Shown in pieces: positions 1 to 64,000 of a stretch of DNA of 64,000 bases; position 1 is the first letter of the stretch; every line of letters starts with the position of its first letter. The notes below the pieces were generated by a model that saw only the letters and a list, made by a program, of their open reading frames with translations, did not search any database and was not told the origin of the DNA. The DNA comes from a virus. The translations under genes were made by a program, and so were the position numbers. Where the stretch lies: the IMG/VR virus record IMGVR_UViG_3300014137_000003; one strand, given 5' to 3'.

Positions 1-333
1 GATGCAAATAGAGCAAATCAATCACATGTCAAATTCTCAGGTTTAGAATCTTGGCTAGAGGGGTATGTTCGAGGGACTTGTAAAAACATCTACAAAGCTC
101 TTAAGGGTGGTGCATTCAGTGCAGTAAATATCGCTGACTTCAACATGAAGGGTAGGGGTATGGTTTCCTTTGTAGATGAGTGGAAACGAATTGCGGAAGA
201 AGAAGGGCTTGAATACTACACTAATATTTATCTAGGTGTAACAGCCCGAGCAGGTTCTTTGGAACAAGAACTTGGGGTAGCTAAGAAGGAAATCATTATG
301 GTTTTTCGTTCGACTAAACCTGTGTGGGGTTAG
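1..333 (+). CDS. 3' end of a CDS starting upstream of the window; product unknown
   Basis: Frame +1 is open from base 1 to TAG 331-333 (own translation DANRANQSHVKFSG...RSTKPVWG*). The ORF track shows only the internal Met at 145. Confidence 0.5.
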   Translation, partial: DANRANQSHVKFSGLESWLEGYVRGTCKNIYKALKGGAFSAVNIADFNMKGRGMVSFVDEWKRIAEEEGLEYYTNIYLGVTARAGSLEQELGVAKKEIIMVFRSTKPVWG

Positions 334-361
334 TAGTAAGCTAATTAGAAATGGATAGTGT

Positions 362-646
362 ATGAGTAAAGAAGTAACTTGGAAGGTATTTGAAGAGGAG
401 AAAGCAAAACGCAAGTGGGTAGAAATTCAGTATCCACTTATCGGAACTCCTCTCTTTGAACATGCAACTGACTATATCGCTGAGCTAGAGAATGGTAGTC
501 GAGTTATGGTACGCAAGAAAGATAACTATGTATATGACAATGGTTCGGGTAGTGTAGCTAACGATAAGCAGATATCAGAATTACGAAAGAAAGCAGCTGA
601 GAAGTCAGAAATTAACCGTAAACGAAGAGATATGATTCTCTACTAG
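362..646 (+). CDS. hypothetical protein (94 aa)
   Basis: ATG ORF in the co-directional gene train with a basic C-terminus. No recognisable motif. Confidence 0.5.
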   Translation: MSKEVTWKVFEEEKAKRKWVEIQYPLIGTPLFEHATDYIAELENGSRVMVRKKDNYVYDNGSGSVANDKQISELRKKAAEKSEINRKRRDMILY

Positions 647-657
647 GAGGTAGGGTT

Positions 658-1017
658 ATGCTAGATGTAAGTAGGTTAGACGATAAAAGTTATGTTGGTA
701 ACTATATTAGAAAATCTCTCGAAGAAGTGTTAAAGTGGACAACTTTAAAGTGTGATTGGCGTAATGTAGATATCGAGATCCCTTATAATCTAGTTTTATC
801 TTCGGCAAGCCTACCTTGGGGGTATCGTTACAGATTGTACGATATTCCGAAGGGTACTATGACTTTGGTTAACATAGCAGAACCACAAGGTTTAGAGGAA
901 GTGTTAATTTCTCTTATCTCTAATTTCTGTACTACGAGGTGGGGTAACTTAGTGGATGGTAGAGCTACTCTGTATCATTTTGTACCCCAGGCTAAAAAAG
1001 CATACAACAGGAGTTAG
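658..1017 (+). CDS. hypothetical protein (119 aa)
   Basis: GGAGG (646-650) lies 7 nt upstream of ATG 658. No recognisable motif. Confidence 0.6.
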   Translation: MLDVSRLDDKSYVGNYIRKSLEEVLKWTTLKCDWRNVDIEIPYNLVLSSASLPWGYRYRLYDIPKGTMTLVNIAEPQGLEEVLISLISNFCTTRWGNLVDGRATLYHFVPQAKKAYNRS

Positions 1018-1056
1018 TAGGGTATCTTACTAACTTTTATTTTGAGGTATTAAATT

Positions 1057-1290
1057 ATGACATATAATGCTAAAGTATCGGAGGCTCATCAGTTAATCTC
1101 TTCTATGTTGATTTTGGATAGTAGAGAGGTGTTAGAGACTCCACATGGAATGGTAGCTAGATGGGTAGTAAATGAAACTTTATTCTATCTTGAAGCTATG
1201 TTAAATTATGGTTCTTGGCAGAATGCAGGTTTCAATGAACCTTGTTCTGAGGTTAAGACGTTTGCTCGGAGGTACGGGGTAGTTCTATGA
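1057..1290 (+). CDS. hypothetical protein (77 aa)
   Basis: GAGG upstream of the ATG. The stop overlaps the next start (ATGA at 1287-1290). Confidence 0.55.
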   Translation: MTYNAKVSEAHQLISSMLILDSREVLETPHGMVARWVVNETLFYLEAMLNYGSWQNAGFNEPCSEVKTFARRYGVVL

Positions 1291-1601
1291 CAGAGGTAAG
1301 CGAAAAGATTTCCCAACTAAAAGAGCTAAAAAGGTATTTAGCTCTCAAATATGACGATGAGGTATCGGTACATCTTAGCTATACAGCTTTCGATAGGGGA
1401 GGGGCATTCGGTGCTTGTTTGCTTGTCTCCTATAAGTGGAATTCTTTCAAGATAAAACTTGTTGGGGATGGCTCTGTTATCTACAGTTATAATTACTTAA
1501 ATAACCCGATTAGGTTTGTCTCTATTAGTGGAGTCTCTGTAGTAGAGTTTTGCAAGAAATTAAAATACGAATTACATCGTAGGTATAAAAAATTACATTA
1601 G
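1287..1601 (+). CDS. hypothetical protein (104 aa)
   Basis: ATGA start/stop overlap with the preceding ORF and GGAGG upstream. No motif. Confidence 0.6.
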   Translation: MTEVSEKISQLKELKRYLALKYDDEVSVHLSYTAFDRGGAFGACLLVSYKWNSFKIKLVGDGSVIYSYNYLNNPIRFVSISGVSVVEFCKKLKYELHRRYKKLH

Positions 1602-1605
1602 TTAG

Positions 1606-2358
1606 GTGGTAGTAGTAATGAGTTATGTTTTAAGTGAAAGAGACTTTAAAGTCTATTCGCAAGACTTTGCTCCCGTAGGATCTGTTAGTAGGACTTTGGG
1701 TGCAAATATAGGAGCCGTGTGGAGAGAGTTGTTATCTTTGGGTGATGACACTGTACACCGTGTCTCTGGGTTTGTATCTAGGGGTAGTAATGTCTATGCT
1801 TTAGTTTCGGATACTTATAAGGATGGTTTCAACCTTATAAACTGGGTAAAGGGGCACATCGATTTCAAACCTAAGGTATCTATCACTCCTATTAACTATT
1901 CTTTAGTTTTTGGTGAGGGTAGCTTACCTCGTGATATTGAAGAAATTCTAGAAGAGATTAACTCTGTTAGGTCTTTGTCACCGTCTTCTAGTCAGGTAAA
2001 CTCACCTTCTGAAGAAGTAGGTATCGCTTATGACGATGTTGCAACTTCTATCATCACTGAAGATTACTATTCTATTAGGGGTAGTGGTTTTGAGTTCTCA
2101 GTCTTTGATGAAGACAAAGAGTACATTATGGGACGTGGTTCTAACTGTGACTTTATTATCTCAGGTGTAGGGGTATCAAGACATCACTTGAAGTTCAAAT
2201 ATGAAGATGGTAGCTTGCAAGTGTTTGACTTAAACTCTACAAATGGTACTCGTGTAAACGGAAAACGAATTTATAGTGGCTCATGGGTAAACGTTGCTGA
2301 TGGTAGCACTATCAAGGTTGGTAGAGTTAACATGAGTGTAAATCTAAGGGAGGAATAG
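1606..2358 (+). CDS. FHA-domain protein (unassigned ~165-aa N-terminal region + C-terminal FHA)
   Basis: The C-terminal 80 aa carry the FHA signature (YIMGRGSNCDFII..VSRHHLKF..LQVFDLNSTNGTRVNGKRI). The start may be ATG 1618 rather than GTG 1606. Confidence 0.85.
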   Translation: MVVVMSYVLSERDFKVYSQDFAPVGSVSRTLGANIGAVWRELLSLGDDTVHRVSGFVSRGSNVYALVSDTYKDGFNLINWVKGHIDFKPKVSITPINYSLVFGEGSLPRDIEEILEEINSVRSLSPSSSQVNSPSEEVGIAYDDVATSIITEDYYSIRGSGFEFSVFDEDKEYIMGRGSNCDFIISGVGVSRHHLKFKYEDGSLQVFDLNSTNGTRVNGKRIYSGSWVNVADGSTIKVGRVNMSVNLREE

Positions 2359-2362
2359 TATT

Positions 2363-3037
2363 TTGGAGATACAAGGATTTACAGACATTGGTGTCCGTTA
2401 TAAAAATAATCAAGATACTTATCTTGTAATGAGGCTCAATATAGATGGTATTGAGTCTTGTCTACTTTTATTATGTGACGGTATGGGTGGTCTTGAGGAC
2501 GGTAGCTTTGCTAGTCAGAGCGTTGTAAAAGCTATTCGAGATTTGTGCGTTGAAGGTAACTTATCTAAGGAAAGTGTACGAGAAGCAATAAATAATGTTA
2601 ACTCTATGCTCTTAGATAAGTATGGTAGTGTAGGTAAGCAGTGTGGGACGACTTGTTCTGTCTTAGTTCTTTCTGAGGGGACTTATTGGGGGTATCATAT
2701 CGGTGATTCTCGTCTTTATCATTTTAGAGATAAAAACTACAAAATCTTGACAGAAGACCACACAGCCCTAAATATGAAACGTAAGCGTGGAGAGGTTATC
2801 ACTCCAGAGATTGAAAGACGTTATCGTTCTACTTTGTCGAGGTGTGTTGGGGTAGTTAAGAATCCTCGGTTAGATTACCTTGAGGGTAGTTACTCTGAGG
2901 GAGATACTTTTGTTGCTTGCTCTGATGGTTTTTGGCACTATTGGGATATGTCTTTAGACAACTTAGAAAATTCTATTGAATTGGTAAAATCTAAAGGCGA
3001 ACGAGATAACATTTCGGTAGTGAGCGTGGAGGTTTAG
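2363..3037 (+). CDS. PP2C/PPM-family Ser/Thr protein phosphatase
   Basis: PPM motifs NQDTY, LLCDGMGG, GTTCSVLVL, HIGDSRLY, LTEDHT and ACSDGFW. TTG start 4 nt after the FHA gene stop. Confidence 0.85.
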   Translation: MEIQGFTDIGVRYKNNQDTYLVMRLNIDGIESCLLLLCDGMGGLEDGSFASQSVVKAIRDLCVEGNLSKESVREAINNVNSMLLDKYGSVGKQCGTTCSVLVLSEGTYWGYHIGDSRLYHFRDKNYKILTEDHTALNMKRKRGEVITPEIERRYRSTLSRCVGVVKNPRLDYLEGSYSEGDTFVACSDGFWHYWDMSLDNLENSIELVKSKGERDNISVVSVEV

Positions 3038-3038
3038 T

Positions 3039-5006
3039 GTGAAAGTTAATGATATTGTATTAAACAAGTATATTATCACAAAGATTATTTCAGGAGATGG
3101 AACTAATCGTAGGGGTATGTCAAACCTTTACAAAGCTAGGGATAAGGACTTAGGTATTTATTGGGCTATCAAGGAAATCATAAAGAATTCTGATGGTACT
3201 ATTTCACTTCAACAGAGGTCTCTTATTCGAGAAGCACAGATTATGCGGAAGCTCCAGCATCCTTCTATTCCTAGGATTGTTTCTATTGAGCAATTAGATG
3301 ACAGGGTTCTAATTATAATGGACTGGGCTGATGGTAGGTCTGTTGGTGAGTGGATTCGCTCTAGTGGAGCCATGCCTTTGCAACGAGGTTTGAATATCAT
3401 AAAAACTGTCTGTGGAGTAGTGGGGTATTTGCATAGTCGTCCTACTCCTATCTTTTACAGGGATATGAAACCTGAGAACATTATGTATGACCCATCTTCT
3501 AAGAGGGTAATGTTATTGGACTTTGGTATTTCTGTTGAGGTAGATTTCAGTAAACCTATCTCGGACAGGGTAGGAACTAAGGGGTACTACGATAAGTATT
3601 CTATTGCCCCAACAAAACGTGAGCTAGCTAATGGGGTAGGACCTAGGTACTTTGATTTACGTTCTGATATCTACTCTCTAGGTTGGACGATGTTCGAGAT
3701 CTTTACTGGAGTTAGCCCATATAACTATATTTTGCTTAAGTCTAGGAAAGTTGAGACAGTTATCTTATCTTTGCTTGAGAGTCGCTTACCAGAATTTGAA
3801 GATGAAGACTCTGAAAACCCAGAACTAAAAGAAAAGACGTGGTCTAAGTTTAGTGGTAGTTTAAGTAAATCTCTTCGTCACTCTTTAGAAGAGTTGGTTA
3901 CTGGAGGAGATATTGATGTATTTATCTCTAAAGCTATCAAAATTATTAAATCTGAGGTTTCTATTTTTGTCCCAGATGAAAATATAGTTAATCACTGTAT
4001 GACTGGGTTAGATAAAGAGTTACAAAAAGCCATTCACTCTCTTGGGAATACTTACATAGCCACAAGAGATGTAAGGGAGTACGCTAAGAATATCCCTCAA
4101 TCTTTGGCTGATGTAATTATAAAAGCTACTGAACCTGAACCAATAGACAGATTTCAATCCATCGAAGAATTACAAATTGCTCTTGAAGACCTAGAAAAGG
4201 TAGACAAGGGTTACAACAAACTTCTAAAACGAAGGGTAAACCAAGTAATCACTCTAGGAGTTTTGGGTATTGGCTTATGTTTAGGTTCTATTGCCCCTTA
4301 CATGGCTTATGAACAAGGGTTAAAGAACCAGTACCAGGTCTTAGTTGCGAATGCAAGTAAGTCAGGTAGTTTCTCGGACTACTTAAAGGTTATTGAGTAT
4401 GACCCTAAGGAGATTGACCCTTACTTTGGTTTGATTGACTCTATTAAAGCAGATGGGGTGTTCACCAAAGACGAAGAGAGTACAATGCTAGACTTAATTA
4501 ACCCTAACCTCCCTACCTTAGAAAAGAGTAAGAGGTACAAGGAGTTAGCTTTCGAGATTGGTCGTTTATACTGGTTGTACTATGACGGTGGTAAATCAGA
4601 GGAAATTGCAAGTAGGTGGTTTAAAGACGCCAAGGGTTACAATCAGTTAGCTGATGTTTTCTATTCTATTGGTTCTTTCCCTACGGCAGTTGTTAAATCT
4701 GCTAACGAAGGTTCTGATGCAGGAATGTATAAGAAACAATGGGAAATCTTAAACTCTGTAACTGGTCAATCAGAGTTAACAAGTTTACAGATAGCAAAAG
4801 CTCAGCTTTACTTGGTAGATACCTATACTAGTAGGCTAAGGTCTGATGGGGTATCTAAGGAAGATGTTCTATCTAAGCTTTCTGAAATTTCTAGTTTAGT
4901 TAATAGCTCTTCTAGTGGTGATTCTCGTCAATCTCGTCTAGCTAATGAGCTTAAAAAATCTCTTCCAGAGGTTTTAGAAAAGGTTGAGGTGGCTTACAGT
5001 GTTTAG
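3039..5006 (+). CDS. Hanks-type Ser/Thr protein kinase with one TM helix and a ~230-aa helical ectodomain
   Basis: Kinase subdomains: WAIKEI (catalytic Lys), YRDMKPENIMY, LLDFGIS and SDIYSLGWTMFEIFTG. TM helix VITLGVLGIGLCLGSIAPYMAY. GTG start directly after the PP2C stop. Confidence 0.85.
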   Translation: MKVNDIVLNKYIITKIISGDGTNRRGMSNLYKARDKDLGIYWAIKEIIKNSDGTISLQQRSLIREAQIMRKLQHPSIPRIVSIEQLDDRVLIIMDWADGRSVGEWIRSSGAMPLQRGLNIIKTVCGVVGYLHSRPTPIFYRDMKPENIMYDPSSKRVMLLDFGISVEVDFSKPISDRVGTKGYYDKYSIAPTKRELANGVGPRYFDLRSDIYSLGWTMFEIFTGVSPYNYILLKSRKVETVILSLLESRLPEFEDEDSENPELKEKTWSKFSGSLSKSLRHSLEELVTGGDIDVFISKAIKIIKSEVSIFVPDENIVNHCMTGLDKELQKAIHSLGNTYIATRDVREYAKNIPQSLADVIIKATEPEPIDRFQSIEELQIALEDLEKVDKGYNKLLKRRVNQVITLGVLGIGLCLGSIAPYMAYEQGLKNQYQVLVANASKSGSFSDYLKVIEYDPKEIDPYFGLIDSIKADGVFTKDEESTMLDLINPNLPTLEKSKRYKELAFEIGRLYWLYYDGGKSEEIASRWFKDAKGYNQLADVFYSIGSFPTAVVKSANEGSDAGMYKKQWEILNSVTGQSELTSLQIAKAQLYLVDTYTSRLRSDGVSKEDVLSKLSEISSLVNSSSSGDSRQSRLANELKKSLPEVLEKVEVAYSV

Positions 5007-5424
5007 TTTATTTATTGTAATGTTGGTGAGTGGTTTACTACTTTTAGTCTTATCTGCAGTTCTTTATGTTGTATGGAATATTCCAGATGCAGTAGATGAG
5101 CTAAGTGGTAAAAAACGTAAAAGGCAGATAGAAAAACTACAAAAGGCAAGTATGGCAATTGGGGCTACTGGTGTTGTAGCTAGTACAACTCAGATGTTTA
5201 AGGATAGTGAGGAAGAAGAAGAGATTACAAATCTTATTCAAAATGCTCGTAATTCTTACACTGGTGAAGTACATTCTGATACTGACCCTTTAGAGGAAGA
5301 AGCTACTGGTATCATTCCTGAAGAACCTGTAGAAGAGTCCGTTGCTACGTTTTCCGAATCTGGTACTGTTGATAAGTTCGAGAATATTGTTATCTTGGAA
5401 GAGATAACTAATTTGGAGGTTTAA
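4984..5424 (+). CDS. small membrane protein with an acidic C-terminal tail
   Basis: N-terminal TM helix (FSLFIVMLVSGLLLLVLSAVLYVVW), a KKRKRQ stop-transfer and a Glu-rich tail. It overlaps the kinase stop. The more likely start is GTG 4999, behind GAGGTGG. Confidence 0.6.
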   Translation: MRWLTVFSLFIVMLVSGLLLLVLSAVLYVVWNIPDAVDELSGKKRKRQIEKLQKASMAIGATGVVASTTQMFKDSEEEEEITNLIQNARNSYTGEVHSDTDPLEEEATGIIPEEPVEESVATFSESGTVDKFENIVILEEITNLEV

Positions 5425-5425
5425 T

Positions 5426-8398
5426 GTGAATAAGAGAACTAAAAATAGTTTAACGACAGGTCTTTTATTAAGTACTGCCGTACTAGGGGTATATGCATCT
5501 AAGGGGTATGTATCTGCCGACGAGTTAACTAATAACCCCTCTACTTCGGTTGTTTCAGGTGCGACTCCTAGTACAGGGGTAGCATCGGTGGAAGTACCTA
5601 AGGTAGCTTCAACGGTGGAGGCAACTCCTACAGTTGAGGTAGCACCTAAGGCTGAGGTTACCCCTACAACAGGGGTAGCTCCTACTAATAATGTAGCTCC
5701 CACAGCTCCTACAGCTCCTACAGTTTCCGAAGCTCCTACAAACAAGGTAACTTCTCCAGCTGAGGCAGCTCCTACAACTGAGGTGAAACCTAGCGTAGCT
5801 GAAACTCCCAAGGCAGAAGAAAAACCTAAAGCTGAGACTCCTAAAGCAGAAGAAAAACCTAAAGAAAAGGTAATTACTAACGCTGAGGAGAAACCTAGCA
5901 TTGGCAAAGCTCCTAAATCTGAGGACGGCTCAACTTCAAAAGATGAAGAAAAACCTAACACTGGTGAGACACCTAAATCTGAGGAAACTCCAAAGGCGTC
6001 TACACCTACATTTAACTTCACCTTAGGTGGAAGGGATGAGTCTGTAACGGATACTCCTAGTAAGCTTGACTTAGGTGAGGAGGTTTCTTTCGAGAATAAC
6101 ACAAAACATACGGATGTCACTTATAAACAAGTTACATCTAATGGTGTTACTTTCGATTTAACAAAGAACAAAGTTAAACCTATCACTTCTAAGCTTATCG
6201 CAGTGTATAAAGACGATAAAGGTGAAGAACAGGAAGTCCAAGTTGCTGAAATTACTGGTACTAAGGTTTATAACCTAGATCTATCCTATAGTAACACAGG
6301 TAACTCAGTGACTTATACTTTTGATGTAAACCAACTATTGGAAAAAGACTCTTATCAGTCTAAGTATAAAGTCTTGGTAGATGGGGTAGAAGTTCAGGAC
6401 TTTGACTCTACAGAAGATGAAATCACTGGTACTCTTAATTTAATTAATAAATTAAGCGAAGGTACTCACACAGTTGAGATTGCAGGTCAATCGAAGTTTG
6501 GGGTAGTTGTTTCGGGTAAAGATACTGTTATTGTCCCTAAAGAGTTTGTTCCAAACCCATCTCCAGCACCTCTTCCTAATAGCGATAAGCAACCAGGAAC
6601 TGCGACTGGTGGGGATGTACCTTACAACCCAGTACCAGGGTATGACAACACTAACACCAACCCTAAAGTAAACCCTACGGTTACTCCTACAGTTAATCCT
6701 ACGGTTACTCCTGCAGGTGGTGGAGATGCTCCAGTAGTTAATCCGGATAGAGGTAACACTGGTGGGTTGACTCCAACTCCTAGTCCTATTCCTAGCCCAA
6801 GCAAGGATAACAATCCTTATGAAGTACCTACTGCTCCTCAACCAGCTCCAGTTAAAGAGCCAGTTAGGGGTGTTGAGGACGTAAGAGTTGGTGGAGTTTC
6901 TATTTATGGGGACGCTCCTAAACCTAGTGGGGTAGCTACTAATGGTGACACTACTACATTCACAGACCCTAAAAAAGTAGACATTAGGGTAAATCTTGAT
7001 ACGTCAGTAATTGATAGCTCTCGTACAGTACTTAAGCTTGTAGGTCGTGAGCAGGGTGAGATTGGTGCTAGTCAGTTTGTAGAGTTGAAAGACGGTGCTT
7101 ATAAGATTAAAGGTGTCGCAAAAGACGACTTCTACACTCTTACCATTAAAGCCTATGACAAAAACGGTAATTTGGTTACTGACACAGTTGAAACGTTCTC
7201 TGTGAACAAGGGAGGTTCTAAGTACTCTATCTCCAACAAAGGTCTTGCAGGTTCATCTGTTAAAAACCTCAATTCTAATCTTAAGATTGAGGAAACTAAC
7301 GTAGATAAAATCAAATCAGATAAAACTACTATTAAGGTATTCCTAGATGGTAAGCTTGTTGAGTTACCTAAAGATGCAATTAAAGTATCTAGGTCTGGTG
7401 GAGTTTCAGGTAAATGGAAGTACACTTACTCAATCAACAAGAATAAGTTTAAGGCTGAAGGGGTATACACTATTGAGGTTTATTCTGAATCTGAAACTGG
7501 TGTAAACTACAATTCAACTAAGAAAACTCTTCAATTTACGGTTGATAGGACTCCAGCGGAAATTTCTATTAGTGGTGTCCGTGATGGTGGTAGGTATAAG
7601 GCATCTAGCAAACGTATCACTATTGATATTCGTGATATCTCTGAGTTAAAATCTGTTAAAGCATTCTTGAATGGTAAAGAAGTAGAACTTGAATACGATT
7701 CAGAGACTGGTCTTTACTACTATGAAATGAAATCTAGTGGTAAGGGTAAAAATGAATTTGTTGTTGAGGTAGAAGATGCAGCAGGTAACGTATCTACTGA
7801 AACTGTTAAAGGTTTCTACTTAAGTGAAGATTTGGCTTTCTCTATCTTTAACGATGACAACTTGTACTGGCTACTAGGGGGTATCGCAGCAGCAACTGGT
7901 GGATTCTTAGGATTCTTGGCTCTACGTCGTAAACGTAAACTTGATGAAGAAGACCGCTTGGCTCTAGAACAGGCTGAGTTACTTGCAGCAAGTGCCTCAT
8001 CTAGTGGTTCTGAGACAGTAGGTGAATCTCCAGAGTCTTCTGATGAACGCTTTAACGTAGATGATATTCTACCAGCGGGTGAAGAAATTTTGTCTGTCTC
8101 TACTGAAGAAGTTCAAGATACTGATTTGGAAGGTTCTCAAGACGTTGAAGCAACTGATGTTCTTCCAGAAGATGAAGAGTTCTCAGAAGATAATGAAGCA
8201 ACAGATGTTATCCCAGAAGACGACGAGGACTCAGAAGATAACGAAGCTACTGACGTTATTGAAGACGACGAAGAATCTGAAGACAACCAAGAAACAGATG
8301 TTATCGAAGACTCTTCTGACGAAGACGAGTTAAAAACTGATGTTATTGATGAAGACTCTTCTGAAGATAACGAACCTACTGATATTGTAGAAGATTAA
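5426..8398 (+). CDS. large surface protein anchored by a C-terminal TM helix, with a hyper-acidic cytoplasmic repeat tail (no LPXTG)
   Basis: GTG start behind GGAGG. Signal peptide, then a Pro/Thr/Ala/Lys-rich low-complexity region and a long beta-rich middle part. TM helix LYWLLGGIAAATGGFLGFLAL followed by RRKRK, then a 150-aa Asp/Glu tail with six TD-containing repeats. Confidence 0.8.
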   Translation: MNKRTKNSLTTGLLLSTAVLGVYASKGYVSADELTNNPSTSVVSGATPSTGVASVEVPKVASTVEATPTVEVAPKAEVTPTTGVAPTNNVAPTAPTAPTVSEAPTNKVTSPAEAAPTTEVKPSVAETPKAEEKPKAETPKAEEKPKEKVITNAEEKPSIGKAPKSEDGSTSKDEEKPNTGETPKSEETPKASTPTFNFTLGGRDESVTDTPSKLDLGEEVSFENNTKHTDVTYKQVTSNGVTFDLTKNKVKPITSKLIAVYKDDKGEEQEVQVAEITGTKVYNLDLSYSNTGNSVTYTFDVNQLLEKDSYQSKYKVLVDGVEVQDFDSTEDEITGTLNLINKLSEGTHTVEIAGQSKFGVVVSGKDTVIVPKEFVPNPSPAPLPNSDKQPGTATGGDVPYNPVPGYDNTNTNPKVNPTVTPTVNPTVTPAGGGDAPVVNPDRGNTGGLTPTPSPIPSPSKDNNPYEVPTAPQPAPVKEPVRGVEDVRVGGVSIYGDAPKPSGVATNGDTTTFTDPKKVDIRVNLDTSVIDSSRTVLKLVGREQGEIGASQFVELKDGAYKIKGVAKDDFYTLTIKAYDKNGNLVTDTVETFSVNKGGSKYSISNKGLAGSSVKNLNSNLKIEETNVDKIKSDKTTIKVFLDGKLVELPKDAIKVSRSGGVSGKWKYTYSINKNKFKAEGVYTIEVYSESETGVNYNSTKKTLQFTVDRTPAEISISGVRDGGRYKASSKRITIDIRDISELKSVKAFLNGKEVELEYDSETGLYYYEMKSSGKGKNEFVVEVEDAAGNVSTETVKGFYLSEDLAFSIFNDDNLYWLLGGIAAATGGFLGFLALRRKRKLDEEDRLALEQAELLAASASSSGSETVGESPESSDERFNVDDILPAGEEILSVSTEEVQDTDLEGSQDVEATDVLPEDEEFSEDNEATDVIPEDDEDSEDNEATDVIEDDEESEDNQETDVIEDSSDEDELKTDVIDEDSSEDNEPTDIVED
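8147..8398 (+). repeat. six in-frame tandem repeats of ~42-48 bp encoding E-A-T-D-V-I/L-P/E-E-D-D-E-x-S-E-D-N
   Basis: Read directly: EATDVLPEDEEFSEDN / EATDVIPEDDEDSEDN / EATDVIEDDEESEDN / QETDVIEDSSDEDE / LKTDVIDEDSSEDN / EPTDIVED*. Confidence 0.9.
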
Positions 8399-8400
8399 TT

Positions 8401-8433
8401 AAGATAGCCCTTAATTGGGTTATCTTTTTTTAT
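8401..8433 (+). terminator. rho-independent terminator
   Basis: AAGATAGCCC-ttaatt-GGGTTATCTT hairpin followed by a T-run. Confidence 0.7.
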
Positions 8434-8461
8434 TTGCCACAAAGAGTGGAGGGGGTATAAG
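8434..8461 (+). promoter_or_regulatory. possible sigma-A promoter for the ardC operon
   Basis: TTGCCA (8434-8439), a 16-nt spacer, then TATAAG (8456-8461). The -10 overlaps a GGGGTA copy. Confidence 0.3.
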
Positions 8462-8529
8462 TTCTATTTAATTATCTTTGAGATTATTATATACTAGGTA
8501 TAGAAAAACTTTTGGAGGTATTTTGGTTT

Positions 8530-9552
8530 ATGGAAAAGAATAAGCCTAAGAAGAAGGTAGTTGATGTTGTTATTGATTCTTTCTTAAAGCGTGTTCAAGA
8601 GAAGGGTGTTATGCCTTGGCAGGACCCTCATACGTTCGGTATTGCTATCAACTGGGTATCTAAGAAGATGTATCGTGGTCTTAACCGTATGATTCTCCCT
8701 AACGGAGAGTATATGACTAAGAACCAGTTAAACAAGTACAATGAAGAGCACGGTGAAGACTATAAATTCCAAAAGGGTATCGAATGGTTCCCAGTTGTAT
8801 TTTATTCTTTAAAACAGTACAAAATTAAAGCAGAGGATATTAACACTGAACTAGAAGGTAATACTTTGAAGGTTGGTCAAAGTTATGTCAATCTTAAAGG
8901 TAGGAAAATCACTAGAACTAAGACTGGGTATTTCAGCGAGTATATGATTATGAAGTATTCATTGGTTGCTGAAATTCATCACTTTAAGAACTCTAAGGGT
9001 GAGACGTTACCTCGTCGGATTGGTGATACTCTAGATTCTGACTTAATGCTTTCAAAAGAAGAACCCCAAAAGGTTATTGACAGTTATGTTAAACGTTCAG
9101 GCGTTAAATTTGAAGAAATCAACGACGGTATGTCTTATTATAACCCAGTTAGGGATTTAGTGCATGTCAATGAGAGTTATAATTGGGCTAATGCCAAGTA
9201 TTCTGTTACCTTTCATGAATTAGCTCATTCTACTGGTCATGCTACTCGCCTAGACCGTATCGGGGTAACTTCCTCCGATGGATTTGCAGGTGCTAAGTAT
9301 TCAGTAGAAGAGTGTATCGCTGAGATGACTGCAGCTCTCTTGTGTCAGGAGACTGGTATTAGTGATTTCGTTACATCGGGTACTTTAAGTGAAACTAACT
9401 CTTTAGCTTATGTACAGCATTGGTCTAAGGCAATTAAAGACTTTGGTAGCAAGTTCCCTAGTATCTGTCGTCAGGCAGAGCAAGCTTATCTCTACATTCT
9501 TGGAGAAGATGAGGATAGCCAAGTTGGTGGAAGTTCTGTTACAGAAAGATAG
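8530..9552 (+). CDS. ardC: ArdC-family antirestriction protein (N-terminal ssDNA-binding domain + zincin-like metalloprotease domain)
   Basis: N-terminal PW...Y.G.N..L pattern (VMPWQDPH..MYRGLNRMIL). C-terminal FHELAHSTGHATRLDR and YSVEECIAEMTAALLC. GGAGG lies upstream of ATG 8530; the ORF track starts at 8512. Confidence 0.85.
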   Translation: MEKNKPKKKVVDVVIDSFLKRVQEKGVMPWQDPHTFGIAINWVSKKMYRGLNRMILPNGEYMTKNQLNKYNEEHGEDYKFQKGIEWFPVVFYSLKQYKIKAEDINTELEGNTLKVGQSYVNLKGRKITRTKTGYFSEYMIMKYSLVAEIHHFKNSKGETLPRRIGDTLDSDLMLSKEEPQKVIDSYVKRSGVKFEEINDGMSYYNPVRDLVHVNESYNWANAKYSVTFHELAHSTGHATRLDRIGVTSSDGFAGAKYSVEECIAEMTAALLCQETGISDFVTSGTLSETNSLAYVQHWSKAIKDFGSKFPSICRQAEQAYLYILGEDEDSQVGGSSVTER

Positions 9553-9571
9553 AAAGATAAGGTGGAGTAAT

Positions 9572-9901
9572 ATGCAACAATTTGTTTTAATTCGTGTCAC
9601 AAAGAACACTAACGTATATGATGGTCTTTTGAGGGAAGGTGACTTTATTCTCGGACCATCTTCAACTATTAGTGTATTGGTTAATCACTCCAGTTCTTGG
9701 AACTCAAATCAGATGGACTGTAAAGCAGCAACAGTTGAAGAACTTAAAAACTGTCGTGCAGGTCACATAAGGTTCCATCTTTTCGAGAGTGCAAATCTAG
9801 CAGGCTTTAGACGTATCCTAGTAAGCAAGGAGTCTGCTCTTGAGTTTATCAAAAAGTATGGTATTAACTTATCATCGCAAAAGTATTACGAGAAACCCTA
9901 G
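9572..9901 (+). CDS. hypothetical protein (109 aa)
   Basis: ATG 9572 preceded by AAGGTGGAG. The upstream part of track ORF 9410-9901 overlaps ardC in another frame and is probably not translated. Confidence 0.55.
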   Translation: MQQFVLIRVTKNTNVYDGLLREGDFILGPSSTISVLVNHSSSWNSNQMDCKAATVEELKNCRAGHIRFHLFESANLAGFRRILVSKESALEFIKKYGINLSSQKYYEKP

Positions 9902-9954
9902 TTAGGGGTACCTAACTCTGCAATAAATTAGTTAGTTCAGAATTTTGCTTATTT

Positions 9955-9998
9955 TTACCACTATCTAAAGTAGTGGTAAGGAGTAGGCAAAATTTTTT
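9955..9998 (+). terminator. hairpin plus T-run (terminator-like)
   Basis: Perfect 9-bp stem TTACCACTA / TAGTGGTAA with a 7-nt loop, flanked by an outer AATTTTGC / GCAAAATT pairing and TTTTTT. Confidence 0.5.
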
Positions 9999-10136
9999 GG
10001 TAGAATAGTTTGTAATTTTTGTATAATTATTGTAAAATTTATATATATAGTTTAGGTAGCTTGCTAGTTGGTTTAGTTATTTATATAGTAATAATTTTTA
10101 TTAGTCTTACTAATTATATGAGAAAGGAACTTAATA

Positions 10137-10556
10137 ATGAATAGAATTCGTAATTTACAAACAATGTATGCACATGGACCAATGCTCTATGAAACAAATA
10201 AAATCCTATTAAAGCCTAGTTCAAACTGTAAGGTTGTAAAAGTAAAGACTGATAGAGTTTGTGCTGAGTGTGGTTCCGAAGTACCTAAAGGTAGTTCTTG
10301 TTATACCTTAAACCTGAGGGGTATGGGTAGACATTGGGTTTGTTTCTCTTGCATACCAGCCCCAGATGTCGAGGAAACTCGTGAAATTGGAGAGAGACAA
10401 GGTATGGGTACTGATACTCAGTTAGTCTTATTCTCTGAGGATACGGACAGTTGGGGACGGCATAAGCAGTTTGGTGAACTTACCTCTGAGGAGGTAGATG
10501 ATTTCTACGATAACCGTGAAAAAGCTATTTGGGCAAGTATGCCAAACGAGTATTAA
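10137..10556 (+). CDS. hypothetical zinc-ribbon protein (139 aa)
   Basis: CAECG...C...CFSC cysteine pairs and AGGAA upstream of the ATG. Confidence 0.6.
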   Translation: MNRIRNLQTMYAHGPMLYETNKILLKPSSNCKVVKVKTDRVCAECGSEVPKGSSCYTLNLRGMGRHWVCFSCIPAPDVEETREIGERQGMGTDTQLVLFSEDTDSWGRHKQFGELTSEEVDDFYDNREKAIWASMPNEY

Positions 10557-10568
10557 GGAGGTGTAGGT

Positions 10569-11057
10569 TTGTTTTCATTAAAAGATACAGAAACAAATGT
10601 AGAATATACTTTTGAAGACAATGTGGCTTTAAGGGAACAGTATATGTTAGGTTTGTTATTGCCTATTAGGGGTAGAGAGACCTTTAAGGTAGTAGTGCGA
10701 AAGACTTCTTGTTTTGATTATTCTATGGTTAATAAGATACTTAATCGAATCGGTTCTCCAACTAAATACTATAAATACTACAAGTCTGGCGATGTTCACG
10801 TTCTTGAAGGGTTCACTGATGAGAATGAGTATAGACTCTATAAGAAGGAAGAATTACGTCAAAATGTCTTCAATGCCTTCTTTTTTGTAATTGCATTTAT
10901 TGTCATTTACCTATTCCAGAGGTATGTATTTGATATACAAAGTCTTTTGTTAGCTAGTTTCTATTGGTTTCTTGTTTTAGGGTGTGTTATGTTTGTTTTA
11001 TCTTTACTCCCAGATAAACCTAAGAATATTGTCATCTTAGATTGTGATAAGTTATAA
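10569..11057 (+). CDS. membrane protein, paralog A of a tandem pair
   Basis: Shares ALREQYMLGLLLPIRG.E.FKVVVR..YSMV..RIGSP.KYYKYY..VLEGFTDE.EY with ORF 11129. Two C-terminal TM helices. TTG start behind GGAGG. Confidence 0.65.
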   Translation: MFSLKDTETNVEYTFEDNVALREQYMLGLLLPIRGRETFKVVVRKTSCFDYSMVNKILNRIGSPTKYYKYYKSGDVHVLEGFTDENEYRLYKKEELRQNVFNAFFFVIAFIVIYLFQRYVFDIQSLLLASFYWFLVLGCVMFVLSLLPDKPKNIVILDCDKL

Positions 11058-11128
11058 GGGGTATCTCTTTGGAAGAGATAGGATTATTGAAGCAAGCATG
11101 CCAGATGATTATTAAGGAGTAAAGTATT

Positions 11129-11674
11129 ATGATTTCATTTAAGGATTTATTTTGGGAAAAATGGTGTAAGTTTCTAGAAAGGGAGCGTTTAAAGTCTGAG
11201 AAAAGTAAACGTGACTTTGAGGAGACTCTCGCTCTAAGAGAGCAGTATATGCTAGGTCTGTTATTGCCTATTAGGGGTAAAGAGTCCTTTAAAGTAGTAG
11301 TTAGAGACCCTTTCAACTTTGACTATTCTATGGTTAAGGAGTTACTCCATCGTATTGGCTCCCCTGCTAAGTATTACAAATACTATGAGTATGACAGTGT
11401 TTGTGTCCTTGAGGGTTTTACTGACGAGAAAGAGTATAAGTCCTACAAGAGAGCAGAGCTGTATCAACTTGCATCAATGGTATTTTTCTATGTAGTTTTA
11501 TTTATTATTGTCTATATATTCCAAAGGTATGTGTATGGAATATATGGTATTTTTATAGCCAGCCTTTATTTGTCAGTCTCAGCTTATCTTGTTGTAGGAA
11601 TTGGTGTATTTGTTTTATCTTTATTTCCTAGTGAATCAGGGAACAAATCTCTCATAGGGTATGATATATTATGA
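11129..11674 (+). CDS. membrane protein, paralog B of a tandem pair
   Basis: About 85% nucleotide identity to 10569-11057 over the conserved core. AGGAG upstream. Two C-terminal TM helices. Confidence 0.7.
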   Translation: MISFKDLFWEKWCKFLERERLKSEKSKRDFEETLALREQYMLGLLLPIRGKESFKVVVRDPFNFDYSMVKELLHRIGSPAKYYKYYEYDSVCVLEGFTDEKEYKSYKRAELYQLASMVFFYVVLFIIVYIFQRYVYGIYGIFIASLYLSVSAYLVVGIGVFVLSLFPSESGNKSLIGYDIL

Positions 11675-12096
11675 GTCCTCAAGTAATAGAGTTTTTGACT
11701 GCTCTTAAAATGTTCGATGGTTTCGTTGTAACGGAAGACTATAAGGTTTATCATCGTGATAATTTCTTAATGTCTTTCGATTCTGACGGCTCCATCTTTT
11801 TGTCTTATAGGTTATCTTGCGATCAGGCTTATCGTAATTATACTCAACTTATCAGAGACCAGATTAAAACTAATTCACTAGGTAATTTCTCCTTATGTGA
11901 TAGCTATCCTGTCAGTGGTAAGTATATAATGATTTCTGAGATGTATTATGCTAACTTATTGGCTAATTACGAGGGGTATCGCATTGAGTGCAAGGAGTAT
12001 CCTCATGATTTAGCTAGTTTGTCTGCAGCGTTGGATATCTGTCTAGGGGTAAAATGGCAGATAACTTATCAGTTAGTTGAGAGTATTCTTAAGTAA
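11671..12096 (+). CDS. hypothetical protein (141 aa)
   Basis: ATGA overlap with the previous gene. No motif. Confidence 0.6.
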   Translation: MSPQVIEFLTALKMFDGFVVTEDYKVYHRDNFLMSFDSDGSIFLSYRLSCDQAYRNYTQLIRDQIKTNSLGNFSLCDSYPVSGKYIMISEMYYANLLANYEGYRIECKEYPHDLASLSAALDICLGVKWQITYQLVESILK

Positions 12097-12108
12097 GGAG
12101 TTTTAGTT

Positions 12109-12465
12109 ATGGCATTGTATTCTTATATTGTTTGTGAGAAGCGTTATCAAGAGAGTAACTCTCCTATAATTCCTCTAAAGAAAGGCTTACAAAATAACTT
12201 AGGTGTATATTTTAGCTTAGAAACGGCGTATGAACAACTTAAAGGGTATGCTAACAGTCTAAGGATTGAAGAAGTACCACTTATGATTAGGTCTTTAGAG
12301 GAGTTAAGTCAAGAATTTTATGAAAATAAGTATGTTACTAACTTCATTCTTTTAGTTGCTCAAGAGAATCAGGTAAGTTTTGTTCCGTCTGAGCCCAGCA
12401 TTAAAATTTATAATAAGGTAGACTATTATATTCAGGTAATAGTTCCTAATCAAATTATCTATTAG
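12109..12465 (+). CDS. hypothetical protein (118 aa)
   Basis: AAGGAG upstream of ATG 12109. No motif. Confidence 0.6.
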   Translation: MALYSYIVCEKRYQESNSPIIPLKKGLQNNLGVYFSLETAYEQLKGYANSLRIEEVPLMIRSLEELSQEFYENKYVTNFILLVAQENQVSFVPSEPSIKIYNKVDYYIQVIVPNQIIY

Positions 12466-12714
12466 TAGTTACCCTCATCCTATATACTCTGGTATGGTTG
12501 AGGGTATTTCTTTTATATAATGTATCTTTGAGAGATGTTTTGCCTATTGGGGTATTTAAGAGTTGTTCTACTTACAATTAAATAAGGGTACTATTTTTAT
12601 AGCTACCTAGAACTAAGGGTGTGTCCTTTAGTTGTGGGTATCTATAAGATATTTTTGTTACCTGAGGCAATTAACCAACTAACTAAACAACTATCAGGTA
12701 GAAAGATATATAAA

Positions 12715-13758
12715 ATGACTAATTTTATAACTGTAAGCAGTCAAGGTGGTTCATCAAAGACTGTAGTGAATGTAAATTCACTTAATCGTGTTTCTTACCA
12801 CCTTAGTAAGTCAGCTCGTGAAGTAGTTGAATGTTATCTTAACTACGGAGTGTTGGGGTTATTTAAAGGAAATGATTTTTATTCTGTTTTAGACGTTAAT
12901 GGTTCCAATATTAACACTTTAGACTCCATTGATGAAGTAGAGGACAAATTAAATGGAGTAGTAGGTAGTGGTCACGGTATGTTTTATATCCCTAATGCTG
13001 TGTTAAAGTCAAATGAGGAAGTCTTATCTAGACCTTACATGTTAGCTAGTTACATGAGCGAGTTTGCACATTTTGTTTACAAAGATAAGGTATTTCGAGG
13101 ACCAGATAAAGACGTAAGTTTGGCTTGGACAGACGAGATGCTTAATTCGTTAATTTCTCATTATAGAGATTATGCAAAAGAGATACCAGAAGATTTTGTT
13201 TACGAGTTTTCTTGTCCTTTAGATTATTTTCCAACAGATCGTGTTGAATTTATCAAAGGAAAGCCTTGTATAGGTATTCCTTTAAAGATTGCTAAGAATC
13301 TAAAAATTGGAACAGATTTCGGAATATCACTTATAACAGACTTATCTAGCTTTGATTTGAAGTATATAACTGCTAAGAGGTGTGTATCTCCTAGTCGTGT
13401 ATCTGATGAAGGGAAGGGTAGTGTAGTAGGTGTAAGTGATTATAATAGTGTTCTAGTTGACATTTCTTTCCCGTTTAAAGTAATACTAACTGTAGAATTC
13501 CTTATTAAGTATATGGTAATTATTTTAAAGGAAGCTTGTGGAGTAGACTATGCAGAGAAGTTTTTAGATGGTTTGTTCACTGTTCTTTGTGATGTTGAGA
13601 CTGGTGGGCTATTTGATTGTTTGTCTAGCAGTCAGGCAGCGGACTACCTTGAAGTTAAAAACAAGTCTACTGTAAGTGCTGATTCTTATACGGTTAAGGG
13701 CGATTACGCTTATGTACCCCTAAAGGTAAATTTGGGAGGTAGTTATGGCAAACTATAA
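12715..13758 (+). CDS. hypothetical protein (~347 aa)
   Basis: Long ORF whose end overlaps the ParB-like gene by 14 nt. ATG 12715 is preferred over the GTG 12619 of the ORF track, but the start is uncertain. Confidence 0.6.
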   Translation: MTNFITVSSQGGSSKTVVNVNSLNRVSYHLSKSAREVVECYLNYGVLGLFKGNDFYSVLDVNGSNINTLDSIDEVEDKLNGVVGSGHGMFYIPNAVLKSNEEVLSRPYMLASYMSEFAHFVYKDKVFRGPDKDVSLAWTDEMLNSLISHYRDYAKEIPEDFVYEFSCPLDYFPTDRVEFIKGKPCIGIPLKIAKNLKIGTDFGISLITDLSSFDLKYITAKRCVSPSRVSDEGKGSVVGVSDYNSVLVDISFPFKVILTVEFLIKYMVIILKEACGVDYAEKFLDGLFTVLCDVETGGLFDCLSSSQAADYLEVKNKSTVSADSYTVKGDYAYVPLKVNLGGSYGKL

Positions 13759-14539
13759 GTCCTCAACAAACCAAGTAGGGGTATCTGTTATAGGCTCTTT
13801 ATTTTCTACTACAGATTATTCTCTATTTAAGAAAATGAAAGGTAATCGTAGCGTAAGCTCTAACTCCAACCTAGAAGAAGAAATCAAGGAAATGGGACAG
13901 CTTTCTCCCGTTTTGGTAAATAGTCGGTATGAAATTATTGATGGTCAGCATCGTGTAGAAGTGTTAAAGAAACTTAACATGCCAGTTATCTTTATTATTT
14001 CTGACCATATTGTTCCTCGTACTGTAATATCTATTAACTCTACTCAACGTAATTGGAAAGATGAAGATTACCTCAACTTCCATAAAGAGAGGGGCATCGG
14101 TTCTTATATTAGGTTTGCTAAAATCTATAGCCAGTATAAGGATTATGTAGCTCTAACTGTTTTGATTGATATGGTATGCAGTGATAAACAAGTCTTTAAG
14201 CGGGGAGACATGGTAATTAAGGATGAAGTAACTCTACTTGCTAAGTTATCATTCTTGAAAGAGTTTGCTCTTAAAACCGAAGTACATAAGCTTAGGCAGA
14301 CCTTGCAGATTGCTTTACTTCGTTTTATATCTATCGAGGGTATTAGTAAGACACGTCTTATTGACAAGTTTATCGCTTTAGGTATGCCTAGGAAGATGCA
14401 CCTCTTTAGGAACAGGGAACAAGCTTTTGAGGTTTTGGTAGTAGAGGTTTATAACCATAAGCTGAAACCTAGCAGCTCAAATTATATTCCGTACTACTAT
14501 AGTAGTACAAAAACTTTAATTGTTGGTGTTAAGGAGTAG
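13745..14539 (+). CDS. ParB/Srx-fold N-terminal domain protein with DGQHR motif
   Basis: LSPVLVNSRYEIIDGQHRVEVLKKLNMPVIFI matches the ParB-like nuclease/DGQHR signature. GGAGG lies 5 nt upstream. Confidence 0.75.
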   Translation: MANYKSSTNQVGVSVIGSLFSTTDYSLFKKMKGNRSVSSNSNLEEEIKEMGQLSPVLVNSRYEIIDGQHRVEVLKKLNMPVIFIISDHIVPRTVISINSTQRNWKDEDYLNFHKERGIGSYIRFAKIYSQYKDYVALTVLIDMVCSDKQVFKRGDMVIKDEVTLLAKLSFLKEFALKTEVHKLRQTLQIALLRFISIEGISKTRLIDKFIALGMPRKMHLFRNREQAFEVLVVEVYNHKLKPSSSNYIPYYYSSTKTLIVGVKE

Positions 14540-14570
14540 AACCAAACTATCTTAAGGATAGTAAATAAAG

Positions 14571-14602
14571 AAATAGCTTGTCTAAGTAGACTGGCTATTT
14601 TT
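14571..14602 (+). terminator. rho-independent terminator
   Basis: AAATAGC-tt-GTCTA-ag-TAGAC-tg-GCTATTT interrupted hairpin followed by Ts. Confidence 0.55.
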
Positions 14603-14650
14603 ATATAGCTTTGCTAAAATAGTATTATAAAAATTAAAGGTTTAAAATTT

Positions 14651-15046
14651 ATGGAAAATAGTACACTACAAAACTATCTAAAGGAAGGTCGCATTACTGC
14701 TCTTGAGCGAGGTTTGTGCTTAGAAGAATCTCTAGGGTTTGCTGATGGGCATTTTGAGTTTAGTGAGTTAGATTGGTCTGATGAACCTAATGGTCAAACT
14801 GCCTTAGAACAATATCGTAAGTTCGTAGGGATTGCTTGGTCTTATTCATCCCTAGTAGGGGTAGTTTTTAAGGAAAAACAATCCGTTACACATACTACAA
14901 CTATTGTATTCTATAATGATTTTTACCGAGTTCAGGTAGAATCTTTCGATATGGAAGAAGAATCAAAACACAACAACTCAGGGGTATTCAAGGAGTATGT
15001 TGATGCTCTTACGTTTGCTTATAGTGTAGTAAAAGGAGAAGATTAG
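14651..15046 (+). CDS. small paralog family member 1 (131 aa)
   Basis: Shares the family pattern (N-terminal LQ..L.G, central W/F.EF, I.FY...Y.VQV, C-terminal Y..AL.Y/F) with the next three ORFs and with 23318-23695. Confidence 0.65.
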   Translation: MENSTLQNYLKEGRITALERGLCLEESLGFADGHFEFSELDWSDEPNGQTALEQYRKFVGIAWSYSSLVGVVFKEKQSVTHTTTIVFYNDFYRVQVESFDMEEESKHNNSGVFKEYVDALTFAYSVVKGED

Positions 15047-15047
15047 T

Positions 15048-15437
15048 ATGGAACAGTTTAAAAATAGTCCTATAAAGGCTCATTTACATGGTCAACAAAA
15101 GCAGTGGTTGTCTGGTCTTGAAGTCAAATTACAGTTGGGTATAAGTCAAGGATTTTATTTTGCTAAATATTTCCAAAAGTATGTGCAATGGAAGTCTGAA
15201 GAAGATTTCGATAAATTCTTATCTTATTGTAAGACTGCTCCAGTTGTTTGCAGTACTCTAGATATGTCAGAAGTTTCCTACCGTATTGGGATTGTATTCT
15301 ATGGGGGAGACTACTTTGTTTACCTAAGAAAGATTGCTCAAGGAGGGAATATCACTAAATACACCCTCTCAACTAAGACTTATGGAGAGGCTCTTGAGTG
15401 GCTGAACGAGATGATTTTTAATCAAGGGGAAGATTAG
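15048..15437 (+). CDS. small paralog family member 2 (129 aa)
   Basis: Starts 1 nt after the previous stop (TAGTATG). Carries IGIVFYGGDYFVYL and YGEALEWL. Confidence 0.65.
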   Translation: MEQFKNSPIKAHLHGQQKQWLSGLEVKLQLGISQGFYFAKYFQKYVQWKSEEDFDKFLSYCKTAPVVCSTLDMSEVSYRIGIVFYGGDYFVYLRKIAQGGNITKYTLSTKTYGEALEWLNEMIFNQGED

Positions 15438-15438
15438 T

Positions 15439-15828
15439 ATGGAACAAGAAATCAAAGTATGTTCTCTTCAACAACACTTGGATAGAGGGCGTATTCCATT
15501 TTACGAAGATGCTCTAAATCTTAAGGCAACCATAGGTTTTCCTTATGAAGAGTTTGAACGTTTAACTTATATGAGCGATTTCCGATATTTGGATTACAAC
15601 GAGTTTGTTGAGTATGGAAGAGAAGCAGCCACTGTTAGTGGCGAATATTATAATAAGGAAAGAGAGATAGACTTTGACATTACTATCATTCTTTATGATG
15701 ATATGTACTTTACGCAAGTAGGGGAGAACGGAAAAGAAGATACTTACCAGTGGTGTAGCTCATTTCAAAATTACCTCTCTGCTTTAGAGTACTTGTATGG
15801 AGTGGCTGTTAAGGGGTATATAGTATGA
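15439..15828 (+). CDS. small paralog family member 3 (129 aa)
   Basis: Starts 1 nt after the previous stop. Carries SLQQHL, LNLKATIGFPY, ITIILYDDMYFTQV and YLSALEYLY. Confidence 0.7.
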   Translation: MEQEIKVCSLQQHLDRGRIPFYEDALNLKATIGFPYEEFERLTYMSDFRYLDYNEFVEYGREAATVSGEYYNKEREIDFDITIILYDDMYFTQVGENGKEDTYQWCSSFQNYLSALEYLYGVAVKGYIV

Positions 15829-16205
15829 ACCAAGAAAATAATGTAAGTTCTTTGCAAGAACATTTGAAGGGTGCTGATATTTCTGTTTGGGAGACTGCCT
15901 TAAATCTTAAAGCAACCAAAGGTTTTCCTTACTTTGACTATAGGTACTCGAAATTTGATTGGGAGTACGAGATAGACTATAATAACTTTATTGACTTTGG
16001 TCGTACAGCTAACTCCCTCGGAGGTAGTTATTATGATAGTCGTAAAGGTGTTAGGTACGATACTACTATTATGCTATATAATGGCAAGTATTATGTACAG
16101 GTTGATAAAAAGGAGGATGGGGGTTGCACTGAGTTCTATTATGATCATTATTCAGACTATCGAACAGCTTTGAATTATGCTTATAGAATAGTATTTAACG
16201 ATTAG
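15825..16205 (+). CDS. small paralog family member 4 (126 aa)
   Basis: ATGA overlap with the previous gene. Carries SLQEHL, LNLKATKGFPY, TTIMLYNGKYYVQV and YRTALNYAY. Confidence 0.7.
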   Translation: MNQENNVSSLQEHLKGADISVWETALNLKATKGFPYFDYRYSKFDWEYEIDYNNFIDFGRTANSLGGSYYDSRKGVRYDTTIMLYNGKYYVQVDKKEDGGCTEFYYDHYSDYRTALNYAYRIVFND

Positions 16206-16224
16206 TGGAATATAAGCAACAAAG

Positions 16225-16250
16225 AAAGTCCCTTAAAGGGGCTTTTATTT
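16225..16250 (+). terminator. rho-independent terminator (first copy of a repeated hairpin)
   Basis: AAAGTCCC-ttaaa-GGGGCTTT stem (one G-U pair) followed by a T-run. A near-identical hairpin lies at 21681-21710. Confidence 0.65.
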
Positions 16251-16265
16251 ATTTTGTGAATAGGG

Positions 16266-16271
16266 TATAAT
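16266..16271 (+). promoter_or_regulatory. candidate -10 box (TATAAT) without a clear -35
   Basis: GGGTATAAT lies 16 nt after the terminator and ~90 nt upstream of the helicase gene. Confidence 0.3.
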
Positions 16272-16358
16272 AAAATAGAAATATTTATTTTTTGCTTATG
16301 GGGGTATCTTCCTTACCCCTAGTAGTAAACTTTATAAAAGAAAGGCTAACTGTATAGA

Positions 16359-17678
16359 ATGATTAAACTAAGAGATTATCAACAAGAAATTTTCAACAGA
16401 GTTCTCGAACATGGCAAAGAAAACTCTATTATCCAACTTGCATCGGGTGCAGGTAAGTCTTATATTATTGCAAAATTGGCTGAGTTATATAAGGCTCAGG
16501 GTTTGGATGTAGTAGTTTTAGTTCCTTGGATAGTTGTTCGCTACCAGATTGTCGAATTATTAGAAGAGCATGGTATCAATGTACCTGTTTCATCTGCTAA
16601 TCTTGTAAATAGAAATAAGAATAAAATTAAAAACATTGATGTTTTCCTTATCGATGAGGCTCATCACTCTTCTGCAGACAGCTATCAAGAGGTCTTTAAG
16701 GCTTTCCCTGATGCTCAGCGTGTGGGTTTCTCAGCAACGCCTATGCGTAATGATGTTAAAGATTTGATTGGGGTATATCAAAACTTAATTCAGTCTGATG
16801 TTACTACAAAAGACTTGATTGACCGTGGTTATCTATCTAAGTTTGTTTACTATGCTCCTAGCAACTCCGATATTGCTAGCCATTCTATCTCAAAAGACAA
16901 GTTAAACGTAGGTAGTGGCTATTCTATTGACCGTGGAACTGTTCCTCTTACACGTACAGTTTATGGCGATGTGGTAGATACTTGGCTTAAGTATGGTAAA
17001 AATTATCAAACTGTCTTATTTGCTCCAGATGTTGAAACTTCTAAAAAGTATGCCCAGTTATTTGGGAAGAGGGGTATCCTAGCTGAAAGCATTGACTCTT
17101 CGATGACCTCAAAAGAAGTTGCTAGCATTATAGACCGTTATCGTAAGGGTGAGATTAAAATCCTCTGCAATTATAACATGATTTCAGAAGGTTTTGATAT
17201 GAAGGAGTGTGACTGCGTAATACTAACTTCAACTACTTTCTCTTATCCGATGTTTTACCAGCGTGCTTATCGAGCTCTCCGTAAGAATGGTAATAGACAT
17301 GCAATTGTTATCGACCATGGTGACAATGTTTTCGTTCACGGTATGCTAGATGACATCAAATACTATTCTCTTACTGAATCTGAAGAACGCAAACAAAGAG
17401 AGGAGCGTGAAAAGGTATTTGATAGAGCGGGTTCCGACTGGGCATTCGATGAGATTTTGGGCGTTGAGTTAGAAGAGGTCTATCGATATGGCAAAGGTTA
17501 CGACTCCAAGTACGATAAACTCGTAGATAAGGCTAACTCTCTAGCTAACATGGAAGGTTTCATGCTATTAGTTCAGGTACAGACTGAGTTGAAGATTGTA
17601 TCTGCACCAGGTCAGCCTGCTTGGGCTTATGCCTATGCCTTGTCTAAGGGGTATGAAGGCATCCCAGTTATGGAGTAG
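16359..17678 (+). CDS. SF2 DEAH-box helicase (phage/plasmid type, type III restriction Res-like core)
   Basis: LRDYQQE, motif I QLASGAGKSY, motif II FLIDEAHHS, motif III GFSATP and motif VI QRAYRALR. Confidence 0.85.
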   Translation: MIKLRDYQQEIFNRVLEHGKENSIIQLASGAGKSYIIAKLAELYKAQGLDVVVLVPWIVVRYQIVELLEEHGINVPVSSANLVNRNKNKIKNIDVFLIDEAHHSSADSYQEVFKAFPDAQRVGFSATPMRNDVKDLIGVYQNLIQSDVTTKDLIDRGYLSKFVYYAPSNSDIASHSISKDKLNVGSGYSIDRGTVPLTRTVYGDVVDTWLKYGKNYQTVLFAPDVETSKKYAQLFGKRGILAESIDSSMTSKEVASIIDRYRKGEIKILCNYNMISEGFDMKECDCVILTSTTFSYPMFYQRAYRALRKNGNRHAIVIDHGDNVFVHGMLDDIKYYSLTESEERKQREEREKVFDRAGSDWAFDEILGVELEEVYRYGKGYDSKYDKLVDKANSLANMEGFMLLVQVQTELKIVSAPGQPAWAYAYALSKGYEGIPVME

Positions 17679-17688
17679 GGGGTATTAG

Positions 17689-18462
17689 ATGGGTATTCAT
17701 ATTAAAAGCACCAAGGAGGTTTTTATTACACCTTCTCTACCTAGTTCTTTCCCTTATGTAAAAGTTATAAATGGTTCTTTGTTTATTCGAATAAATGATC
17801 ACCGTACTCCTTATATTTCTTTAGAAAATTATCTAAGTGTTATGGAGTCTCACGGTGTAGTTGTAAAAACTACAGAAGAGTTGTCCTCAGCGTTAGGGGT
17901 ATCTATGATAGAAGTGGCGGATAATGTATTTCTAATAAATGGTTCTTTGCATAAGATATTCTCTTTGAAGACACTTTTAAGTGCGATAAATATAAGTAGA
18001 AGTTTTGCTTTAAAGTGTAAGGAAAATCATTTTTTGTATTATGATGTATTCAAAGACTTATTCAGAGATTACGCAAGGTCTAAAAGGTCTAAAAGGTCTG
18101 GAGCTAAAAAACCTGTAAAAGATTTTAATGGTAGGGTTTTCCCATCACAGACTGCTATGTTAGAGTTCTATGGTATTCCTTCAGGAACTTTTAATTCAAG
18201 AATGAGAAGTGGGTTTTCTTTAAAAGATTCTTTAACTTTACCTCAACTAAAGAAATCTAATAAAGTTAAGTGCAAAGACCATAAAGGTCGGGTTTTTTCT
18301 TCCATAAATGCTATGGCAGACTTCTATGGTATCGCCCCTCAAACTCTAAGGTACAGGTTAAAGAAAGGACTTTTTATAAAAGATGCTCTAACTAAACCTA
18401 TACAGGTCGAAATGGCTAGAAATAAAGGAGGTAGGCGTGTCTCTAGTAGGGAATCAAAATAA
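17689..18462 (+). CDS. HTH-repeat family protein 1 (conserved N-domain + 2 copies of a 42-aa NUMOD1-like repeat)
   Basis: Repeats VKDFNGRVFPSQTAMLEFYGIPSGTFNSRMRSGFSLKDSLTLP and CKDHKGRVFSSINAMADFYGIAPQTLRYRLKKGLFIKDALTKP. The N-domain is ~65% identical to 18535. Confidence 0.7.
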   Translation: MGIHIKSTKEVFITPSLPSSFPYVKVINGSLFIRINDHRTPYISLENYLSVMESHGVVVKTTEELSSALGVSMIEVADNVFLINGSLHKIFSLKTLLSAINISRSFALKCKENHFLYYDVFKDLFRDYARSKRSKRSGAKKPVKDFNGRVFPSQTAMLEFYGIPSGTFNSRMRSGFSLKDSLTLPQLKKSNKVKCKDHKGRVFSSINAMADFYGIAPQTLRYRLKKGLFIKDALTKPIQVEMARNKGGRRVSSRESK

Positions 18463-18534
18463 GGTAATCTACTAGAATGAAGTTAACTAGCAGTGGTTGC
18501 CTCTTATAGAGGGTCTAGTTTAAGGGGGTATTAA

Positions 18535-19104
18535 ATGGGTATTCTTTTCCGTAAGACTAGAGAGGTTTTTATTACTCCGACTTTGCCTAGTTCTTTTCCT
18601 TATGTGAAGGTTAAGGGTGATTCTTTGTTTATCGTAGTCGAAGGAAAGTCTCACCCCTACATCTCCTTAGAAAATTATTTAAGTGTTACGGAGTCTTACG
18701 GTGTAGTTGTTAGGACTACCGAAGAGCTATCAAAGGCTATAGGGGTATCTTTATTAGAGGTAGAGGACAATCTTTATTTACTTAATGGGAAGTTGTTTTC
18801 TATATACTCCTTATCTACACTATTAAGTGCTTTAGGTGTCCGTATCGGAACTGTAAATACTCAAAGGAAAAACTATGCTTTATACTACGATCTGTTTAAA
18901 GATTACTTTTCCAAAGGAAAGTTCCTTACTCAGAGAAAAGAGGGAATAGTAAAGGACTTCGAAGGAAGAGTTTTTAGCAGTATTTCTGAGATGTGTAGGT
19001 TTCACGGTATCAGCCTACAGACTTACTATCTAAGGAAAGAAAGAGGTCTGAAAGGGAAAGACTTATTTAGGAAAGGAAGGTTTAATCGTGGCACTAGTCG
19101 ATAA
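18535..19104 (+). CDS. HTH-repeat family protein 2 (1 repeat)
   Basis: The N-domain is ~80% nucleotide-identical to 17689. One repeat: VKDFEGRVFSSISEMCRFHGISLQTYYLRKERGLKGKDLF. Confidence 0.7.
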   Translation: MGILFRKTREVFITPTLPSSFPYVKVKGDSLFIVVEGKSHPYISLENYLSVTESYGVVVRTTEELSKAIGVSLLEVEDNLYLLNGKLFSIYSLSTLLSALGVRIGTVNTQRKNYALYYDLFKDYFSKGKFLTQRKEGIVKDFEGRVFSSISEMCRFHGISLQTYYLRKERGLKGKDLFRKGRFNRGTSR

Positions 19105-20083
19105 TATAAATAAGGTTATCTATTGGGACGAGGTAAACTGGCAGTGGTTTCCCTATATTAAGATTGAAGGTGAGAAGTTAAAAGTAAGGGATTTCAACCA
19201 AGGTATTAACATGTATAAAGATGTGCATTCCAGAGAAGAAATTATAGATCTTTTGTCAGAGGAGGGGTATCTGTTCTCTTCACTAAGTAGTTTAGGTGTA
19301 ACTGAGATTTCTAAGGGGTGTTACTTATATAATGGGACGATTTATAGAAAGATTGGAGAAGGTTCATTTAAGAATTTTTCTCAATTTCTATCTATGGTTA
19401 CGGGGTGGTCATTGGGTTATATTTATAAACAACTTAAGGGTTTAGGTGTAGTTTCTAAACAGTGGATAGAGGAATTAAACTCAAAAAAATCTAAGATTAC
19501 ATTTCAAGGAAAAGTTTATAATAGTTATTCGGAGTTTACTAAAGAATATGGACTTTCAAAGGCATATCTACATTCTAAACTGGATAAAGGTTTTAGCTTA
19601 GAGGAGATTGTTACTAATTATAAAAGCCCTAGAATGTCAATGAAGGATCATTTAGGGAATAAATTTAGCTCGGTAAATGAAATGGTAAAACATTGGGATA
19701 TCTCTTATTCTGCCTACAAAAGGCGTCTAGATAGGGGGTGGTCTTTAGAGAAGACTTTAACCACTCCTGTTAAAAAGAAGACTATAGTTAAAGAGTGCGT
19801 AGACTTTAAAGGTAATGTTTTTCCATCTATAAAAAGTATGGCTGAGAATTATGAAGTTCCATATTCTACCTTGTATAAACTTATAACTGGGGGTATGACT
19901 CCAGAAGAGGCTTTAGAATATTTATTATCTAAACGGGAAGTTACTGACCACTTAGGCAACTCTTTTACATCATATAATAAAATGGCAAAATTTTACGGAA
20001 TAAAGTCAGGAACCCTAAGCACACGTCTAAAGCGTGGTTGGACTTTAGAAGAGGCACTAACAGGTAAAAGAAAAGAGAGGTAA
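19088..20083 (+). CDS. HTH-repeat family protein 3 (4 repeats)
   Basis: GTG start overlapping the previous gene. Four repeats, e.g. MKDHLGNKFSSVNEMVKHWDISYSAYKRRLDRGWSLEKTLTTP and VTDHLGNSFTSYNKMAKFYGIKSGTLSTRLKRGWTLEEALTG. Confidence 0.7.
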   Translation: MALVDNINKVIYWDEVNWQWFPYIKIEGEKLKVRDFNQGINMYKDVHSREEIIDLLSEEGYLFSSLSSLGVTEISKGCYLYNGTIYRKIGEGSFKNFSQFLSMVTGWSLGYIYKQLKGLGVVSKQWIEELNSKKSKITFQGKVYNSYSEFTKEYGLSKAYLHSKLDKGFSLEEIVTNYKSPRMSMKDHLGNKFSSVNEMVKHWDISYSAYKRRLDRGWSLEKTLTTPVKKKTIVKECVDFKGNVFPSIKSMAENYEVPYSTLYKLITGGMTPEEALEYLLSKREVTDHLGNSFTSYNKMAKFYGIKSGTLSTRLKRGWTLEEALTGKRKER

Positions 20084-20095
20084 TAGTATATTTAA

Positions 20096-21682
20096 ATGGC
20101 GTTAAGGGATATAAAAAGAAAAATAGCTTATTGGGATGGTGTAAATATAACTTTCTTGCCGAATGTTACTCTAGGACCAAGGGGTAGTGGCTTGATGTAT
20201 AAGGGTAAGTTTTTCAAAGGAAAATTAGAGGAGTTAGTTCCACTAGTTGAGAAGGAGTACAAGTTAGTTACTTTTGATTCCTTGGGTCTAGATATAATGG
20301 AGGTAAAATCTAAGTGCTTTGTAGTAAAAGTTTTAGGGCAGTACCGTATAATTGAGACAGGAGCTCTAATTACTTTTATGTTAAACTATCTAACATTCTA
20401 TGGACGGGGTATTTCCCTAGAGTCTATTTCTACAAAGTATAGGGTAAATGACGTCCTTTCTATGACTTTACAGGACTTCATTAATTTCCCTCGCAAAGAG
20501 GAATTACTTCTAGGACTATCATCTGAGTTTGTTTTATATAACGGAGTTGTTTACCCTAGTTTAGATTACTTACAAAACCATCTTAAATTACAAGACTCTG
20601 ATATCTTTAAACTTTGTTGTAGTGGTTCAATTAAGGGTGAAGATCTCTTTAAGTTATCTGCCCCTTATGGCTCAGAGGAATTACAATCGGTAAGAAAGGT
20701 TGGCTCTAACCTTGTATTAGATTTCTCTGACGGTTCTTCTCCTTATATTGCACCAGAGTTATTCGAACTTTTTATGAGAAATGCAATACCTTTTAAACCC
20801 AGCTATGATTTAGGGAAAGGTGATCTAGGTATAAGGGATATAAATACGCTCTATACTGATTTTTACCTAAATAATTTTACTTTGAGAAAACATATTACAA
20901 AAACCAGAGGTTCTATATATGTAACTAAGAAGTACGAATCTTCTATATCTAACTATGTATCCTACTTCAAGGTAACAGGGAATGGTGAAATACTGTCTAG
21001 AATTTGTTTGTATTGTTATTATGAAGGTTTGTCTACTCTTTACAAATTAGGAATAAGTCAAGCAAAAGCTAAGTTAGTTTCCTTAGAAGGTTATTCTCTT
21101 TTTGAGAGTTTAGGAGAACGATTTAAAGAACATGTTAGAAGGTTTTCTGATTTATCTTATTCTGTTTCTCCTACTGTCAATCTAGAAAGGAAGAAAGTAC
21201 GTTTCTTAGGTAAGTCGTTCACAACTAACGTTTCTTTAGATAGTTACCTAAAAGAGATAGAAAATTTTCTTAAAGATACTCAAGAGTTTCTTACTGTGGT
21301 TAGATTTTTAGGGTTTACACTTCCTAGCAAAGATGTTTTCGTTAGCTTATACAGGAAGTCACAAGAAGGTAGGGTAATTTACAAAGACCATTTAGGTAAA
21401 GAGTTTATGCGTTTAGCAGATATGGCTGATGCGTGGGGTATCTCTGTTTTTGCTTTAAAATATAGACTTGGTAGAGGGTGGGATGTTGAGCGTGCTTTAA
21501 CTCAGCAAGAACCTAAGTCGTTATCTTTTCTTGGTGAGGAAATTAGAGATCACTTAGGAAATCAATATAAGTCTTTTAATGCTATGTGTAAAGCCTATGA
21601 TTTAAATCCCTCTACTGTTAAAGCTAGACTTAAAGGCGGAATGCCTTTAGAAGAAGCACTAACAAAAAGACCACGAAAGTAA
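20096..21682 (+). CDS. HTH-repeat family protein 4 (long N-region + 2 repeats)
   Basis: The N-terminus IAYWDGVN..FLPNV resembles 19088. C-terminal repeats YKDHLGKEFMRLADMADAWGISVFALKYRLGRGWDVERALTQ and IRDHLGNQYKSFNAMCKAYDLNPSTVKARLKGGMPLEEALTK. Confidence 0.7.
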   Translation: MALRDIKRKIAYWDGVNITFLPNVTLGPRGSGLMYKGKFFKGKLEELVPLVEKEYKLVTFDSLGLDIMEVKSKCFVVKVLGQYRIIETGALITFMLNYLTFYGRGISLESISTKYRVNDVLSMTLQDFINFPRKEELLLGLSSEFVLYNGVVYPSLDYLQNHLKLQDSDIFKLCCSGSIKGEDLFKLSAPYGSEELQSVRKVGSNLVLDFSDGSSPYIAPELFELFMRNAIPFKPSYDLGKGDLGIRDINTLYTDFYLNNFTLRKHITKTRGSIYVTKKYESSISNYVSYFKVTGNGEILSRICLYCYYEGLSTLYKLGISQAKAKLVSLEGYSLFESLGERFKEHVRRFSDLSYSVSPTVNLERKKVRFLGKSFTTNVSLDSYLKEIENFLKDTQEFLTVVRFLGFTLPSKDVFVSLYRKSQEGRVIYKDHLGKEFMRLADMADAWGISVFALKYRLGRGWDVERALTQQEPKSLSFLGEEIRDHLGNQYKSFNAMCKAYDLNPSTVKARLKGGMPLEEALTKRPRK

Positions 21683-21710
21683 AGTCCCTTAAGGGGGCTT
21701 TATTTCTTTT
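21681..21710 (+). terminator. rho-independent terminator (second copy of the repeated hairpin)
   Basis: AAAGTCCC-ttaag-GGGGCTTT followed by a T-run. Confidence 0.65.
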
Positions 21711-21718
21711 TATCTCTA

Positions 21719-21727
21719 TGGTATAAT
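21719..21727 (+). promoter_or_regulatory. extended -10 promoter (TGgTATAAT), no clear -35
   Basis: Read directly; 35 nt upstream of ATG 21762. Confidence 0.45.
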
Positions 21728-21761
21728 ATAGACATATTAAAATTACTAGGTGGAGGTCTTT

Positions 21762-22907
21762 ATGAATCCAGAATTACTTAAAGAATTGTCTAAATATGCT
21801 AAAGATTTGATATTAGGCTTAGATTTTGACAGATTAGATAAAATGAGGTATGTTTTCAATTTTACAGACGAAGACTTTAAAAAGCTAATATTGGATACTT
21901 ACGCTATCACAAATCAAGAAGGGGTATCTCTAAAAGAACAACAAAATTCAACAAAAGAAGAGGTATCTTCAAAAGAACAAAAACAAAAATCAACAAATTC
22001 AAAACCAATATACCTACTAAGTCGCAAAGTTTTAGGTGCAAACCTAATAAACACTGAAACTAATGAGAAGGGGGTTTACTTAAAAGAGTATTTCTTCTTC
22101 CAAAATGACTTTGAAGACGGTGACCTAGTTACCTTAGAGTATGGTAGTGATAATTCTCCAGTACTTACAAAGGTGGGTAAGGGTGAATCTACTGCGGCTA
22201 ATAGATTAGGGGTATTCCCTAAGGGTATTGTTAAAAAGTCTATCTTAGACGGCACTTATTATGTAGAGGACAACATAAACGGTGAATTGTTAGGGGAATA
22301 TAATTCAACTGAACGTCGATATGTTATTGGAGATTCTTTACCTATTTTGGGTTCTGTAGCACCTAAAGAGGGTGATACGGTTGACTTAGCTTGGGAGTTA
22401 GGTAAACCTGCTACAATTCTTCAAAGACAGTGGTACTCTAGTGAAGAACTCCCAGAAAAAGCTGAGCCAAAAGCTCCTAAGAAAAAGAAATCAACTCAAA
22501 AAGAAAAAGAAGAGGACTCTACGTCTGTAACTCTTGACTATGACTTAGAAGGTAAGAAAATAGGTCTTGTTCTTGGTGATGGTATGCGTAGTGGTTTGAT
22601 GTCTTTCCTTGTTGTAGAACATGGAGGAGTACCAGTCACTCTAGACGCTCACCGCTATCAAGGTGATGAGTCTGCATATAAACATAAGCTAAAAGATTGC
22701 GATGCAGTGGTAGTGGCTAAGGATTATGTAAGACATGCAGTAACTAAGGCTCTTAGAAATGTAACTAAAGAACTCGGAATTGGTTATGCTATGGCAAATG
22801 GGGTAGGCTTTGCCCAGGTTGAAAAAGCAATCTATCGTGCAATCAATGGTTTACAGGTTGACGAGGTTGGTGCTAATATTGATTACCCATTGTTATCGTC
22901 TAAGTAA
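21762..22907 (+). CDS. hypothetical protein with a C-terminal DUF2325-like domain
   Basis: GGAGG upstream of ATG 21762. C-terminal KIGLVLGDG...DCDAVVVAKDYVRHAVTKALRNVTKELGIGYAMANG resembles DUF2325, recalled from memory. Confidence 0.55.
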   Translation: MNPELLKELSKYAKDLILGLDFDRLDKMRYVFNFTDEDFKKLILDTYAITNQEGVSLKEQQNSTKEEVSSKEQKQKSTNSKPIYLLSRKVLGANLINTETNEKGVYLKEYFFFQNDFEDGDLVTLEYGSDNSPVLTKVGKGESTAANRLGVFPKGIVKKSILDGTYYVEDNINGELLGEYNSTERRYVIGDSLPILGSVAPKEGDTVDLAWELGKPATILQRQWYSSEELPEKAEPKAPKKKKSTQKEKEEDSTSVTLDYDLEGKKIGLVLGDGMRSGLMSFLVVEHGGVPVTLDAHRYQGDESAYKHKLKDCDAVVVAKDYVRHAVTKALRNVTKELGIGYAMANGVGFAQVEKAIYRAINGLQVDEVGANIDYPLLSSK

Positions 22908-23012
22908 TTTTCTTACTCATTAAGAAGTTAAAGGATAGTGCTTAAGTGTACTGGCTTTTCTGTTTATAATAGGGTATGGTAGTAGTATAGTTATTAGGAA
23001 GGAATTATAGAA

Positions 23013-23318
23013 ATGTCATTTGTTTTAGGTAATAATAGCCATTACTTGTCTGTTGGTGATTATCTTGTTTACGATAGCTTAGAAGCATTAGATACTGGTG
23101 CTTATAGCGAGGGTCTTGGTAAGGTAATCGTTGACGGTAATGAGGATGTGCTAGTACCTTTAGAGTTGAAGGACTTGGCAGGCGTTGAGTATGCGACGAA
23201 AGAAAGTCCTCTATCCTTTATGGGTGATGGTTCGCTTACGATGGGGTATGGCAACCCTTGGTATGAAGTATATAAAGACAATGAAACTGGATATTACATT
23301 GTAGAGAGGGTTAAATAA
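23013..23318 (+). CDS. hypothetical protein (101 aa)
   Basis: AGGAAGGA upstream. The stop overlaps the next start (TAATG). Confidence 0.55.
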   Translation: MSFVLGNNSHYLSVGDYLVYDSLEALDTGAYSEGLGKVIVDGNEDVLVPLELKDLAGVEYATKESPLSFMGDGSLTMGYGNPWYEVYKDNETGYYIVERVK

Positions 23319-23695
23319 TGGGTGAACAAATTAAAAATAGCTCATTCCAACAACATCTTATGGGTGGTAGTGTGGAGCTTTTGGAGTCTAAGCTAGGTAT
23401 AAAGGCTTGTGAAGGTTTCCCTCAGTCTTGGGAAATGAAAGAAAAATTTCCTTGGGATAGCGATGAGGACTTTAATGAGTTTGTATCTTATTGTAAGGAT
23501 GCTAACACTTTGTCTAGCAATATGGGTCACATCCGAAAGGCAACAAGTTGGCGATCTTACGTTGTATTTTACAAAGGAAAATATTATGTTCAAGTAAATA
23601 CATGTTGGAAACAGGCAAGGAAACATGTCAGTACTGCTTTGTATGACAATTATCTTGATGCTTTACTCTTTATTGAAGAGAAAGTATTTGCTTAA
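23318..23695 (+). CDS. small paralog family member 5 (125 aa), dispersed copy
   Basis: SSFQQHL, LGIKACEGFP, YVVFYKGKYYVQV and YLDALLFIE align with the 14651-16205 family. Confidence 0.65.
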   Translation: MGEQIKNSSFQQHLMGGSVELLESKLGIKACEGFPQSWEMKEKFPWDSDEDFNEFVSYCKDANTLSSNMGHIRKATSWRSYVVFYKGKYYVQVNTCWKQARKHVSTALYDNYLDALLFIEEKVFA

Positions 23696-23751
23696 CCATC
23701 GTATTAAGAAGAATAAATAATGGTAGAAGAAAATAAACAAGGAGAAAGAAT

Positions 23752-24054
23752 ATGTCAAAAGAATTCAGTTACGAAATTATTGAAGAGATAGGCACTATTG
23801 GTAGTCCTACTGCTAGTGGTTGGTCAACACGCCTAAACCTTATCTCATGGAATGGGGGTACTCCTAAGCTAGATATCCGTTCTTGGAATGAGGATATGAC
23901 CCGAATGGGTAAGGGGGTTACTTTTAGTAAGGAAGACGCTAAAGATTTAGAAGTCTTGTTGAACTCTTATTTAGGACTTAGTGAAGATGACTTAGATCGT
24001 CCTCTTACAAATGAAGAAATGCTCGCTGAGTTGAAAGAGCAAGGAGGTATGTAA
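23752..24054 (+). CDS. PC4/YdbC-like ssDNA-binding protein
   Basis: EIIEEIGTIGS..SGWSTRLNLISWNGGTPKLDIRSWNEDMTRMGKGVTFSKEDAKDL closely follows the YdbC (PC4-fold) pattern. AGGAG upstream. Confidence 0.65.
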   Translation: MSKEFSYEIIEEIGTIGSPTASGWSTRLNLISWNGGTPKLDIRSWNEDMTRMGKGVTFSKEDAKDLEVLLNSYLGLSEDDLDRPLTNEEMLAELKEQGGM

Positions 24055-24527
24055 TGGCATCTAAAGTAGCATTTGGTTTTATTCCAGTACCAGTCGAAGA
24101 GACTACAAAAATTCTTACGGGGACTCCTTTGACTGAGTTACTGGCTAAGCATATTACAGATTTTGTTCAGTTATCTTCTTTTGCAGATGGGTTGAACTAC
24201 AGTTTCTTTGCAAATACCCCACTTAAGGAGTATGAAGTTCGAGATGCTCTTTGGGTATATAGTCTAGGTAAGAATAAACGCTTGGAAGAAGTAGATAAAA
24301 CTAAGTTTTATACTATTATCCCAGTAATTTTGAATCAAGGTAATATTAGCTTAAGTCTCCACCCAGTTAAACCTTTAAACCAGCTTACTTGGGGTGATGT
24401 TGACGAGTTGCTAACTCACATGAATTTCCTATCAAGTCGTAAGTTAAGTAAGTGGAAATCTAAATATGATATGCCAAAAGAGTGGGTGTTTGATGAACTA
24501 AATAACCCTATAGAGTCCTTTTTCTAG
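24054..24527 (+). CDS. hypothetical protein (157 aa)
   Basis: TAATG overlap with the previous gene. No motif. Confidence 0.6.
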   Translation: MASKVAFGFIPVPVEETTKILTGTPLTELLAKHITDFVQLSSFADGLNYSFFANTPLKEYEVRDALWVYSLGKNKRLEEVDKTKFYTIIPVILNQGNISLSLHPVKPLNQLTWGDVDELLTHMNFLSSRKLSKWKSKYDMPKEWVFDELNNPIESFF

Positions 24528-24538
24528 GAGGGATTGTA

Positions 24539-25021
24539 ATGATTATCTTTGAATCCAGGAAAACGTCACATGTACCTTTAGTGGTTGTAAACAATGCCTT
24601 TAAATCATGGGGTATTCATTTCAATAATACCTCAGAAGAAAATCAAAAAATTTTCGAGACTGGTATTAACTCCTTAAAAGAAGAGTTGCTTAATTTAGAT
24701 AAGTCTAAGATGAAGGATGTTAGAGTTTACTTCTATAAACCCGAATCTTACTTTCACCCAACCTACTTAAAAACCTTAGCAAGTGCACTTTTAGAGTTAT
24801 CTAAGATTGGTGTCGAGGTTGTAATCGAGTCTAATAGTGGTAGTCTAGTCAACGAGTTTGGTTATCAGATTGAATTAGGTTGTGTTTCTAAAGATGGGTT
24901 TAAGGTTAGCTTAGAAGTAGAAAAAGATGGTAAACCCTATTTTCTTGATTTATACTATGATGATGAAGGTATCTTGAACGGTAAGAAGGGTTATAACTTC
25001 CCTATTGGTTACTTTAACTAG
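24539..25021 (+). CDS. hypothetical protein (160 aa)
   Basis: GGAGG upstream. No confident motif. Confidence 0.6.
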   Translation: MIIFESRKTSHVPLVVVNNAFKSWGIHFNNTSEENQKIFETGINSLKEELLNLDKSKMKDVRVYFYKPESYFHPTYLKTLASALLELSKIGVEVVIESNSGSLVNEFGYQIELGCVSKDGFKVSLEVEKDGKPYFLDLYYDDEGILNGKKGYNFPIGYFN

Positions 25022-25031
25022 GGGGTAGCCT

Positions 25032-25685
25032 ATGAAGAACAAATTCAAAATGTTTTTCGATAAGCACGGTACAGCTCTAGCATACTTAGCTATCTTTACA
25101 CTTATATTTGGATCTTTATTTAACCTTGGAGTTTTTGATAGTATTCACTATGTAAGACGTTCCCCAGCGGTTAACACCGTTACCTATAAAGACGACAGCA
25201 GCATTCACCCTATTTACGTTTCTTGGGTTTATGACGAAGGAAGGAATGCTGAGAAGCTTGCACCTAAACTTAAGTCTCTTGATACAAGCATTGAGGATGT
25301 ATGGAAGTTTAATTCACCCCTCTCTGCACATAGTGAATTTATTGCTACTCTTACTTATGGGAGGGTAAGAACTGCTCTAGGGGTATTTCCAAAATTGGGT
25401 GATAGGGGTTATCTCTACCTTTATAATGAAGAAGCTAACACTTATAAGGGGTATAGGGTAGCTTACTTTAAGTCCTTTAGCGATAAAGGGGACGTAGTTA
25501 AGAAATTTAAAACCAAGTATGGCAGTGCCTACGATTCCCTTCCTTGGAAGTACCGTGCAAAACGTTCTATGAAAGTAGTTCACTTGAAAGACGGCAGGGT
25601 AGAGGTTTATTTAAAAGAACGGTATTATTTAGAAAATCAGGATGAAGTCGATGAGGCTTACAAGAATATACCTAAAGAAGAATAG
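25032..25685 (+). CDS. N-terminally anchored membrane protein, paralog of 27081-27839
   Basis: TM helix ALAYLAIFTLIFGSLFNLGVF. The C-terminal domain ends ..LYNEE.NTY....ENQDEVDEAYKNIPKEE, parallel to LYNKSEKTY....ENEDEIKSYISSAPKKED in 27081. Confidence 0.6.
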   Translation: MKNKFKMFFDKHGTALAYLAIFTLIFGSLFNLGVFDSIHYVRRSPAVNTVTYKDDSSIHPIYVSWVYDEGRNAEKLAPKLKSLDTSIEDVWKFNSPLSAHSEFIATLTYGRVRTALGVFPKLGDRGYLYLYNEEANTYKGYRVAYFKSFSDKGDVVKKFKTKYGSAYDSLPWKYRAKRSMKVVHLKDGRVEVYLKERYYLENQDEVDEAYKNIPKEE

Positions 25686-25692
25686 TAGTAGA

Positions 25693-25725
25693 AGAGGTGT
25701 AAAAGTATTGCACCTCTTTTTAATT
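25693..25725 (+). terminator. rho-independent terminator
   Basis: AGAGGTG / CACCTCT 7-bp stem with an 11-nt loop, followed by TTTTAATTT. Confidence 0.55.
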
Positions 25726-25786
25726 TCTATTGCTTTTTGGTTGTTAAGGTGGTAAGATTATATTATCAAAAATTTGAGGTATAATT

Positions 25787-26266
25787 ATGAAAGTAGATAG
25801 TAGTAAAGTTATGGTTGATTTTGAAACTACAAAACAAGTTGAATATTGGGAAGCCCAGCTAAAGAAAATAAAAGAGGAAGACTTTTATATAAGGAAATAT
25901 CTACGTTATTTTGAAGTTGAAGATTTCTCTAACTCCAACTTGCAATTATTAAAAAGCGGATTATTGATTGTTATAATATTTAACAATAAAATATTGTCGT
26001 GGTCTAACCATGGGGTATCTAAATATTGCATAAATATTGAGGATGCTGAGCAACTTTGCGATTGTGTGGGTATTTATTCAAATGGTGAAAACGGGGATTT
26101 TGCTCACTCTAAAGAGTTTTGGAGTTTCACTAAATCTAAATACTACTTAATGAGTCTTTTATTGACTTATTATAAAACGCCAGGCAAGTACCCTACGGAG
26201 TTAGCAGACAGTTTAAAGATGGCAATCAGTTTGATTGCTAACGCTGAAAACATCTTAAAGGGTTAG
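25787..26266 (+). CDS. hypothetical protein (159 aa)
   Basis: GAGG upstream. No motif. Confidence 0.6.
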   Translation: MKVDSSKVMVDFETTKQVEYWEAQLKKIKEEDFYIRKYLRYFEVEDFSNSNLQLLKSGLLIVIIFNNKILSWSNHGVSKYCINIEDAEQLCDCVGIYSNGENGDFAHSKEFWSFTKSKYYLMSLLLTYYKTPGKYPTELADSLKMAISLIANAENILKG

Positions 26267-26277
26267 GAGATTTATCT

Positions 26278-26403
26278 ATGAAGTACGCAGTGAAAGCTAA
26301 CAAAATCACAGTGCACGATGAAGATTATGATGAAACTGTGATTTTATCACTTTTCATCATAGTGATTAATTTAATCATGACGATTTTAATGTGTGTGGAC
26401 TAA
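26278..26403 (+). CDS. small hydrophobic protein (41 aa), below the ORF-track cut-off
   Basis: Own translation MKYAVKANKITVHDEDYDETVILSLFIIVINLIMTILMCVD*. AGGAG (26265-26269) lies 8 nt upstream, and the ORF fills the gap between flanking genes. Confidence 0.45.
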   Translation: MKYAVKANKITVHDEDYDETVILSLFIIVINLIMTILMCVD

Positions 26404-26415
26404 AGGAGTTAATGA

Positions 26416-26826
26416 ATGATAAGTAAAAATATTAAATTAGTTAAAGGAGTCCTCGATAGTTTAGTTGAGGACTCTAAGGGCTTGGTAGTCATGGACTTCG
26501 GTTGTGGTCGAGGGGTATTCGCAGAGTACCTAAAAGAGCTCGGTCATAAATATATAGGTGTTGATATTGACAGGGATGCCTTAGAAGGTTTGTCCGAGCG
26601 TGGTTTTACTACATATCATCCCGACAACTTACCTAAAGACTTAGCAGTTGATATTCTCTTGTTAGGTAATATGGGTGGCATTGAAACAGGTATGCACTTA
26701 ATTAATGCTCGTAAGTTACTTACTGACGAGGGTATCGTGTTTATGTGGGACTTCTCCCAGCAAGGTTTGCCGAGAGGTAAATCTCAAAGTACGGTTGCTA
26801 TGTCGGTTGTAGCTAAGGAGGGTTGA
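26416..26826 (+). CDS. small class I SAM-dependent methyltransferase-like protein
   Basis: Motif I VVMDFGCGRGVFAEYL, an acidic loop (IGVDIDRDAL) and LLLGNM (motif IV region). Only 136 aa, and the substrate is unknown. Confidence 0.55.
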   Translation: MISKNIKLVKGVLDSLVEDSKGLVVMDFGCGRGVFAEYLKELGHKYIGVDIDRDALEGLSERGFTTYHPDNLPKDLAVDILLLGNMGGIETGMHLINARKLLTDEGIVFMWDFSQQGLPRGKSQSTVAMSVVAKEG

Positions 26827-26862
26827 TATGTCTAAGAGAGATAAACTTCCTTGGTATAAGCG
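26825..26862 (+). repeat. 38-bp direct repeat, copy 1 (copy 2 at 27078-27115, one mismatch)
   Basis: GATATGTCTAAGAGAGATA(A/G)ACTTCCTTGGTATAAGCG read at both positions. It includes the start codons of two consecutive genes. Confidence 0.9.
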
Positions 26863-27088
26863 GTTATATATGTCTGTAGAGGGTAGCATGGAAGAGTCTT
26901 TTGGTGATTTTGCTCCCTTTTTCACTGCTATGTTCTTTATACTAGGTGCACTAGAGCTCTTTATTATAGCTTCTATTATAGTTTCAATGGTATGGGGTAC
27001 GGTATTTCAATCTAAACCTTTAGTAGACACACTCAAACCTAATATAGTAACTTATATAGAAAATTTTAAGGAGGGAGGATATGTCTAA
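26828..27088 (+). CDS. small membrane protein (86 aa) sharing its N-terminus with the next gene
   Basis: MSKRDKLPWYKRLY followed by one TM helix. The 38-bp 5' repeat is shared with 27081. Confidence 0.6.
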   Translation: MSKRDKLPWYKRLYMSVEGSMEESFGDFAPFFTAMFFILGALELFIIASIIVSMVWGTVFQSKPLVDTLKPNIVTYIENFKEGGYV

Positions 27089-27839
27089 GAGAGATAGACT
27101 TCCTTGGTATAAGCGATATTGGAAGTTTCTACAGAGTAGATTTGGCAGTGTTATTGCATTCTTTATGACGGTAGTAATTTTAGATGTTACTTTTATATTG
27201 CTTGTTATCTTGTGGTGTTTGTTATTCAACATCAGTTTAAAGGATAATATTAAGTCAAAGACTACATATACTGAGTCCTCTACTGTAGTTCCAGTATATA
27301 CTACTTATGATAAGGATAGCAAAGCCTTTCAAAGGGTAGTTACGGATTTAGAGTTTTATAGCACTAAACCAGAGAAAACAGAAGATACTCAAACTACAAA
27401 GGTAAAAACAATGTTTGGGACTGTTAGTTCTGAGGATACAACTTCATTGATAGACGGTAAGGACGCTGAATCTTTGTACTATCATAAAGGTACGAGTTTC
27501 AACCCATTAGATATGGTTGATTCTTTCTTTGGGAAGCTAAGCGAGAGTGTGGGTACTCTTATCCTTTACAACAAGTCAGAAAAAACTTACACTACTCATA
27601 CTGTGAGAGGAATTAAGTTTTCTCGTAACTCATCTAAGAATTCTGTAGTAGTCCACTACTCTAGAGACTACTCAGATTACCAAGGAGCTCCTAAACCTGT
27701 GTATTCTTATAGTCCTACGGTAAAGCTTACGGAATATAAGGATGGTACTTATATGTGGAAGTACAAAGATAATTGGAAGATTGAAAACGAAGATGAAATT
27801 AAGTCTTACATTTCTTCTGCTCCTAAAAAGGAAGACTAG
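27081..27839 (+). CDS. N-terminally anchored membrane protein, paralog of 25032-25685
   Basis: MSKRDRLPWYKRYW followed by a TM helix. The C-terminal domain is similar to 25032. GGAGGGAGG upstream. Confidence 0.65.
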   Translation: MSKRDRLPWYKRYWKFLQSRFGSVIAFFMTVVILDVTFILLVILWCLLFNISLKDNIKSKTTYTESSTVVPVYTTYDKDSKAFQRVVTDLEFYSTKPEKTEDTQTTKVKTMFGTVSSEDTTSLIDGKDAESLYYHKGTSFNPLDMVDSFFGKLSESVGTLILYNKSEKTYTTHTVRGIKFSRNSSKNSVVVHYSRDYSDYQGAPKPVYSYSPTVKLTEYKDGTYMWKYKDNWKIENEDEIKSYISSAPKKED

Positions 27840-27861
27840 TTAAACTTTAGGAGGTTCTAGT

Positions 27862-28545
27862 ATGATTGACCAAAAATACTGCACAGAAGATATACCTATC
27901 TCCTTACAAGATATTGTGCATGCGTATAACACCTCATGTTCTAGGTTCTGTAATTATGCAGGTTATGTTCAGTTCCCTTATATTTTGACTTCTTCAACCC
28001 TATTAGGGGTACTACTAAAGAAGATACTTCTTAAAGTGAATGGTGGTTACGAAGACTCTCACGTTCCTAAGGACTTAGTACAGTCCTTATCTTCCCTAGG
28101 TGTAAGTATAAGAAGTTTTACCGAAGAAGAAATCTCTTTCTTAAAGTTAGATTTTTCTTCCCTTAAACCTGAGTGGTTTGACATTGAAAGTAGAGAAATC
28201 AGAGAAGACGTTGTCGATGGTATCTTTGAGTATTTCCTTAAACTGGCAATACGCTTAGGGGTAGAGGAGCCTAGTTGCTTAGAACAAGGCAAACTTCTTA
28301 GACGAGTTTTCCAAACACCTCAACTTAAGGAGGGTACTTACAGGGCTTTCATTTGGGAGCCAGGCTCCATAATAGTAATACTTCTAACTAAAGATGAGGA
28401 CTCCATTTATGTTGAATCTTCTGAAGCATTTACGAAGATACTCTTAGATGGAGAGTACGATTTCAACATTGGCTTTGACCATAGTGGTGGTATGGAGGCT
28501 GTGGAGCGTATGCTTAGGTGTGGGTGCGAAGAAGTTATCGTGTAA
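27862..28545 (+). CDS. hypothetical protein (227 aa)
   Basis: AGGAGG upstream. No motif. Confidence 0.6.
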   Translation: MIDQKYCTEDIPISLQDIVHAYNTSCSRFCNYAGYVQFPYILTSSTLLGVLLKKILLKVNGGYEDSHVPKDLVQSLSSLGVSIRSFTEEEISFLKLDFSSLKPEWFDIESREIREDVVDGIFEYFLKLAIRLGVEEPSCLEQGKLLRRVFQTPQLKEGTYRAFIWEPGSIIVILLTKDEDSIYVESSEAFTKILLDGEYDFNIGFDHSGGMEAVERMLRCGCEEVIV

Positions 28546-28596
28546 CTCTTTAGTGCAGTCACTAATTACCGAATGTTTTAAATAGAAAGGCTAAAA

Positions 28597-29928
28597 ATGA
28601 CATTTAATCCAAAAAGTAAAATGGACCGAGTCCTAATCGTGGACTTCAATCACATGGCTCACAACTTCTCCTATGGAGGGGTACGGCTAACTAAGCAGAT
28701 GGCAGTAGGTAATACTATTGAAACGGTAGATACAACTATTGCTAACGGTACTATCAAAAACATCTTTAACTGGTCACGTGGTGGTCAGGTTCCTACGGTA
28801 GTTTGTTTTGATAGACCTTGTCCTAGTAGGAAGGCTTACTTCATGACAGAGCAGTCTGAAGGAGTCGACGGTGAGTACAAAGGAAAACGTGAGTCTATGT
28901 CTCAGAGTATGTTTTCGGGTGTTGCTTTAGCTCAGGATTACCTTGAGCGAGGAGGGGTATCTTGCCTAGCCCTACATAACTGGGAGGCAGATGACCTAGT
29001 TTTCCTAGCAATCCAACAAGCTAAACGACAGTACCCTAATCATTACATTGATTTGGTAACTAATGATGCTGACATGTTACCTTTGGTAGACGAGCAGGTA
29101 TCGGTCTTCTTTAGAAGTAAGAAATTTACTTGGGCTACAGATAAGTTCTTAGAAAAGAATCGGTATATGCAGGTAACTCCAGAAAATTACCAAGAAGTTA
29201 TCGAAGGTCTTTCTAGTTTTAAGAACTTATATGTTCCTTACAATAGCTTACTCCTTTATAAGGTATTGCGTGGTGACGTTGCTGATGGTATTGTTTCTCC
29301 GTTCCCTAAGGGTACGATGACACCTAGACGTCTAGCTAGTATTGTATGGCAGTTGGAAAATGGGGTACTCGAAGAAGGTTTCTCATTAGCTTTTAGCGTT
29401 GGTTCTAATATTCCAGTTGGTATCAAAACTACTAAGCCAAAAGCAATTTATCTCTTCGAAGAGTCTGAATATGCCGATTTTATAGAGTCTGCGTTTAGGC
29501 ATAATAGTGATGGTAGTAGGGTAACGTATGATTTATCGAAATTATTTGTTTATACCCCTAACCAGAAGAGTTACCACTTGTTGGATGGTAGTGAGCTAAG
29601 CTTAAAAGAAGCTAAGGCTATCATGGACGATTTTAAATCCCAAGAAGGTTGGGAGAACAAGGAACGTCCTATTGAAATCAGGTATAACGACAACCCATTG
29701 CTAGACAAAATGGTTGAGGCTTTATCTCTTGTAGGCTTAACTGAAGAAGAGTGTGCTACTTTTAGAAAGCAATATAGGGGTATGAACTTAGCACAGGCTT
29801 TCCCTAACTTACCTCAGAATATTAAAAGGCTACCGAAGAAGCTTAATAGTATCAGTGGGTATGACGGAAGGGTGCTTAACTCGGTTGTTAATGTGTTGGG
29901 AATTAACTTAAATTCCCGTTACCTTTAG
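28597..29928 (+). CDS. 5'-3' exonuclease / flap endonuclease-like protein (Pol I N-terminal-domain type) with an extra C-terminal region
   Basis: PIN-like acidic motifs: LIVDFNHMAHNF, WEADDLV, LVTNDADMLPLVDEQVSVF and an H3TH-like LYKVLRGDVADGI. Confidence 0.6.
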   Translation: MTFNPKSKMDRVLIVDFNHMAHNFSYGGVRLTKQMAVGNTIETVDTTIANGTIKNIFNWSRGGQVPTVVCFDRPCPSRKAYFMTEQSEGVDGEYKGKRESMSQSMFSGVALAQDYLERGGVSCLALHNWEADDLVFLAIQQAKRQYPNHYIDLVTNDADMLPLVDEQVSVFFRSKKFTWATDKFLEKNRYMQVTPENYQEVIEGLSSFKNLYVPYNSLLLYKVLRGDVADGIVSPFPKGTMTPRRLASIVWQLENGVLEEGFSLAFSVGSNIPVGIKTTKPKAIYLFEESEYADFIESAFRHNSDGSRVTYDLSKLFVYTPNQKSYHLLDGSELSLKEAKAIMDDFKSQEGWENKERPIEIRYNDNPLLDKMVEALSLVGLTEEECATFRKQYRGMNLAQAFPNLPQNIKRLPKKLNSISGYDGRVLNSVVNVLGINLNSRYL

Positions 29929-29937
29929 GTAAACAAT

Positions 29938-29965
29938 GAGGTCTTATGACCTCTTTTATTTTTGT
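29938..29965 (+). terminator. rho-independent terminator
   Basis: GAGGTC-ttat-GACCTC followed by TTTTATTTTTG. Confidence 0.7.
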
Positions 29966-29995
29966 TTTCCGAATCTATCATCTCTTCTCTTAAAT

Positions 29996-30004
29996 TGTTA
30001 TACT
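29996..30004 (+). promoter_or_regulatory. extended -10 promoter (TGtTATACT) for the adhesin gene
   Basis: Same TGTTATACT nonamer as at 53049-53057; the -35 is weak. Confidence 0.4.
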
Positions 30005-30054
30005 CTTTGTGTATTTCAAAAATACAGTTTTATATCTATATTTTGAGGTGACTT

Positions 30055-33000
30055 ATGAAAGAAATTAAGTTAGTTAGTAAACAAGGTTTCCGTATGTGGA
30101 AATCAGGTAAAATTTGGTTAACTTCTGGTGCCGTTGCAGGTGTGGCAGTAGTAGCCCTTGCAGGAGGTACTGTTAAAGCGGATGAAAATACTGCAGCAAC
30201 AACTTCGGGTGCACCGACAACTGCCGTAACTGCTCCAGCTCCTGCAGCAACAACTGCACCAGCAGCTCCGGTGGCAGCTACTACAACTCCAGCTCCAGCA
30301 GCAACAACTCCAGCTCCAGCAGCAACTGCTGAAACTCCTGCAGCTACAACAACTGCTCCAGCAACTTCAACTGCTCCATCTGAACCTACTGGCGTAGCCG
30401 TAACTGAGGGTTCTATTACAAATGATACTGCCACTGGTTTGGCAGCTAATAACCTTAAGGATGCAGCAGCAGGTCGTTCTGAAGAAGGAAAACAAGCTGA
30501 TTCTAACGCAGGTAAAGTTACTGGTGAAACATCAGTATCTATCGACCACAAAGAAGTAACTGACGCAGCTAAAAAGGCTGAAGGTGTTGGTGTAAAAGTG
30601 GTTCAAGACCCTACATCTGTAGCTCCTACAGCATCAAATGCATCACAAGCTGAAAAATCTAAAGGTTCAATCGTAGCTAAAGAGCATGCAAAAGCAGAAG
30701 AATTGAAATCAACTGCTACTGCACATTCAACTGCAGTGTCTAACTGGACAGCAGAAAAGAATTCTGTAGTTAAAGCAAATGAAGATTTGAATAATGCTCA
30801 CAAATCAGCAGTCGAAGCTTACAACAAATTTGTATCAACTTTAGATGCAGATACTGCAGCAGTAGTTGCAAAACACAAAGATGCTATCATCAAAACTACT
30901 GAAAAAGTACAAAACCTTGCTGACGGTTCTACCGTAGAGGGGTATCAAGCTTACATTAAATCACTCGCTGATCAACAAGCTTTGAACAAACAAGCTATTG
31001 CTGATTACTTGGCTAAAAAGGCAGAATTCGATGCAACTTCTGCTAAAGCTAAAGCAACTGTAGCAGAAAATGCTAGTCTTTCTGCTAGTGTAGTAGCTAA
31101 GAACAACAGCCTTTCTGCAAGTGTTGTAGCTAAAAACAACAGTCTTTCTGCAAGTGCAGTAGCAGAAACTGCTAGTCGTTCTAACTCTGCGAAAGCTGAA
31201 AACGAACGTTTGTCTCTATCAGCACAAAAAGCTACTGATGGTACTAACGCTACTGCATCAAACGCAGCTAAAAAAGTCAATGACGAAGCTAATGCCTACA
31301 ACAAATCTGTTATGGAAGCAGCAGGTCTTCAATGGACTGGTGATTACGCTAAAGATAGTGCCACTGTAGAAGCTTACAACTCTAAGAAATCAAAAGAAGC
31401 TAACTCTTCTGAAGACCCAGTATTTAACGGTGGTTACGACCGTAATCAAGCTCTTCCAGCAGCAGCTAACGGTTACACACCTAGCGGATCTTCAACTATG
31501 TTGAGCAAGGTTGAAGTTGCACCAGGTATTGAAGCCATCGCAACTGGTGACCTTACACAACACGGTGCTAAAGTTCACTTGCGTGGTGATAATGTTAACC
31601 CAGCTAAAATCGTTACAAAAGTAAACTGGGGTAACGTCGAACTTGAAGGTGATAACAAACGTACTTTCGTACCAGGTGACAACAATGACATTTGGGGTAA
31701 CACTTATGGATATGCAAGTGGTGGAGCTAATCGTTTCTACATTGTAAACCAACTTCAATGGTACAAGATTCCTAATGGTGCCACTACAATGGATGGTACA
31801 GTTCATGACCTTTGGGTAATGTTCCACAAAGATGCAACAGGTTTGCACCCAGCTTATCAAACTGGTGAAGTAGCCGTTTGGAACGCAAATGGTGCAGTTA
31901 ACGCCATTGACGGTGGTACAGAACACCTTAGCGACCGCCCAGGGGATGGTATTCGTGCAGTCTACTCTCTAGACACACCTGACAACCATGACCCAGAAGT
32001 TCTTTGGATGGAATTGATTGCTGACATCGACGGTGGTCAAATGATGCAAGATATTGGGGGTATGAAGATCCTCGGTGTCGGTGGTGGTTTCGCTACTGAC
32101 TCTGTAGTTACTAATAACCCTCGTGTAGACGAACAACTTGGTTACGAGTATGGTATCGGACGTAACGATAAGTCTGCATTGAATGGTTACAATTCATCAC
32201 CAGATGGTACTCTCCTTGCAATCGGTTCAGGTCTCTTCACTTATGTAGTTCGTAACACACCAGGTGGTAACAGTACAGGTGTTGCCCGTGCTGACTTCGG
32301 TGGTGATGCAACTACATCAGTAGCACTCGTTAAGAAGTTTAATCCTATCACTCTTAAACCTTTGACTTCTTACAACCCAGGTAAATCTGAGTACACTCCA
32401 GTAACTTTCAAACCTGCTGAGTTTACTCCAGAGAAGTTCACTCCAGAAAACTTCACTCCGAAAGAAGTTCCTAACGTTCCTCAAGCTCCAACATTGAGCT
32501 TGACTAAACTTACTGACCCAGCTAAACCTAAGCTTAAAGAAGTTCCTAAAGAACCTCAAGCTCCAACAGTTCACTACAATTTGACAGCTTTGAATGTTAA
32601 CACACCTGTTGACAAGTCTGTTGAAAATGAAGATGGCGTTGACATCAATGGTCAGTCTGTTGCTAAAGGTTCTGTAAACGTATTTAAACTTTCTCCAAAA
32701 GCTCTTTCAGCTGGTCGTCCTGTTACGGAATCTATCGTAAACAGCGACTACATCGACAATGGTTTGGAAACTCTTGTTGATAAAGTCAAAGAAGACAACA
32801 GCAAGGCTTATGATGTAACTTATGATGCAACAACTCGTTTGTTGACATTCAAAGCTAACGCATCTGAAATTGCTCGTGCGAATGCTGATCGCTCTAAAGA
32901 GTACACACCAACTCCAATCAAAGTTACTTACAAAGTGCTTAACGATGCAGCAATGTATGAAAATACATTCAAGATGGATGTGAACGGTGGTGCTACTACT

Positions 33001-34419
33001 GGTAAGGGGTATACATCATATTCTAACAAAGTTCGTATTTACACACCAGGTAAACCAAACAATCCTAACGACCCACAAAACCCAAATGGTGGGGGTAACC
33101 ATAAGATTCAACCAGTTAAGAACAATACCAACAAAGAAGGTAAAAATATTAACGGTAAGACTCTCCTCCAAAACGACGTAAACTACTACGTTGCAGAGTG
33201 GGATATGGACCAATACATCAATGATAAATCTTCTAAATCAGCTATTGCTGAAGGTTTCGGTTATCTTGATAACCCACAAGACGATGCTTTAGAGGGTATC
33301 GAAAAAGACTTTAAAGCAGTTGATGCTAAAGGTAATGATGTTACTAAAGAGTTGAACTTCTACAAAGCTGACTCAGCTAAGTTGTCTGAATTGCCAGAAG
33401 AAGCTCAAAAACTAATTAAGAAGAGCGGTATTGATGTATCTAACTTCGGTACATTCTACGTTTGGACAGCTAAAGATAACCAAGCATTCTACGACAAGTA
33501 TGTGAAGACTGGTACTGATATCTTCTTCAACTTACCAATGTCTATTAAAAAAGGCTTTACTGGTGACTACACTAACCAAACATGGCAAATTGACTTCGGT
33601 AACGGATACACTGGTAACATTGTTAAAAACGACGTACCAGGTTTGACTCCTAAGAAAGATGTCATCGTAGATGGTAAATCTTCTGACGGAGCAACAGTTG
33701 CTTACGGTCAAGAGTTCCAATACTTGCTTAACGGTGCTATCATCCCAGGAAACCGTGGGGAAGCTCTTTGGGAATACAAATACCTCGATGATTACGATCA
33801 AACAGGTGACAAATTCCTTGGAACATACACTGTGAAAGCTACTACAGATGTTACTGTAGCACACAAAGTTACTCTTACAGAGGATACAACTTACAAAGAA
33901 GATGTTACTCTTGAAGACGGAACTGTTGTAAAAGCAGGTCAAACTGTTCGTAAGGGTTCTGTAGTGAAAGTGAAAGAAGTACTTGCTAAGGGTACTGACT
34001 TGACTAAGTACACTACTATGGAACACAATGCTACAGATGGTATCGTAACTATCGCATTCAAGGAAGACTTCCTTGCATCTATCGTAGATGACAGCAAGTT
34101 CGGTGCTGATGCAGCTCTTGACTTCAAACGTATTGCTTACGGTACTTTTGAAAACACTTACATCAACCGTGTAAACGGGGTAGACTACATCTCTAACACT
34201 GTTAAGACAACTACTCCTAAACCAGAAACACCAAAACCTAACACACCAACTCCTAACACACCAACTCCTAGCACTCCAACTCCAGCTCCAGCGCCAGAGA
34301 AGAAAGTGTTGCCTCATACTGGTGAAGAAAAATCAGCTATGGGTATTGTAGGTGGATTGATGGCTCTCATGTCTCTTGTTGGTATTGGTATGGGTACTAA
34401 ACGTACTAAAGAAGACTAA
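30055..34419 (+). CDS. antigen I/II-family (SpaP/SspB/PrgB-like) LPXTG cell-wall adhesin
   Basis: KxYKxGKxW-type signal (FRMWKSGKIWLTSG). Ala-rich A region with 11-aa repeats (SASVVAKNNSL). A GbpC/V-like globular region and a Pro-rich P region (FTPEKFTPENFTPKEVPNVPQAPT...KEVPKEPQAPT). C-terminal isopeptide-type domains, a PKPxTP wall spacer, and LPHTGE followed by a TM helix and KRTKED. Confidence 0.85.
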   Translation: MKEIKLVSKQGFRMWKSGKIWLTSGAVAGVAVVALAGGTVKADENTAATTSGAPTTAVTAPAPAATTAPAAPVAATTTPAPAATTPAPAATAETPAATTTAPATSTAPSEPTGVAVTEGSITNDTATGLAANNLKDAAAGRSEEGKQADSNAGKVTGETSVSIDHKEVTDAAKKAEGVGVKVVQDPTSVAPTASNASQAEKSKGSIVAKEHAKAEELKSTATAHSTAVSNWTAEKNSVVKANEDLNNAHKSAVEAYNKFVSTLDADTAAVVAKHKDAIIKTTEKVQNLADGSTVEGYQAYIKSLADQQALNKQAIADYLAKKAEFDATSAKAKATVAENASLSASVVAKNNSLSASVVAKNNSLSASAVAETASRSNSAKAENERLSLSAQKATDGTNATASNAAKKVNDEANAYNKSVMEAAGLQWTGDYAKDSATVEAYNSKKSKEANSSEDPVFNGGYDRNQALPAAANGYTPSGSSTMLSKVEVAPGIEAIATGDLTQHGAKVHLRGDNVNPAKIVTKVNWGNVELEGDNKRTFVPGDNNDIWGNTYGYASGGANRFYIVNQLQWYKIPNGATTMDGTVHDLWVMFHKDATGLHPAYQTGEVAVWNANGAVNAIDGGTEHLSDRPGDGIRAVYSLDTPDNHDPEVLWMELIADIDGGQMMQDIGGMKILGVGGGFATDSVVTNNPRVDEQLGYEYGIGRNDKSALNGYNSSPDGTLLAIGSGLFTYVVRNTPGGNSTGVARADFGGDATTSVALVKKFNPITLKPLTSYNPGKSEYTPVTFKPAEFTPEKFTPENFTPKEVPNVPQAPTLSLTKLTDPAKPKLKEVPKEPQAPTVHYNLTALNVNTPVDKSVENEDGVDINGQSVAKGSVNVFKLSPKALSAGRPVTESIVNSDYIDNGLETLVDKVKEDNSKAYDVTYDATTRLLTFKANASEIARANADRSKEYTPTPIKVTYKVLNDAAMYENTFKMDVNGGATTGKGYTSYSNKVRIYTPGKPNNPNDPQNPNGGGNHKIQPVKNNTNKEGKNINGKTLLQNDVNYYVAEWDMDQYINDKSSKSAIAEGFGYLDNPQDDALEGIEKDFKAVDAKGNDVTKELNFYKADSAKLSELPEEAQKLIKKSGIDVSNFGTFYVWTAKDNQAFYDKYVKTGTDIFFNLPMSIKKGFTGDYTNQTWQIDFGNGYTGNIVKNDVPGLTPKKDVIVDGKSSDGATVAYGQEFQYLLNGAIIPGNRGEALWEYKYLDDYDQTGDKFLGTYTVKATTDVTVAHKVTLTEDTTYKEDVTLEDGTVVKAGQTVRKGSVVKVKEVLAKGTDLTKYTTMEHNATDGIVTIAFKEDFLASIVDDSKFGADAALDFKRIAYGTFENTYINRVNGVDYISNTVKTTTPKPETPKPNTPTPNTPTPSTPTPAPAPEKKVLPHTGEEKSAMGIVGGLMALMSLVGIGMGTKRTKED
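31071..31175 (+). repeat. 33-bp in-frame tandem repeats in the adhesin A region
   Basis: Three consecutive copies encoding (A)SLSASVVAKNN / SLSASVVAKNN / SLSASAVAET. Confidence 0.8.
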
Positions 34420-34442
34420 CTAACTTAGTTAATATATTAAGA

Positions 34443-34470
34443 AGCTCGCAGTTACTGTGGGCTTTTTATT
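34443..34470 (+). terminator. rho-independent terminator
   Basis: AGCTCGCAG-tta-CTGTGGGCT stem (two G-U pairs) followed by TTTTTATTT. Confidence 0.65.
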
Positions 34471-34789
34471 TAATTCTTGTACTGTATATGTTATTAAAGG
34501 TTGGGGTAGTTAAATTACTGTGGAAGTAGTTTAAGTCTTTCAACTTGGGAAGTTACTTGGGGTAGCTTATTCCAGACGGGATTTATTTTAGTATCGTTTT
34601 GTTACTATTTTACATTCCTTTGTTTTCTTATATACAGTTACTTTAAATTTTTTAGGGAATTACTTTGTATTTTTTATAAGTTTATAGTAAACTTATATTT
34701 GTAGTTTGGTAGGTGTGTCGTAGGTTTATTACCTATTATATACTTTACCTATTCTTATATTTTATGTTTAACACAAGGAGTTTTATATT

Positions 34790-37700
34790 ATGTTTAAAGA
34801 CAAAGTTCAAGGGCATGGCTCTATTAAGAAATTGCGTACTGGTGCAGTTGTGTCAGTACTAACACTATCAGTACTAGGTGGGGTATCTGTTGTAAACGCA
34901 GACGAAACAACCTTAACTGAAGCTACTGCAAATAATGTAGAAGTAGTTGCGAAAGATACTACAGCTGAGGCTACTACCGGTAATGTAGCAGTAGCTTCAA
35001 CAGAAGCAAAATCTGAAACAACTCCAGTAGCACAGCCTACTGGAGTCAAAGCTGAAACGGTAGCAGAAACACCTGTTGCCCCAACAGTAACCGCAGATCA
35101 AGTTGCTAACGCTAAAGTCGTAGCAAACCAAGCTAATCAAGCATTGAACGCTCAAGAGGGTGTTGTTGCTAGTGCTGAAACAGCAGTAACTGAAAACAAC
35201 AACACTGTTACTGATTTGGGTAATCAAATCACGGAAGTTGAAAAGATTACACCTGAGGTAGTTGCCGAAGCTAAATCAGATCAAGCGAAAGCTAAAGAAA
35301 CACTAGACCAAGCTACAGCAGCTACAACAAGTGTTGAGGGTAGCCTTACTGATGCTACAAATAAAGAAGCAACTCAAAAAGGTGTAGTTGCCAAAGCTGA
35401 GTCAACTGTTGAAAAGACTGCAAGTGCAGTTGCTGATGCTGAGAAGAAAGTAGAAGCTCTTTCAGCTACAACAGATACTGCTAAATTGGATCAAGACGTT
35501 AAGGACTTGACTACAAAAGTAGCTGAAGACACTACTAATGTAAAATCTGCTAAGGACTCTCTTGAGGCAGCTAAGTTGTCTGTAAGTAACAAAGACCAAG
35601 CAATCAAGGATCAAAAATCTGTTGTAACTACTGCTGAGGGTACTGTTGAAAGCTCTTCTAAAGCGTATGATACTGCTAAAGGCAACCAAGAAGGTACTCA
35701 AACAGCTGAAAATTCAACTAAATCTGCTCTTGACGAAGCTAAGAAAGGTAAAGTTGTAACAGAAACTGTTAAAGCAGGTGAAGTTACAACTGTAACAGCC
35801 GATGGGGTATATTTGAACAAAGGTGTTGCTTATTCAAACTTTACAGAAACTAATGGTATAGTTACAAGCCAAGCTTATTTGGATGCAATCAAAGCCCTTG
35901 CTAAAGGTACAGGGTCTGTCCAAGCCGTTAAGGATGCAATCAAGAAGGGTGACGAAAATGGTAACAACCTAGCTATCGTGTCAGCTCCTACTTCATCTGC
36001 ATATAATTCATGGGTTAAAAACATGGATTTCAACTTTGCTAACACAGATTCAGCAACTAAGTTGGATGTTAACAATTTGTCTGACAGCCAGTTGACTGAC
36101 TTGGCATTGTTCTACACTGCTTTGCTTAACGACCTTCGTTTCAAAGTGGGTACTAACTTGGTAACTGTAACCGATCAAAGTGTCGCTGAAGCTAAGAAGA
36201 CAGTAACATCTATCTTTGACAAGTTGTTCCCAGCTTACAAAGGCATGGATGGAGCTCAACTTGAAGCTAATGGTTTTTGGAACTCTATGTCAGATCCTAA
36301 GAACCCTTTGAAATACACAGGTACTAGCTTGCAAGATACTGTTAAGGGTATTGACTCTGAAGATATAACTGTTATCGGGCAAAAACCCGCAAACAACGTA
36401 AGCTATGAAAACAATGACGGACGTAAACAGACTATGTTCGACTTGAAAGCTAAAATCTTTGCTAACTTGGGTAACCAACTCTATGGTACTTCAGGTATGG
36501 GGTATCTTGGTGAAGCTTACGGTGGTGTTGATGGCAAACGCTCTGACAACTTTGATCTAGCTTTGGAAGTTCTTGGTCTTAAGGGTACTTCTACAACAGC
36601 AGGTATTGATTTTGGATTCACAAACACTTACAATGGTATGATTGACCGTGCACCAAGCACTTACACTGTACTAGGTAATTCTTATGGTAAAGCTATCAAC
36701 AATCCTTACCAAACACTTGAAAACCCTAAAGAAACTGTAACTCCAGTCTATAAAGACGTAGAACGTACTATTGTAGATGATGCAGCAGTTGCTAAGGCTC
36801 AAACAAACTATAATGCAGCAGTAAAAGCTAACCAAGACGCTAAATCTAAGGTAGCTACTGCAGAGACTGCCTATAACACTGCAAAAGAAGCTCTTGCAAA
36901 CGCTCAGAAACGTTTGGCTGACTTGGTAGGGGGTACTGTAGATATTCCAGCTCTTGAGAAAGCGTTGGCTGAGGCTCAAACTCAACTTGAATCTGATCAG
37001 GCTTCTCTTCAAACTGCAAAAGAAACTCTTGCTTTGGCTAAGGCTAGTGCAACCGACAAGGCTAAGGCTTTGGAAGTAGCTAAGACTGAACTTGCTGAAG
37101 CTACAAAATCTAGCGAAACAGCCAAAGGGGTACTCGCTAAAGAAAAAGAAACTCTTGAAATTCTTGCTAAAGCCGTAGCAGTTGCTCAAACAGCTCTTAC
37201 AGACGCTCGTACTAAACAAGACGTTGCTAAAACAAAATTCATTACTGCTAGTGTTAAAGCTGAAGACCTTGCCACTAAATTGGCTAATAAGGCAACAGTA
37301 TTGGCTGACTTGAATTCTAAGCTTGCTGACGCTAAAGCTAAGTCTAGCAAACTCGCTGATGAACTTAAGACTGCTAAAGAGCGTTACGAAACTCTTAAGA
37401 AAGACTCAAACGCTAAGAACGTAGAATACCTCCGTTTGGCAACTGTAAAAGCTGAACAAGATAAGGCTGAGGCTGAAGTTGCGCGTTTGCAGGCTCTTAA
37501 AGATAAGGCTGATGCAATCGTTGCACAAGGTGGTGTTGTAGTACAGGTAGTTGACGCTGATGGTAATGTTGTTGACGTAGTGGATGGTACTAAAGCAACT
37601 AAGAACGCTGACGGCTCTATCGCTATCGAAGGTAAACAGTATGCTCTTAACAATGATGGTACTGTATCTAGGGTAGTTGTTCCAACAGCTGACACTGGGG

Positions 37701-37933
37701 TATCTTCTGCTAACGCTAACGGCACAGGGGTAGCAAACAATAACTTTGTTACAACTAGCTATGCAAAAGGTTTTGCAACATCTTACTATGCAGGAAGCTA
37801 CACAGATTCTGCTAATAAGTCTAAATCTCTACCAAACACTGGTGAGGCTGACTCATCTGTATGGGCTAAGGTGGGTGTAGGGTTGCTTTCAGCTCTTACG
37901 CTTGGATACTTTATGAAACGTAAAGAAAACTAA
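34790..37933 (+). CDS. PrgA/Sec10-like surface-exclusion-type LPXTG coiled-coil protein
   Basis: YSIRK-type signal (GHGSIKKLRTGAVVSV). Two long Ala/Lys/Glu coiled-coil arms flank a globular domain containing LSDSQLTDLALFYTALLNDLRFKVGT (Sec10/PgrA-domain-like, recalled from memory). LPNTGE followed by a TM helix and KRKEN. Confidence 0.7.
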   Translation: MFKDKVQGHGSIKKLRTGAVVSVLTLSVLGGVSVVNADETTLTEATANNVEVVAKDTTAEATTGNVAVASTEAKSETTPVAQPTGVKAETVAETPVAPTVTADQVANAKVVANQANQALNAQEGVVASAETAVTENNNTVTDLGNQITEVEKITPEVVAEAKSDQAKAKETLDQATAATTSVEGSLTDATNKEATQKGVVAKAESTVEKTASAVADAEKKVEALSATTDTAKLDQDVKDLTTKVAEDTTNVKSAKDSLEAAKLSVSNKDQAIKDQKSVVTTAEGTVESSSKAYDTAKGNQEGTQTAENSTKSALDEAKKGKVVTETVKAGEVTTVTADGVYLNKGVAYSNFTETNGIVTSQAYLDAIKALAKGTGSVQAVKDAIKKGDENGNNLAIVSAPTSSAYNSWVKNMDFNFANTDSATKLDVNNLSDSQLTDLALFYTALLNDLRFKVGTNLVTVTDQSVAEAKKTVTSIFDKLFPAYKGMDGAQLEANGFWNSMSDPKNPLKYTGTSLQDTVKGIDSEDITVIGQKPANNVSYENNDGRKQTMFDLKAKIFANLGNQLYGTSGMGYLGEAYGGVDGKRSDNFDLALEVLGLKGTSTTAGIDFGFTNTYNGMIDRAPSTYTVLGNSYGKAINNPYQTLENPKETVTPVYKDVERTIVDDAAVAKAQTNYNAAVKANQDAKSKVATAETAYNTAKEALANAQKRLADLVGGTVDIPALEKALAEAQTQLESDQASLQTAKETLALAKASATDKAKALEVAKTELAEATKSSETAKGVLAKEKETLEILAKAVAVAQTALTDARTKQDVAKTKFITASVKAEDLATKLANKATVLADLNSKLADAKAKSSKLADELKTAKERYETLKKDSNAKNVEYLRLATVKAEQDKAEAEVARLQALKDKADAIVAQGGVVVQVVDADGNVVDVVDGTKATKNADGSIAIEGKQYALNNDGTVSRVVVPTADTGVSSANANGTGVANNNFVTTSYAKGFATSYYAGSYTDSANKSKSLPNTGEADSSVWAKVGVGLLSALTLGYFMKRKEN

Positions 37934-37949
37934 TTAAATAGTTAGATAG

Positions 37950-37983
37950 ATAAGTCTAGTTTTCTAGGCTTATCTTTTTTTAT
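37950..37983 (+). terminator. rho-independent terminator
   Basis: ATAAGTCTAG-tttt-CTAGGCTTAT followed by CTTTTTTTT. Confidence 0.7.
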
Positions 37984-38020
37984 TTAATAGGTTATTTTAC
38001 TGCCCCTAAAGACTGTATAG

Positions 38021-38527
38021 TTGAAAATTGGAATGTATGAGGTTTTCAGTATGAGATGTTCTCTAAGTAAGTTTAAGGGGTTGTATTTATCAGCTCTTGG
38101 TTTGGTTCTACCAGTAGTTTTTCAGGTAAGTTTTGTTAGTTTAGCGTTGTACCTATACTACACGGGTATGGGAAGAGACCATTTTGGGGATAGGATTGGT
38201 TGGGTTTTGCTCTGTTTGGTAGCTTTGTCCAGTGATATTTTGTTCTATTGCATTAAGAGAATGAGAGCTGAGGGGTATAGTTCTAGTTATTTATCTGCTA
38301 ATGCTCTTACTTCTAGGTCGTTCAGAGTATTACTTTTCTTGGTAATTTACTTAGTTCCTTTGTTATATTTAGTAACTGTATCTAGTCCAGCCTTTATCTT
38401 TTGGTTATTGTTACTTTCAGGGTCTGCAAGATTGGCAGTTTACTATGTTGTAAGGGAAGCAGAAAGAAGTAAGATTGAAGTAGAGGTTTGGAGCTTACTT
38501 AGGAAGAAAGATAAAGAAAGTAACTAA
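38021..38527 (+). CDS. polytopic membrane protein (about 4 TM helices)
   Basis: Hydrophobic segments throughout. The start is uncertain (TTG 38021, ATG 38033 or ATG 38051). Confidence 0.55.
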   Translation: MKIGMYEVFSMRCSLSKFKGLYLSALGLVLPVVFQVSFVSLALYLYYTGMGRDHFGDRIGWVLLCLVALSSDILFYCIKRMRAEGYSSSYLSANALTSRSFRVLLFLVIYLVPLLYLVTVSSPAFIFWLLLLSGSARLAVYYVVREAERSKIEVEVWSLLRKKDKESN

Positions 38528-38637
38528 TGAATTAGGTCTTGTTACTTAATTAATTTTAAATTTATAGGCATTGTAGAAGTACAAATTTAGAAGATTAAGG
38601 GTCTAGGTATAAGGCTCTTTCTTTATTTGTTGTTTTG

Positions 38638-38646
38638 TGGTATAAT
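38638..38646 (+). promoter_or_regulatory. extended -10 promoter (TGgTATAAT)
   Basis: TTTTGTGGTATAATATAG resembles TTTTGTGTTATAATATAT at 44531-44550. Confidence 0.45.
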
Positions 38647-38689
38647 ATAGTTTAAGATTATGGTAGTTATTATTTGAAAGGTTAAGATT

Positions 38690-38848
38690 ATGAAATTATT
38701 ATTCAGTTTGATACTCTTTGCAGTAGCATTTATCTTCTTTGTGTGGGCGTTGTCTTACTTAGCTATTGCGTTAGCTATCTTTGGGGTAGTCGTGGTAGGG
38801 GGTATCTTATTCTTGGTTATTCGCCTTGCGTGGTGTCTTACACGGTAG
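38690..38848 (+). CDS. small two-TM hydrophobic protein (52 aa), below the ORF-track cut-off
   Basis: Own translation MKLLFSLILFAVAFIFFVWALSYLAIALAIFGVVVVGGILFLVIRLAWCLTR*. GAAAGG upstream and a promoter 45 nt upstream. Confidence 0.45.
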   Translation: MKLLFSLILFAVAFIFFVWALSYLAIALAIFGVVVVGGILFLVIRLAWCLTR

Positions 38849-38879
38849 TGGTAGGGCTGATATACTAGGTATCGTTTTA

Positions 38880-40595
38880 GGGGCTTTATAGGGGCTATAT
38901 GGGGCTTGTGTGGGGTGTCGCCTTAAAGTTGATTGATTATATTGACAATCGTGAGTATATTGAAAATGTTGTAGATTTAGGAAATATTTGTTTGTAGAAA
39001 GGGGAAAATGGATGAGACCATGCAAATTTACTGTTGTTGCACAGTTACACGAAGATCAAAATCATGATTTAATTGAATATGTAGACTCATGTTTTGCAAT
39101 ATACGGTAAAGCAAAGCGTGAAACTTTTCATGTGCTCAAGCGTAATGCTGACTTTAACAAATCAACCTTTAATACGCACTTACAAACAAAATACAACATC
39201 TTAAAACGTACGGCTAATTCTATTATTTCAGATGCTCAAGGTACATTAAATGCTTTAATAGAGTTGAAGAAGTATGAAAAATCTCAACTTGAACGTAAAA
39301 TTTCATCATTAGAAAACTTGATTGGTAAACTTGAAATGAAGGTTGCTGATAATAAAACTTTGTTACGATTAAATGATAAATCGGTATCTCTGGTTACACA
39401 TCGCAATTTGAAACGTAAGTTAGTTTCTAAAAAGAATCAACTGAATAACAAAAAGCAGAGATTAAAAAATCTTCAGTATCAGATTAAACATGGTATTTAT
39501 AAATTGTGTTTTGGTACAAAATACTTACTCAAACGTGATTATAATGAGTTTATAGCTCGTAGAGATAGTCAGTTGTCTTTTGTTGGGACTAAGACTGAAA
39601 AAGCCGGGAATCAAGTTCTACAATTATCGTATAACTATCAAAATAATCAGTTTGATATTCAATTGCGTAAAGATATCGGTGGATTCAAAGACCAACGTGG
39701 TTCTTACGTGAATGGTAAAGTTCATTTTAATCATTACAAACGAGAGTTGACTTTGATTTTAGCTAATCGTAATAGTCCATTATCTTATAAAATTATTAAG
39801 AAAAATGGACGTTACTACCTATATTGCACTTTTGAGATTCAACGTGATGAATCCTCTTTTACCACTCGTTCTTCAAATGGTGTAATCGGTATTGATTTCA
39901 ATAAAGGTTTTGTAACCTTAAGTGAGACTAATCAATATGGGCACATGGTGGGTATTGATTTAATTAGATACCGTTTCAAAGAAGGTAATGCAACTCAAAC
40001 CGATTTAGAGTTAATTGCAAATAAGGTTAAATTACGTGCTCTAGCAACGGGTAAGGACGTTGTAATTGAAGGTCTTAATTTCAAAGACACTAAAGCAAAA
40101 ACACTAAGCAAGGAAGGTAAGAAATACAATGGTATGTTACACTCACTCGCATATCGTAAATTTACAGACGTTATGGAGAATGTTTGCTATCGTAATTGTA
40201 TTTGGTTGAGGAAAGTCAATCCCGCATGGACAAGTTGGGTTGCGAAACAAAAGTATTGTCCGAACATGAAATTAAACATCCATACAGGAGCAAGTTTTGT
40301 TATTGCTCGCAGAGGTCAAGGTTATACCGATGCTGTGTAGTGTGAAATAACCTAATCCTTGTCGTATAAAGATGTATTAGATGCAAGACAATCTAGCATT
40401 TCCCTTTACGACATTGTAATCAAATTAGAAGTTCAAACAACAGAAATTGTTGAATGGTTAAGAATTGAAACAATTTGAGTTTGGATGGAAGAGGTTAGCC
40501 GTATGACTTTGTGTTGAAAAACACTAAAAACAATCTCGAATGGCAATTTCTAAAATTTCGTTATTTTGAGTTACGGCTTATATGGGCTTGTATTT
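38880..40595 (+). mobile_element. IS200/IS605-type (stand-alone tnpB-like, IS1341-style) insertion; boundaries approximate
   Basis: The segment is visibly more AT-rich, with different codon usage and no GGGGTA between ~38,810 and ~40,810. It is bracketed by imperfect 19-bp repeats, GGCTATATGGGGCTTGTGT (38893-38911) and GGCTTATATGGGCTTGTAT (40575-40593). No tnpA is present. Confidence 0.45.
39012..40340 (+). CDS. TnpB-related protein lacking the C-terminal zinc finger and apparently the RuvC-III aspartate
   Basis: RuvC-I VIGIDFNKGFVTL, RuvC-II DVVIEGLNFKD and a VNPAWTSWV block typical of TnpB/Cas12. The C-terminus (VAKQKYCPNMKLNIHTGASFVIARRG) has no CxxC pairs and reads H-T-G where D-x-N of the ADxNAAxNI motif is expected. 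ATG 39012 sits behind AAAGGGG. Confidence 0.7.
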   Translation: MRPCKFTVVAQLHEDQNHDLIEYVDSCFAIYGKAKRETFHVLKRNADFNKSTFNTHLQTKYNILKRTANSIISDAQGTLNALIELKKYEKSQLERKISSLENLIGKLEMKVADNKTLLRLNDKSVSLVTHRNLKRKLVSKKNQLNNKKQRLKNLQYQIKHGIYKLCFGTKYLLKRDYNEFIARRDSQLSFVGTKTEKAGNQVLQLSYNYQNNQFDIQLRKDIGGFKDQRGSYVNGKVHFNHYKRELTLILANRNSPLSYKIIKKNGRYYLYCTFEIQRDESSFTTRSSNGVIGIDFNKGFVTLSETNQYGHMVGIDLIRYRFKEGNATQTDLELIANKVKLRALATGKDVVIEGLNFKDTKAKTLSKEGKKYNGMLHSLAYRKFTDVMENVCYRNCIWLRKVNPAWTSWVAKQKYCPNMKLNIHTGASFVIARRGQGYTDAV

Positions 40596-40600
40596 TATTT
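40341..40600 (+). ncRNA. candidate omega-RNA/reRNA-like structured transcript downstream of the tnpB-like gene
   Basis: A 260-nt non-coding stretch with local hairpins (CAACAgaaatTGTTG, GTGTTgaaaAACAC) and long-range pairings (GTCGTA..AAG / CTTTACGAC; AGCCGTA 40498-40504 / TACGGCT 40574-40580). Function is inferred from TnpB biology only. Confidence 0.3.
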
Positions 40601-40619
40601 TGTAGGAGGTATTTATTAG

Positions 40620-40793
40620 ATGGTTAAAGCACACAGAATGAGTTATGATGTTGTTTTGGGTGGTTTCAGTTACGATGATATTAAAAGAATAGCTAAAGAC
40701 TTCGAACTAACTATAGAGGAAGTTACTAATCTATATAAGAAAAGTAAGACTGCCACTGATTTTGAGAAGGGGTTTGTAAGGTTAGTGGGATGA
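40620..40793 (+). CDS. small hypothetical protein (57 aa), below the ORF-track cut-off
   Basis: Own translation MVKAHRMSYDVVLGGFSYDDIKRIAKDFELTIEEVTNLYKKSKTATDFEKGFVRLVG*. GGAGG upstream. Its stop overlaps the next ATG (ATGA). Confidence 0.45.
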   Translation: MVKAHRMSYDVVLGGFSYDDIKRIAKDFELTIEEVTNLYKKSKTATDFEKGFVRLVG

Positions 40794-41323
40794 AGAAACT
40801 ATATCTAGACATGGATGGGGTAGTGTTTGATACCTATGGTACTTTAGGGGAAGTTAAACAGTACCTAAAAAACAATAAAGAAGAATTAGGGATAGATGGT
40901 AAAGATATTTCTGATGCAGCGTGGCTTTACCTATATTCTAATTATGATAAGATAAAAACAATGCCCTATTTTACGGAGGTTTTGGGTTTACTTAAGGGCT
41001 CTTTTGATATTACTTTTGTTTCGATGTATGTATCCGAGGAAGAGTATGCTTATAAGGAGTACTTTGCTAGGTCTTTGAATTTGCCTATAATTTTATTAGA
41101 CTCTAAGAAGCACGAAGATAAGTCTAGTGTAGACATGTCTGAGGGGTACTTTATCGATGATAACCCTAACTATCTTAAATCTAGTAACGCTAGTAAAAAA
41201 TTCTTAATGGCTAAGGGGTTAGCTTACTATCTTAGTATCTTACAGAGTAAGTCCTCTCACATAGTAGTCCAGGATTGGGTAGATGTGGGGATTAGACTGG
41301 GGGTATTAAATGGCAAAGAATAA
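40790..41323 (+). CDS. HAD-superfamily hydrolase, 5'(3')-deoxyribonucleotidase-like
   Basis: N-terminal LYLDMDGVVFDT (DxDxV/T nucleophile motif) and C-terminal YFIDDNPNYL. Confidence 0.6.
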   Translation: MKKLYLDMDGVVFDTYGTLGEVKQYLKNNKEELGIDGKDISDAAWLYLYSNYDKIKTMPYFTEVLGLLKGSFDITFVSMYVSEEEYAYKEYFARSLNLPIILLDSKKHEDKSSVDMSEGYFIDDNPNYLKSSNASKKFLMAKGLAYYLSILQSKSSHIVVQDWVDVGIRLGVLNGKE

Positions 41324-42101
41324 CTTAAAAGCTCGAAGGTTAAAAGAAAAGGGTAGCAGGCGTGTCTCGGCTATAATTTTAACTTTCTGTATAGGTTTAG
41401 CATCTATTTTCCTCTTTGGGGGTAGTATTGGTTCTTACCACGTCAAGGGGTATTTACCTAAGATTGAGCATTGGACAAAAGGCAAGACTGCACCTGTACG
41501 GTCTACTAAGCAGGCAAATAGTGGTCTGTATTTTTCTGACGGAAGTGCTATACCAGCTTATAGTGGTAAGCAGTCCATAGACATAAACGGTGGAGTTCCC
41601 TTCTTTACGGTTGAGGAAAAGAACTTAACAAATAGCCCAACTTTTACAAAATATTCAGGTAATGACTATTTAGGTAGGGCAACAGGTGTTGTATCTGTGT
41701 TTTCTAGGAAAGATTTAATATCATCCAAGGGTAGACCTGAGTTACCTAATCCTCCAGGTTGGGTTAGTAGGTCTAAAGGGGGTATCTATGACCGCTCTCA
41801 TTTGAAGGCATATACCTTTGCGGGCAGTAATAACTTAGAAAACCTTATTACTGGTACTATCTCGTTAAACCAGAAGTATATGGTAGAGGTTGAGAACGCT
41901 ACTCGAGACTTCTTAGAAAAAAGCAATCAGTCTGTAATTTACCGTGTAACTCCTTATTACTTAGGCGATGAGTTAGTTCCACGTGGCGTGTTGATGGAGG
42001 TTTATTCCTCTACAGGAAGTTTGAGTATTTGTAAGTACATTTATAATGTACAAGATGGTTTTACAATAAACTATAAAGATGGAAGTGTAGTAGCGGACTG
42101 A
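41310..42101 (+). CDS. membrane-anchored/secreted DNA/RNA non-specific endonuclease (EndA/NS_2-like)
   Basis: N-terminal TM/signal anchor (VSAIILTFCIGLASIFLFGG). Also GGIYDRSHLKAY (DRGH-type active-site region), NLITGT..LNQ and VIYRVTPYYLGDELVPRGVLMEV. Confidence 0.7.
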   Translation: MAKNNLKARRLKEKGSRRVSAIILTFCIGLASIFLFGGSIGSYHVKGYLPKIEHWTKGKTAPVRSTKQANSGLYFSDGSAIPAYSGKQSIDINGGVPFFTVEEKNLTNSPTFTKYSGNDYLGRATGVVSVFSRKDLISSKGRPELPNPPGWVSRSKGGIYDRSHLKAYTFAGSNNLENLITGTISLNQKYMVEVENATRDFLEKSNQSVIYRVTPYYLGDELVPRGVLMEVYSSTGSLSICKYIYNVQDGFTINYKDGSVVAD

Positions 42102-42152
42102 TTGTATTAGTCTCAGTTAGAATTTAATTTATTTATAGGGGGGTTTTGGTGT

Positions 42153-42848
42153 ATGGTTTCACAGCAAAGTTTAGGGAAATTGAGGCTTTTAAATAACTTA
42201 GCCAGTCGTGGGTTTTTGAATAAAGATATGGTCTTTTATGTAGACCGTCTTATCCCTTTAGGAGACTTGCTTTCTTGCCTCACCGACAGACAAAAATATG
42301 TTGTTTCTTTACTTTATGGGCTAGGTAATAGCCCCCTTTTATCTGCTAACAGTTTGGCAAATAGTCTTACAGTAACAAAGACTAGAATTTTACAAATAGA
42401 GTCTAAGGCTCTTAGAGACTTGGGTATTAGTATTAATGCTCATCTTAAAGATGTTGAGAGAAAAGATTCTGAGTTCTTTGTTTCTCCTACTACTTTTGAG
42501 GCAATGACTCCTAGCATTACCACTGGTGTAAGCATGCCTATTTTAAGAACTATAACTATCGATAGTTTGGGATTGAGGGAACGTGCTTGTAATATCCTAA
42601 AGTCTCATAAACTTACAACTGCGTATGAACTTATATATGACTTACCTACTCTACCAAGCTTAAGGAATGTAGGCGAGGAAACAACTAGAAATGTTATTGG
42701 TGTCCTAGCTTCGCTTGTAGGAGGGGTATCTGGAATAACTGATATTTACATAACTGTAAGAAACCCCCAAACAAAATTAGAACTAGGTCAATACCTTTCT
42801 GATGTTTGGTGGGAAGATAATGCAAAAAGAAGATACGGGGTGCGGTAA
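42153..42848 (+). CDS. fusion protein: sigma-70 region 4.2-like HTH + RpoA alpha-CTD-like helix-hairpin-helix domain
   Basis: LTDRQKYVVSLLYGLGNSPLLSANSLANSLTVTKTRILQIESKALRDL follows the sigma region 4 consensus. ITIDSLGLRERACNILKSHKLTTAYELIYDLPTLPSLRNVGEETTRNVIGVL follows the alpha-CTD consensus. No sigma region 2 is present. Confidence 0.65.
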   Translation: MVSQQSLGKLRLLNNLASRGFLNKDMVFYVDRLIPLGDLLSCLTDRQKYVVSLLYGLGNSPLLSANSLANSLTVTKTRILQIESKALRDLGISINAHLKDVERKDSEFFVSPTTFEAMTPSITTGVSMPILRTITIDSLGLRERACNILKSHKLTTAYELIYDLPTLPSLRNVGEETTRNVIGVLASLVGGVSGITDIYITVRNPQTKLELGQYLSDVWWEDNAKRRYGVR

Positions 42849-43654
42849 TGGCAACACTAGACGAAATATTTAAGAGTGAATTTAACAAAACTAGAAATAA
42901 CTTAAAGGGGTATATTTCAATATACGATTTAGGTATTAAACCGAAGTCTCTACCTAAAAACGACTTCTATAACGTTAAGGGTGTTGAGGTAGAGTATTAC
43001 AAGAAACTAAACGACAGTAATGTAATGCTTGTACCTCGTGGTTTTGAGCTACGAAGACGTCTATTAAAGGCTAAAGATGAGGGTGGTTTCCGTAGAGATA
43101 AGGACGGAAATATTAGGACTGTAGAGGTAAGCGTCCCTAGAGGTTCTGTTGCAGTTATGTCTCCTATGCCTTTAGGGTTGCCTTTCTCGTTTAAGGCAGA
43201 GGGGTATGATTATGTAGATTATATAGAAGAGGGTGGTAAGCGTAGATATATCTATATACTTCCAACTTCTGTTCTCTATAAGACTAATTTTAACGCCTTA
43301 GCAATTTCTACAAAGAAGATGAAATGCTTTTCAGGGGTAGCTATAAAGACATGGAATATGGGTATTCTAAATATCTGTGTTGTACCGTATAAGGTAGGAA
43401 GAACTTATGAAAGCACCATAATTTTAAAGGTAAAACAAAGCTTAGACTTTACCAAAGACGTAGCCCAGTTAACTAAAGTTTTAGAGTCTAAAGGTGTTAT
43501 CTCTAATCCTGTAGACTATATGACAGAAGAGGGCGAAAATATAGGAGTTACACCTATAGTTCCTGCTTATGACTCAATAGAGTATAACCCAGTAGAAATT
43601 TCTTCTTTGGCAGACGCTAACATTAAAGGAATCGAGGACATAATAGATGTTTAA
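42848..43654 (+). CDS. hypothetical protein (268 aa)
   Basis: TAATG overlap with the previous gene. No motif. Confidence 0.6.
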   Translation: MATLDEIFKSEFNKTRNNLKGYISIYDLGIKPKSLPKNDFYNVKGVEVEYYKKLNDSNVMLVPRGFELRRRLLKAKDEGGFRRDKDGNIRTVEVSVPRGSVAVMSPMPLGLPFSFKAEGYDYVDYIEEGGKRRYIYILPTSVLYKTNFNALAISTKKMKCFSGVAIKTWNMGILNICVVPYKVGRTYESTIILKVKQSLDFTKDVAQLTKVLESKGVISNPVDYMTEEGENIGVTPIVPAYDSIEYNPVEISSLADANIKGIEDIIDV

Positions 43655-44129
43655 GAAAGCGTTTAAGACGGTATTAAAGTTTTGTTTAGCTCTTACCCTA
43701 GTGTTTGTAGTAGGGGTATTTATTGGAAGGAACTCTTATTCTAGGGTAGTTGTTAGTGGTCATTCTATGGACTACACTTTACAGGATGGTGAGCACTTGT
43801 GGGTTGAAAACTTCCCTTGGGGTAAGTACAAGCAGGGGAGTGTTGTTGTTCTAAAGGAATCCGACAAGCGTATGGTTAAACGAATTATCGGTACGCCAGG
43901 AGATACTTTGGTCTTTAAGGGTGATACCTTATATCGAAATGGAAAGGCTTTAGACGAGCCCTATGTTACGGATAGTGGGTATGAAAAAGGTCTATTAAAG
44001 GGCGAAGTCACTCTAGCTAAAGATGAGTATTTTGTTATGGGGGATAATAGGGATGTCTCTAATGACTCTCGTTACTTCGGTGCAATCAAGAAGAATGAAT
44101 TACAAGGTAGGGTAGTAGGTTATGAGTAA
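43647..44129 (+). CDS. signal peptidase I (S26 family)
   Basis: N-terminal TM helix, SGHSMDYTL (catalytic Ser box), VKRIIGTPGD (Lys box) and GDNRDVSNDSRYFG. Confidence 0.9.
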   Translation: MFKKAFKTVLKFCLALTLVFVVGVFIGRNSYSRVVVSGHSMDYTLQDGEHLWVENFPWGKYKQGSVVVLKESDKRMVKRIIGTPGDTLVFKGDTLYRNGKALDEPYVTDSGYEKGLLKGEVTLAKDEYFVMGDNRDVSNDSRYFGAIKKNELQGRVVGYE

Positions 44130-44487
44130 TTATAAATTAGCAAGGGTTGGTGGAGGTTCTGTACTAGCAGACTTTGACACTAAGGTAGTAAAGACTTTTA
44201 ATTCATCGGGAAGGTTTGTTTCTAACGGTTTTAGTGGGACTCCTAAGTTTTCAGAATGTTATGTTATCTCTTTAGTACAGGTAGGCACAGGGGCATGCTT
44301 ATACGATGGGGTATCTGAGAAGGAAGTTACCTCTGCTCCAAAAGTTTTAGCGACTTTAATGAAAAGTCCATTTTCTGTGTACCCTCTTCAAGTAGATGGG
44401 GTATCTCCTAAGGGTATTCGCTACAAGCAGTATATTTTCTGTTATAGTTCTAAAGAATCTCAATCTACAGCTTTAGCTAGTCTATAA
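44122..44487 (+). CDS. hypothetical protein (121 aa)
   Basis: Overlaps the previous stop (ATGA). No motif. Confidence 0.55.
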   Translation: MSNYKLARVGGGSVLADFDTKVVKTFNSSGRFVSNGFSGTPKFSECYVISLVQVGTGACLYDGVSEKEVTSAPKVLATLMKSPFSVYPLQVDGVSPKGIRYKQYIFCYSSKESQSTALASL

Positions 44488-44500
44488 GAGAAGGTTATTA

Positions 44501-44530
44501 GGCAGTCTTAATTTGACTGTCCTTTTTTAT
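44501..44530 (+). terminator. rho-independent terminator
   Basis: GGCAGTC-ttaatttg-GACTGTC stem followed by CTTTTTTAT. Confidence 0.7.
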
Positions 44531-44537
44531 ATTTTTG

Positions 44538-44546
44538 TGTTATAAT
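44538..44546 (+). promoter_or_regulatory. extended -10 promoter (TGtTATAAT)
   Basis: Immediately after the terminator and 40 nt upstream of ATG 44587. Confidence 0.45.
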
Positions 44547-44586
44547 ATATAATAAATATTTACTAGAGACTAGGGGGAGTATTCCG

Positions 44587-45846
44587 ATGCTTGAAGAGCT
44601 ACTTAGCTTAACTAATAACAAATATACTTTACGTCCAGAGAGGTTTTACGAAGTAAAAAGAAAGTACATGGGTCTATATCAGGCTCAATTGCTAAAGATG
44701 TGGGACTTGGGTTATACAATGGAGGTGTCTGTCTTTAAAGAAGAGGACTTTTTAGCATCTTATTCAGACGAAGGTATTAACCTAAAATTCCGAAATGGCA
44801 AAGTAAAATTAGAACCTTGGGTTTTCTATACTGAGTGGTTGTTATCAGGTCGTAAGAGCGAATTTTACTATGATATGTACCAACTCTTGGAGTATAGAGA
44901 GGCTTGTATTACGATTGATCTTATCTACGATAACTCTAAAATGTATAAAGCTAAATCAACCAAGCCTTTCCAATGGGGTATCTCTTATTCTTATTCAGGT
45001 ATGAGGGGTACTTCTAGGGCGACGCAGCTTGGTCGAGTGGGGTATGAGTTACTTATTTCTGAAGATAAGTATATCCGAGAAGTGGAGATTTCTTCTTTGG
45101 TAAGTCTTGTTATTGCTAAGGAGTTAGGTTTCTCTATGGAAGCTATTACTGTGTTAGATGGTATCAGTTTATATGATTTAGGTTCTTATGCTGAGGACCT
45201 CTTGACTGGAGGTGTTGTTCTCGATAATGATTTCCTTACTCGACTTTTAGGGGTAGGTGGTTCGGTAGTTGAGTCTATTTCTAACCTACTACATAAGCAT
45301 AAAGATGTAGTAGAGAAGCACCTTTCTGAATATGATTTATCTCGTTATGGGGTTTTTATGGGTGTAAGTAATACCCATCTTTACTTCTCTGTGGATAAGG
45401 ATACAGGTTATCGTGAGAAGTTGCCTTTTGGTGCGTTTAGCGTAGACTATGATAGTGGTAAAGTTTTATCATCTCTAAATAATTACTATGGTATCACCGG
45501 AGATTTTGTTACTTTTAGTAGTTCTCTATTTAGTGAGGATGGACTCAATTTTGTGGGTTGTCCTATATATTTATTTGATGAGAATGGCGAGAAGTCTCTA
45601 TATGTCAGCGTAGAGCAAGTTGAGGGGTTAGGTGAGTCATCACTAATCTATGATCTTGGGTTGGAGTTATCATTTAGACCTAGTGGCACTTACTCGTTAC
45701 GGGAGGAGATGAGCTTGGTTGATTATTATGTAAATAGTCATGAATTAGCAGAGGAAGGTTTATTCTTCCGATTCCTAACGGGGTATTATAGCTCCGACGA
45801 AAGAGACCTCGCAATTAAAAAAGCTAATAGCTTACTTGGAGGGTAA
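44587..45846 (+). CDS. hypothetical protein (419 aa), first gene of an ORFan block
   Basis: GGGGGAG upstream. No motif recognised. Confidence 0.65.
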   Translation: MLEELLSLTNNKYTLRPERFYEVKRKYMGLYQAQLLKMWDLGYTMEVSVFKEEDFLASYSDEGINLKFRNGKVKLEPWVFYTEWLLSGRKSEFYYDMYQLLEYREACITIDLIYDNSKMYKAKSTKPFQWGISYSYSGMRGTSRATQLGRVGYELLISEDKYIREVEISSLVSLVIAKELGFSMEAITVLDGISLYDLGSYAEDLLTGGVVLDNDFLTRLLGVGGSVVESISNLLHKHKDVVEKHLSEYDLSRYGVFMGVSNTHLYFSVDKDTGYREKLPFGAFSVDYDSGKVLSSLNNYYGITGDFVTFSSSLFSEDGLNFVGCPIYLFDENGEKSLYVSVEQVEGLGESSLIYDLGLELSFRPSGTYSLREEMSLVDYYVNSHELAEEGLFFRFLTGYYSSDERDLAIKKANSLLGG

Positions 45847-45848
45847 CA

Positions 45849-46376
45849 ATGAAAATGAAAATCCGTAAAGGAGATAGTAATCTCTGGTCTTTTGTCGAAG
45901 TTTGGGATAGGAAGTACAAGTACTCAGGTTATGGGGTAGTTAAAGCCTTGTTTGGGGTAAGATTAACCCAAGATGGCTTTACTTCTTTACCTTTGGTCTT
46001 AAAGGGTAATGATTTCTTACCTTTAAGTGATAGCTTGAAATCTTATGATTTGCCTACTTGGTTGAACTCTAAGAAGCCTATTTATTCTAGTATCTCTCAA
46101 AGCATTGTTAGATTCTTGGTTAGGTATGATTTGAAGACGTTAGAACCAGATTTCGAACATAGTTCTTTTGAGTTATATCAGCCTATTATGGATTTAGCAA
46201 CTGAAGAGTATGTACCCCTAACAAGGGTATTTAATCTACCCTCTGAGCTTGAGGAACGTCTTAACGATATTATGCATCAATTATTTGAGGGTAGCGTTGA
46301 TAGGAAAACGTTTCTAGAAAGGAGGATATCTATTAGTGAAAGTATTGAAGATAACCAACAAAAACGGACGGACTGA
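45849..46376 (+). CDS. hypothetical protein (175 aa)
   Basis: Starts 2 nt after the previous stop. Confidence 0.6.
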   Translation: MKMKIRKGDSNLWSFVEVWDRKYKYSGYGVVKALFGVRLTQDGFTSLPLVLKGNDFLPLSDSLKSYDLPTWLNSKKPIYSSISQSIVRFLVRYDLKTLEPDFEHSSFELYQPIMDLATEEYVPLTRVFNLPSELEERLNDIMHQLFEGSVDRKTFLERRISISESIEDNQQKRTD

Positions 46377-47007
46377 TTTCTTAATTACTGAGTCTTATGG
46401 TCATAGTGGTAAGTTTTTTGAAACTAGTTCTAAGCATATTGTACAGGTAAAGAGTCGTCCTTTCCTTTATTCTTTAGAAGAGAGTAAGGCAGGAAAGAGG
46501 TTAGAATACCTAGAGGCTTTACAGTTTGATGGGAGTGTAGGTGTTTCCAACCTTGAGGGGTATGCTAGTGTAGGTTTTGTAATGGGCTTGCTAGATAAGT
46601 TAGGGCTAGTCAAGGACAAGGGTTATGTACCTTATCGCTTACGGGATTACTCTTATGCCATAACCTATGGAGAATTGGGGTATCTTTTAGCTTACGCTTG
46701 TAAGCGTGAGGAAGACTTCCCAGCATTAGGTAAGTATAAACCTAGTGACCCTAAAATGAAGATTTCTATAATTAGTGTAGAATCGGAAGGTCAAAGGGTA
46801 CCAGAATTTAGGCTTGGGCAGTATAGCTCGGATACTTTATTTAGTAAGTATCTAGAGGACATTAGGTTAGGTAGTCGCCCAGTACCGTTACCTTTATTCT
46901 ATGGGTTCAGGGAGTATTTCTCTGAAGAGGATGTAACTCTTTTAGGTCAGGTACCGAGGGGAAAAGTTTTAGATTTATTGGGTGTTGATTATTTAGAAGA
47001 CAAATAG
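46336..47007 (+). CDS. hypothetical protein (223 aa)
   Basis: GTG start behind GGAAAGGAGGA. It overlaps the previous gene by 41 nt, so the start is uncertain. Confidence 0.55.
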   Translation: MKVLKITNKNGRTDFLITESYGHSGKFFETSSKHIVQVKSRPFLYSLEESKAGKRLEYLEALQFDGSVGVSNLEGYASVGFVMGLLDKLGLVKDKGYVPYRLRDYSYAITYGELGYLLAYACKREEDFPALGKYKPSDPKMKISIISVESEGQRVPEFRLGQYSSDTLFSKYLEDIRLGSRPVPLPLFYGFREYFSEEDVTLLGQVPRGKVLDLLGVDYLEDK

Positions 47008-47025
47008 ATAGCAGGGTAGTAGTAA

Positions 47026-48279
47026 ATGAGTAAGTTTTTTGATGTAGAAGAAGTAGATTTCGACCTATTGGGTGCTAAGAACCCTTTGAGGTCGATACTA
47101 GAGGGGTATGTAAGCACTCTAGCTGAAGAAGGAAGAGGTTTCACCTTTGGGAGAAGGGTAGACGATCGACAGGTAGATGTCTTAAAATTAGAGGATAATG
47201 TAGGTCAAGTTTTGGGTAATAAACTTAAAATGTTTTATCCAAATGTATCTCCTTACCTAGCAGCAGCTAAGTATTTCTTAAGGGATTTCCTTTGTTATAT
47301 TGAGGTTCCTACGTTCCATACTGAGCGTGAGACTGGTCTTAAGAAAGCTAGTTATACTAAGTTTTTAGCGACTGCAAATTTGGAAGTAGCTAACTTTTGG
47401 GTAGATGGTGACTTATCTGAGACTGTTTCTAAGTATGAAAAATCAGTAATCCATTTTGATGAAGTAGAAACAGACGACTATGAAGTACCTATTCTTAAGC
47501 TAGGTTCAAACAAGAATGGTAGAAGTATTACAAGACCTCGTTCTTACTTAGATTTATCTAAGAAGGGAACTAGGGTAGTACCTGTGTTCGCTCTTAAGTC
47601 TTATGTAGACACTTTGTATAAACGTATTCATTCGAACGTAGCTAGGGTAACCTTTATTAAAGATAATGGTACTTTACGAGAGTTGGATACTTGTATGTCT
47701 GAGGAGTTATTGGTAGACCTTTACAAAGATTCTTCTTTTGTAGCAGGAATGCTTGAGAGTGCTTACGATGGTGACTTCCTTGGCTCTAAGGTTATAGACA
47801 GGGGGTATATCCGAGTGCCAGAGGTTGGCTCTAGTATCTACGATGGTTCAGGTATCAGGGCTATCTCTTATACTAGGATTGCCGAAATTCAGTATGGGGT
47901 AGAGCCGGACATGGAGTTTGCAAGGGTAGACTTGGATGGAGTTGTTTTTTCTTTCTCTTCTAAGCTTTCAAAACTTACATTGGATGAAGTAGGTCGTGTA
48001 GCTAATGCACTTGTTGCTGATGGTTTCGATGTATCTAGCTTGATTGATTCTGAAGGACGTCACAAGTTCCAGATTGATTCTTATCAACTTGAGAATTGGG
48101 CTGACTTGATGAACCGAGTTCTATCTACTACATTCCAACGTAATTTATATTTATTTATGGTATCTAATCCTCAGTGGTTCGGTGGTTACACTGGAGAGAG
48201 GGTTAGTCTTGCGAGTGAGGTTAATCTAGGTGGCTTTAATTCTGCAAGTATCTTGGATGACCTAGATGATTTAGAATAG
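47026..48279 (+). CDS. hypothetical protein (417 aa)
   Basis: Contains ARVTFIKDNGTLRELDTCMS, reminiscent of phage SH3-barrel (DUF2693/WYL_2-like) modules; low-confidence recall. Confidence 0.6.
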   Translation: MSKFFDVEEVDFDLLGAKNPLRSILEGYVSTLAEEGRGFTFGRRVDDRQVDVLKLEDNVGQVLGNKLKMFYPNVSPYLAAAKYFLRDFLCYIEVPTFHTERETGLKKASYTKFLATANLEVANFWVDGDLSETVSKYEKSVIHFDEVETDDYEVPILKLGSNKNGRSITRPRSYLDLSKKGTRVVPVFALKSYVDTLYKRIHSNVARVTFIKDNGTLRELDTCMSEELLVDLYKDSSFVAGMLESAYDGDFLGSKVIDRGYIRVPEVGSSIYDGSGIRAISYTRIAEIQYGVEPDMEFARVDLDGVVFSFSSKLSKLTLDEVGRVANALVADGFDVSSLIDSEGRHKFQIDSYQLENWADLMNRVLSTTFQRNLYLFMVSNPQWFGGYTGERVSLASEVNLGGFNSASILDDLDDLE

Positions 48280-48292
48280 CTAAGGAGTTAGC

Positions 48293-49921
48293 ATGAAAGA
48301 TAAAGATTTATGGGGTATTCCTTCTCCCTTTAGTGGAATGGTTGATATCATTCAATCAGAAATAGTATCTACGGTTGGCGTAGGGAAGGTTCTTACTTTA
48401 CCGACTGTAGCCAGCTTGCTTAATTCTCATAAGGGGTTACGAGACTTAGTACAGGAAAAGTTCGAGTCGACTGAGGCAAAGACTGGTAAATATGGTGATG
48501 TAGCTTATGACATCCAGTTGCTCCAAGGGGTACTTCTTACAAGCCTAGTGTTTGGGTATCATAAGCCTAGTGGAAAGGTAGCTCTTTATACTGCTTGCGA
48601 GAAAGTATTTACTGCTATTACCCCAGACTACAATTTTAACAATAGTAAAACTTATGAATGGAATGTAGAAGGGGTACTAAACGCAGCAAGGGTTGATATT
48701 GATTACACTTCCCAAAATACTTTTAATGCTAAGTTAACTAAGTTGACTGTTAGAACTAAGTTAGTTGCAGATGATTACATTTTTGTACCTTTGGAGAGTG
48801 TATCTGCTTTAGTGGGTATTATTAAAGACCAACTATCCAAGGGTAGGATTGCTTATACGCAACAGATTGTATCAGGCTTAGTAAAGGAACGATATATCAC
48901 CATGAACGCTACTGTACTTCGTAAGTACTCTGATTCTGAGGGGTTTGCCTCTGATGTATCTTCTAAATCTTTACTACAGTTGGCTAGGCACAAGGCTTAT
49001 TTCCCAGTAGTTGGTGCTACGTCTAATACAGTGGGTATGACCTCTGTGGATTTGCTTTTGCTTGAGAAACTTGGTTTTGTAAAAGACAATGGTTCTCTTG
49101 TTGAAGTAAGTGATTTTGGTGGAGCAATTCGTTTAGTTGTTACAAGTTTGCTTAGTAATGAACTTGCACGTAACTATTCTGAAGAGTTGCAATCTAAATA
49201 TAACGATTATATTAGTGGTATCGTAGATATCATTACCCAAGAGAAGTTCTTGGAAGTTGTAGATGACATCGTTACACCAAAAGATATGCCAAGCGATGCT
49301 ATTGTATCTTTGGAAGCAGCTAACTTAATCTTACGAGATATGACAGACCAACAACTCCAAGATACTTGGTTAATGTTTAGGGAAAGGGGTATGCAATCTG
49401 AGAACCCTCAAGAGTTGGTTAAGTTGATTAGTAGTTCTTATGAGCAGTTACCTACAAATATCTCTACAGAAGAACTTAGGGACTTGCTTAATAATAGTGT
49501 TCTCAAGGTAGTTACCACTAAGAAGAATGGTTCATTCTCTACTATGTATGTAACTAACAACGAAGACGTCTTATCTCAAGTTTATGGTGCAGATTACCGT
49601 AAGAACCTTGAGTCTATTGGGGTACGCATTAGGGAAGCTAAAAAATACCTTGGTCAGGGTGAGCTTACTTTCGATGAAGTAATGGAATACTTAGGGTTTG
49701 ATAGCTTTATTGGTAGGGGACCTGAGTTACCTAAGGATAACTTAGCAACTTTTGAAGAGTTAGTGGCTACGGAAAGCAACTACAAACCTAGAAAATCAAA
49801 TTCTAATGAGAACTTAGTTCAAGGTAGGCGTCTGTTTGGGGTAGTAACTCCGAAAGGTGTAGATGGTTATTACTGTAATATCGACACAACACGTATTTAT
49901 CAAATCGTTAAATTAGCATAA
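48293..49921 (+). CDS. hypothetical protein (542 aa)
   Basis: AAGGAG upstream. Contains GRIAYTQQIVSGLVKERYITMN and LKVVTTKKNGSFSTMYVTNN, the same motif style as 47026. Confidence 0.65.
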   Translation: MKDKDLWGIPSPFSGMVDIIQSEIVSTVGVGKVLTLPTVASLLNSHKGLRDLVQEKFESTEAKTGKYGDVAYDIQLLQGVLLTSLVFGYHKPSGKVALYTACEKVFTAITPDYNFNNSKTYEWNVEGVLNAARVDIDYTSQNTFNAKLTKLTVRTKLVADDYIFVPLESVSALVGIIKDQLSKGRIAYTQQIVSGLVKERYITMNATVLRKYSDSEGFASDVSSKSLLQLARHKAYFPVVGATSNTVGMTSVDLLLLEKLGFVKDNGSLVEVSDFGGAIRLVVTSLLSNELARNYSEELQSKYNDYISGIVDIITQEKFLEVVDDIVTPKDMPSDAIVSLEAANLILRDMTDQQLQDTWLMFRERGMQSENPQELVKLISSSYEQLPTNISTEELRDLLNNSVLKVVTTKKNGSFSTMYVTNNEDVLSQVYGADYRKNLESIGVRIREAKKYLGQGELTFDEVMEYLGFDSFIGRGPELPKDNLATFEELVATESNYKPRKSNSNENLVQGRRLFGVVTPKGVDGYYCNIDTTRIYQIVKLA

Positions 49922-49937
49922 TTAGTAGGAGTAGGAA

Positions 49938-51365
49938 ATGAATGGGTATCAATTATATTTAGAGAATATTATAAACGCTCTAGCTAGGGTTGGTATTCAT
50001 TACCCTCTCAAACTAGAAAGCTATGAGGACTTATTTTACACTTCAGAATCTCTAGGTTCGTTCCTAGAGATTAACTCATTTTTACAAAGAGTTGGTGAAG
50101 GTTATAGTATTGCAGGCTTAGATGAGTCTGTAACTTATAGGTCTTACTGGTATTCTGAGTTTTATTTAGAGTTTCAGGAACGTGTCTTGACTACTGATTT
50201 CTATAAGGCTTTAGAGTCTGAGGAAGAAAGCATAGAGGACGTAGAAGACTTAGAAAGTACAGAAGACGTAAAAGAAGAACAAACAAACTCAGAAGAAAAA
50301 GAAGTTGCTTCTATAGTTTCACCTTTTGGTAAGTATTCTAGTATAGTTGGTACCACGTTAGATGGGTTTGACTCTTATGGTGTCCCATTCGATGTTGAGG
50401 AGGAAGATGATGGCTCTGAAACGAAAGAAGAAAACACTGATAGGGAAAAAGAAGATGTTTCTAATTACTCAGGTTTAACTGGTACTAATTCGGATGGTCT
50501 AGATGTCTATGGGGTAGATTTGGAAGAAGAAGTTCCAGACGAAGATGTCTCAAACAAAGGAGAATCGGAAGAAAAAGACTCGGAAGAAGTTGAAGACAAA
50601 GACGAAGTATCTGAACCTACTGAATTTGTTTCTACAGACTTTGATTTTCCAGAGGAAAACGTTGAGGATATAGTAAGTACTGTTGAAGTGCCGACTAGCG
50701 AGACTGTGTCTTCTGACGGTTTTGACCTTTATGGTGTTGAGTTGGAGGATTTCGATGAAGAAGACTCTGAAGATTATAACGAAGAGGACGATCCGAACAA
50801 TCCAGAAAGTGGAGTAGTGGTTGACTTGGTAGGTAATGAGTCTGAGGGGTATGTAGAGAACTTCGAAGAGTACGACGAAGAAAACGACCCAGATAACCCA
50901 GATAGTGGTTCTTATGTTGATTTAGCAACTCCTAGCTTTGAAGAGTATGACGAAGAAAACGACCCCGACAATCCAGATAATGGTAACTATCAGGATTTAG
51001 TAGGTGAGGGGTACGAAGAGAACTTCGAAGAGTACGACGAAGAAAACGACCCAGATAATCCCGACAATGGTAATTATCAGGATTTAGTATCTTCTAGCTA
51101 TGATGACGAAGATGAAGATTATGAAAATGACCCCGATAACCCAGAAAATAGTATTTATCGGGATGTTGTTGAATCCTCTAGCACCCAAGGTTACGTTGAG
51201 TCCCCACAACAAACACAAGTTGCCCCTAATCCTCCACAAGCTAAACCTAAGCAGGTTAAATCTCCAGTAAATAAAAACATGGAAAGTACGCAAAATATGT
51301 TGAACTTTTTAGGAAGGTTTGAAAAAACTATACTAGGAAAGGTGAAGAAAAATGGTAAAAACTAA
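49938..51365 (+). CDS. hyper-acidic repeat protein (475 aa)
   Basis: Three DG(F/L)D.YGV.(F/L) motifs, five Y(D/N)EE(N/D)DP(D/N)NP(D/E).G.Y.DL repeats and a short basic C-terminus. Confidence 0.7.
   Translation: MNGYQLYLENIINALARVGIHYPLKLESYEDLFYTSESLGSFLEINSFLQRVGEGYSIAGLDESVTYRSYWYSEFYLEFQERVLTTDFYKALESEEESIEDVEDLESTEDVKEEQTNSEEKEVASIVSPFGKYSSIVGTTLDGFDSYGVPFDVEEEDDGSETKEENTDREKEDVSNYSGLTGTNSDGLDVYGVDLEEEVPDEDVSNKGESEEKDSEEVEDKDEVSEPTEFVSTDFDFPEENVEDIVSTVEVPTSETVSSDGFDLYGVELEDFDEEDSEDYNEEDDPNNPESGVVVDLVGNESEGYVENFEEYDEENDPDNPDSGSYVDLATPSFEEYDEENDPDNPDNGNYQDLVGEGYEENFEEYDEENDPDNPDNGNYQDLVSSSYDDEDEDYENDPDNPENSIYRDVVESSSTQGYVESPQQTQVAPNPPQAKPKQVKSPVNKNMESTQNMLNFLGRFEKTILGKVKKNGKN
50771..51170 (+). 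repeat. five in-frame tandem repeats (~60-75 bp) in the acidic protein gene
   Basis: YNEEDDPNNPESGVVVDLVG / YDEENDPDNPDSGSYVDLAT / YDEENDPDNPDNGNYQDLVG / YDEENDPDNPDNGNYQDLVS / YENDPDNPENSIYRDVVE. Confidence 0.85.
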
Positions 51366-52236
51366 ATTAGATTTACTAACAAAGGCAGAATTCGAAGAGT
51401 CTGTTGCTTTGTATCAAGAGGAGGTAGCTAGACTACCTAAGATAGTACCTCTTATCTATACTGCAAGCGAACTTCGTAAGTCTCTTTTAGAGAGGGACGA
51501 GATGTTACGAAAGGCTTTATCTCAGTTTGGTAAAACTCCTAAGTTGGGGTATCTTGTATCGTCTGAAGGGGGTAGCTTTTTAGTAACTATTGTAAGAAAA
51601 TCTAGAGAAGACAGTTTAACAAGCAGTTTTGCTTTTAGGTTTTCGGTAAAGAGTGTTCACTCTTTGTCTAGCTTACAGGATTTCCAAGATGGCGTGTTCT
51701 CTCGACTTTTAAAGGAGTTGCTTCTTGCTCGTAATTTAGAGTATGTCAACTCATTGCTAGAGAGTCAACTAGTAGAAAATAGTTTTTCTATCGAGTTCAT
51801 GCCTGACATCTTTACGTCAGGATATGTATCTTATATCTCTAATTCTAGCTTGGTCTTAGTAGCAGACACAGTTAGTTTGTTTTCATTGGTTGACGCCCTA
51901 AAGAACTCAGACATTGAACGTGTTAAAGAGTTAGAGTATAATAGTCTGAGTGTTTGTCAATCTACTGTAGAGGCTTTAGGTGTCAAATCTCCAATTATTA
52001 AATATCTATTGAATAGTGGTAAGCTTGGTCTTAAGAAGTTACTTAAACCTATTTATAACAAAACAGTTAAGCAATTAAGAACTTACCCTACAGCTTTAGG
52101 GTATGGGTATTACTTAGAGGGAAACTCATTTGGGGTACTACATCGTAGCGAGTATGGTTTGGAAGTAGTTTTGGATGTATATAATCTAGATACTTTTGAA
52201 AAAGAGGATTTAGATTTGCTTGAGGAGGTTGTTTAG
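51352..52236 (+). CDS. hypothetical protein (294 aa)
   Basis: Overlaps the previous gene by 14 nt. No motif. Confidence 0.6.
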   Translation: MVKTKLDLLTKAEFEESVALYQEEVARLPKIVPLIYTASELRKSLLERDEMLRKALSQFGKTPKLGYLVSSEGGSFLVTIVRKSREDSLTSSFAFRFSVKSVHSLSSLQDFQDGVFSRLLKELLLARNLEYVNSLLESQLVENSFSIEFMPDIFTSGYVSYISNSSLVLVADTVSLFSLVDALKNSDIERVKELEYNSLSVCQSTVEALGVKSPIIKYLLNSGKLGLKKLLKPIYNKTVKQLRTYPTALGYGYYLEGNSFGVLHRSEYGLEVVLDVYNLDTFEKEDLDLLEEVV

Positions 52237-52237
52237 T

Positions 52238-52849
52238 ATGAAACCAGAGAAGTCAGAGAAACCAGGGAAACCTATGAAACCGTGGAAAGCAGTTTGCTTT
52301 GTCTGTTTCCTTGGGTTTATTGGATTAGTGGTAGCTTATGCTCTAGGGGGTGTAGGTGTTACGAAGAGGGATGAATCTGCTAAACCAGCAACTTCATCTT
52401 CTGTCGCTAAGTCTTCGGATAACCCCTTGAAGGGTTATGCTACTAAGCCCAAGAAGGTAGAAGACTCTTCGTCTTCGAGTAGTTCTTCTACTAAGGAATC
52501 TAGTTCTAGTAAAAAACCTAGTTCCTCTAGTAGCAGTTCCGAAACAAAAGGTAAGGAATCTAAGACTGAATCAGGGTCTTCGGACCTTCCTCAAGTAAAC
52601 TACCCTAGCATTAAGTCAGAAGATAAATCTACTGCCGTTGTTAGTGCTAAAAAGGTTTACAAGAAAGGTGATACTTTAGTCTTTGCTCTAGAACTTACTT
52701 TGCCAACAAAAGAGTTAGGAACAGTAACAGTTGAGTACTTTACTTCAGGTGTAAATTACAATACTGTGAAAGTGGGTGACCTCCTATCCGTAGAATATGG
52801 GGTATCCTCTGATGGCTCCGTTGCTTTGGCAGTTGTTAACACGATTTAG
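52238..52849 (+). CDS. membrane-anchored protein with a Ser-rich linker (about 203 aa)
   Basis: GGAGG upstream of ATG 52238. Lys/Pro-rich N-terminus, TM helix (AVCFVCFLGFIGLVVAYALGG), a poly-Ser linker and a ~90-aa C-terminal domain. Confidence 0.6.
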   Translation: MKPEKSEKPGKPMKPWKAVCFVCFLGFIGLVVAYALGGVGVTKRDESAKPATSSSVAKSSDNPLKGYATKPKKVEDSSSSSSSSTKESSSSKKPSSSSSSSETKGKESKTESGSSDLPQVNYPSIKSEDKSTAVVSAKKVYKKGDTLVFALELTLPTKELGTVTVEYFTSGVNYNTVKVGDLLSVEYGVSSDGSVALAVVNTI

Positions 52850-52877
52850 AAAATTTTTGAACGATTCTTAAATAGCA

Positions 52878-52960
52878 GATACCTTTAAGCCAGTTGTACT
52901 ATTGTTAGTGTTATTTAGTTAACATTAGTTTATTCCCCTAGCTTGAAGGTATTTTTCCTT
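52878..52960 (+). terminator. long stem-loop followed by a T-run (terminator-like or regulatory)
   Basis: GATACCTTTAAGC (52878-52890) pairs with GCTTGAAGGTAT (52941-52952), one wobble. It encloses a nested TAGTGTTA/TAACATTA hairpin and is followed by TTTTTCCTTT. Confidence 0.35.
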
Positions 52961-53028
52961 TGGTTTCGGAGGTGGTTGCAGTATTTCTGAAGGATTTATA
53001 AATTTTTTATATTTTATTCGTTAATCGC

Positions 53029-53057
53029 TTGCAATCTAAAAATACTTATGTTATACT
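53029..53057 (+). promoter_or_regulatory. strong sigma-A-type promoter
   Basis: TTGCAA (53029-53034), a 17-nt spacer, then TATACT (53052-57), with an extended TG at 53049-50. Confidence 0.7.
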
Positions 53058-53129
53058 TATATCAGAAAGTTGGTAGGGGAGGTTTTCCCTATTGATCACC
53101 TAAAAATAAAATTTAATGGAGGTGTCCTT

Positions 53130-53948
53130 ATGGCACTTAATGACACAAAAGTATTGGGAGCAGAACAAGCCCCAGTTGAAGCACCAGAAGAAGTAAAAGC
53201 TCCTGCAACAGACGCACAAGCACCACAACATGAAGAAGTTGTAGAAAACTTCAATCCTGAAGAACTTGGTTCACTCTCTGACAAGTGGGCTTACGTTGCC
53301 GCAATTACTGATGATTCAGTAAAAGACAACAACACTATCAAAGATCCTAAGACTGGTAAAGAAAAAGATATCTCTACTGGTAAAATCATTGGTTATGTCT
53401 TGAAAGCCCTTGAAGATGGTCTTGAATACCCACAAACTAAGATTAACTCTTACTACCGTGACAACATGTTCCGTTTCGAAGGTAATGTTGAATACAAAGT
53501 AGCTAAGAAAGGTGAAGAAGTTCAATTTACTGTTGCAGAAGCACTTGGTTTGGCAGCGGATCCTAAATTGAATGGTGTTATCTCTGGTGGTAAAGTTTCT
53601 GTTAACGCATCTTACACTATTCCTAAAGCAGGCGGAGATTTGAACTCTAACCCAGAAATTCTTCCAGCTCGTGGTTTCTTGAAACCAGGTAAAGGTGGAC
53701 CATCTCTTAAAGAATTGGAATTGCGTACAGCTATTACTTCTGAATCTAAACCAAATCCTAAGAATCCAAAATTCCCAATCGTTACTCGTAAGATTGTTAA
53801 AGGGTTTGAACGTTTTGAACCAGCTATCGCAGAAAAACCTCGTAAGGCTTCAACAGCATCTGCAGGTGCACTTGAAGATACTTACAAAACTACACGTAAT
53901 GCGAAAGCAGCAGCCTTCGCAGCAGCATTCAATGCTCGTCGTGGTTAA
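53130..53948 (+). CDS. abundant-looking protein of unknown function (272 aa)
   Basis: GGAGG lies 8 nt upstream of ATG 53130; the track ORF starts at TTG 53070. Codon usage is strongly biased (CGT, GGT, GCT/GCA, AAA, GAA, CTT; no AGG/AGA/GGG by eye). It has its own promoter and terminator. Acidic/Pro-rich N-terminus and a basic Ala-rich C-terminus. Confidence 0.75.
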   Translation: MALNDTKVLGAEQAPVEAPEEVKAPATDAQAPQHEEVVENFNPEELGSLSDKWAYVAAITDDSVKDNNTIKDPKTGKEKDISTGKIIGYVLKALEDGLEYPQTKINSYYRDNMFRFEGNVEYKVAKKGEEVQFTVAEALGLAADPKLNGVISGGKVSVNASYTIPKAGGDLNSNPEILPARGFLKPGKGGPSLKELELRTAITSESKPNPKNPKFPIVTRKIVKGFERFEPAIAEKPRKASTASAGALEDTYKTTRNAKAAAFAAAFNARRG

Positions 53949-53970
53949 TAGTTTCTGTAATCTTGGAGGA

Positions 53971-54003
53971 CAGGTCGGGCAGTTTGCCCCCTGTTTTTCT
54001 TTT
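53971..54003 (+). terminator. rho-independent terminator
   Basis: CAGG-tc-GGGCA-gtt-TGCCC-c-CTG GC-rich hairpin followed by TTTTTCTTTT. Confidence 0.7.
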
Positions 54004-54054
54004 GTCTTAAATTGTAGTAGTATTTTTAGTTAATTTGGTAGGAGTGTGAACTTA

Positions 54055-55356
54055 ATGGTAGAAGAGAGAACGTTTGCTAGGTACTATCGTCCGAATTCTT
54101 TGGGTACATACGTTGGTAACCAGCAAGTAAAGGATACTGTTCGTAATGTAATTAGTAGGGGTCGACGCCCTCAGGTAGTTCTTATTACAGGGTTTACTGG
54201 TAGTGGGAAGACCACCTTGTCTCGTATTTTGATGAAGGAGTATGAGTGTACTGGTCGCAAGAAGGGTGAAGATGCATGTGGGGTATGTGAGTCTTGTAGA
54301 GAGTTTGATGAATACATTAAGACTGGCGTATTAGATAATTTGCCAGATGTTAATGAAATTAACGTTGCCGAAAACTCAGGTAAGGGTGATGTTGTTGACC
54401 TCTTAGAAGATAGGGTATATGCTCCAAACTATGGAAAGTATAAATATTATTACTTTGACGAAGTGCATAAGGCATCTGACGCTTTGCAGAACTACTTGCT
54501 AAAACCTATTGAAGAACCTGAAGAGCATGTTGTTTATATTCTAGCTACAACTGACCCAGATAAGTTATTGCCTACTATTAGGAATAGGGCACAGCTTGTA
54601 CTAAACATTAAGAAGGCTAGTGAGCGAGATATTCTAACCTTGTTAGGTTCTATCTGTAAGCAAGAAGAAATCAAATTCGAAGAAGAAGCACTTCGTATGA
54701 TTGCAACTCGAGCCGATTATATTATTCGTGAATCTTTAAACTATCTACAACAGGTAGTGGACGCTAATGGCGAATGTATGGCTGAACAGGTATCTAAAGA
54801 GTTCGACTTAGTTACAGACTCTGTTATTTTTAACTTCTATAATGCTTATATCCAACGAGATTATATGCGTTATATGACTGTTTTACACAATATAAAGACA
54901 ACCATGACTTTTGAGTCTTTCTTAATCTCTCTAAGGAACTTCACTACTAGGGGTATCTATATCCTTAATGGAATCGAAGTAGAGGGTATGCACAAGGAAG
55001 AAATTCGTAAGTTCTCTGAGTTGTTTGGTAGATTTGATGTAACTCAGTTATCTCTGTTGTTATCTAGGTTACTAACTCTAGGTAATGGTGATATTGAAGC
55101 TAACTTACTTAACTTCATTTATCGCCAGAACTTAGAGGATGGTATTGCTACTAAATATAGTGCTGAAGAGGAACTGGAAGTTGCTCCTAAGGTAGCTATC
55201 TCTAAGAAAGAAGAGATTTCTCAACGAAACCATAATAAGGAAGTTGCTCGTGAAGAAGCAGAACTTAAAGGACAGTTGGCTTTATCTTCTGAGGTAGAGA
55301 GGGTATCTCTCTTGGACAATTTGGACAGTTTCCAAGTACAGAAAGTAATAAAATAA
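54055..55356 (+). CDS. DnaX-like (DNA polymerase III gamma/tau-type) AAA+ clamp-loader subunit
   Basis: ARYYRPNSLGTYVGNQ, Walker A GFTGSGKTT, Zn module CGVCESC, Walker B/DExx YYYFDEVHK, LLKPIEEPEEHVVYILATTD and sensor PTIRNRAQ. Confidence 0.8.
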   Translation: MVEERTFARYYRPNSLGTYVGNQQVKDTVRNVISRGRRPQVVLITGFTGSGKTTLSRILMKEYECTGRKKGEDACGVCESCREFDEYIKTGVLDNLPDVNEINVAENSGKGDVVDLLEDRVYAPNYGKYKYYYFDEVHKASDALQNYLLKPIEEPEEHVVYILATTDPDKLLPTIRNRAQLVLNIKKASERDILTLLGSICKQEEIKFEEEALRMIATRADYIIRESLNYLQQVVDANGECMAEQVSKEFDLVTDSVIFNFYNAYIQRDYMRYMTVLHNIKTTMTFESFLISLRNFTTRGIYILNGIEVEGMHKEEIRKFSELFGRFDVTQLSLLLSRLLTLGNGDIEANLLNFIYRQNLEDGIATKYSAEEELEVAPKVAISKKEEISQRNHNKEVAREEAELKGQLALSSEVERVSLLDNLDSFQVQKVIK

Positions 55357-55366
55357 GAGGTTGATT

Positions 55367-56206
55367 ATGAAGAAAAGATTGTACACATCTTTGGTTTGTG
55401 GGGCTATGCTATTAGGGGTAGGTTTCACCCCAGTGGTTAGTCATTTTGTCAATAACGATACTAATATTGTATATGCTCTTGACAATTTTGGTAATAGTAG
55501 TGATAATAGTAATTCCACTAAAGAAAATACAACTAATTCTGCTGAAACAAATAGTGGAACTACTGGTGATGTAAATACAGGTACTGGGCAACGTCAAGGA
55601 AGCGATGTTTCTGACACCTTAAAGGGTTTTAAACCTGTAACTAAGGAAGACATGGCTAAGGCTAGGCAAAGTTCGTCATGGTTAACTGACATCATTGGTT
55701 ATGCTATTAGTCTCCTTGTAATCTTAACGTTCTTGGGTATTGGACTTATAACTGCGTTAGATGTTCTTTATATGGCTTTCCCACCAGTTCGTAGCTTTTT
55801 ATACACTGCAGGAACAGATGGTGCAGGCGGTATGTCAGGTATGAATATGTCAGGTAATAGCTCTATTGGTGGTCGTCAGTGGGTATCTGATGAAGCTGTT
55901 CAGGTAGCATCTATGCTTGGTGGTTCTGCTCAAGCTACTGGTCATGCTCCAGGAATGGGTATGGGAATGCCAATGGGTATGATGGGAATGCCGGGAGCTC
56001 AAAGCCCTCAGAAACAACAAGGTGGTGGACGTGTAGCTATCGGGGTATATCTACAGAAAAGGGTTGTATTCCTATTCTTCCTTGGTTTAGCGAGTGTATT
56101 GCTCTTCACTTCAGCATTCACCGACTTTGGTATTAACGTAGGTGGCATGGTATTAGAGTTGGTGAGTATGCTCGTTGAGAAGATGTCTAATATCCACTTC
56201 GGGTAG
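55367..56206 (+). CDS. envelope protein family member 1 (signal peptide + C-terminal two-helix membrane module; Met/Gly-rich loop)
   Basis: Signal peptide MKKRLYTSLVCGAMLLGVG. The module LDVLYMAFPPVRSFL ... WVSDEAV ... GVYLQKRVVFLFFLGL is shared with 57717, 58644 and 60086. Confidence 0.65.
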   Translation: MKKRLYTSLVCGAMLLGVGFTPVVSHFVNNDTNIVYALDNFGNSSDNSNSTKENTTNSAETNSGTTGDVNTGTGQRQGSDVSDTLKGFKPVTKEDMAKARQSSSWLTDIIGYAISLLVILTFLGIGLITALDVLYMAFPPVRSFLYTAGTDGAGGMSGMNMSGNSSIGGRQWVSDEAVQVASMLGGSAQATGHAPGMGMGMPMGMMGMPGAQSPQKQQGGGRVAIGVYLQKRVVFLFFLGLASVLLFTSAFTDFGINVGGMVLELVSMLVEKMSNIHFG

Positions 56207-56229
56207 AATTTTAGAAAGTTGGTTTATGT

Positions 56230-56514
56230 ATGAATGAAGTTCTTGAAGTTATAAAAGATAAGTATTTCTCTAAAGGTAAATCAGCTGCAACTAATCAATT
56301 ACAGAGGGTGAGGGTTAGGAACGCAATTCTTAAGTTGTGTGAAGACCAGTTAAGTTCACCTGACGATATTCTAGTATTCGAGGTAATGAGTGATTCATTA
56401 CCTTTTGCAGTTGCAGTTTTAGAGGATGAACTATTAGTTTCTCAGTTTGATGTAGTACAGATTTCTGAGACACTATTCGAAGCCAGGATGGTAACATTGG
56501 AAGGGGTAATTTAA
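56230..56514 (+). CDS. hypothetical protein (94 aa)
   Basis: ORF between envelope genes whose stop overlaps the next start (TAATG). Confidence 0.5.
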   Translation: MNEVLEVIKDKYFSKGKSAATNQLQRVRVRNAILKLCEDQLSSPDDILVFEVMSDSLPFAVAVLEDELLVSQFDVVQISETLFEARMVTLEGVI

Positions 56515-56975
56515 TGGCAAGTGTTTTATATTCATCAAATTTGATTTTGTCCTCTTCTTGGTGGACTGGTAGTTCTCAGACTTTGGTAAAGTCAATCGTT
56601 GACGAGTACAATAATTTAGTAGTAGAGGAAGTATCTAATGGAAATTCTGTAAATTACTTAGATTTAGCAATAATCACAGTTGACGGTTCTAGGAATTCAA
56701 CTCCCTTGGGGTATTATTACTATGCAGTAGCTAAACGTTTAAGTTTGGAGTACATTGTAGTAGAAAATATTTTATCAAGGTATGCTGAACTTATTAAAAA
56801 CAATTTACTTTCAAAAAATATTGTGGTTGTTTATGGCATTCTTAAGTTCTCTCCTAGAGACTCGTATAAGGTTAGTGTTAAAAGTTCTTCTCGAATTAGT
56901 TCGTTAAGGGAAAACGTTAGGGTTAAACTTAATCCATATTGGAAATATGAGATAGAAAAGTTGCCCTTTAGATAG
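56514..56975 (+). CDS. hypothetical protein (153 aa)
   Basis: TAATG overlap. No motif. Confidence 0.55.
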   Translation: MASVLYSSNLILSSSWWTGSSQTLVKSIVDEYNNLVVEEVSNGNSVNYLDLAIITVDGSRNSTPLGYYYYAVAKRLSLEYIVVENILSRYAELIKNNLLSKNIVVVYGILKFSPRDSYKVSVKSSSRISSLRENVRVKLNPYWKYEIEKLPFR

Positions 56976-56984
56976 GAGTTTCTT

Positions 56985-57692
56985 ATGGAAGGTAAGTCTC
57001 ACCGAGTGGGTGGAGTTCTAGCAGCACTTGGCGGATACTATATGTTAAAGGAGCAGGGTTACTTGATAGAAGGGGTTACTCCCTTAGTTCAGTTAGCTAT
57101 CATCTATCCTTTCAGTATTGTAGGTTCTTTGTTACCAGACCAAGACCATCATGAGGAGTCAGCTCCTATGAAGGATGTAATCTCTTTAACATTCTGTAAG
57201 ATATTACACTTAACAACCAAACTAAGAAAAAGAATGAAGGCTCAGGGGGTTAGCGAGAAAAGTACGTTGTATCGGGTCTTAGGGGTATTTGATGCCAAGC
57301 ATAGGTCTTGGCAAACTCACTCCGACTTATCCTTTTTCTTAACTTGTTGGATGTTGTTAGGGGTAATGAGCTCTAGTGGTGGGTTACTTACTGCTCAAGG
57401 AATTATCATCAAACTAATTTCTATAGGACTTATATTAGGATTGTTGTCACACCTTATACTAGATAGTTTAACCCCTAGTGGTGTATGGTGTCTGTCGTTC
57501 GTAGGGTTAAATAAGTTGATAGGGAGAAAGGTATTCCCCGAAAAGATTCACTTCGTACCAAATCGTAAGTTCTTCTCAACAGGAGGAACTTGGGAAAGTT
57601 GGTGGCGATGGGGTATGGGGGTAGTAAGTTTCTTGTTATTCTTCTACATTATATATACTATGTTACCATATCAACTAATATTCAAATTTTAA
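56985..57692 (+). CDS. YdjM/DUF457-like membrane-bound metal-dependent hydrolase
   Basis: KSHRVGG, GSLLPDQDHHES, KHRSWQTHSDLSF and HLILDSLTPSGVW, interleaved with TM helices. AGGAG upstream. Confidence 0.55.
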   Translation: MEGKSHRVGGVLAALGGYYMLKEQGYLIEGVTPLVQLAIIYPFSIVGSLLPDQDHHEESAPMKDVISLTFCKILHLTTKLRKRMKAQGVSEKSTLYRVLGVFDAKHRSWQTHSDLSFFLTCWMLLGVMSSSGGLLTAQGIIIKLISIGLILGLLSHLILDSLTPSGVWCLSFVGLNKLIGRKVFPEKIHFVPNRKFFSTGGTWESWWRWGMGVVSFLLFFYIIYTMLPYQLIFKF

Positions 57693-57716
57693 AATAACTA
57701 AGGAGTTTTATAAGTT

Positions 57717-58571
57717 ATGAAGAGAAAAGCTAAAAAGTCTTTATACGGCATAGTTTTACTTAGTGCCATGGCACTTGGTGGTCTTTCAAGCACTATTGTT
57801 GGTGCAGTAACTACCGAACAAGCAGAGTCAAACTTAACAACAGGTATCTATAATAAGATGGCAGAGCAAGAATACACCCTTGAGGGTGGTGGTTCTGTAG
57901 ACGGTAAGCAGTTGTTTAACAAAGAAAACAACGGTTCTAGTGGTACTAATTACGATGTAAACGAAGCTCAGTTCCAGGACTTAACTAAAGCAGAACAACA
58001 ACGTTTTACAACTGAGTTGGTAGAACACGCTAACGAACAGGTTGGTGAAAATGGTGTTACTAACTCTACTGTAACAGGTTTGTTGCAAAAACTTCAAACC
58101 AAGAAGGGTATGGGTTCTAAGCTCTTAACAGAAATTCTTAAGAATACCAAACCTGACTTCGTTAGGGGTAACGCTATCTATCAACCATTTAGTGGTTTGG
58201 TTGGTACAGTTTTAGGTTTGGGAGCAATCCTTATCCTAGCTTTCCTTGGTATCATCATGGTATCAGACTTGGCTTACATCACTCTTCCTCCATACCGTGC
58301 TTTAATGGGTGGTGGTGAAGGTGAAGGTGGTAAACGTGACGGAGCAGCTAAATTCTTAGTATCTCACGAAGCGGTATCAGCAGTAATCGAGTCAGAAGGA
58401 AGCAGCGAAGGTAGTCAGGGTGGCTACAAGTACGCAGTAGGGATTTACTTGAAACGTCGTGCTATTGCTTTGATTTTATTAGGATTAGCCTTACTTTACT
58501 TGGTACAAGGTCAAATCTATACACTAGTAGGTTACATCATGGACTTGGTACAAGGTTTCCTCGGATTTTAA
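57717..58571 (+). CDS. envelope protein family member 2
   Basis: Signal peptide, then YQPFSGLVGTVLGLGAILILAFLGIIMVSDLAYITLPPYRAL ... LVSHEAV ... GIYLKRRAIALILLGLALLYLVQGQIY. Confidence 0.7.
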   Translation: MKRKAKKSLYGIVLLSAMALGGLSSTIVGAVTTEQAESNLTTGIYNKMAEQEYTLEGGGSVDGKQLFNKENNGSSGTNYDVNEAQFQDLTKAEQQRFTTELVEHANEQVGENGVTNSTVTGLLQKLQTKKGMGSKLLTEILKNTKPDFVRGNAIYQPFSGLVGTVLGLGAILILAFLGIIMVSDLAYITLPPYRALMGGGEGEGGKRDGAAKFLVSHEAVSAVIESEGSSEGSQGGYKYAVGIYLKRRAIALILLGLALLYLVQGQIYTLVGYIMDLVQGFLGF

Positions 58572-58590
58572 GCCAGTGGTCGGTCAATGC

Positions 58591-58622
58591 AGCTTGGGGG
58601 TAGCCTCAAGCTTCTTTTATTT
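58591..58622 (+). terminator. terminator-like hairpin
   Basis: AGCTTGGG-ggtag-CC(t)CAAGCT followed by TCTTTTATTT. Confidence 0.5.
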
Positions 58623-58643
58623 AGAGTGGAGAGTTGAAGAACT

Positions 58644-60083
58644 ATGAGTAAGAAGGAAGAATATTTAGATATATTTGGTAGTAGTTCAAAACCCAAAAAT
58701 AAGAAAAAAGTTAGCAAAGGATTGATACTTGTCTTAACTCTCCTTACTTTAGGGGTAGTAGGGGGTGTTGGTGCTTTTGCATATAATTCTTATATGACGG
58801 TAAGTACTACTAACATTGTTGTAAAAGCCGATACTTTAGGTCAACAAAAGGCAAGGGCTTCTAAGTTGAAGAAAGAACGTTTAGATCTTCAAAGAACCTT
58901 AAATAAGAAAAAGAAAGAAAAGGAGAAGAATAACGATATTCTTCACCCTATCAAGGAAGCTAAATTAAATAGAGCTATAAAAGATCTTGAGAGCAGTATT
59001 AAAAAACACGATAAGGCTATTGCAGAGTTAGATAAGAAGATTTCCTCCAACCCAAATCAAAAGAAAATTGCAGAACATGAACGTTCTAGAGCTCTCAACC
59101 GTAGAGATGGTGGTAAAGAGTTCGCTGATAAGGAGTGGGACCGTACTAGTAAGGCTGAAGTAGATGCTCTTAACGGTGCAGATACTTCAGGTAACTCCAG
59201 TGATTCAGGTAAGTCAGGTTCTGATGGAGAAGGTGGCAAATCTAAAGCTAAGTCTAAAACCAAGGAAAAGAAGAAGGGTGGTAAGACTTCTGCAAACTGG
59301 AACGGTGGTAAAAACCAGGGGGTAAACACTGACAAGGTTGAGCGTACTTACGTTGAAGATTCTAGAAGACATAAGACAGATGCTATTAGGTTTATCTCTA
59401 ATGACCCAGCAACTGGAGCTTTAATGAATAGTATCATGAATACTATTAACTCTTCTGTAGGTGGCAAGTACTTAGTAGTTTATTCTTCTGATGGTATGTT
59501 CTCTTTCAGTAACACCATTTATAAGCCTATGGCTCAGGAAGATAAACGTAAAGTTATGGAGCTTGCCTTAAAGACTATCAAAGAGTCACAATTACCTACA
59601 AAGGTAAAAAACAAGGTAACTAACTTTATTGCAGACCAAGATAATGCTACTGCAGATGCCATTCAGGCTCTTAACTCTGATACTTCTTGGGAACTATCTA
59701 AGGGGTACGCTTGGTTCAGACCTTTTAGTGGGGGTATTTCTACTGTATTTGGTTTCTTGGCAATTGTTATCTTTGTATTTCTTTCAGCGTCTATTGTATT
59801 TGACCTAGCTTACTTAACTATCGGTGGTTTTAGAACATTACTCGATAATAAGGATGGTAAACCTAACCTAATTACTGGAGAAGCTTGGGAGACTGCAAAA
59901 GAAGTTGACCTTAGTTTGCAATCGGGTACTTATCGTGAGTACATTAGTGTATATTTTGGAAAGAGGGTCGGAATTTTTATCTTTACGGCTATTGTATTGA
60001 TTTACTTAATTAGTGGTCAAATCTACGATATCTCGTCTTGGTTCTTGAAGGTCTTCGAAGAAGTATTTCAGATTAGAGGTTAG
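58644..60083 (+). CDS. envelope protein family member 3 (N-terminal anchor, Lys-rich coiled-coil, shared juxtamembrane domain and two-helix module)
   Basis: TM anchor LILVLTLLTLGVVGGVGAFAY. Then WFRPFSGGISTVFGFLAIVIFVFLSASIVFDLAYLTIGGFRTL ... SVYFGKRVGIFIFTAIVLIYLISGQIY. Confidence 0.7.
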   Translation: MSKKEEYLDIFGSSSKPKNKKKVSKGLILVLTLLTLGVVGGVGAFAYNSYMTVSTTNIVVKADTLGQQKARASKLKKERLDLQRTLNKKKKEKEKNNDILHPIKEAKLNRAIKDLESSIKKHDKAIAELDKKISSNPNQKKIAEHERSRALNRRDGGKEFADKEWDRTSKAEVDALNGADTSGNSSDSGKSGSDGEGGKSKAKSKTKEKKKGGKTSANWNGGKNQGVNTDKVERTYVEDSRRHKTDAIRFISNDPATGALMNSIMNTINSSVGGKYLVVYSSDGMFSFSNTIYKPMAQEDKRKVMELALKTIKESQLPTKVKNKVTNFIADQDNATADAIQALNSDTSWELSKGYAWFRPFSGGISTVFGFLAIVIFVFLSASIVFDLAYLTIGGFRTLLDNKDGKPNLITGEAWETAKEVDLSLQSGTYREYISVYFGKRVGIFIFTAIVLIYLISGQIYDISSWFLKVFEEVFQIRG

Positions 60084-60085
60084 GT

Positions 60086-60910
60086 ATGAAAATAAGAAAA
60101 CTAATCGTGCTAGGGGGTGTTATATGCTCCTTAGCTTTCTCTTGTATAGGGGTAGTAACTCCTACAGTTCATGTTAGAGCAGAAACCCAAACTAGTTTCA
60201 GTTCTGACACTATAAAGATCAAATCTTCTTCCTACTTAGGTGATGAGTCTGCAATGTCCTTATTTATGCAGGTTGCTAAGGAGAGTAACGCTCACTCAGG
60301 TAGGGAAGTTCTATCTTACGATGGAAAGAGCAAGGTCATCTACTTTGACAACGCAGTTTATCAGGATATGTACCTAGAGGAGCGACAAGACTTTATGAAG
60401 TTTGCTCTTAAAATGGTAAACGATTCTAAGATAGATTCGAAAGGGAAGAATAAAATCTACAATTTTTTAACTTCCCAGGATAACGGTTCTGCTAAAATAT
60501 TGAGAAACCTAAAAGATGATGTGTCTGCCGATATTGCAAGTGGTCGTGAGTGGTGGGAACCCTTTAACGGACCAGTTACAACTATCTTAGGTCTTGTAGC
60601 CTTAGCTGTTTTTATTGGTACAGGTATTTCATTTGTAATAGATATAGCTTATATGGTACTTCCTATGGTTAGAACTATGATAGATAATAACCATAACGGC
60701 AAGTTACCTAAGCTTGTCTCATCTCAAGCTTACTTTGTAACAAGAGACCAAGACATGATGGGTAAAGGAAAGTATATGGGTAGTTACTTCATGAAGCGTA
60801 TATGGGTTGTTGCTCTATTATTCATAGCCTTGGGGTATTTGAATAGTGGGTTTATCTTTGATATTATTAGTAGATTCATGCAAGTATTCTCGGATGCTTT
60901 TGCAGAGTAG
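60086..60910 (+). CDS. envelope protein family member 4
   Basis: Signal peptide, then WWEPFNGPVTTILGLVALAVFIGTGISFVIDIAYMVLPMVRTM ... SYFMKRIWVVALLFIALGYL. The ectodomain segment MKFALKMVNDSKIDSKGKNKIYNFLTSQDN parallels MELALKTIKESQLPTKVKNKVTNFIADQDN in 58644. Confidence 0.7.
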   Translation: MKIRKLIVLGGVICSLAFSCIGVVTPTVHVRAETQTSFSSDTIKIKSSSYLGDESAMSLFMQVAKESNAHSGREVLSYDGKSKVIYFDNAVYQDMYLEERQDFMKFALKMVNDSKIDSKGKNKIYNFLTSQDNGSAKILRNLKDDVSADIASGREWWEPFNGPVTTILGLVALAVFIGTGISFVIDIAYMVLPMVRTMIDNNHNGKLPKLVSSQAYFVTRDQDMMGKGKYMGSYFMKRIWVVALLFIALGYLNSGFIFDIISRFMQVFSDAFAE

Positions 60911-60927
60911 TAGGAAAGGATTGGCAA

Positions 60928-63900
60928 ATGTTTAGAAAATTTGTTAATAGGTTATTAAGTTTAGGGTTAATCTTTATACTGTTAGGTGGTACTATAGTAC
61001 CTAGCCTTAACAGTGTTGTTTTTGCGGATGATGATAGTTCAGTAGTTACCTCTGACGAAGAGGATACTGGTTCAGATAAGTCAGATAGCAAAAAAGAGGA
61101 CAGTAAGAAAGACAGCAAGAAAGATAGCGAAGGTAACGAAAAGGGTGCAAAGTCTGACACTAAGGGTGCATCTTCTGACGGCTCTGCTAATAGTAGGGTT
61201 TCTACTTATATTAACTTCGCAGAAGGTAAGACTTTAGATTCGGCTTTAGTTAAGAGCTTGAATACTGAGCAACTCCGTTTTATGGGGGTATTCCTCAGTA
61301 ACTTCTATACTCCATGGATGACTGACCTCGGTAGTGGTAGTGATAAGACTTCTAAGGCAGCTCAAGAAGCTATGCAAACTGCCCTCAAAGACTATGCAGG
61401 TTTCGATGAAACTACTGCTAAAACCTTTGCAAACTACTTGCAGGGTATTACTAGGGCATCAGCTCAAAAGTTAACTCTTCGCTTTAAAGGTAAGCAGTCT
61501 GATGCTAAAACTGTAGACGCCCCTAAAGATTCTAAGATTAAAGGAAAAGAGTTTACTTATGCTGACTTACTTCTTATGGCTAGTGGGTATGTTTATGAGC
61601 ATAAGAAAGATCCAAGTTTTGAATCTTATGGTGGTAAGGACTACGGTGAAGGTGATTACCGTTATGGTTATCTAGGTTTTGAGAACTCTGACGGTTTCCA
61701 ACCCGTATTTAGTTTCGATACTCAAGCTAAAGATAATACAGCATCTATGGTAGCTTTCCTTAAAGCTATGGAAATGGTGGATACTGACAAAGGTTACGGT
61801 TTCGCAGCCTTAGACTTTAAGGACAAAGAGATTGATGTAACTGCAGAAGGCTTTAAAAAGTTGCTAGAGACTGTAGGAGAGAAGAACTTACAAAGTGGTT
61901 CCATCTATGGTGCACCCCTTAAGGTTTCTGCCTTTGGTGATATCATTTGGATGGGAGCAAACCACCAATATGTAATTCTTCCAGGTGCGATGAATCCCTT
62001 TACTTGGCAACGTACCGACAAGGATGGTAAAGATTACGGTAAGGCAGGTAATGCTCTTAACGTAGCAAATGCTCAAATGTTAGCCCATATTGGTAACAAC
62101 TCGTTGGGTAGTGTGAGCAAGGAAGAAGAAAAAAAGAGGGGTACGTTCTATGAACTATCACCACAAAACGGTGATCCTTTCCCTATGTCGAAGAGGGGCG
62201 AGGTTACTGACCTTAGGTTGGTAATTGGTTCTTCTGTCACTGATACCCAGCACTGGGGGGATACCTTGGCAGGTGCCTTTGGTAACAACAGCTCAGCTCA
62301 AGATAAACTCGGTCAGGCAATTAAGAAGGACTTCTTAAAACAACGTGGTCTAGACCTTAATGATAAAACTAAATTCTCTGGTGAGTATAATTCCCTTTAT
62401 GATATCTTTAGGGACGACAGTACAAAGCTACCTACTTTGGGGTATTCAGATGGCAAGGTTAATGTAATGGGTGGTCTTGCCTTACTTGATAGCTCAGGTT
62501 CTTATGGTTCTAAAAGCGATACTGGTGACTCATCTGAAGACTCTTATGGTAAAACTGATGATGAAGGTGGTAAATATAACCTAGTCCAAAAAGCAGATAT
62601 CATCAACGAAGCAGGAGATGGCTTTGAAAGTGCGTTTGGTAGTGCTAACGTTTCAGGAAATACTTGGGGTAACTCCTACAAAGAAACAAAAGACCAAGGT
62701 TATGCAAAATTAGATTCTTCAGGAACTGCTAAAACTACTTGGAAATATCTCTACACTACTTATCTTGTTGCAGGGTTAACAGATAACGGTAAGTTTGCAG
62801 GTGGCGACTACTTGGGGTATCGTATTAACTACCCAGCATCAGGGAATGGTAAAAATAAAGGTTTGCCAGATATCACAGGTGAATCTATTAACCTCTCAAA
62901 AGAAGATGAAGATGACTCAGTAACTAAAGCAATTCGTGACTGGTTGTATTACTTGTTACACCCTACAGACGGGTTTAAATATTTTGTAACTTGGATTACT
63001 AATAAAATCAAGGCTTTCATTATCGGTTGGCACAATGACATGGCTGGTACAGAAGGTGTTGGTGTACTTCCAGGTACTACTAAATATATTGGTTTTAGTG
63101 GGTATGTAACTACACCAGAACTTCAAGATATGTCTTGGACGAACGCCATGTTAAACTGGTATAAGTCAATCATTATTTACCTTATCATTGGTTTCTTTGT
63201 AATTATGATGGCTTATACACTACTAGGAATTTTAACATTCCAGAAATCAATACTTGGATTAGTTCTGTTTTCTGTGCTTGTATATACTCCTATCATAGTT
63301 GTAACTCAGTCTGTTAACTTGTCTAACAGGTTTGCAAACTTTGTATTTGGTGACAAGTTCGCCTATTGGGGTATCGTTCAGCAACAATCTTACTTCGCAG
63401 ACTTGGCTGACTCTATTGACTCATCTAATTCAACTTATAAGAATTACTTGTTAAATCTTTATAACGAGAATGCAAAAGAGTCAGGAAATCAGGGTGGCGA
63501 CAACATTGTACTTAGGTGGCAAGCTCCTAAGAAGATGGCAAACTTGGTTATGTCTAAAAATGAAGAGAACATCTACTCGGATGACTTCAAGCAAATGATT
63601 CAAGTGGTTACTGGTGGTAAGAACTCGGTTGAACACTTTACTGGTAATACATCTTCTACATATCTATATCGTTCATATACGGATATTGCAAACGTTTCAA
63701 TGTTTATGTATGGGGATCTCGTTTCTAACGGTCAAGCACGTGAAGGTGTAGACACTAAGACGGATACTTCTAACACTACTAGATGGTCTAAGGGTCTTAA
63801 AGACAACTGGGCTAACTTCACAACTAGGTATACAGACGATAGGAAAGACGGATATGGGGTAAAAGACTCTGAGGGTTCTACCGATGGTAGCCAAGCTTAC

Positions 63901-64000
63901 CGTGTAAGGTTGCCACTTGCAGGTAATATCTACTCAGATGCAGCGGATGTTGCAAAACAAGGTACGATTAAAGACTTAACACTAGGTAAGTATGTGGGTA
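60928..64000 (+). CDS. very large secreted/membrane protein, 5' part (>1,020 aa, runs off the window)
   Basis: Own translation from ATG 60928 (GGAAAGGA upstream) finds no stop to base 63999. Signal peptide LLSLGLIFILLGGTIVPSLNSVVFA, an acidic/Lys-rich linker and a ~700-aa ectodomain. Two TM helices lie near 63170-63300 (SIIIYLIIGFFVIMMAYTLLGIL / ILGLVLFSVLVYTPIIVV). It is not in the ORF track because it lacks a stop. Confidence 0.7.
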   Translation, partial: MFRKFVNRLLSLGLIFILLGGTIVPSLNSVVFADDDSSVVTSDEEDTGSDKSDSKKEDSKKDSKKDSEGNEKGAKSDTKGASSDGSANSRVSTYINFAEGKTLDSALVKSLNTEQLRFMGVFLSNFYTPWMTDLGSGSDKTSKAAQEAMQTALKDYAGFDETTAKTFANYLQGITRASAQKLTLRFKGKQSDAKTVDAPKDSKIKGKEFTYADLLLMASGYVYEHKKDPSFESYGGKDYGEGDYRYGYLGFENSDGFQPVFSFDTQAKDNTASMVAFLKAMEMVDTDKGYGFAALDFKDKEIDVTAEGFKKLLETVGEKNLQSGSIYGAPLKVSAFGDIIWMGANHQYVILPGAMNPFTWQRTDKDGKDYGKAGNALNVANAQMLAHIGNNSLGSVSKEEEKKRGTFYELSPQNGDPFPMSKRGEVTDLRLVIGSSVTDTQHWGDTLAGAFGNNSSAQDKLGQAIKKDFLKQRGLDLNDKTKFSGEYNSLYDIFRDDSTKLPTLGYSDGKVNVMGGLALLDSSGSYGSKSDTGDSSEDSYGKTDDEGGKYNLVQKADIINEAGDGFESAFGSANVSGNTWGNSYKETKDQGYAKLDSSGTAKTTWKYLYTTYLVAGLTDNGKFAGGDYLGYRINYPASGNGKNKGLPDITGESINLSKEDEDDSVTKAIRDWLYYLLHPTDGFKYFVTWITNKIKAFIIGWHNDMAGTEGVGVLPGTTKYIGFSGYVTTPELQDMSWTNAMLNWYKSIIIYLIIGFFVIMMAYTLLGILTFQKSILGLVLFSVLVYTPIIVVTQSVNLSNRFANFVFGDKFAYWGIVQQQSYFADLADSIDSSNSTYKNYLLNLYNENAKESGNQGGDNIVLRWQAPKKMANLVMSKNEENIYSDDFKQMIQVVTGGKNSVEHFTGNTSSTYLYRSYTDIANVSMFMYGDLVSNGQAREGVDTKTDTSNTTRWSKGLKDNWANFTTRYTDDRKDGYGVKDSEGSTDGSQAYRVRLPLAGNIYSDAADVAKQGTIKDLTLGKYVG

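What the first reader, a model, noticed from the sequence alone, without database searches (positions are those of the whole stretch)
1..64000. Hyper-abundant, almost perfectly strand-polar hexamer GGGGTA (about 1 per 430 bp, in all codon phases and in spacers)
Reading the + strand by eye, I counted about 148 GGGGTA. Examples are 155-160, 274-279, 819-824, 8452-8457, 9905-9910, 12549-12554, 16301-16306, 34503-34508 and 34559-34564. I found only 6 copies of the complement TACCCC (983-988, 13715-13720, 16314-16319, 24215-24220, 29553-29558, 46213-46218).

Spot checks of base composition give G roughly 0.20-0.23 and A and T about 0.3 each. From that I would expect on the order of 10-20 copies, so the enrichment is roughly ten-fold.

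- The flanking bases vary: any base precedes the hexamer, and T > G > C > A follows it.
- The hexamer starts at codon position 1 (GGG GTA at 274), position 2 (AGG GGT ATG at 154) and position 3 (TGG GGG TAT at 817), and it also occurs in non-coding spacers. It is therefore a nucleic-acid-level signal, not a peptide repeat.
- My tally per 10 kb is about 27, 21, 20, 17, 32 and 23, plus 8 in the last 4 kb.
- There are clear holes: none between ~38,810 and ~40,810 (the IS-like insertion), none in the highly expressed gene 53130-53948, and low density in the two LPXTG genes.

Known G-rich polar oligomers (Chi, FtsK KOPS, SpoIIIE SRS) are far sparser than this. The motif also resembles the GGTAG core of the RfaH ops element on the non-template strand, and GGGGU is Shine-Dalgarno-like.

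Because every gene lies on the + strand, this window cannot separate replication-, transfer-, transcription- and translation-level explanations.
Basis: partly seen in the sequence, partly recalled or inferred. Interest (0 to 1): 0.85.

Follow-up and report, generated by a model that had tools for sequence, protein, structure and literature searches.

The report
One-strand GGGGTA signal in giant plasmids
A six-base DNA word, GGGGTA, occurs about every 400-500 bases on one strand only of a ~181-kb element from human mouth bacteria and of its cultured relative, the 350-kb Bacillus thuringiensis plasmid pXO16; it looks like a previously unreported signal read by the elements' own DNA machinery, most plausibly their primase.

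Summary
GGGGTA occurs 153 times on the + strand and 8 times on the - strand, and it is the commonest hexamer in the window. Shuffles give 24 (dinucleotide-preserving) or 51 (synonymous-codon). The complement is at chance, so the anomaly is a 3-6-fold + strand excess.

Selection acts on the DNA. 68 of 167 Gly-Val pairs are GGG-GTA, against 12.5 expected. No one-base neighbour is enriched. Spacing is more even than random.

The window belongs to a ~181-kb circularly permuted element. All called genes lie on one strand, and the polarity never flips over the ~97% I recovered. It is related to pXO16 (39% identity in the family A DNA polymerase, shared replication module). pXO16 carries GGGGTA 658:5 over 349.6 kb, while pBtoxis in the same host shows none of this. 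Related 215-262-kb oral elements use the variant GGGTATC.

A host-chromosome Chi site, a KOPS/SRS-type guide, an RfaH ops element and a Shine-Dalgarno mimic each fail at least one test.

My best mechanism is inferred, not shown. GGGGTA would be the start site of the element's own split DnaG-type primase (5'-GTA-3', like T7 GTC and T4 GTT). It would sit on the strand that is the lagging-strand template and possibly the transferred single strand. Confidence is about 0.4. I found no report of the motif in the papers I could read, and pXO16 makes it testable.

The parts
1..64000 (+). Field of 153 GGGGTA sites on the + strand, with consensus W-W-GGGGTA-T-Y.

Start positions: 60, 155, 274, 819, 941, 1276, 1781, 2078, 2170, 2689, 2849, 3112, 3422, 3581, 3633, 4848, 5486, 5503, 5576, 5672, 6383, 6500, 6929, 7460, 7878, 8452, 9262, 9905, 10318, 10669, 11058, 11274, 11973, 12046, 12549, 13778, 14858, 14981, 15813, 16301, 16770, 17071, 17648, 17679, 17896, 18525, 18742, 19264, 19890, 20181, 20406, 21435, 21921, 22209, 22800, 23243, 23855, 24609, 25022, 25380, 25448, 26012, 26512, 26994, 28006, 28258, 28678, 28954, 29362, 29777, 30939, 31628, 31694, 32057, 33006, 33092, 34177, 34503, 34559, 34880, 35804, 36499, 36930, 37127, 37697, 37727, 38272, 38783, 38799, 40817, 41143, 41300, 41419, 41447, 41779, 42723, 42907, 43201, 43334, 43713, 43819, 44308, 44398, 44975, 45005, 45039, 45250, 45780, 45933, 45954, 46557, 46677, 47103, 47802, 47896, 48312, 48527, 48671, 49386, 49619, 49838, 50511, 50846, 51008, 51546, 51569, 52132, 52799, 54280, 54950, 55415, 56042, 56503, 56708, 57282, 57360, 57610, 57618, 58165, 58597, 58752, 59319, 59702, 59731, 60149, 60832, 61285, 62138, 62439, 62666, 62814, 63368, 63856.
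   Evidence: Exact search, logo, null models, spacing CV 0.70-0.76, synonymous-site test.
983..48624 (-). The 8 copies on the other strand, seen as TACCCC on + at 983, 5659, 13715, 16314, 24215, 29553, 46213 and 48619. This is at or slightly above chance.
   Evidence: Shuffles expect about 3.6.
16301..16319 (+). GGGGTAtcttccTTACCCC, an intergenic inverted repeat built from one + copy and one of the rare - copies. It looks like a terminator hairpin.
   Evidence: Sequence context printed.
17679..17684 (+). Example of a site that doubles as a ribosome-binding site, 4 nt before an ATG. The same arrangement occurs at 18525 and 25022.
   Evidence: About 12% of window genes and 21% of pXO16 genes have GGGGT at -18 to -4.
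38805..40816 (.). The longest motif-free stretch (2,018 bp). It contains a 450-aa ORF (38988-40340) with no confident family match, and is probably recently acquired DNA.
   Evidence: About 4.8 sites would be expected, and the exact protein occurs only in the same sample.
52805..54279 (.). The second hole (1,481 bp), covering gene 53070-53948.
54046..55356 (+). DnaX-like clamp-loader gene, part of the element's own replisome.
   Evidence: Pfam DNA_pol3_delta2, E 1.7e-25.
28597..29928 (+). 5'-3' exonuclease (FEN-like), suited to Okazaki-primer removal.
   Evidence: Pfam 5_3_exonuc_N, E 3.5e-15.
1606..5006 (+). FHA / PP2C phosphatase / Ser-Thr kinase module, shared with pXO16.
   Evidence: Pfam hits and pXO16 annotation.
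30055..37933 (+). Antigen I/II adhesin plus a second LPXTG protein. The 14 motif sites here give near-normal density although local GC skew is about 0.
   Evidence: The gene pair is conserved in related elements.

Best explanation
**What is shown**
- GGGGTA is a sequence-specific signal specific to this element family, carried on one DNA strand.
- It is kept at high and unusually even density (about 1 per 400-530 bp).
- Selection overrides synonymous codon choice and even shifts dipeptide usage.
- It runs around the whole of a replicon in which all genes share one orientation.
- It is shared by a ~181-kb oral element and by B. thuringiensis pXO16. Related 215-262-kb oral elements use the variant GGGTATC.

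**What is inferred**
- The motif is the preferred initiation site of the elements' own split DnaG-type primase. This primase consists of a CHC2 zinc-ribbon protein and a separate Toprim protein, working with a DnaB-like helicase and a family A polymerase.
- The 3' triplet 5'-GTA-3' would play the role of T7 5'-GTC-3' and T4 5'-GTT-3'. The last base is not copied, and the primer starts pppAC.
- The G-run would template a C-rich, tightly pairing primer (pppACCCC) in an AT-rich genome.
- The G-rich + strand would be the lagging-strand template throughout if replication is unidirectional and co-oriented with the genes.
- If the + strand is also the strand that pXO16-type conjugation delivers as single-stranded DNA, closely spaced sites would let the complement be made quickly and discontinuously in the recipient. 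That would replace a single-strand origin.
For: **1. The signal is real and specific**
- 153 against 24-51 expected.
- It is the top outlier among all 4-7-mers.
- No one-base neighbour is enriched.

**2. Selection acts on the DNA**
- GGG-GTA encodes 68 of 167 Gly-Val pairs, against 12.5 expected.
- GGG is 17% of Gly codons overall but 50% before Tyr.
- The Gly-Val dipeptide itself occurs 167 times against 118 expected.
- Sites also lie in intergenic DNA and in the tRNA region.

**3. Spacing is more even than random**

| Sequence | CV of gaps | Random expectation | Longest gap | Random mean |
|---|---|---|---|---|
| window | 0.70-0.76 | 0.99 | 1,481 bp | 2,157 bp |
| pXO16 | 0.71 | 1.00 | 2,071 bp | 3,712 bp |

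This is what a requirement of 'no long stretch without a site' would produce.

**4. Polarity is uniform**
- It does not change over ~176 of ~181 kb of the oral element.
- It does not change over all 349.6 kb of pXO16, where the count is 658:5 and GC skew is positive in every 5-kb bin.
- This fits a single lagging-strand template.

**5. The signal belongs to the element, not the host**
- The same word occurs in a Bacillus plasmid and in an oral element.
- pBtoxis, in the same host as pXO16, has 10/5 per 50 kb, which is expectation.
- The Bacillus Chi AGCGG is not enriched in pXO16 (83 against 76).

**6. The machinery is present and conserved**
- CHC2 zinc-binding protein: Pfam Zn_ribbon_DnaG, the CPFH...CFGC motif, and PDB 1D0Q DnaG zinc-binding domain at E 4e-6.
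- Toprim protein: PDB 5VAZ DNA primase at E 7e-7.
- DnaB-like helicase and family A polymerase.
- Clamp loader, 5'-3' exonuclease, RNase HII and NAD ligase.
- The same set is annotated in pXO16.

**7. Published parallels**
- T7 primase uses 5'-GTC-3'. 5'-GGGTC-3' is a standard template, and G/T-rich flanks strengthen binding (bioRxiv 10.1101/266924).
- pXO16 transfers single-stranded DNA.
- Plasmids it mobilises need an intact, correctly oriented single-strand origin (PMC6199540).

**8. Variants.** GGGGTA and GGGTATC share the GTA core.

**9. Opposite-strand gene.** In the one such gene found in a motif-bearing relative, GGTATC is 3:0 on the replicon strand (P = 0.03).
Against: - No biochemical or in vivo evidence links the primase to the motif.
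- In the T7 control, the known primase sites are neither enriched nor polar in the T7 genome: GGGTC 39 against 55 on the other strand, TGGTC 79 against 62. I know of no precedent for genome-wide enrichment of primase sites.
- A B. velezensis 215-kb plasmid has the same helicase, CHC2, Toprim and polymerase module. It shows no hyperabundance (30/4 per 50 kb).
- Replication direction, and which strand is transferred, are unknown.
- The strand-level test rests on one 1.2-kb gene in the GGGTATC family. The full motif does not occur in that gene.
- DnaG-type primases normally read only three bases.
Confidence: 0.4

Rival explanations
1. Chi-like signal. The motif tells a helicase-nuclease travelling along the DNA from a broken end to stop degrading it. 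The enzyme could be the host's AddAB/RexAB or an element-encoded one. This would protect or mark the element's DNA as 'self'.
For: - It is polar and over-represented, and it lies on the G-rich strand, which is the usual orientation for Chi.
- Density-type selection with site turnover: only 38-52% of sites are positionally conserved at 72% DNA identity.
- The element encodes UvrD-like, SbcCD-like, DHH and non-specific nuclease proteins.
- Phages lacking recombination functions are known to enrich host Chi (PMC3784561).
Against: - The same word is used in different host genera.
- pBtoxis, in the pXO16 host, shows no enrichment.
- The Bacillus Chi AGCGG is not enriched in pXO16.
- The known Firmicute Chi sequences (AGCGG, GAAGCGG, GCGCGTG) are unrelated and 10-20 times sparser.
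- No AddAB/RecBCD-like gene was found in the element among the roughly 190 proteins scanned.
Confidence: 0.17
2. Directional guide or loading signal for the element's FtsK/SpoIIIE-family transfer ATPase. It would resemble KOPS, SRS or the Streptomyces clt repeats, making the correct strand or direction be pumped during conjugation.
For: - It is a G-rich polar 6-8-mer; AGGGGTAG in pXO16 recalls GGGNAGGG and GAGAAGGG.
- An FtsK/SpoIIIE-like ATPase is conserved: a 731-aa protein in the oral element, 26% identical to the pXO16 protein.
- pXO16 has no identified oriT or relaxase (PMC9673590).
Against: - No gamma (sequence-reading) domain was detected. Only PF01580 matched, and the motor domain ends about 30 residues from the C-terminus.
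- Polarity does not converge anywhere, whereas KOPS and SRS flip at origin and terminus.
- pUB110 is mobilised efficiently by pXO16 yet has no GGGGTA at all (PMC6199540).
- The B. velezensis plasmid has an FtsK-like homologue but no hyperabundant motif.
Confidence: 0.13
3. Transcription- or translation-level signal on the non-template strand or mRNA. One form is an ops-like recruitment or pause site for an antitermination factor on very long co-oriented operons. Another is an internal Shine-Dalgarno-like GGGGU.
For: - All genes are co-oriented, so the motif is always on the non-template strand.
- AGGGGTAG shares 6 of 8 bases with the first eight of the ops element GGCGGTAG.
- GGGGT sits at Shine-Dalgarno distance upstream of about 12% of window genes and 21% of pXO16 genes.
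Against: - The invariant TA is not explained by anti-Shine-Dalgarno pairing.
- The better match GGGGTG is not enriched, and GAGGA is depleted.
- 77-86% of sites are inside genes with no start codon after them.
- No NusG/KOW family appeared among 115 proteins scanned.
- In the one opposite-strand gene, the core stays on the replicon strand.
- ops elements occur once per operon, not every 400 bp.
Confidence: 0.1
4. The motif is something else on the DNA strand: a target for strand-specific modification or nicking, a site for an unknown DNA-binding protein, or the footprint of a context-specific mutation or repair bias.
For: - Most of the element's proteins have no known family.
- The element also shows other strand-specific word biases.
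Against: - A mutational bias would raise related words too, yet every one-base neighbour is at or below expectation.
- Even spacing and override of codon choice point to selection.
- Roughly 420-660 nicks per genome would fragment a strand that is transferred whole.
Confidence: 0.2

Closest known systems
Primase initiation sites of T7 gp4 (5'-GTC-3', extended 5'-GGGTC-3') and T4 gp61 (5'-GTT-3')
   Same: - A G-T-N triplet preceded by G's.
- It would be read on single-stranded lagging-strand template by a CHC2 zinc-ribbon domain.
- The element encodes the same class of primase together with a DnaB-family helicase and a family A polymerase.
   Different: - In T7 the sites are neither enriched nor strand-polar. 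Here a full hexamer is enriched 3-6-fold, at 19:1 to 130:1.
- The primase is split into two proteins.
- The specificity has not been tested.
Chi sites (E. coli GCTGGTGG; B. subtilis AGCGG; S. aureus GAAGCGG; L. lactis GCGCGTG)
   Same: - A short, polar, over-represented word co-oriented with replication.
- Selection acts on density rather than on individual positions.
   Different: - It is element-specific rather than host-wide, being absent from pBtoxis in the same host.
- The sequence is unrelated.
- It is 10-20 times denser than the 7-8-base Chi sites.
- No cognate helicase-nuclease has been identified.
FtsK KOPS (GGGNAGGG), SpoIIIE SRS (GAGAAGGG), L. lactis KOPS (GAAGAAG), Streptomyces TraB clt repeats
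   Same: - A G-rich polar oligomer.
- An FtsK/SpoIIIE-family ATPase is encoded by the element.
   Different: - There is no polarity switch at any origin or terminus.
- No gamma domain was detected.
- It is about 20 times denser.
- The motif is not needed for pXO16-mediated mobilisation of pUB110.
Single-strand origins and initiation sites of plasmids (sso, ssi, RSF1010 ssiA/ssiB with RepB' primase)
   Same: - Strand- and orientation-specific priming signals on transferred or displaced single strands.
- Some are read by a plasmid-encoded primase.
- pXO16-mobilised plasmids need an sso.
   Different: Those signals are one or two structured elements of 40-200 nt per plasmid. This would be hundreds of unstructured 6-8-nt sites.
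DNA uptake sequences (Neisseria DUS, Pasteurellaceae USS)
   Same: - Hyperabundant (about 1 per kb) short words maintained against codon preference.
- They also come in lineage-specific variants.
   Different: - DUS and USS occur in both orientations and often as inverted pairs in terminators.
- They serve uptake by competent hosts.
- Here the strand ratio reaches 130:1.
pXO16 (pBTHD789-1) of B. thuringiensis sv. israelensis, as the element family
   Same: - Common orientation of all CDS.
- Family A polymerase (39% identity).
- Topoisomerase II B/A, DnaB-like helicase and CHC2 protein in one module.
- Separate Toprim protein, FtsK-like ATPase and an FHA/PP2C/kinase module.
- HD protein, NAD ligase, non-specific endonuclease and surface adhesins.
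- The same GGGGTA field.
   Different: - The oral element is half the size (181 against 350 kb).
- Its host is different and unidentified.
- Its flank preference is W-GGGGTA-T, against A-GGGGTA-G/T in pXO16.
- Its adhesins are of the antigen I/II LPXTG type.
- Conjugation has not been shown for it.

Membership tests
Chi (RecBCD/AddAB regulatory site) of the host | The same word is over-represented and co-oriented with replication in the host's other replicons. | tested here: not met
   pBtoxis, in the same host as pXO16, has GGGGTA 10 and TACCCC 5 per 50 kb, against 6.9 and 3.6 expected. The host chromosome itself could not be fetched.
Chi (RecBCD/AddAB regulatory site) of the host | The word matches or resembles the Chi known for that host group. 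| tested here: not met
   The known Firmicute Chi sequences are AGCGG, GAAGCGG and GCGCGTG. AGCGG occurs 83 times in pXO16 against 76 expected.
Chi (RecBCD/AddAB regulatory site) of the host | The word attenuates the nuclease or stimulates recombination in an orientation-dependent way. | not testable with these tools
   This needs a high-molecular-weight plasmid DNA assay or an in vitro AddAB assay.
KOPS / SRS (FtsK / SpoIIIE guide motifs) | Polarity points from the origin to dif/terminus on both arms, and therefore flips twice per replicon. | tested here: not met
   There is no flip in ~176 of ~181 kb of the oral element or in all 349.6 kb of pXO16.
KOPS / SRS (FtsK / SpoIIIE guide motifs) | The translocase carries a C-terminal gamma winged-helix domain that reads the motif. 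| tested here: not met
   Only PF01580 (the motor domain) matched. Walker A lies at residue 456 of 731, leaving about 30 residues after the motor. A divergent reader domain elsewhere in the protein cannot be excluded.
KOPS / SRS (FtsK / SpoIIIE guide motifs) | A G-rich, highly skewed 7-8-mer. | tested here: met
   AGGGGTAG occurs 232 times against 11 expected in pXO16, and its complement was absent from the first 50 kb (38:0). GGGGTATC is 33:0 in the window.
DnaG/T7-type primase recognition site | A cognate primase with a CHC2 zinc-binding domain and a Toprim catalytic domain is encoded. | tested here: met
   Pfam Zn_ribbon_DnaG at 5e-12. PDB 1D0Q at E 4e-6 and PDB 5VAZ at E 7e-7. The same proteins are annotated in pXO16.
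DnaG/T7-type primase recognition site | A trinucleotide with a central pyrimidine (usually T) and an uncopied 3' base. | tested here: met
   The invariant 3' end of the motif is G-T-A; compare T7 GTC and T4 GTT (for T7). This shows only that the sequence is compatible.
DnaG/T7-type primase recognition site | The site lies on the lagging-strand template. | tested here: inconclusive
   The motif is on the G-rich, gene-sense strand everywhere. This is the lagging-strand template if replication is co-oriented with the genes. Replication direction is not known.
DnaG/T7-type primase recognition site | Primers actually start at the site. | not testable with these tools
   This needs a primase assay or mapping of primer 5' ends.
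RfaH ops element | A 12-nt GGCGGTAGnnTG in operon leaders, once per operon, with an RfaH/NusG paralogue. | tested here: not met
   There are 153 sites, mostly inside genes. No NusG/KOW family appeared among 115 proteins scanned.
Shine-Dalgarno-like internal sites | Enrichment follows the strength of pairing to the anti-Shine-Dalgarno sequence. | tested here: not met
   GGGGTG is 11 against 16 expected, and GAGGA is depleted (92 against 138). The invariant A does not pair. A minority of sites do serve as ribosome-binding sites.
pXO16-like giant conjugative plasmids (element family) | All CDS share one orientation, together with the pXO16-type replication and transfer gene set. | tested here: met
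   - Gene orientation: and for pXO16.
- Polymerase: 38.7% identity over 929 aa, E 6e-179.
- FtsK-like ATPase: E 2e-40.
- Shared modules.
pXO16-like giant conjugative plasmids (element family) | Self-transmissible by aggregation-mediated conjugation. | not testable with these tools
   The oral element is known only from metagenomes. It is filed as a viral contig in IMG/VR.
Inocle (giant oral Streptococcus extrachromosomal elements) | About 350 kb, GC 24-32%, two replichores with gene orientation switching at origin and terminus, and the InoC marker gene. | tested here: not met
   This element is ~181 kb, 37.6% GC and has a single orientation, unlike the description in PMC12340149. InoC itself was not searched for.

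The most novel reading that the evidence does not exclude
pXO16-type giant elements use a new kind of genome-wide 'distributed priming code'. Hundreds of evenly spaced, strand-specific 6-8-base sites would be read by their own split DnaG-type primase. After single-stranded conjugative entry the whole 180-350-kb strand could then be converted to duplex within minutes. During vegetative replication it would be copied discontinuously. This would do without a single-strand origin, and might help explain the fast transfer reported for pXO16, for which no oriT or relaxase has been identified. The GGGGTA and GGGTATC variants would mark co-evolving primase-site pairs.
Probability: 0.3. Interest if true: 0.9.

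Novelty: new variant of a known kind. Interest (0 to 1): 0.8.

Why it matters
**Link to a long-standing puzzle**
- pXO16 has puzzled plasmid biologists for decades.
  - It is 350 kb of mostly unknown genes, all in one orientation.
  - It transfers in minutes.
  - It mobilises DNA that lacks an oriT.
  - No relaxase or origin of transfer has been identified.
- I found no mention, in the papers available to me, of a hexamer present 658:5 on one strand.
- The motif is now tied to relatives that recur in human oral metagenomes.
- This gives a concrete, cheap handle on how these elements replicate or establish themselves.

**A testable system**
- The protein that reads the motif can be sought directly in a culturable, genetically tractable organism.

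**Practical uses**
- The motif and its variants are a simple sequence signature for recognising and binning this family in metagenomes. Relatives are currently filed as viral contigs, or in one case binned with a Mogibacterium genome.
- If the primase reading is right, this would be, to my knowledge, the first case of genome-wide selection for primase start sites.

Tried and rejected
- **DNA similarity searches.** Megablast of 25 kb against PLSDB plasmids and GenBank phages found nothing. The link to pXO16 appeared only with a protein search using the polymerase.
- **Inocle identity.** Rejected on size, GC content and replichore structure.
- **Jumbo phage identity.**
  - Against a phage: there were no PHROG hits for 10 proteins. 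No capsid, portal or terminase family appeared among the 25 of 32 PHROG families listed for 115 proteins. Partition, FtsK-like and adhesin genes point to a plasmid.
  - For a phage: a phage-type tail lysozyme domain and the IMG/VR listing remain unexplained.
- **Host identification.**
  - The antigen I/II homologues led only to further giant elements, not to a chromosome.
  - The 450-aa ORF of the motif-free stretch occurs only in the same sample.
- **Complementarity to 16S rRNA.** GGGTATCT is the complement of the 16S 785-806 region, but the logos do not extend further. I dropped this as chance.
- **Positional conservation.** Sites are only moderately conserved, so the motif does not consist of discrete regulatory sites.
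- **T7 control.** I hoped it would give a precedent for polar enrichment of primase sites. It does not.
- **Distributed oriT or transfer signal.** pUB110, which is well mobilised, has no GGGGTA.
- **Gene presence/absence correlation.** The B. velezensis 215-kb plasmid has both the primase module and an FtsK-like gene but no hyperabundant motif. It therefore does not separate the hypotheses.
- **More opposite-strand genes.** Two further look-ups in relatives found none.
- **Structure prediction.** The primase, helicase and FtsK-like proteins lie outside the window, so the tool would not accept them.

Full report
**1. The observation**

An exact search finds 153 GGGGTA on the + strand and 8 TACCCC. 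GGGGTA is the most frequent hexamer in the window. The window has 37.6% G+C and a GC skew of about +0.2 everywhere except 30-38 kb.

Expected counts from shuffles:

| Shuffle | GGGGTA expected |
|---|---|
| dinucleotide-preserving | 24.4 +/- 4.4 |
| synonymous codons within each gene | 50.8 +/- 5.0 |
| codon order permuted | 33.3 +/- 4.2 |

The + strand excess is therefore 3-6-fold, with z of 20-29. TACCCC is expected about 3.6 times, so the other strand is not depleted. Part of the striking polarity is simply G > C composition.

I scored all 4-7-mers against the synonymous-codon shuffle. GGGGTA and its extensions stand far above everything else (z = 18; next unrelated word TAGTGG, z = 9.8). 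None of the 18 one-base neighbours is enriched. The logo is W-W-GGGGTA-T-Y, with C depleted upstream. CpG depletion (observed/expected 0.58) partly explains that depletion.

**2. The signal is selected at the DNA level**

The window is 94% coding, all on the + strand. Sites occur in all three codon phases (68/38/34) and at higher density in spacers.

- Of 167 Gly-Val dipeptides, 68 are written GGG-GTA, against 12.5 expected from codon usage.
- GGG is 17% of Gly codons overall but 50% of those before Tyr.
- The Gly-Val dipeptide itself is over-used: 167 against 118 expected, with Val-Gly at 97.

Sites also occur at about normal density in the stretch that holds the tRNA genes.

Spacing is more even than random. 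The coefficient of variation of gaps is 0.70-0.76, against 0.99 for random placement (first percentile 0.83). The longest gap in the backbone is 1,481 bp, against 2,157 bp expected.

Two holes are real: 38.8-40.8 kb and 52.8-54.3 kb. The two LPXTG genes carry 14 sites in 7.9 kb, which is not clearly low, even though local GC skew is about zero. The motif is therefore not a by-product of skew.

**3. What the window belongs to**

There was no DNA-level match to known plasmids or phages. The same sequence recurs in many human oral metagenome assemblies as contigs of 180-188 kb with different start points. The genome is therefore circular or circularly permuted. It is listed in IMG/VR as IMGVR_UViG_3300008274_000007, 180,840 bp.

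I walked around this genome in 10-kb steps and recovered about 176 of ~181 kb.

- Every called gene is on the same strand.
- GC skew is positive in every bin.
- GGGGTA runs at 1-7 per kb, with TACCCC essentially absent.
- The composite count is 479 against 12.

There is no polarity flip.

Gene content:

- **Replication:** a family A DNA polymerase, a DnaB-like helicase and a split DnaG-type primase. The primase is a 172-aa CHC2 zinc-ribbon protein plus a separate 262-aa Toprim protein. There are also a clamp loader and type II topoisomerase subunits.
- **Okazaki-fragment processing:** NAD ligase, 5'-3' exonuclease and RNase HII.
- **Repair and recombination:** SbcCD-like, DHH, UvrD-like and SNF2 proteins.
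- **Transfer and partition:** an FtsK/SpoIIIE-like ATPase, ParB-like and actin-like partition proteins.
- **Other:** SmpB, tRNAs, signal peptidase, cell-wall hydrolases and antigen I/II LPXTG adhesins.

No capsid, portal or terminase family was seen. The element is not an Inocle by size, GC content or replichore structure.

**4. The key relative, pXO16**

The polymerase's best match among plasmids is the 350-kb conjugative plasmid pXO16 (pBTHD789-1, NC_018516.1) of B. thuringiensis sv. israelensis. Identity is 38.7% over 929 residues, with E = 6e-179.

pXO16 shares several features:

- the topoisomerase / helicase / CHC2 module;
- a separate Toprim protein;
- an FtsK-like ATPase;
- the FHA/PP2C/kinase module;
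- an HD protein, a ligase and a non-specific endonuclease;
- the single orientation of all CDS.

On its coding strand, GGGGTA occurs 658 times and TACCCC 5 times.

- There are 40-54 sites in every 25-kb bin.
- GC skew is positive in all 5-kb bins.
- The gap CV is 0.71 against 1.00 for random placement.
- The longest gap is 2,071 bp against 3,712 bp expected.
- The extended forms are AGGGGTA (461 against 51 expected) and AGGGGTAG (232 against 11).

pBtoxis, from the same host, has 10 and 5 per 50 kb, which is expectation. The Bacillus Chi AGCGG is not enriched in pXO16.

The signal therefore belongs to this element family, not to the host.

**5. Motif variants**

| Group | Loci | Leading word | Counts (+ : -) |
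|---|---|---|---|
| Relatives at 62% protein identity, and a third lineage | L018, L019, L030 | GGGGTA | 48:0, 47:1, 51:6 |
| Larger oral elements, 215-262 kb, including a contig binned as 'Mogibacterium' | L002, L032, L043, L044, L045 | GGGTATC | 29:0, 23:0, 21:0, 26:0, 18:0 |

The larger elements show this despite a lower GC skew (+0.07 to +0.15). The shared core is D-D-GGGTA-T-Y.

Individual sites turn over. Only 38-52% are positionally conserved at about 72% DNA identity, against 17% for all hexamers and about 30% for hexamers of the same composition. This is the behaviour of a density-selected signal.

A more distant B. velezensis 215-kb plasmid has the same replication module but no hyperabundance (30/4 per 50 kb).

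**6. At which level the signal acts**

*Against a translational or mRNA reading*

- The invariant TA is not explained by anti-Shine-Dalgarno pairing.
- GGGGTG, a better match, is not enriched, and GAGGA is depleted.
- Most sites are not followed by a start codon. The motif does double as a ribosome-binding site in about 12% of window genes and 21% of pXO16 genes.

*The only opposite-strand gene*

One gene on the opposite strand was found in a motif-bearing relative: a C5 DNA methylase at L031/L032 3759-4964. It carries GGTATC three times on the replicon's + strand (0.8 expected, P = 0.03) and never on its own sense strand. This points to a signal tied to the DNA strand. It is one gene only, and the full 7-mer is absent from it.

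*Against a host Chi*

See section 4. The known Firmicute Chi sequences are also unrelated.

*Against a KOPS/SRS-type guide*

- Polarity never converges.
- No gamma domain was detected in the FtsK-like protein.
- pUB110, which pXO16 mobilises well, has no GGGGTA.

*Against an ops element*

- Sites occur every 400 bp, mostly inside genes.
- No NusG paralogue was seen.

**7. Most likely mechanism (inferred)**

The motif ends in 5'-GTA-3', the same pattern as the T7 (GTC) and T4 (GTT) primase start triplets. T7's standard template is 5'-GGGTC-3', and G/T-rich flanks strengthen binding (bioRxiv 10.1101/266924).

The elements encode the matching class of primase and a full set of Okazaki-fragment enzymes. 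The motif lies on the G-rich, gene-sense strand around the whole circle. That strand is the lagging-strand template if replication is unidirectional and co-oriented with the genes. Even spacing of about 400-530 bp fits a need for regular priming.

The literature on pXO16 adds context (PMC6199540):

- pXO16 transfers single-stranded DNA within minutes.
- Plasmids it mobilises need an intact, correctly oriented single-strand origin.

A strand studded with primase sites would meet the same need for a 180-350-kb molecule.

Weaknesses:

- T7's own sites are not enriched or polar.
- The B. velezensis plasmid lacks the signal.
- Replication direction and the transferred strand are unknown.
- Nothing biochemical has been done.

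I put this reading at about 0.4. The rivals are a Chi-like signal at 0.17, a translocase guide at 0.13, a transcription or translation signal at 0.10, and another strand-level function at 0.20.

**8. Novelty**

Strand-polar over-represented oligomers are a known kind of feature. This one is new in four respects:

- its density, 10-20 times that of the 7-8-base Chi and KOPS motifs;
- its uniform polarity around a whole replicon;
- its ownership by a mobile-element family across host genera;
- its lineage-specific variants.

I found no mention of it in the pXO16 reviews or elsewhere in the library. The original 2015 sequence paper is not held, so a prior report cannot be excluded.

Noticed in passing
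window 1-64000; pXO16 (L047-L053): Other word biases look like restriction avoidance and differ between elements.

| Word | Window (observed vs expected) | pXO16 (observed vs expected) |
|---|---|---|
| GATC | 44 vs 145 | 1 vs 831 |
| TACGTA | 0 vs 19 | not avoided |
| TTCTGG | 1 vs 27 | 5 vs 55 |
| CCAGAA | not counted | 18 vs 92 |
| GCTGC | 1 vs 25 | 1 vs 31 |
| GCAGC | 53 vs 29 (enriched) | 5 vs 80 |

In the window GCTGC is avoided on the + strand while its complement GCAGC is enriched. In pXO16 both orientations of each pair are avoided.
   Followed up: partly
window 1-64000: A second polar, enriched word is TAGTGG: 58 against 20 expected, with 7 on the other strand. It is also seen in L039 but is not enriched in pXO16 (82 against 68).
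   Followed up: partly
window 38805-40816: A 2-kb motif-free stretch holds a 450-aa ORF with no confident family match. The exact protein occurs only in contigs from the same sample.
   Followed up: partly
L023 17123-17641; L041 16711-17499; pXO16 173139-173711 and 44525-45310: The DnaG-type primase is split. A stand-alone CHC2 zinc-ribbon protein lies about 5 kb from the helicase gene, and a separate Toprim protein lies about 30 kb away. The split is conserved in pXO16 and in a B. velezensis 215-kb plasmid.
   Followed up: partly
L025 64-2915 (element contig positions ~122.8-125.7 kb): The element has a cluster of five tRNA genes, including an ARAGORN call with a four-base anticodon. It also encodes SmpB and an ATP-cone/NrdD-like protein.
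   Followed up: no
L002 (CAKAFX010000005.1, 236-kb contig): A relative of this element family is binned in a public metagenome-assembled genome labelled 'uncultured Mogibacterium sp.'. It is probably an extrachromosomal element that was mis-binned or co-binned.
   Followed up: no
window 30055-37933; L030, L031-L033, L043: The pair of an antigen I/II adhesin and a second LPXTG protein is conserved, next to the 5'-3' exonuclease gene in two of them (L030, L043), in several giant-element families of 150-262 kb. This recalls pXO16's aggregation-mediated mating.
   Followed up: partly
L031/L032 3759-4964 (-): This is the only opposite-strand gene seen in any motif-bearing relative. It is a C5 DNA methyltransferase in the 262-kb family.
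   Followed up: yes
T7 genome (L034): T7's most strand-skewed words are pieces of E. coli Chi and CTG-rich words: GCTGGT 44:2, TGGTGG 37:1, CTGCTG 36:0. Its primase sites are not skewed.
   Followed up: no
window 16301-16319: One + copy and one rare - copy of the motif form an intergenic hairpin, GGGGTAtcttccTTACCCC.
   Followed up: no

Follow-up and report, generated by a model that had tools for sequence, protein, structure and literature searches.

The window is the whole 64,000-nucleotide stretch of IMG/VR record IMGVR_UViG_3300014137_000003 that was analysed. Its plus strand holds five co-directional, abutting open reading frames between positions 1606 and 8398. The original prediction had described five genes that lie 0-4 nt apart or overlap, and all five reading frames were present at the coordinates listed here. 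The intergenic gaps were 4, 1 and 1 nt, and the kinase gene and the small gene overlapped by 8 or 23 nt. The features of the locus are as follows:

1057-1290: upstream gene, overlapping the gene at 1287-1601; conserved in close relatives
1287-1601: upstream gene ending 4-16 nt before the FHA gene; conserved in close relatives
1606-2358, plus strand: FHA protein, TsxJ-like putative pThr reader (Pfam FHA 3.3e-16, aa 173-239)
2044-2055, plus strand: linker site T143-S-I-I within a nearly invariant A-T-x-x-[I/L]; candidate phospho-site
2363-3037, plus strand: PP2C/PPM phosphatase, TsxF-like and Stp1/IreP-like (Pfam PP2C_2 4.4e-11)
3039-5006, plus strand: receptor-type Hanks Ser/Thr kinase, TsxD-like (Pkinase 3.1e-33)
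3735-4052, plus strand: C-lobe insert of the kinase, ~100 aa (aa ~233-338), variable and clade-specific in the alignment
4236-4307, plus strand: predicted transmembrane (TM) helix of the kinase (aa 400-423; hydropathy 1.86, the sole segment of at least 1.6)
4320-5003, plus strand: kinase ectodomain (aa 428-655), all-alpha, TPR-like helical repeat
4999-5424, plus strand: small single-pass membrane protein, TsxH/K-like, no Pfam family; alternative TTG start at 4984
5426-8398, plus strand: 990-aa surface protein ("big protein"), TsxI-like, weak Pfam matches to Big_13/CE2_N only
7868-7924, plus strand: predicted TM anchor of the big protein (aa 815-833), then RRKRK
8141-8395, plus strand: six T-D-[V/I]-[L/I/V] sites in the big-protein tail (T910, T926, T942, T957, T971, T985)
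8401-8426, plus strand: terminator-like hairpin and T-run directly 3' of the big gene (10-bp stem, then TTTTTATTTG)
8512-9552, plus strand: ArdC-like anti-restriction protein (ArdcN and MPTase-PolyVal; PHROG anti-restriction 3.8e-33)

The order FHA-PP2C-kinase-small-big was common to more than 40 independent metagenomic loci (numbered here with the prefix L). It was intact in all close loci (kinase identity 66-99%) and also in L046-L054, L057, L066 and L067, whose kinases are 29-41% identical; at this level of identity, L058 carried the same gene set in a rearranged order. A neighbourhood survey for co-occurrence, as originally proposed, recovered all five genes in each related locus that was examined, even where kinase identity fell to 29-41%, which is far more than chance would produce. 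The transcription unit probably starts upstream of the FHA gene, and it is closed by the putative terminator listed above. ArdC is a conserved downstream neighbour outside the operon; it follows the five genes in every close locus as well as in L047 and L050.

For the FHA gene, gene callers on metagenomic copies used ATG 1618 (246 aa) instead of GTG 1606, and the ATG is the more likely start. The AF2 model (pLDDT 82) consisted of an N-domain (aa 1-119) and an FHA domain (aa 150-246), with a linker (aa 120-146) of pLDDT below 50. The unassigned 165-aa N-domain of the original prediction thus exists, but as a folded domain of ~119 aa and a disordered linker of 27 aa. The best Foldseek match was the FHA domain of FhaA/Rv0020c (3po8), and the closest solved FHA domains were those of FhaA, GarA and OdhI. 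The pThr-binding residues G172, R173, S187, H190, S207, T208 and N209 were invariant among the FHA homologues. Across 12 sequences, with identity as low as 20%, A142 of the linker was invariant and T143 was retained in at least 90%. T143 is a candidate site for FHA binding in self or in trans; since the first FHA strand begins 7 residues after it, it would be too close for intramolecular binding and could act in trans only. An assignment of the N-domain to DUF3662 was rejected (hhalign probability 0.4).

Both catalytic proteins appeared intact. In the phosphatase, the metal-binding motifs N16, Q17, D18, D39, G40, G42 and G43, as well as D115, D188, G189, D215 and N216, were invariant in 15 homologues. 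In the kinase, K45, E65, D142, K144, N147, D161-F-G and T180 were invariant in 13 homologues. Distant relatives lack the ~100-aa insert, as do the 555-aa kinases of the ~175-kb subfamily (L092-L095). With the TM helix at aa 400-423 as the single one, hydropathy and the positive-inside rule place aa 428-655 outside the cell. The AF2 model of this ectodomain contained 12 helices (pLDDT 81.6), and the conservation of the ectodomain equalled that of the kinase domain. A fold search of the PDB yielded no match with an E-value below 0.02, and the ectodomain profile matched only the TPR repeats of OGT, via its first ~50 aa. The ectodomain was carried by at least 233 clusters (50% identity), nearly always at the C-terminus of proteins of ~530-650 aa, and a Pfam scan of 10 such clusters revealed kinases in seven.

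The small protein is 141-146 aa long, depending on its start, and gene callers on metagenomic copies used GTG 4999 (141 aa). Its TM segment at aa 1-32 is followed by KKRKRQ and a juxtamembrane motif, DELSGKKRKRQI, was found; a second, mildly hydrophobic stretch was rejected as a TM segment (score at most 0.78). The acidic, disordered tail, predicted from this topology to be cytoplasmic, carries T77 (TNLI), T95 (TDPL) and T103 (TGII), and its C-terminal VILEEITNLEV is conserved. The big protein has a Sec signal peptide, a distal part that varies, a membrane-proximal ectodomain that is conserved, the TM anchor and an acidic tail of 155 aa with 65 D+E and 6 K+R. The anchor followed by RRKRK and this acidic tail again predict a cytoplasmic location. 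The earlier placement of both tails inside the cell is therefore in agreement with hydropathy and the positive-inside rule. Identity to relatives was 30-35% in the distal domain, 61-66% in the membrane-proximal part (aa 471-812) and 77-83% in the tail-proximal helix. The long acidic tail was confined to the window clade, and the tails of distant relatives measured 8-38 aa.

T-x-x-[L/I] is the classic pThr+3 preference of FHA domains. This motif recurred in the small-protein tail across most of the family and was present once in the FHA-protein linker. In the big protein, tandem repeats at 8146-8311 (45-48-nt units, ~80% matches) encode most of the tail sites, and the T-D-[V/I] sites arose by tandem duplication; all six could serve as multi-site FHA ligands. 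Among 30 relatives, the tails contained T-x-x-[L/I] 167 times against 40.5 expected (z 22, a score that overstates independence because the sequences are related), and S-x-x-[L/I] was depleted (24 observed against 47 expected). This restriction to Thr fits FHA specificity. In addition, the flavour of the motif co-varied between FHA linker and small tail in each locus: TTVL in L052 and L057, TG[YF][IL] in L048 and L051, and TS[FY][LI] in L047; in L050 the linker had no Thr and the small tail had no acidic T-x-x-L sites. Of the two candidate membrane substrates proposed originally, the small protein is supported family-wide, whereas the big protein qualifies only in the window clade, where the long tail occurs.

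The original prediction named no described system with this architecture, and took the module to be of a kind not known before. This did not hold, since passages of Garrett et al. (2024, microLife; PMC11217815) describe the same five component types, TsxJ, TsxF, TsxD, TsxH and TsxI, in T7SSd, T7SSe and T7SSj. In those passages, as in the window, an FHA protein and a PPM phosphatase accompany a membrane Ser/Thr kinase whose active site is conserved and whose extracellular C-domain is helical (TPR in TsjD); the other two parts are a single-pass protein that has a disordered stretch in the cytoplasm and a large protein with a Sec signal and a TM helix at its C-terminus. Sequence searches showed that the window proteins and their counterparts in genuine T7SSe-type loci are homologous. 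The kinase ectodomain alone matched the kinases of L052 (2e-11) and L057 (5e-10), and the small-protein profile, which was based on the window and mid clades, matched the small proteins of L067 (1e-5) and L057 (2e-4). The membrane-proximal part of the big protein matched the T7SSe-type loci L067, L057 and L052 (7e-36 to 1e-18) and the giant proteins of L047, L048 and L050 (1e-42 to 1e-48). The FHA proteins of L057, L065 and L066 carried DUF6382, which the same article describes, in a passage on T7SSe, for TseJ. In contrast, no similarity to DUF6382 was detectable in the window N-domain, so the orthology to TsxJ is drawn from position and the FHA domain only. The window module further differed by the extra ~100-aa kinase insert, by the acidic tail of 155 aa and its six T-D-V-[I/L] sites, and by its place on a giant plasmid-like element with ArdC always next to it. 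The recurrence of T-x-x-[L/I] and its clade-specific tandem expansion are new observations: the searched passages of PMC11217815 report neither this motif nor mobile-element carriage of T7SSe, and they leave the plasmid question open.

Collectively, we consider it fairly probable that the five genes form a conserved operon for a transmembrane threonine-phosphorylation switch that is homologous to TsxJ/F/D/H/I. Here the switch is accompanied by no T7SS ATPase or WXG100 gene that was found in the 64-kb window and flanks. The leading alternative is that the element encodes a complete T7SSe-like system, in which the five genes would be the accessory half and would regulate T7 export of LXG-type toxins, with TsxC, WXG100 (TsxA) and the ubiquitin-like TsxB located elsewhere on the element or supplied by a host T7SSb. 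Homologous modules do lie inside a T7SS locus in L052, L057 and L065, where they adjoin an EssC-like ATPase (FtsK_SpoIIIE 5e-49), DUF4176 and a weak WXG100-like protein (24 bits, under the Pfam cut-off). Passages of PMC11217815 also describe the kinase, phosphatase and FHA protein of T7SSd/e/j as core secretion-system parts. However, the window and its flanks yielded neither a TsxC ATPase nor a WXG100 or ubiquitin-like gene. EssC and WXG100 were found neither in the 64-kb window (tblastn and jackhmmer for EssC-like proteins) nor in ~17 kb of flanks of near-identical contigs, nor within ±9-10 kb of the module in other close loci, and the ±10-kb flanks of the close loci contained no FtsK_SpoIIIE annotation. 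The inspected sequence amounts to ~81 kb of a ~180-kb element, so a TsxC ATPase could lie elsewhere on it; in an IMG/VR scan with the EssC motif HLILATQKPSGVVD, none of the best 80 loci fell on the four module-bearing contigs of 178-232 kb. Moreover, the deep clade of mobile-element type (L046-L051 and the window clade) was consistently linked to ArdC and not to T7SS genes. We regard the complete system as rather unlikely.

The module-bearing contigs were about 175-250 kb long and plasmid-like, with a Gram-positive T4SS-like block that includes a CHAP hydrolase. ArdC, this block and contigs of 175-250 kb agree with the proposed carriage on a mobile element, which looks large. The element is probably conjugative and plasmid-like and probably resides in oral streptococci. 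It resembles the Inocles of oral Streptococcus (PMC12340149), which are likewise giant plasmid-like elements seen only in metagenomes, with inferred residence in oral streptococci, genes on one strand, strong GC skew and LPXTG adhesins. It differs in GC content (~37.5% against 32% or 24%) and in size (175-255 kb contigs against 245-395 kb). Pfam scans of eleven non-module window proteins showed no InoC marker (PF13814), and the main text of the Inocle paper does not mention kinase, phosphatase or FHA.

On such an element, the module might instead be a surface-exclusion or adhesion device, in which phosphorylation of the tail tunes the clustering or exposure of the big protein without a secretion channel. 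The hypervariable distal and conserved membrane-proximal parts are as expected of a surface recognition protein, the long six-motif tail is specific to the window clade, and the neighbours are of the type seen in the early or leading region of transfer elements (ArdC downstream, a homologue of a methylase-like protein upstream). This reading is distinctly improbable, since the big protein of distant relatives has almost no tail, so that tail phosphorylation cannot be the ancestral function; homologues are also built into T7SS loci, and TsxI is thought, in a passage of PMC11217815, to span the envelope as a machine part.

We see very little likelihood that the kinase and phosphatase are a hijacked host Stk1/Stp1 pair that reprograms host growth, with the FHA and membrane proteins as accessories. 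In stp1-stk1 the genes abut in the order phosphatase, then kinase, and the module mirrors this. By name, the best matches were Stp1/IreP PP2C (1.8e-34) for the phosphatase and the Stk1 PASTA-kinase family (kinase domain, 8.2e-36) for the kinase. However, both lie far under the family cut-offs (119 bits for the phosphatase against NCBIfam Stp1_PP2C), PASTA repeats are absent, the ectodomain belongs to another family, which counts at least 233 clusters, and the pair stays strictly linked to the small and big membrane proteins over deep divergence, which points to substrates that are local and dedicated. An anti-phage or abortive-infection kinase system is hardly credible: the kinase domain and the PP2C match PADLOC PD-T4-6 (2.8e-41) and PDC-M21C (6.6e-12), but over generic catalytic domains only, no PADLOC match was found for the FHA, small and big proteins, and the receptor topology, the giant surface protein with its signal peptide and the T7SS-embedded relatives are unlike known defence kinases.

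The favoured threonine-phosphorylation switch has precedents and near analogues. In the T6SS, PpkA (a membrane Hanks kinase), PppA (a PP2C) and the FHA protein Fha1 are encoded with the machine they control (PMC5995506). Agrobacterium PpkA phosphorylates the membrane component TssL, which then recruits Fha (PMC5995506 and a passage of PMC11217815 that cites this). That system is Gram-negative, with T6SS core genes and a different PpkA periplasmic domain; its homology to the window is limited to generic domains, and the window sites are multi-copy T-x-x-[L/I] on dedicated tails. The FhaA (Rv0020c)-MviN-PknB/PstP and GarA/OdhI systems of Actinobacteria share the layout of N-domain, disordered linker and C-terminal FHA, and GarA/OdhI share the Thr site on the reader itself; unlike in these, the window N-domain is not DUF3662 and the linker Thr sits too near the FHA domain to form an intramolecular switch as in GarA. 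EssB/YukC-EssC(FHA) of T7SSb and TraF of pIP501 share a bitopic kinase-fold domain with a TM helix, an outer domain and FHA pairing. TraF, an EssB-like pseudokinase, is essential in a Gram-positive T4SS, which shows that a Gram-positive conjugation machine can depend on a part of T7SS type (PMC13037476). EssB/YukC and TraF are pseudokinases with phosphorylation-independent FHA contacts, whereas the kinase, phosphatase and pThr pocket of the window are intact.

For the signal, the kinase-substrate pairs, the FHA binding and the output of this switch, we infer the following scheme. The TPR-like ectodomain of the kinase would read a cue on the envelope side, which could be the conserved membrane-proximal part of the big protein. 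The kinase would then phosphorylate the Thr of T-x-x-[L/I] in the small-protein tail and the FHA-protein linker and, in the window clade, also the six-fold repeat on the big-protein tail. The FHA domain would dock on these pThr sites via the hydrophobic +3 residue, bringing the N-domain of the FHA protein to the membrane complex, and the PP2C would reset the system. The output may be the assembly or gating of an envelope-spanning complex, which the element would most likely use in cell-to-cell transfer, contact or exclusion rather than in classical T7 export.

The five genes of the module abut one another, all on the + strand of the window, and were assigned as follows.

1606-2358, + strand: FHA protein (Pfam FHA, 3.3e-16)
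2363-3037, + strand: PP2C phosphatase (Pfam PP2C_2, 4.4e-11)
3039-5006, + strand: kinase (Pfam Pkinase, 3.1e-33)
4984/4999-5424, + strand: small single-pass protein, nothing above the Pfam threshold
5426-8398, + strand: big surface protein, nothing above the Pfam threshold
8401-8426: terminator-like hairpin with a T-run, directly 3' of the big gene

Hydropathy analysis revealed one strong transmembrane (TM) segment apiece in the kinase (aa 400-423), the small protein (aa 1-32, then KKRKRQ), and the big protein (aa 815-833, then RRKRK), and the big protein also carried an N-terminal signal peptide. From these segments and the signal peptide, the kinase ectodomain (aa 428-655) is predicted to face the exterior and the acidic tails of the small and big proteins the cytoplasm; the tail of the big protein comprised 155 aa, with 65 D+E vs 6 K+R. 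On identical metagenomic copies, gene callers placed the starts of the FHA gene at ATG 1618 (246 aa) and of the small gene at GTG 4999 (141 aa). Because two small overlapping genes (1057-1290 and 1287-1601), which are kept in close relatives, lead directly into the FHA gene, the transcription unit probably begins upstream of 1606. Apart from these starts and this upstream extension, the gene description in the original prediction was accurate.

The kinase residues K45, E65, D142, K144, N147, D161-F-G, and T180 were invariant in 13 homologues with identities down to 28%. The metal-binding motifs of PP2C (NQD18, D39-G-x-G-G, G-D115, D188-G, and D215-N) were likewise invariant in 15 homologues, as were the pThr-pocket residues of the FHA domain (G172-R173, S187, H190, and S207-T208-N209) in 29 homologues. 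In the AF2 model of the FHA protein (pLDDT 82), a confident alpha/beta N-domain (aa 1-119) was followed by a disordered linker (aa 120-146) and the FHA sandwich (aa 150-246), and the nearest solved FHA domains were those of FhaA/Rv0020c, GarA, OdhI, and EmbR. Two assignments of the N-domain were rejected. The distant FHA matches are DUF3662 proteins, yet the window protein appears to lack the N-terminal DUF3662/FhaA_N that is the trait of the FhaA family, as the comparison restricted to the N-domain gave an hhalign probability of 0.4%. Identity with DUF6382 also seemed improbable, because the proteins of the window and of the related metagenomic loci L047 and L051 had no match even at E up to 10, with an hhalign probability of <1%. 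The Foldseek output for the FHA protein was dominated by FHA-domain matches, and these verdicts on the N-domain rest on sequence. The N-domain was similar to that of the L047-L051 group (E 7e-4).

The exact window kinase was found on metagenomic contigs of up to 186 kb, and relatives with 66-76% kinase identity were found on contigs of up to ~255 kb. In every close locus, the order FHA-PP2C-kinase-small-big was kept together with a downstream ArdC-like gene. The metagenome scan also gave distant relatives with kinases 29-41% identical over the full length and the same cassette, the order of which was kept in L046-L048, L050-L052, L054, L057, L066, and L067 and rearranged in L058. These results indicated that the five genes, whose joint occurrence was central to the original prediction, clearly stay together down to this level of kinase identity. 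The big protein of the distant relatives was 1409-2850 aa long and had a signal peptide or an N-terminal TM plus a C-terminal TM. The profile search with the small protein was saturated by close relatives and yielded one further subfamily (L092-L095). Among 185,579 species-representative genomes, the sole match was a 235,995-bp contig binned as an uncultured Mogibacterium MAG (L008 / L042), with a frameshifted copy in which the kinase, small, big, and ArdC genes were broken into several ORFs; probably, such an element was assembled here with many errors and then mis-binned. The ArdC-like gene (8512-9552) was intact in the window and was present as two ORFs in several near-identical copies (L001:15482-16521, L003, and L010), reflecting either frameshift variation or an assembly error. 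At the other side of the module, an ORF (145-333) runs off the window start; all close loci, as well as the distant L048 and L051, have a full-length homologue of ~413 aa 5' of the module, and the L051 copy (L051:4743-5933) had a weak DNA-methylase match (N6_N4_Mtase, 4e-7).

The original prediction regarded this architecture as undescribed. As reported by Garrett et al. 2024 in their description of T7SSd/e/j (PMC11217815), T7SSe contains TsxD, a membrane Ser/Thr kinase whose active site is conserved and whose extracellular domain is helical (TPR in TsjD); the PPM phosphatase TsxF; TsxH, in which a single TM helix is joined to a short unstructured cytoplasmic region; the large protein TsxI, which bears a Sec signal, Ig-like domains, and a C-terminal TM and was proposed to span the envelope; and TsxJ, which consists of DUF6382 and FHA. 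T7SSe further has an ATPase (TsxC), WXG100 proteins (TsxA/A2), and a ubiquitin-like protein of the YukD/EsaB type (TsxB) (PMC11217815). The window kinase shared with TsxD the active site, the one TM helix, and the helical extracellular C-domain; the window phosphatase was of the same PPM/PP2C type as TsxF; and the small protein had the single TM helix and short unstructured cytoplasmic region of TsxH/K. The signal peptide and C-terminal TM of TsxI were present in the big protein, and its Ig-like nature is suggested solely by a weak Big_13 match in Pfam. TsxJ was only partly matched, as the window protein had a C-terminal FHA domain without DUF6382.

The flanks of the most distant group (L052, L057, and L065) contained an EssC-type ATPase (FtsK_SpoIIIE, 5e-49), a WXG100-like protein (a weak match of 24 bits, under Pfam's cut-off), and a DUF4176 protein, and DUF6382 was above threshold in the FHA proteins of L057, L065, and L066 (1e-10 to 5e-13). 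The window kinase ectodomain alone matched the kinases of the EssC-linked L052 and L057 (2e-11 and 5e-10), and the membrane-proximal part of the window big protein matched the big proteins of L067, L057, and L052 (7e-36 to 1e-18). A small-protein profile built without L067 and L057 retrieved both of them (1e-5 and 2e-4, respectively). By these profile and sequence comparisons, the window parts were shown to be homologous, beyond analogy, to T7SSe-type loci. The five-gene architecture is thus already described as the accessory half of T7SSd/e/j (PMC11217815), and the claim of an undescribed architecture is not supported.

Several other known systems were considered and rejected. The T6SS threonine phosphorylation pathway is distinguished by T6SS core-gene linkage and a PpkA-type periplasmic domain, and the window module had neither; its context is Gram-positive, its ectodomain is TPR-like, and its FHA protein scored 35.5 bits vs the TIGR03354 VI_FHA cut-off of 120. 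A PASTA kinase of the Stk1/PknB type was not supported, since there was no PASTA match, the ectodomain was all-alpha, and NCBIfam PknB_PASTA_kin scored 124 bits vs a cut-off of 450, over the kinase domain only. For an anti-phage kinase system (PD-T4-6 and similar), the PADLOC matches were limited to the kinase and PP2C catalytic domains, with none for the FHA, small, or big proteins.

One difference between the window module and T7SSe concerned the ATPase. No EssC-like or WXG100-like genes were found in the 64-kb window; jackhmmer with four WXG100-like queries, which has low sensitivity for such short helical proteins, found nothing there, and the four upstream small proteins had no Pfam match. 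Neither EssC nor WXG100 turned up when near-identical contigs extended the view by ~7 kb upstream and ~10 kb downstream, or in the ±10-kb flanks of the other subfamilies, and the ±10-kb flanks of close loci had no FtsK_SpoIIIE annotation. No counterpart of TsxC was found with the window module within the ~81 kb covered of the ~180-kb element. When IMG/VR was scanned with the pattern fixed to the 'HLILATQKPSGVVD' motif of EssC (ATQ[KR]P), EssC-like loci were obtained, none of the best matches lay on the four module-carrying contigs of 178-232 kb, and this absence argues weakly against EssC on the element. In the L047-L051 group, T7SS genes were not found near the module, and ArdC lay 3' of it where the contig allowed (L047 and L050). 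Together with the similar FHA N-domain, these features indicated that a deep MGE-type clade of the module exists. In L054, a topoisomerase was next downstream. The long acidic tail of the big protein was added in the window subfamily, whereas the tails of distant relatives were only 8-38 aa, and the kinase C-lobe of the window subfamily had an added insert of ~100 aa. In summary, we rated the module as a T7SSe-type J/F/D/H/I set carried by a giant oral plasmid-like element, where no ATPase was found within reach; its FHA N-domain is distinct, and its array of pThr motifs is expanded.

Across most of the family, the small protein contained a juxtamembrane motif, [DE]-[DE]-L-[ST]-G-[RK], and a conserved C-terminal stretch. 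Between these features, the acidic disordered tail carried two to six T-x-x-[L/I] copies in most of the family, L070 being left out, and L050 was an exception. The copies in individual small tails were as follows.

Window: TGII, TDPL
L047: TSFL/TSFI/TSYL
L048: TGFI/TDFL
L054: TGKL/TGIL/TERL
L052: TTLL/TTIL/TTVL
L067: TSLL/TTLL/TVLL

A-T-x-x-[I/L] was nearly invariant in the disordered linker of the FHA protein (T143 in the window), and the flavour of this motif co-varied with that of the small tail of the same locus. In the window clade, the big-protein tail had four to seven T-D-[V/I]-[L/I] sites, largely encoded by 45-48-nt tandem repeats; the window tail had six (T910, T926, T942, T957, T971, and T985). 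In the big tails of 30 relatives, T-x-x-[L/I] was observed 167 times vs 40.5 expected (z 22) and S-x-x-[L/I] 24 times vs 47, and in the small tails the counts were 73 vs 38.6 (z 6) and 34 vs 49.3, respectively; both z-scores are upper bounds, as the sequences counted are related. The depletion of S-x-x-[L/I] occurred despite Ser being commoner than Thr in these tails. It is pThr, not pSer, that FHA domains are known to require, and a hydrophobic residue at +3 is recognized by many of them, so the tail pattern fits a set of candidate kinase sites read by the FHA domain. In the proposed mechanism, the kinase would phosphorylate the T-x-x-[L/I] sites, the FHA protein would dock on the phosphorylated sites, and PP2C would reset the switch; TsxC of true T7SSe loci has pThr-competent FHA domains, which could likewise dock at these sites. 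A GarA-like intramolecular switch at T143 of the window is unlikely, because this residue lies only 7 residues ahead of the first FHA strand, and binding in trans is possible. Collectively, the conservation and motif evidence argues for a putative self-contained phospho-signalling device, as the original prediction had proposed. The parts of the original T7SSd/e/j description used here (PMC11217815) made no mention of the T-x-x-[L/I] repeats.

The AF2 model of the kinase ectodomain was all-alpha with twelve helices (pLDDT 81.6). A Foldseek search of the PDB gave no fold match better than E 0.02, and a PDB profile search gave generic TPR repeats only, via the first ~50 residues. The conservation of the ectodomain equalled that of the kinase domain. 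It defines a receptor-kinase family without a Pfam model that comprises at least 233 clusters at 50% identity; it sits at the C-terminus in nearly all members (proteins of ~530-650 aa), and 7/10 members scanned in Pfam were kinases. For the big protein, comparison with the PDB by sequence gave spurious histone matches only, caused by the TM and tail region. Its identity among relatives was 30-35% in the distal domain, 61-66% in the membrane-proximal ectodomain, and 77-83% in the tail-proximal helix, consistent with a tip that faces outward and varies, whereas its base is conserved and may contact conserved partners, possibly the kinase ectodomain.

The carrier element was analyzed over window 1-64000. 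Nearly all ORFs >120 aa were on the + strand, and the five on the - strand all lay within larger + strand ORFs. The GC content was ~37.5%, and the GC skew was strongly positive; the cumulative skew rose almost without reversal, suggesting that the window lies in a single replichore of a large replicon. In addition to the module, the window encodes ArdC, a helicase, a 5'-3' exonuclease, a clamp-loader-like ATPase, and the following two regions.

30055-37933: antigen I/II family adhesin (AgI_II_C2 1e-30, Antigen_C, LPXTG) and a second LPXTG coiled-coil protein
55361-64000: four paralogous membrane proteins sharing a C-terminal two-TM module

The adhesin patch, unlike the remaining window, had a GC of 0.40-0.43 and a GC skew near zero; it was probably acquired as cargo and suggests an oral streptococcus as the host. 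The paralogous block was followed, just past the window end, by a 1623-aa membrane protein and a 618-aa CHAP-domain hydrolase (L096:10843-17645). The region from 55 kb looks like a Gram-positive T4SS block, and none of its window proteins (55361-64000) matched Pfam. Searched by megablast, neither PLSDB plasmids nor GenBank phages contained a near match to the carrier. The Inocles (PMC12340149), elements of oral S. salivarius, are similar to it in kind. However, Inocles are circular, of 245-395 kb, with a GC of 32% or 24%, and the carrier has a GC of 37.5% and contigs of 175-255 kb; the Inocle InoC marker (replication-relaxation, PF13814) was not seen among the proteins scanned in the window, which is part of the element. 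Because of these differences in GC and size and the InoC result, membership of the Inocles is unproven. A jumbo phage seemed unlikely: the four carrier contigs are in IMG/VR, but 0/10 window proteins had a structural PHROG match, and the region after 55 kb is T4SS-like.

Other genes of the window were also recorded. Two adjacent paralogues (10569-11057 and 11129-11674; 162 and 181 aa) had in common 'ALREQYMLGLLLPIRG(R/K)E(T/S)FKVVVR' and a C-terminal hydrophobic region, and three neighbouring paralogues (17689-21682; 257, 331, and 528 aa) consisted of repeated ~45-aa modules of the form 'KDHLGN.F.S...MA..YGI...TL..RL..GW.LE.ALT'. A 231-aa protein (42153-42848) had weak matches to Sigma70_r4 and the RNA polymerase alpha C-terminal domain, and a similar RNA_pol_A_CTD protein recurred in the related elements L094 and L095. 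A hyper-acidic protein of 475 aa (49938-51365) carried repeated 'EEYDEENDPDNPD(N/S)G'-type units and was assigned to no family.

In T6SS, a membrane protein is phosphorylated by PpkA and then bound by Fha, as cited in PMC11217815. The Gram-positive T4SS of pIP501 requires TraF, a pseudokinase of the T7SS EssB-like type; the authors of that work proposed its capture from a T7SS and noted a bitopic layout common to TraF and the TsxD kinases (PMC13037476). By analogy with these precedents, the most likely output of the module would be phosphorylation-controlled assembly or gating of an envelope complex for transfer, contact, or exclusion. A more specific reading, which we offer tentatively and consider rather doubtful, is that a T7SS-derived Thr-phosphorylation module was cut from its T7 ATPase and re-wired by widespread giant oral-streptococcal plasmid-like elements to control a Gram-positive T4SS, mating contact, or entry exclusion, with the pT-D-V-[I/L] array as a phospho-dependent FHA docking strip. 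Such a re-wired module would combine a reader, an eraser, and a writer with a scaffold bearing multiple pThr sites and a giant protein that spans the envelope.

The module links two recent discoveries and assigns a testable function to a core block that is conserved in elements of this kind. The T7SS variants that contain kinase, phosphatase, and FHA components are known from gene-neighbourhood work only. The T-x-x-[L/I] repeats provide a concrete, cheap, and directly testable hypothesis on T7SSd/e switching and its regulation, in which FHA proteins, perhaps the FHA domains of TsxC among them, would use TsxH as a multi-pThr scaffold. Should it prove functional in the absence of a T7 ATPase, the module would represent, after pIP501 TraF, a second and much larger example of T7SS parts recruited by Gram-positive conjugation machinery.
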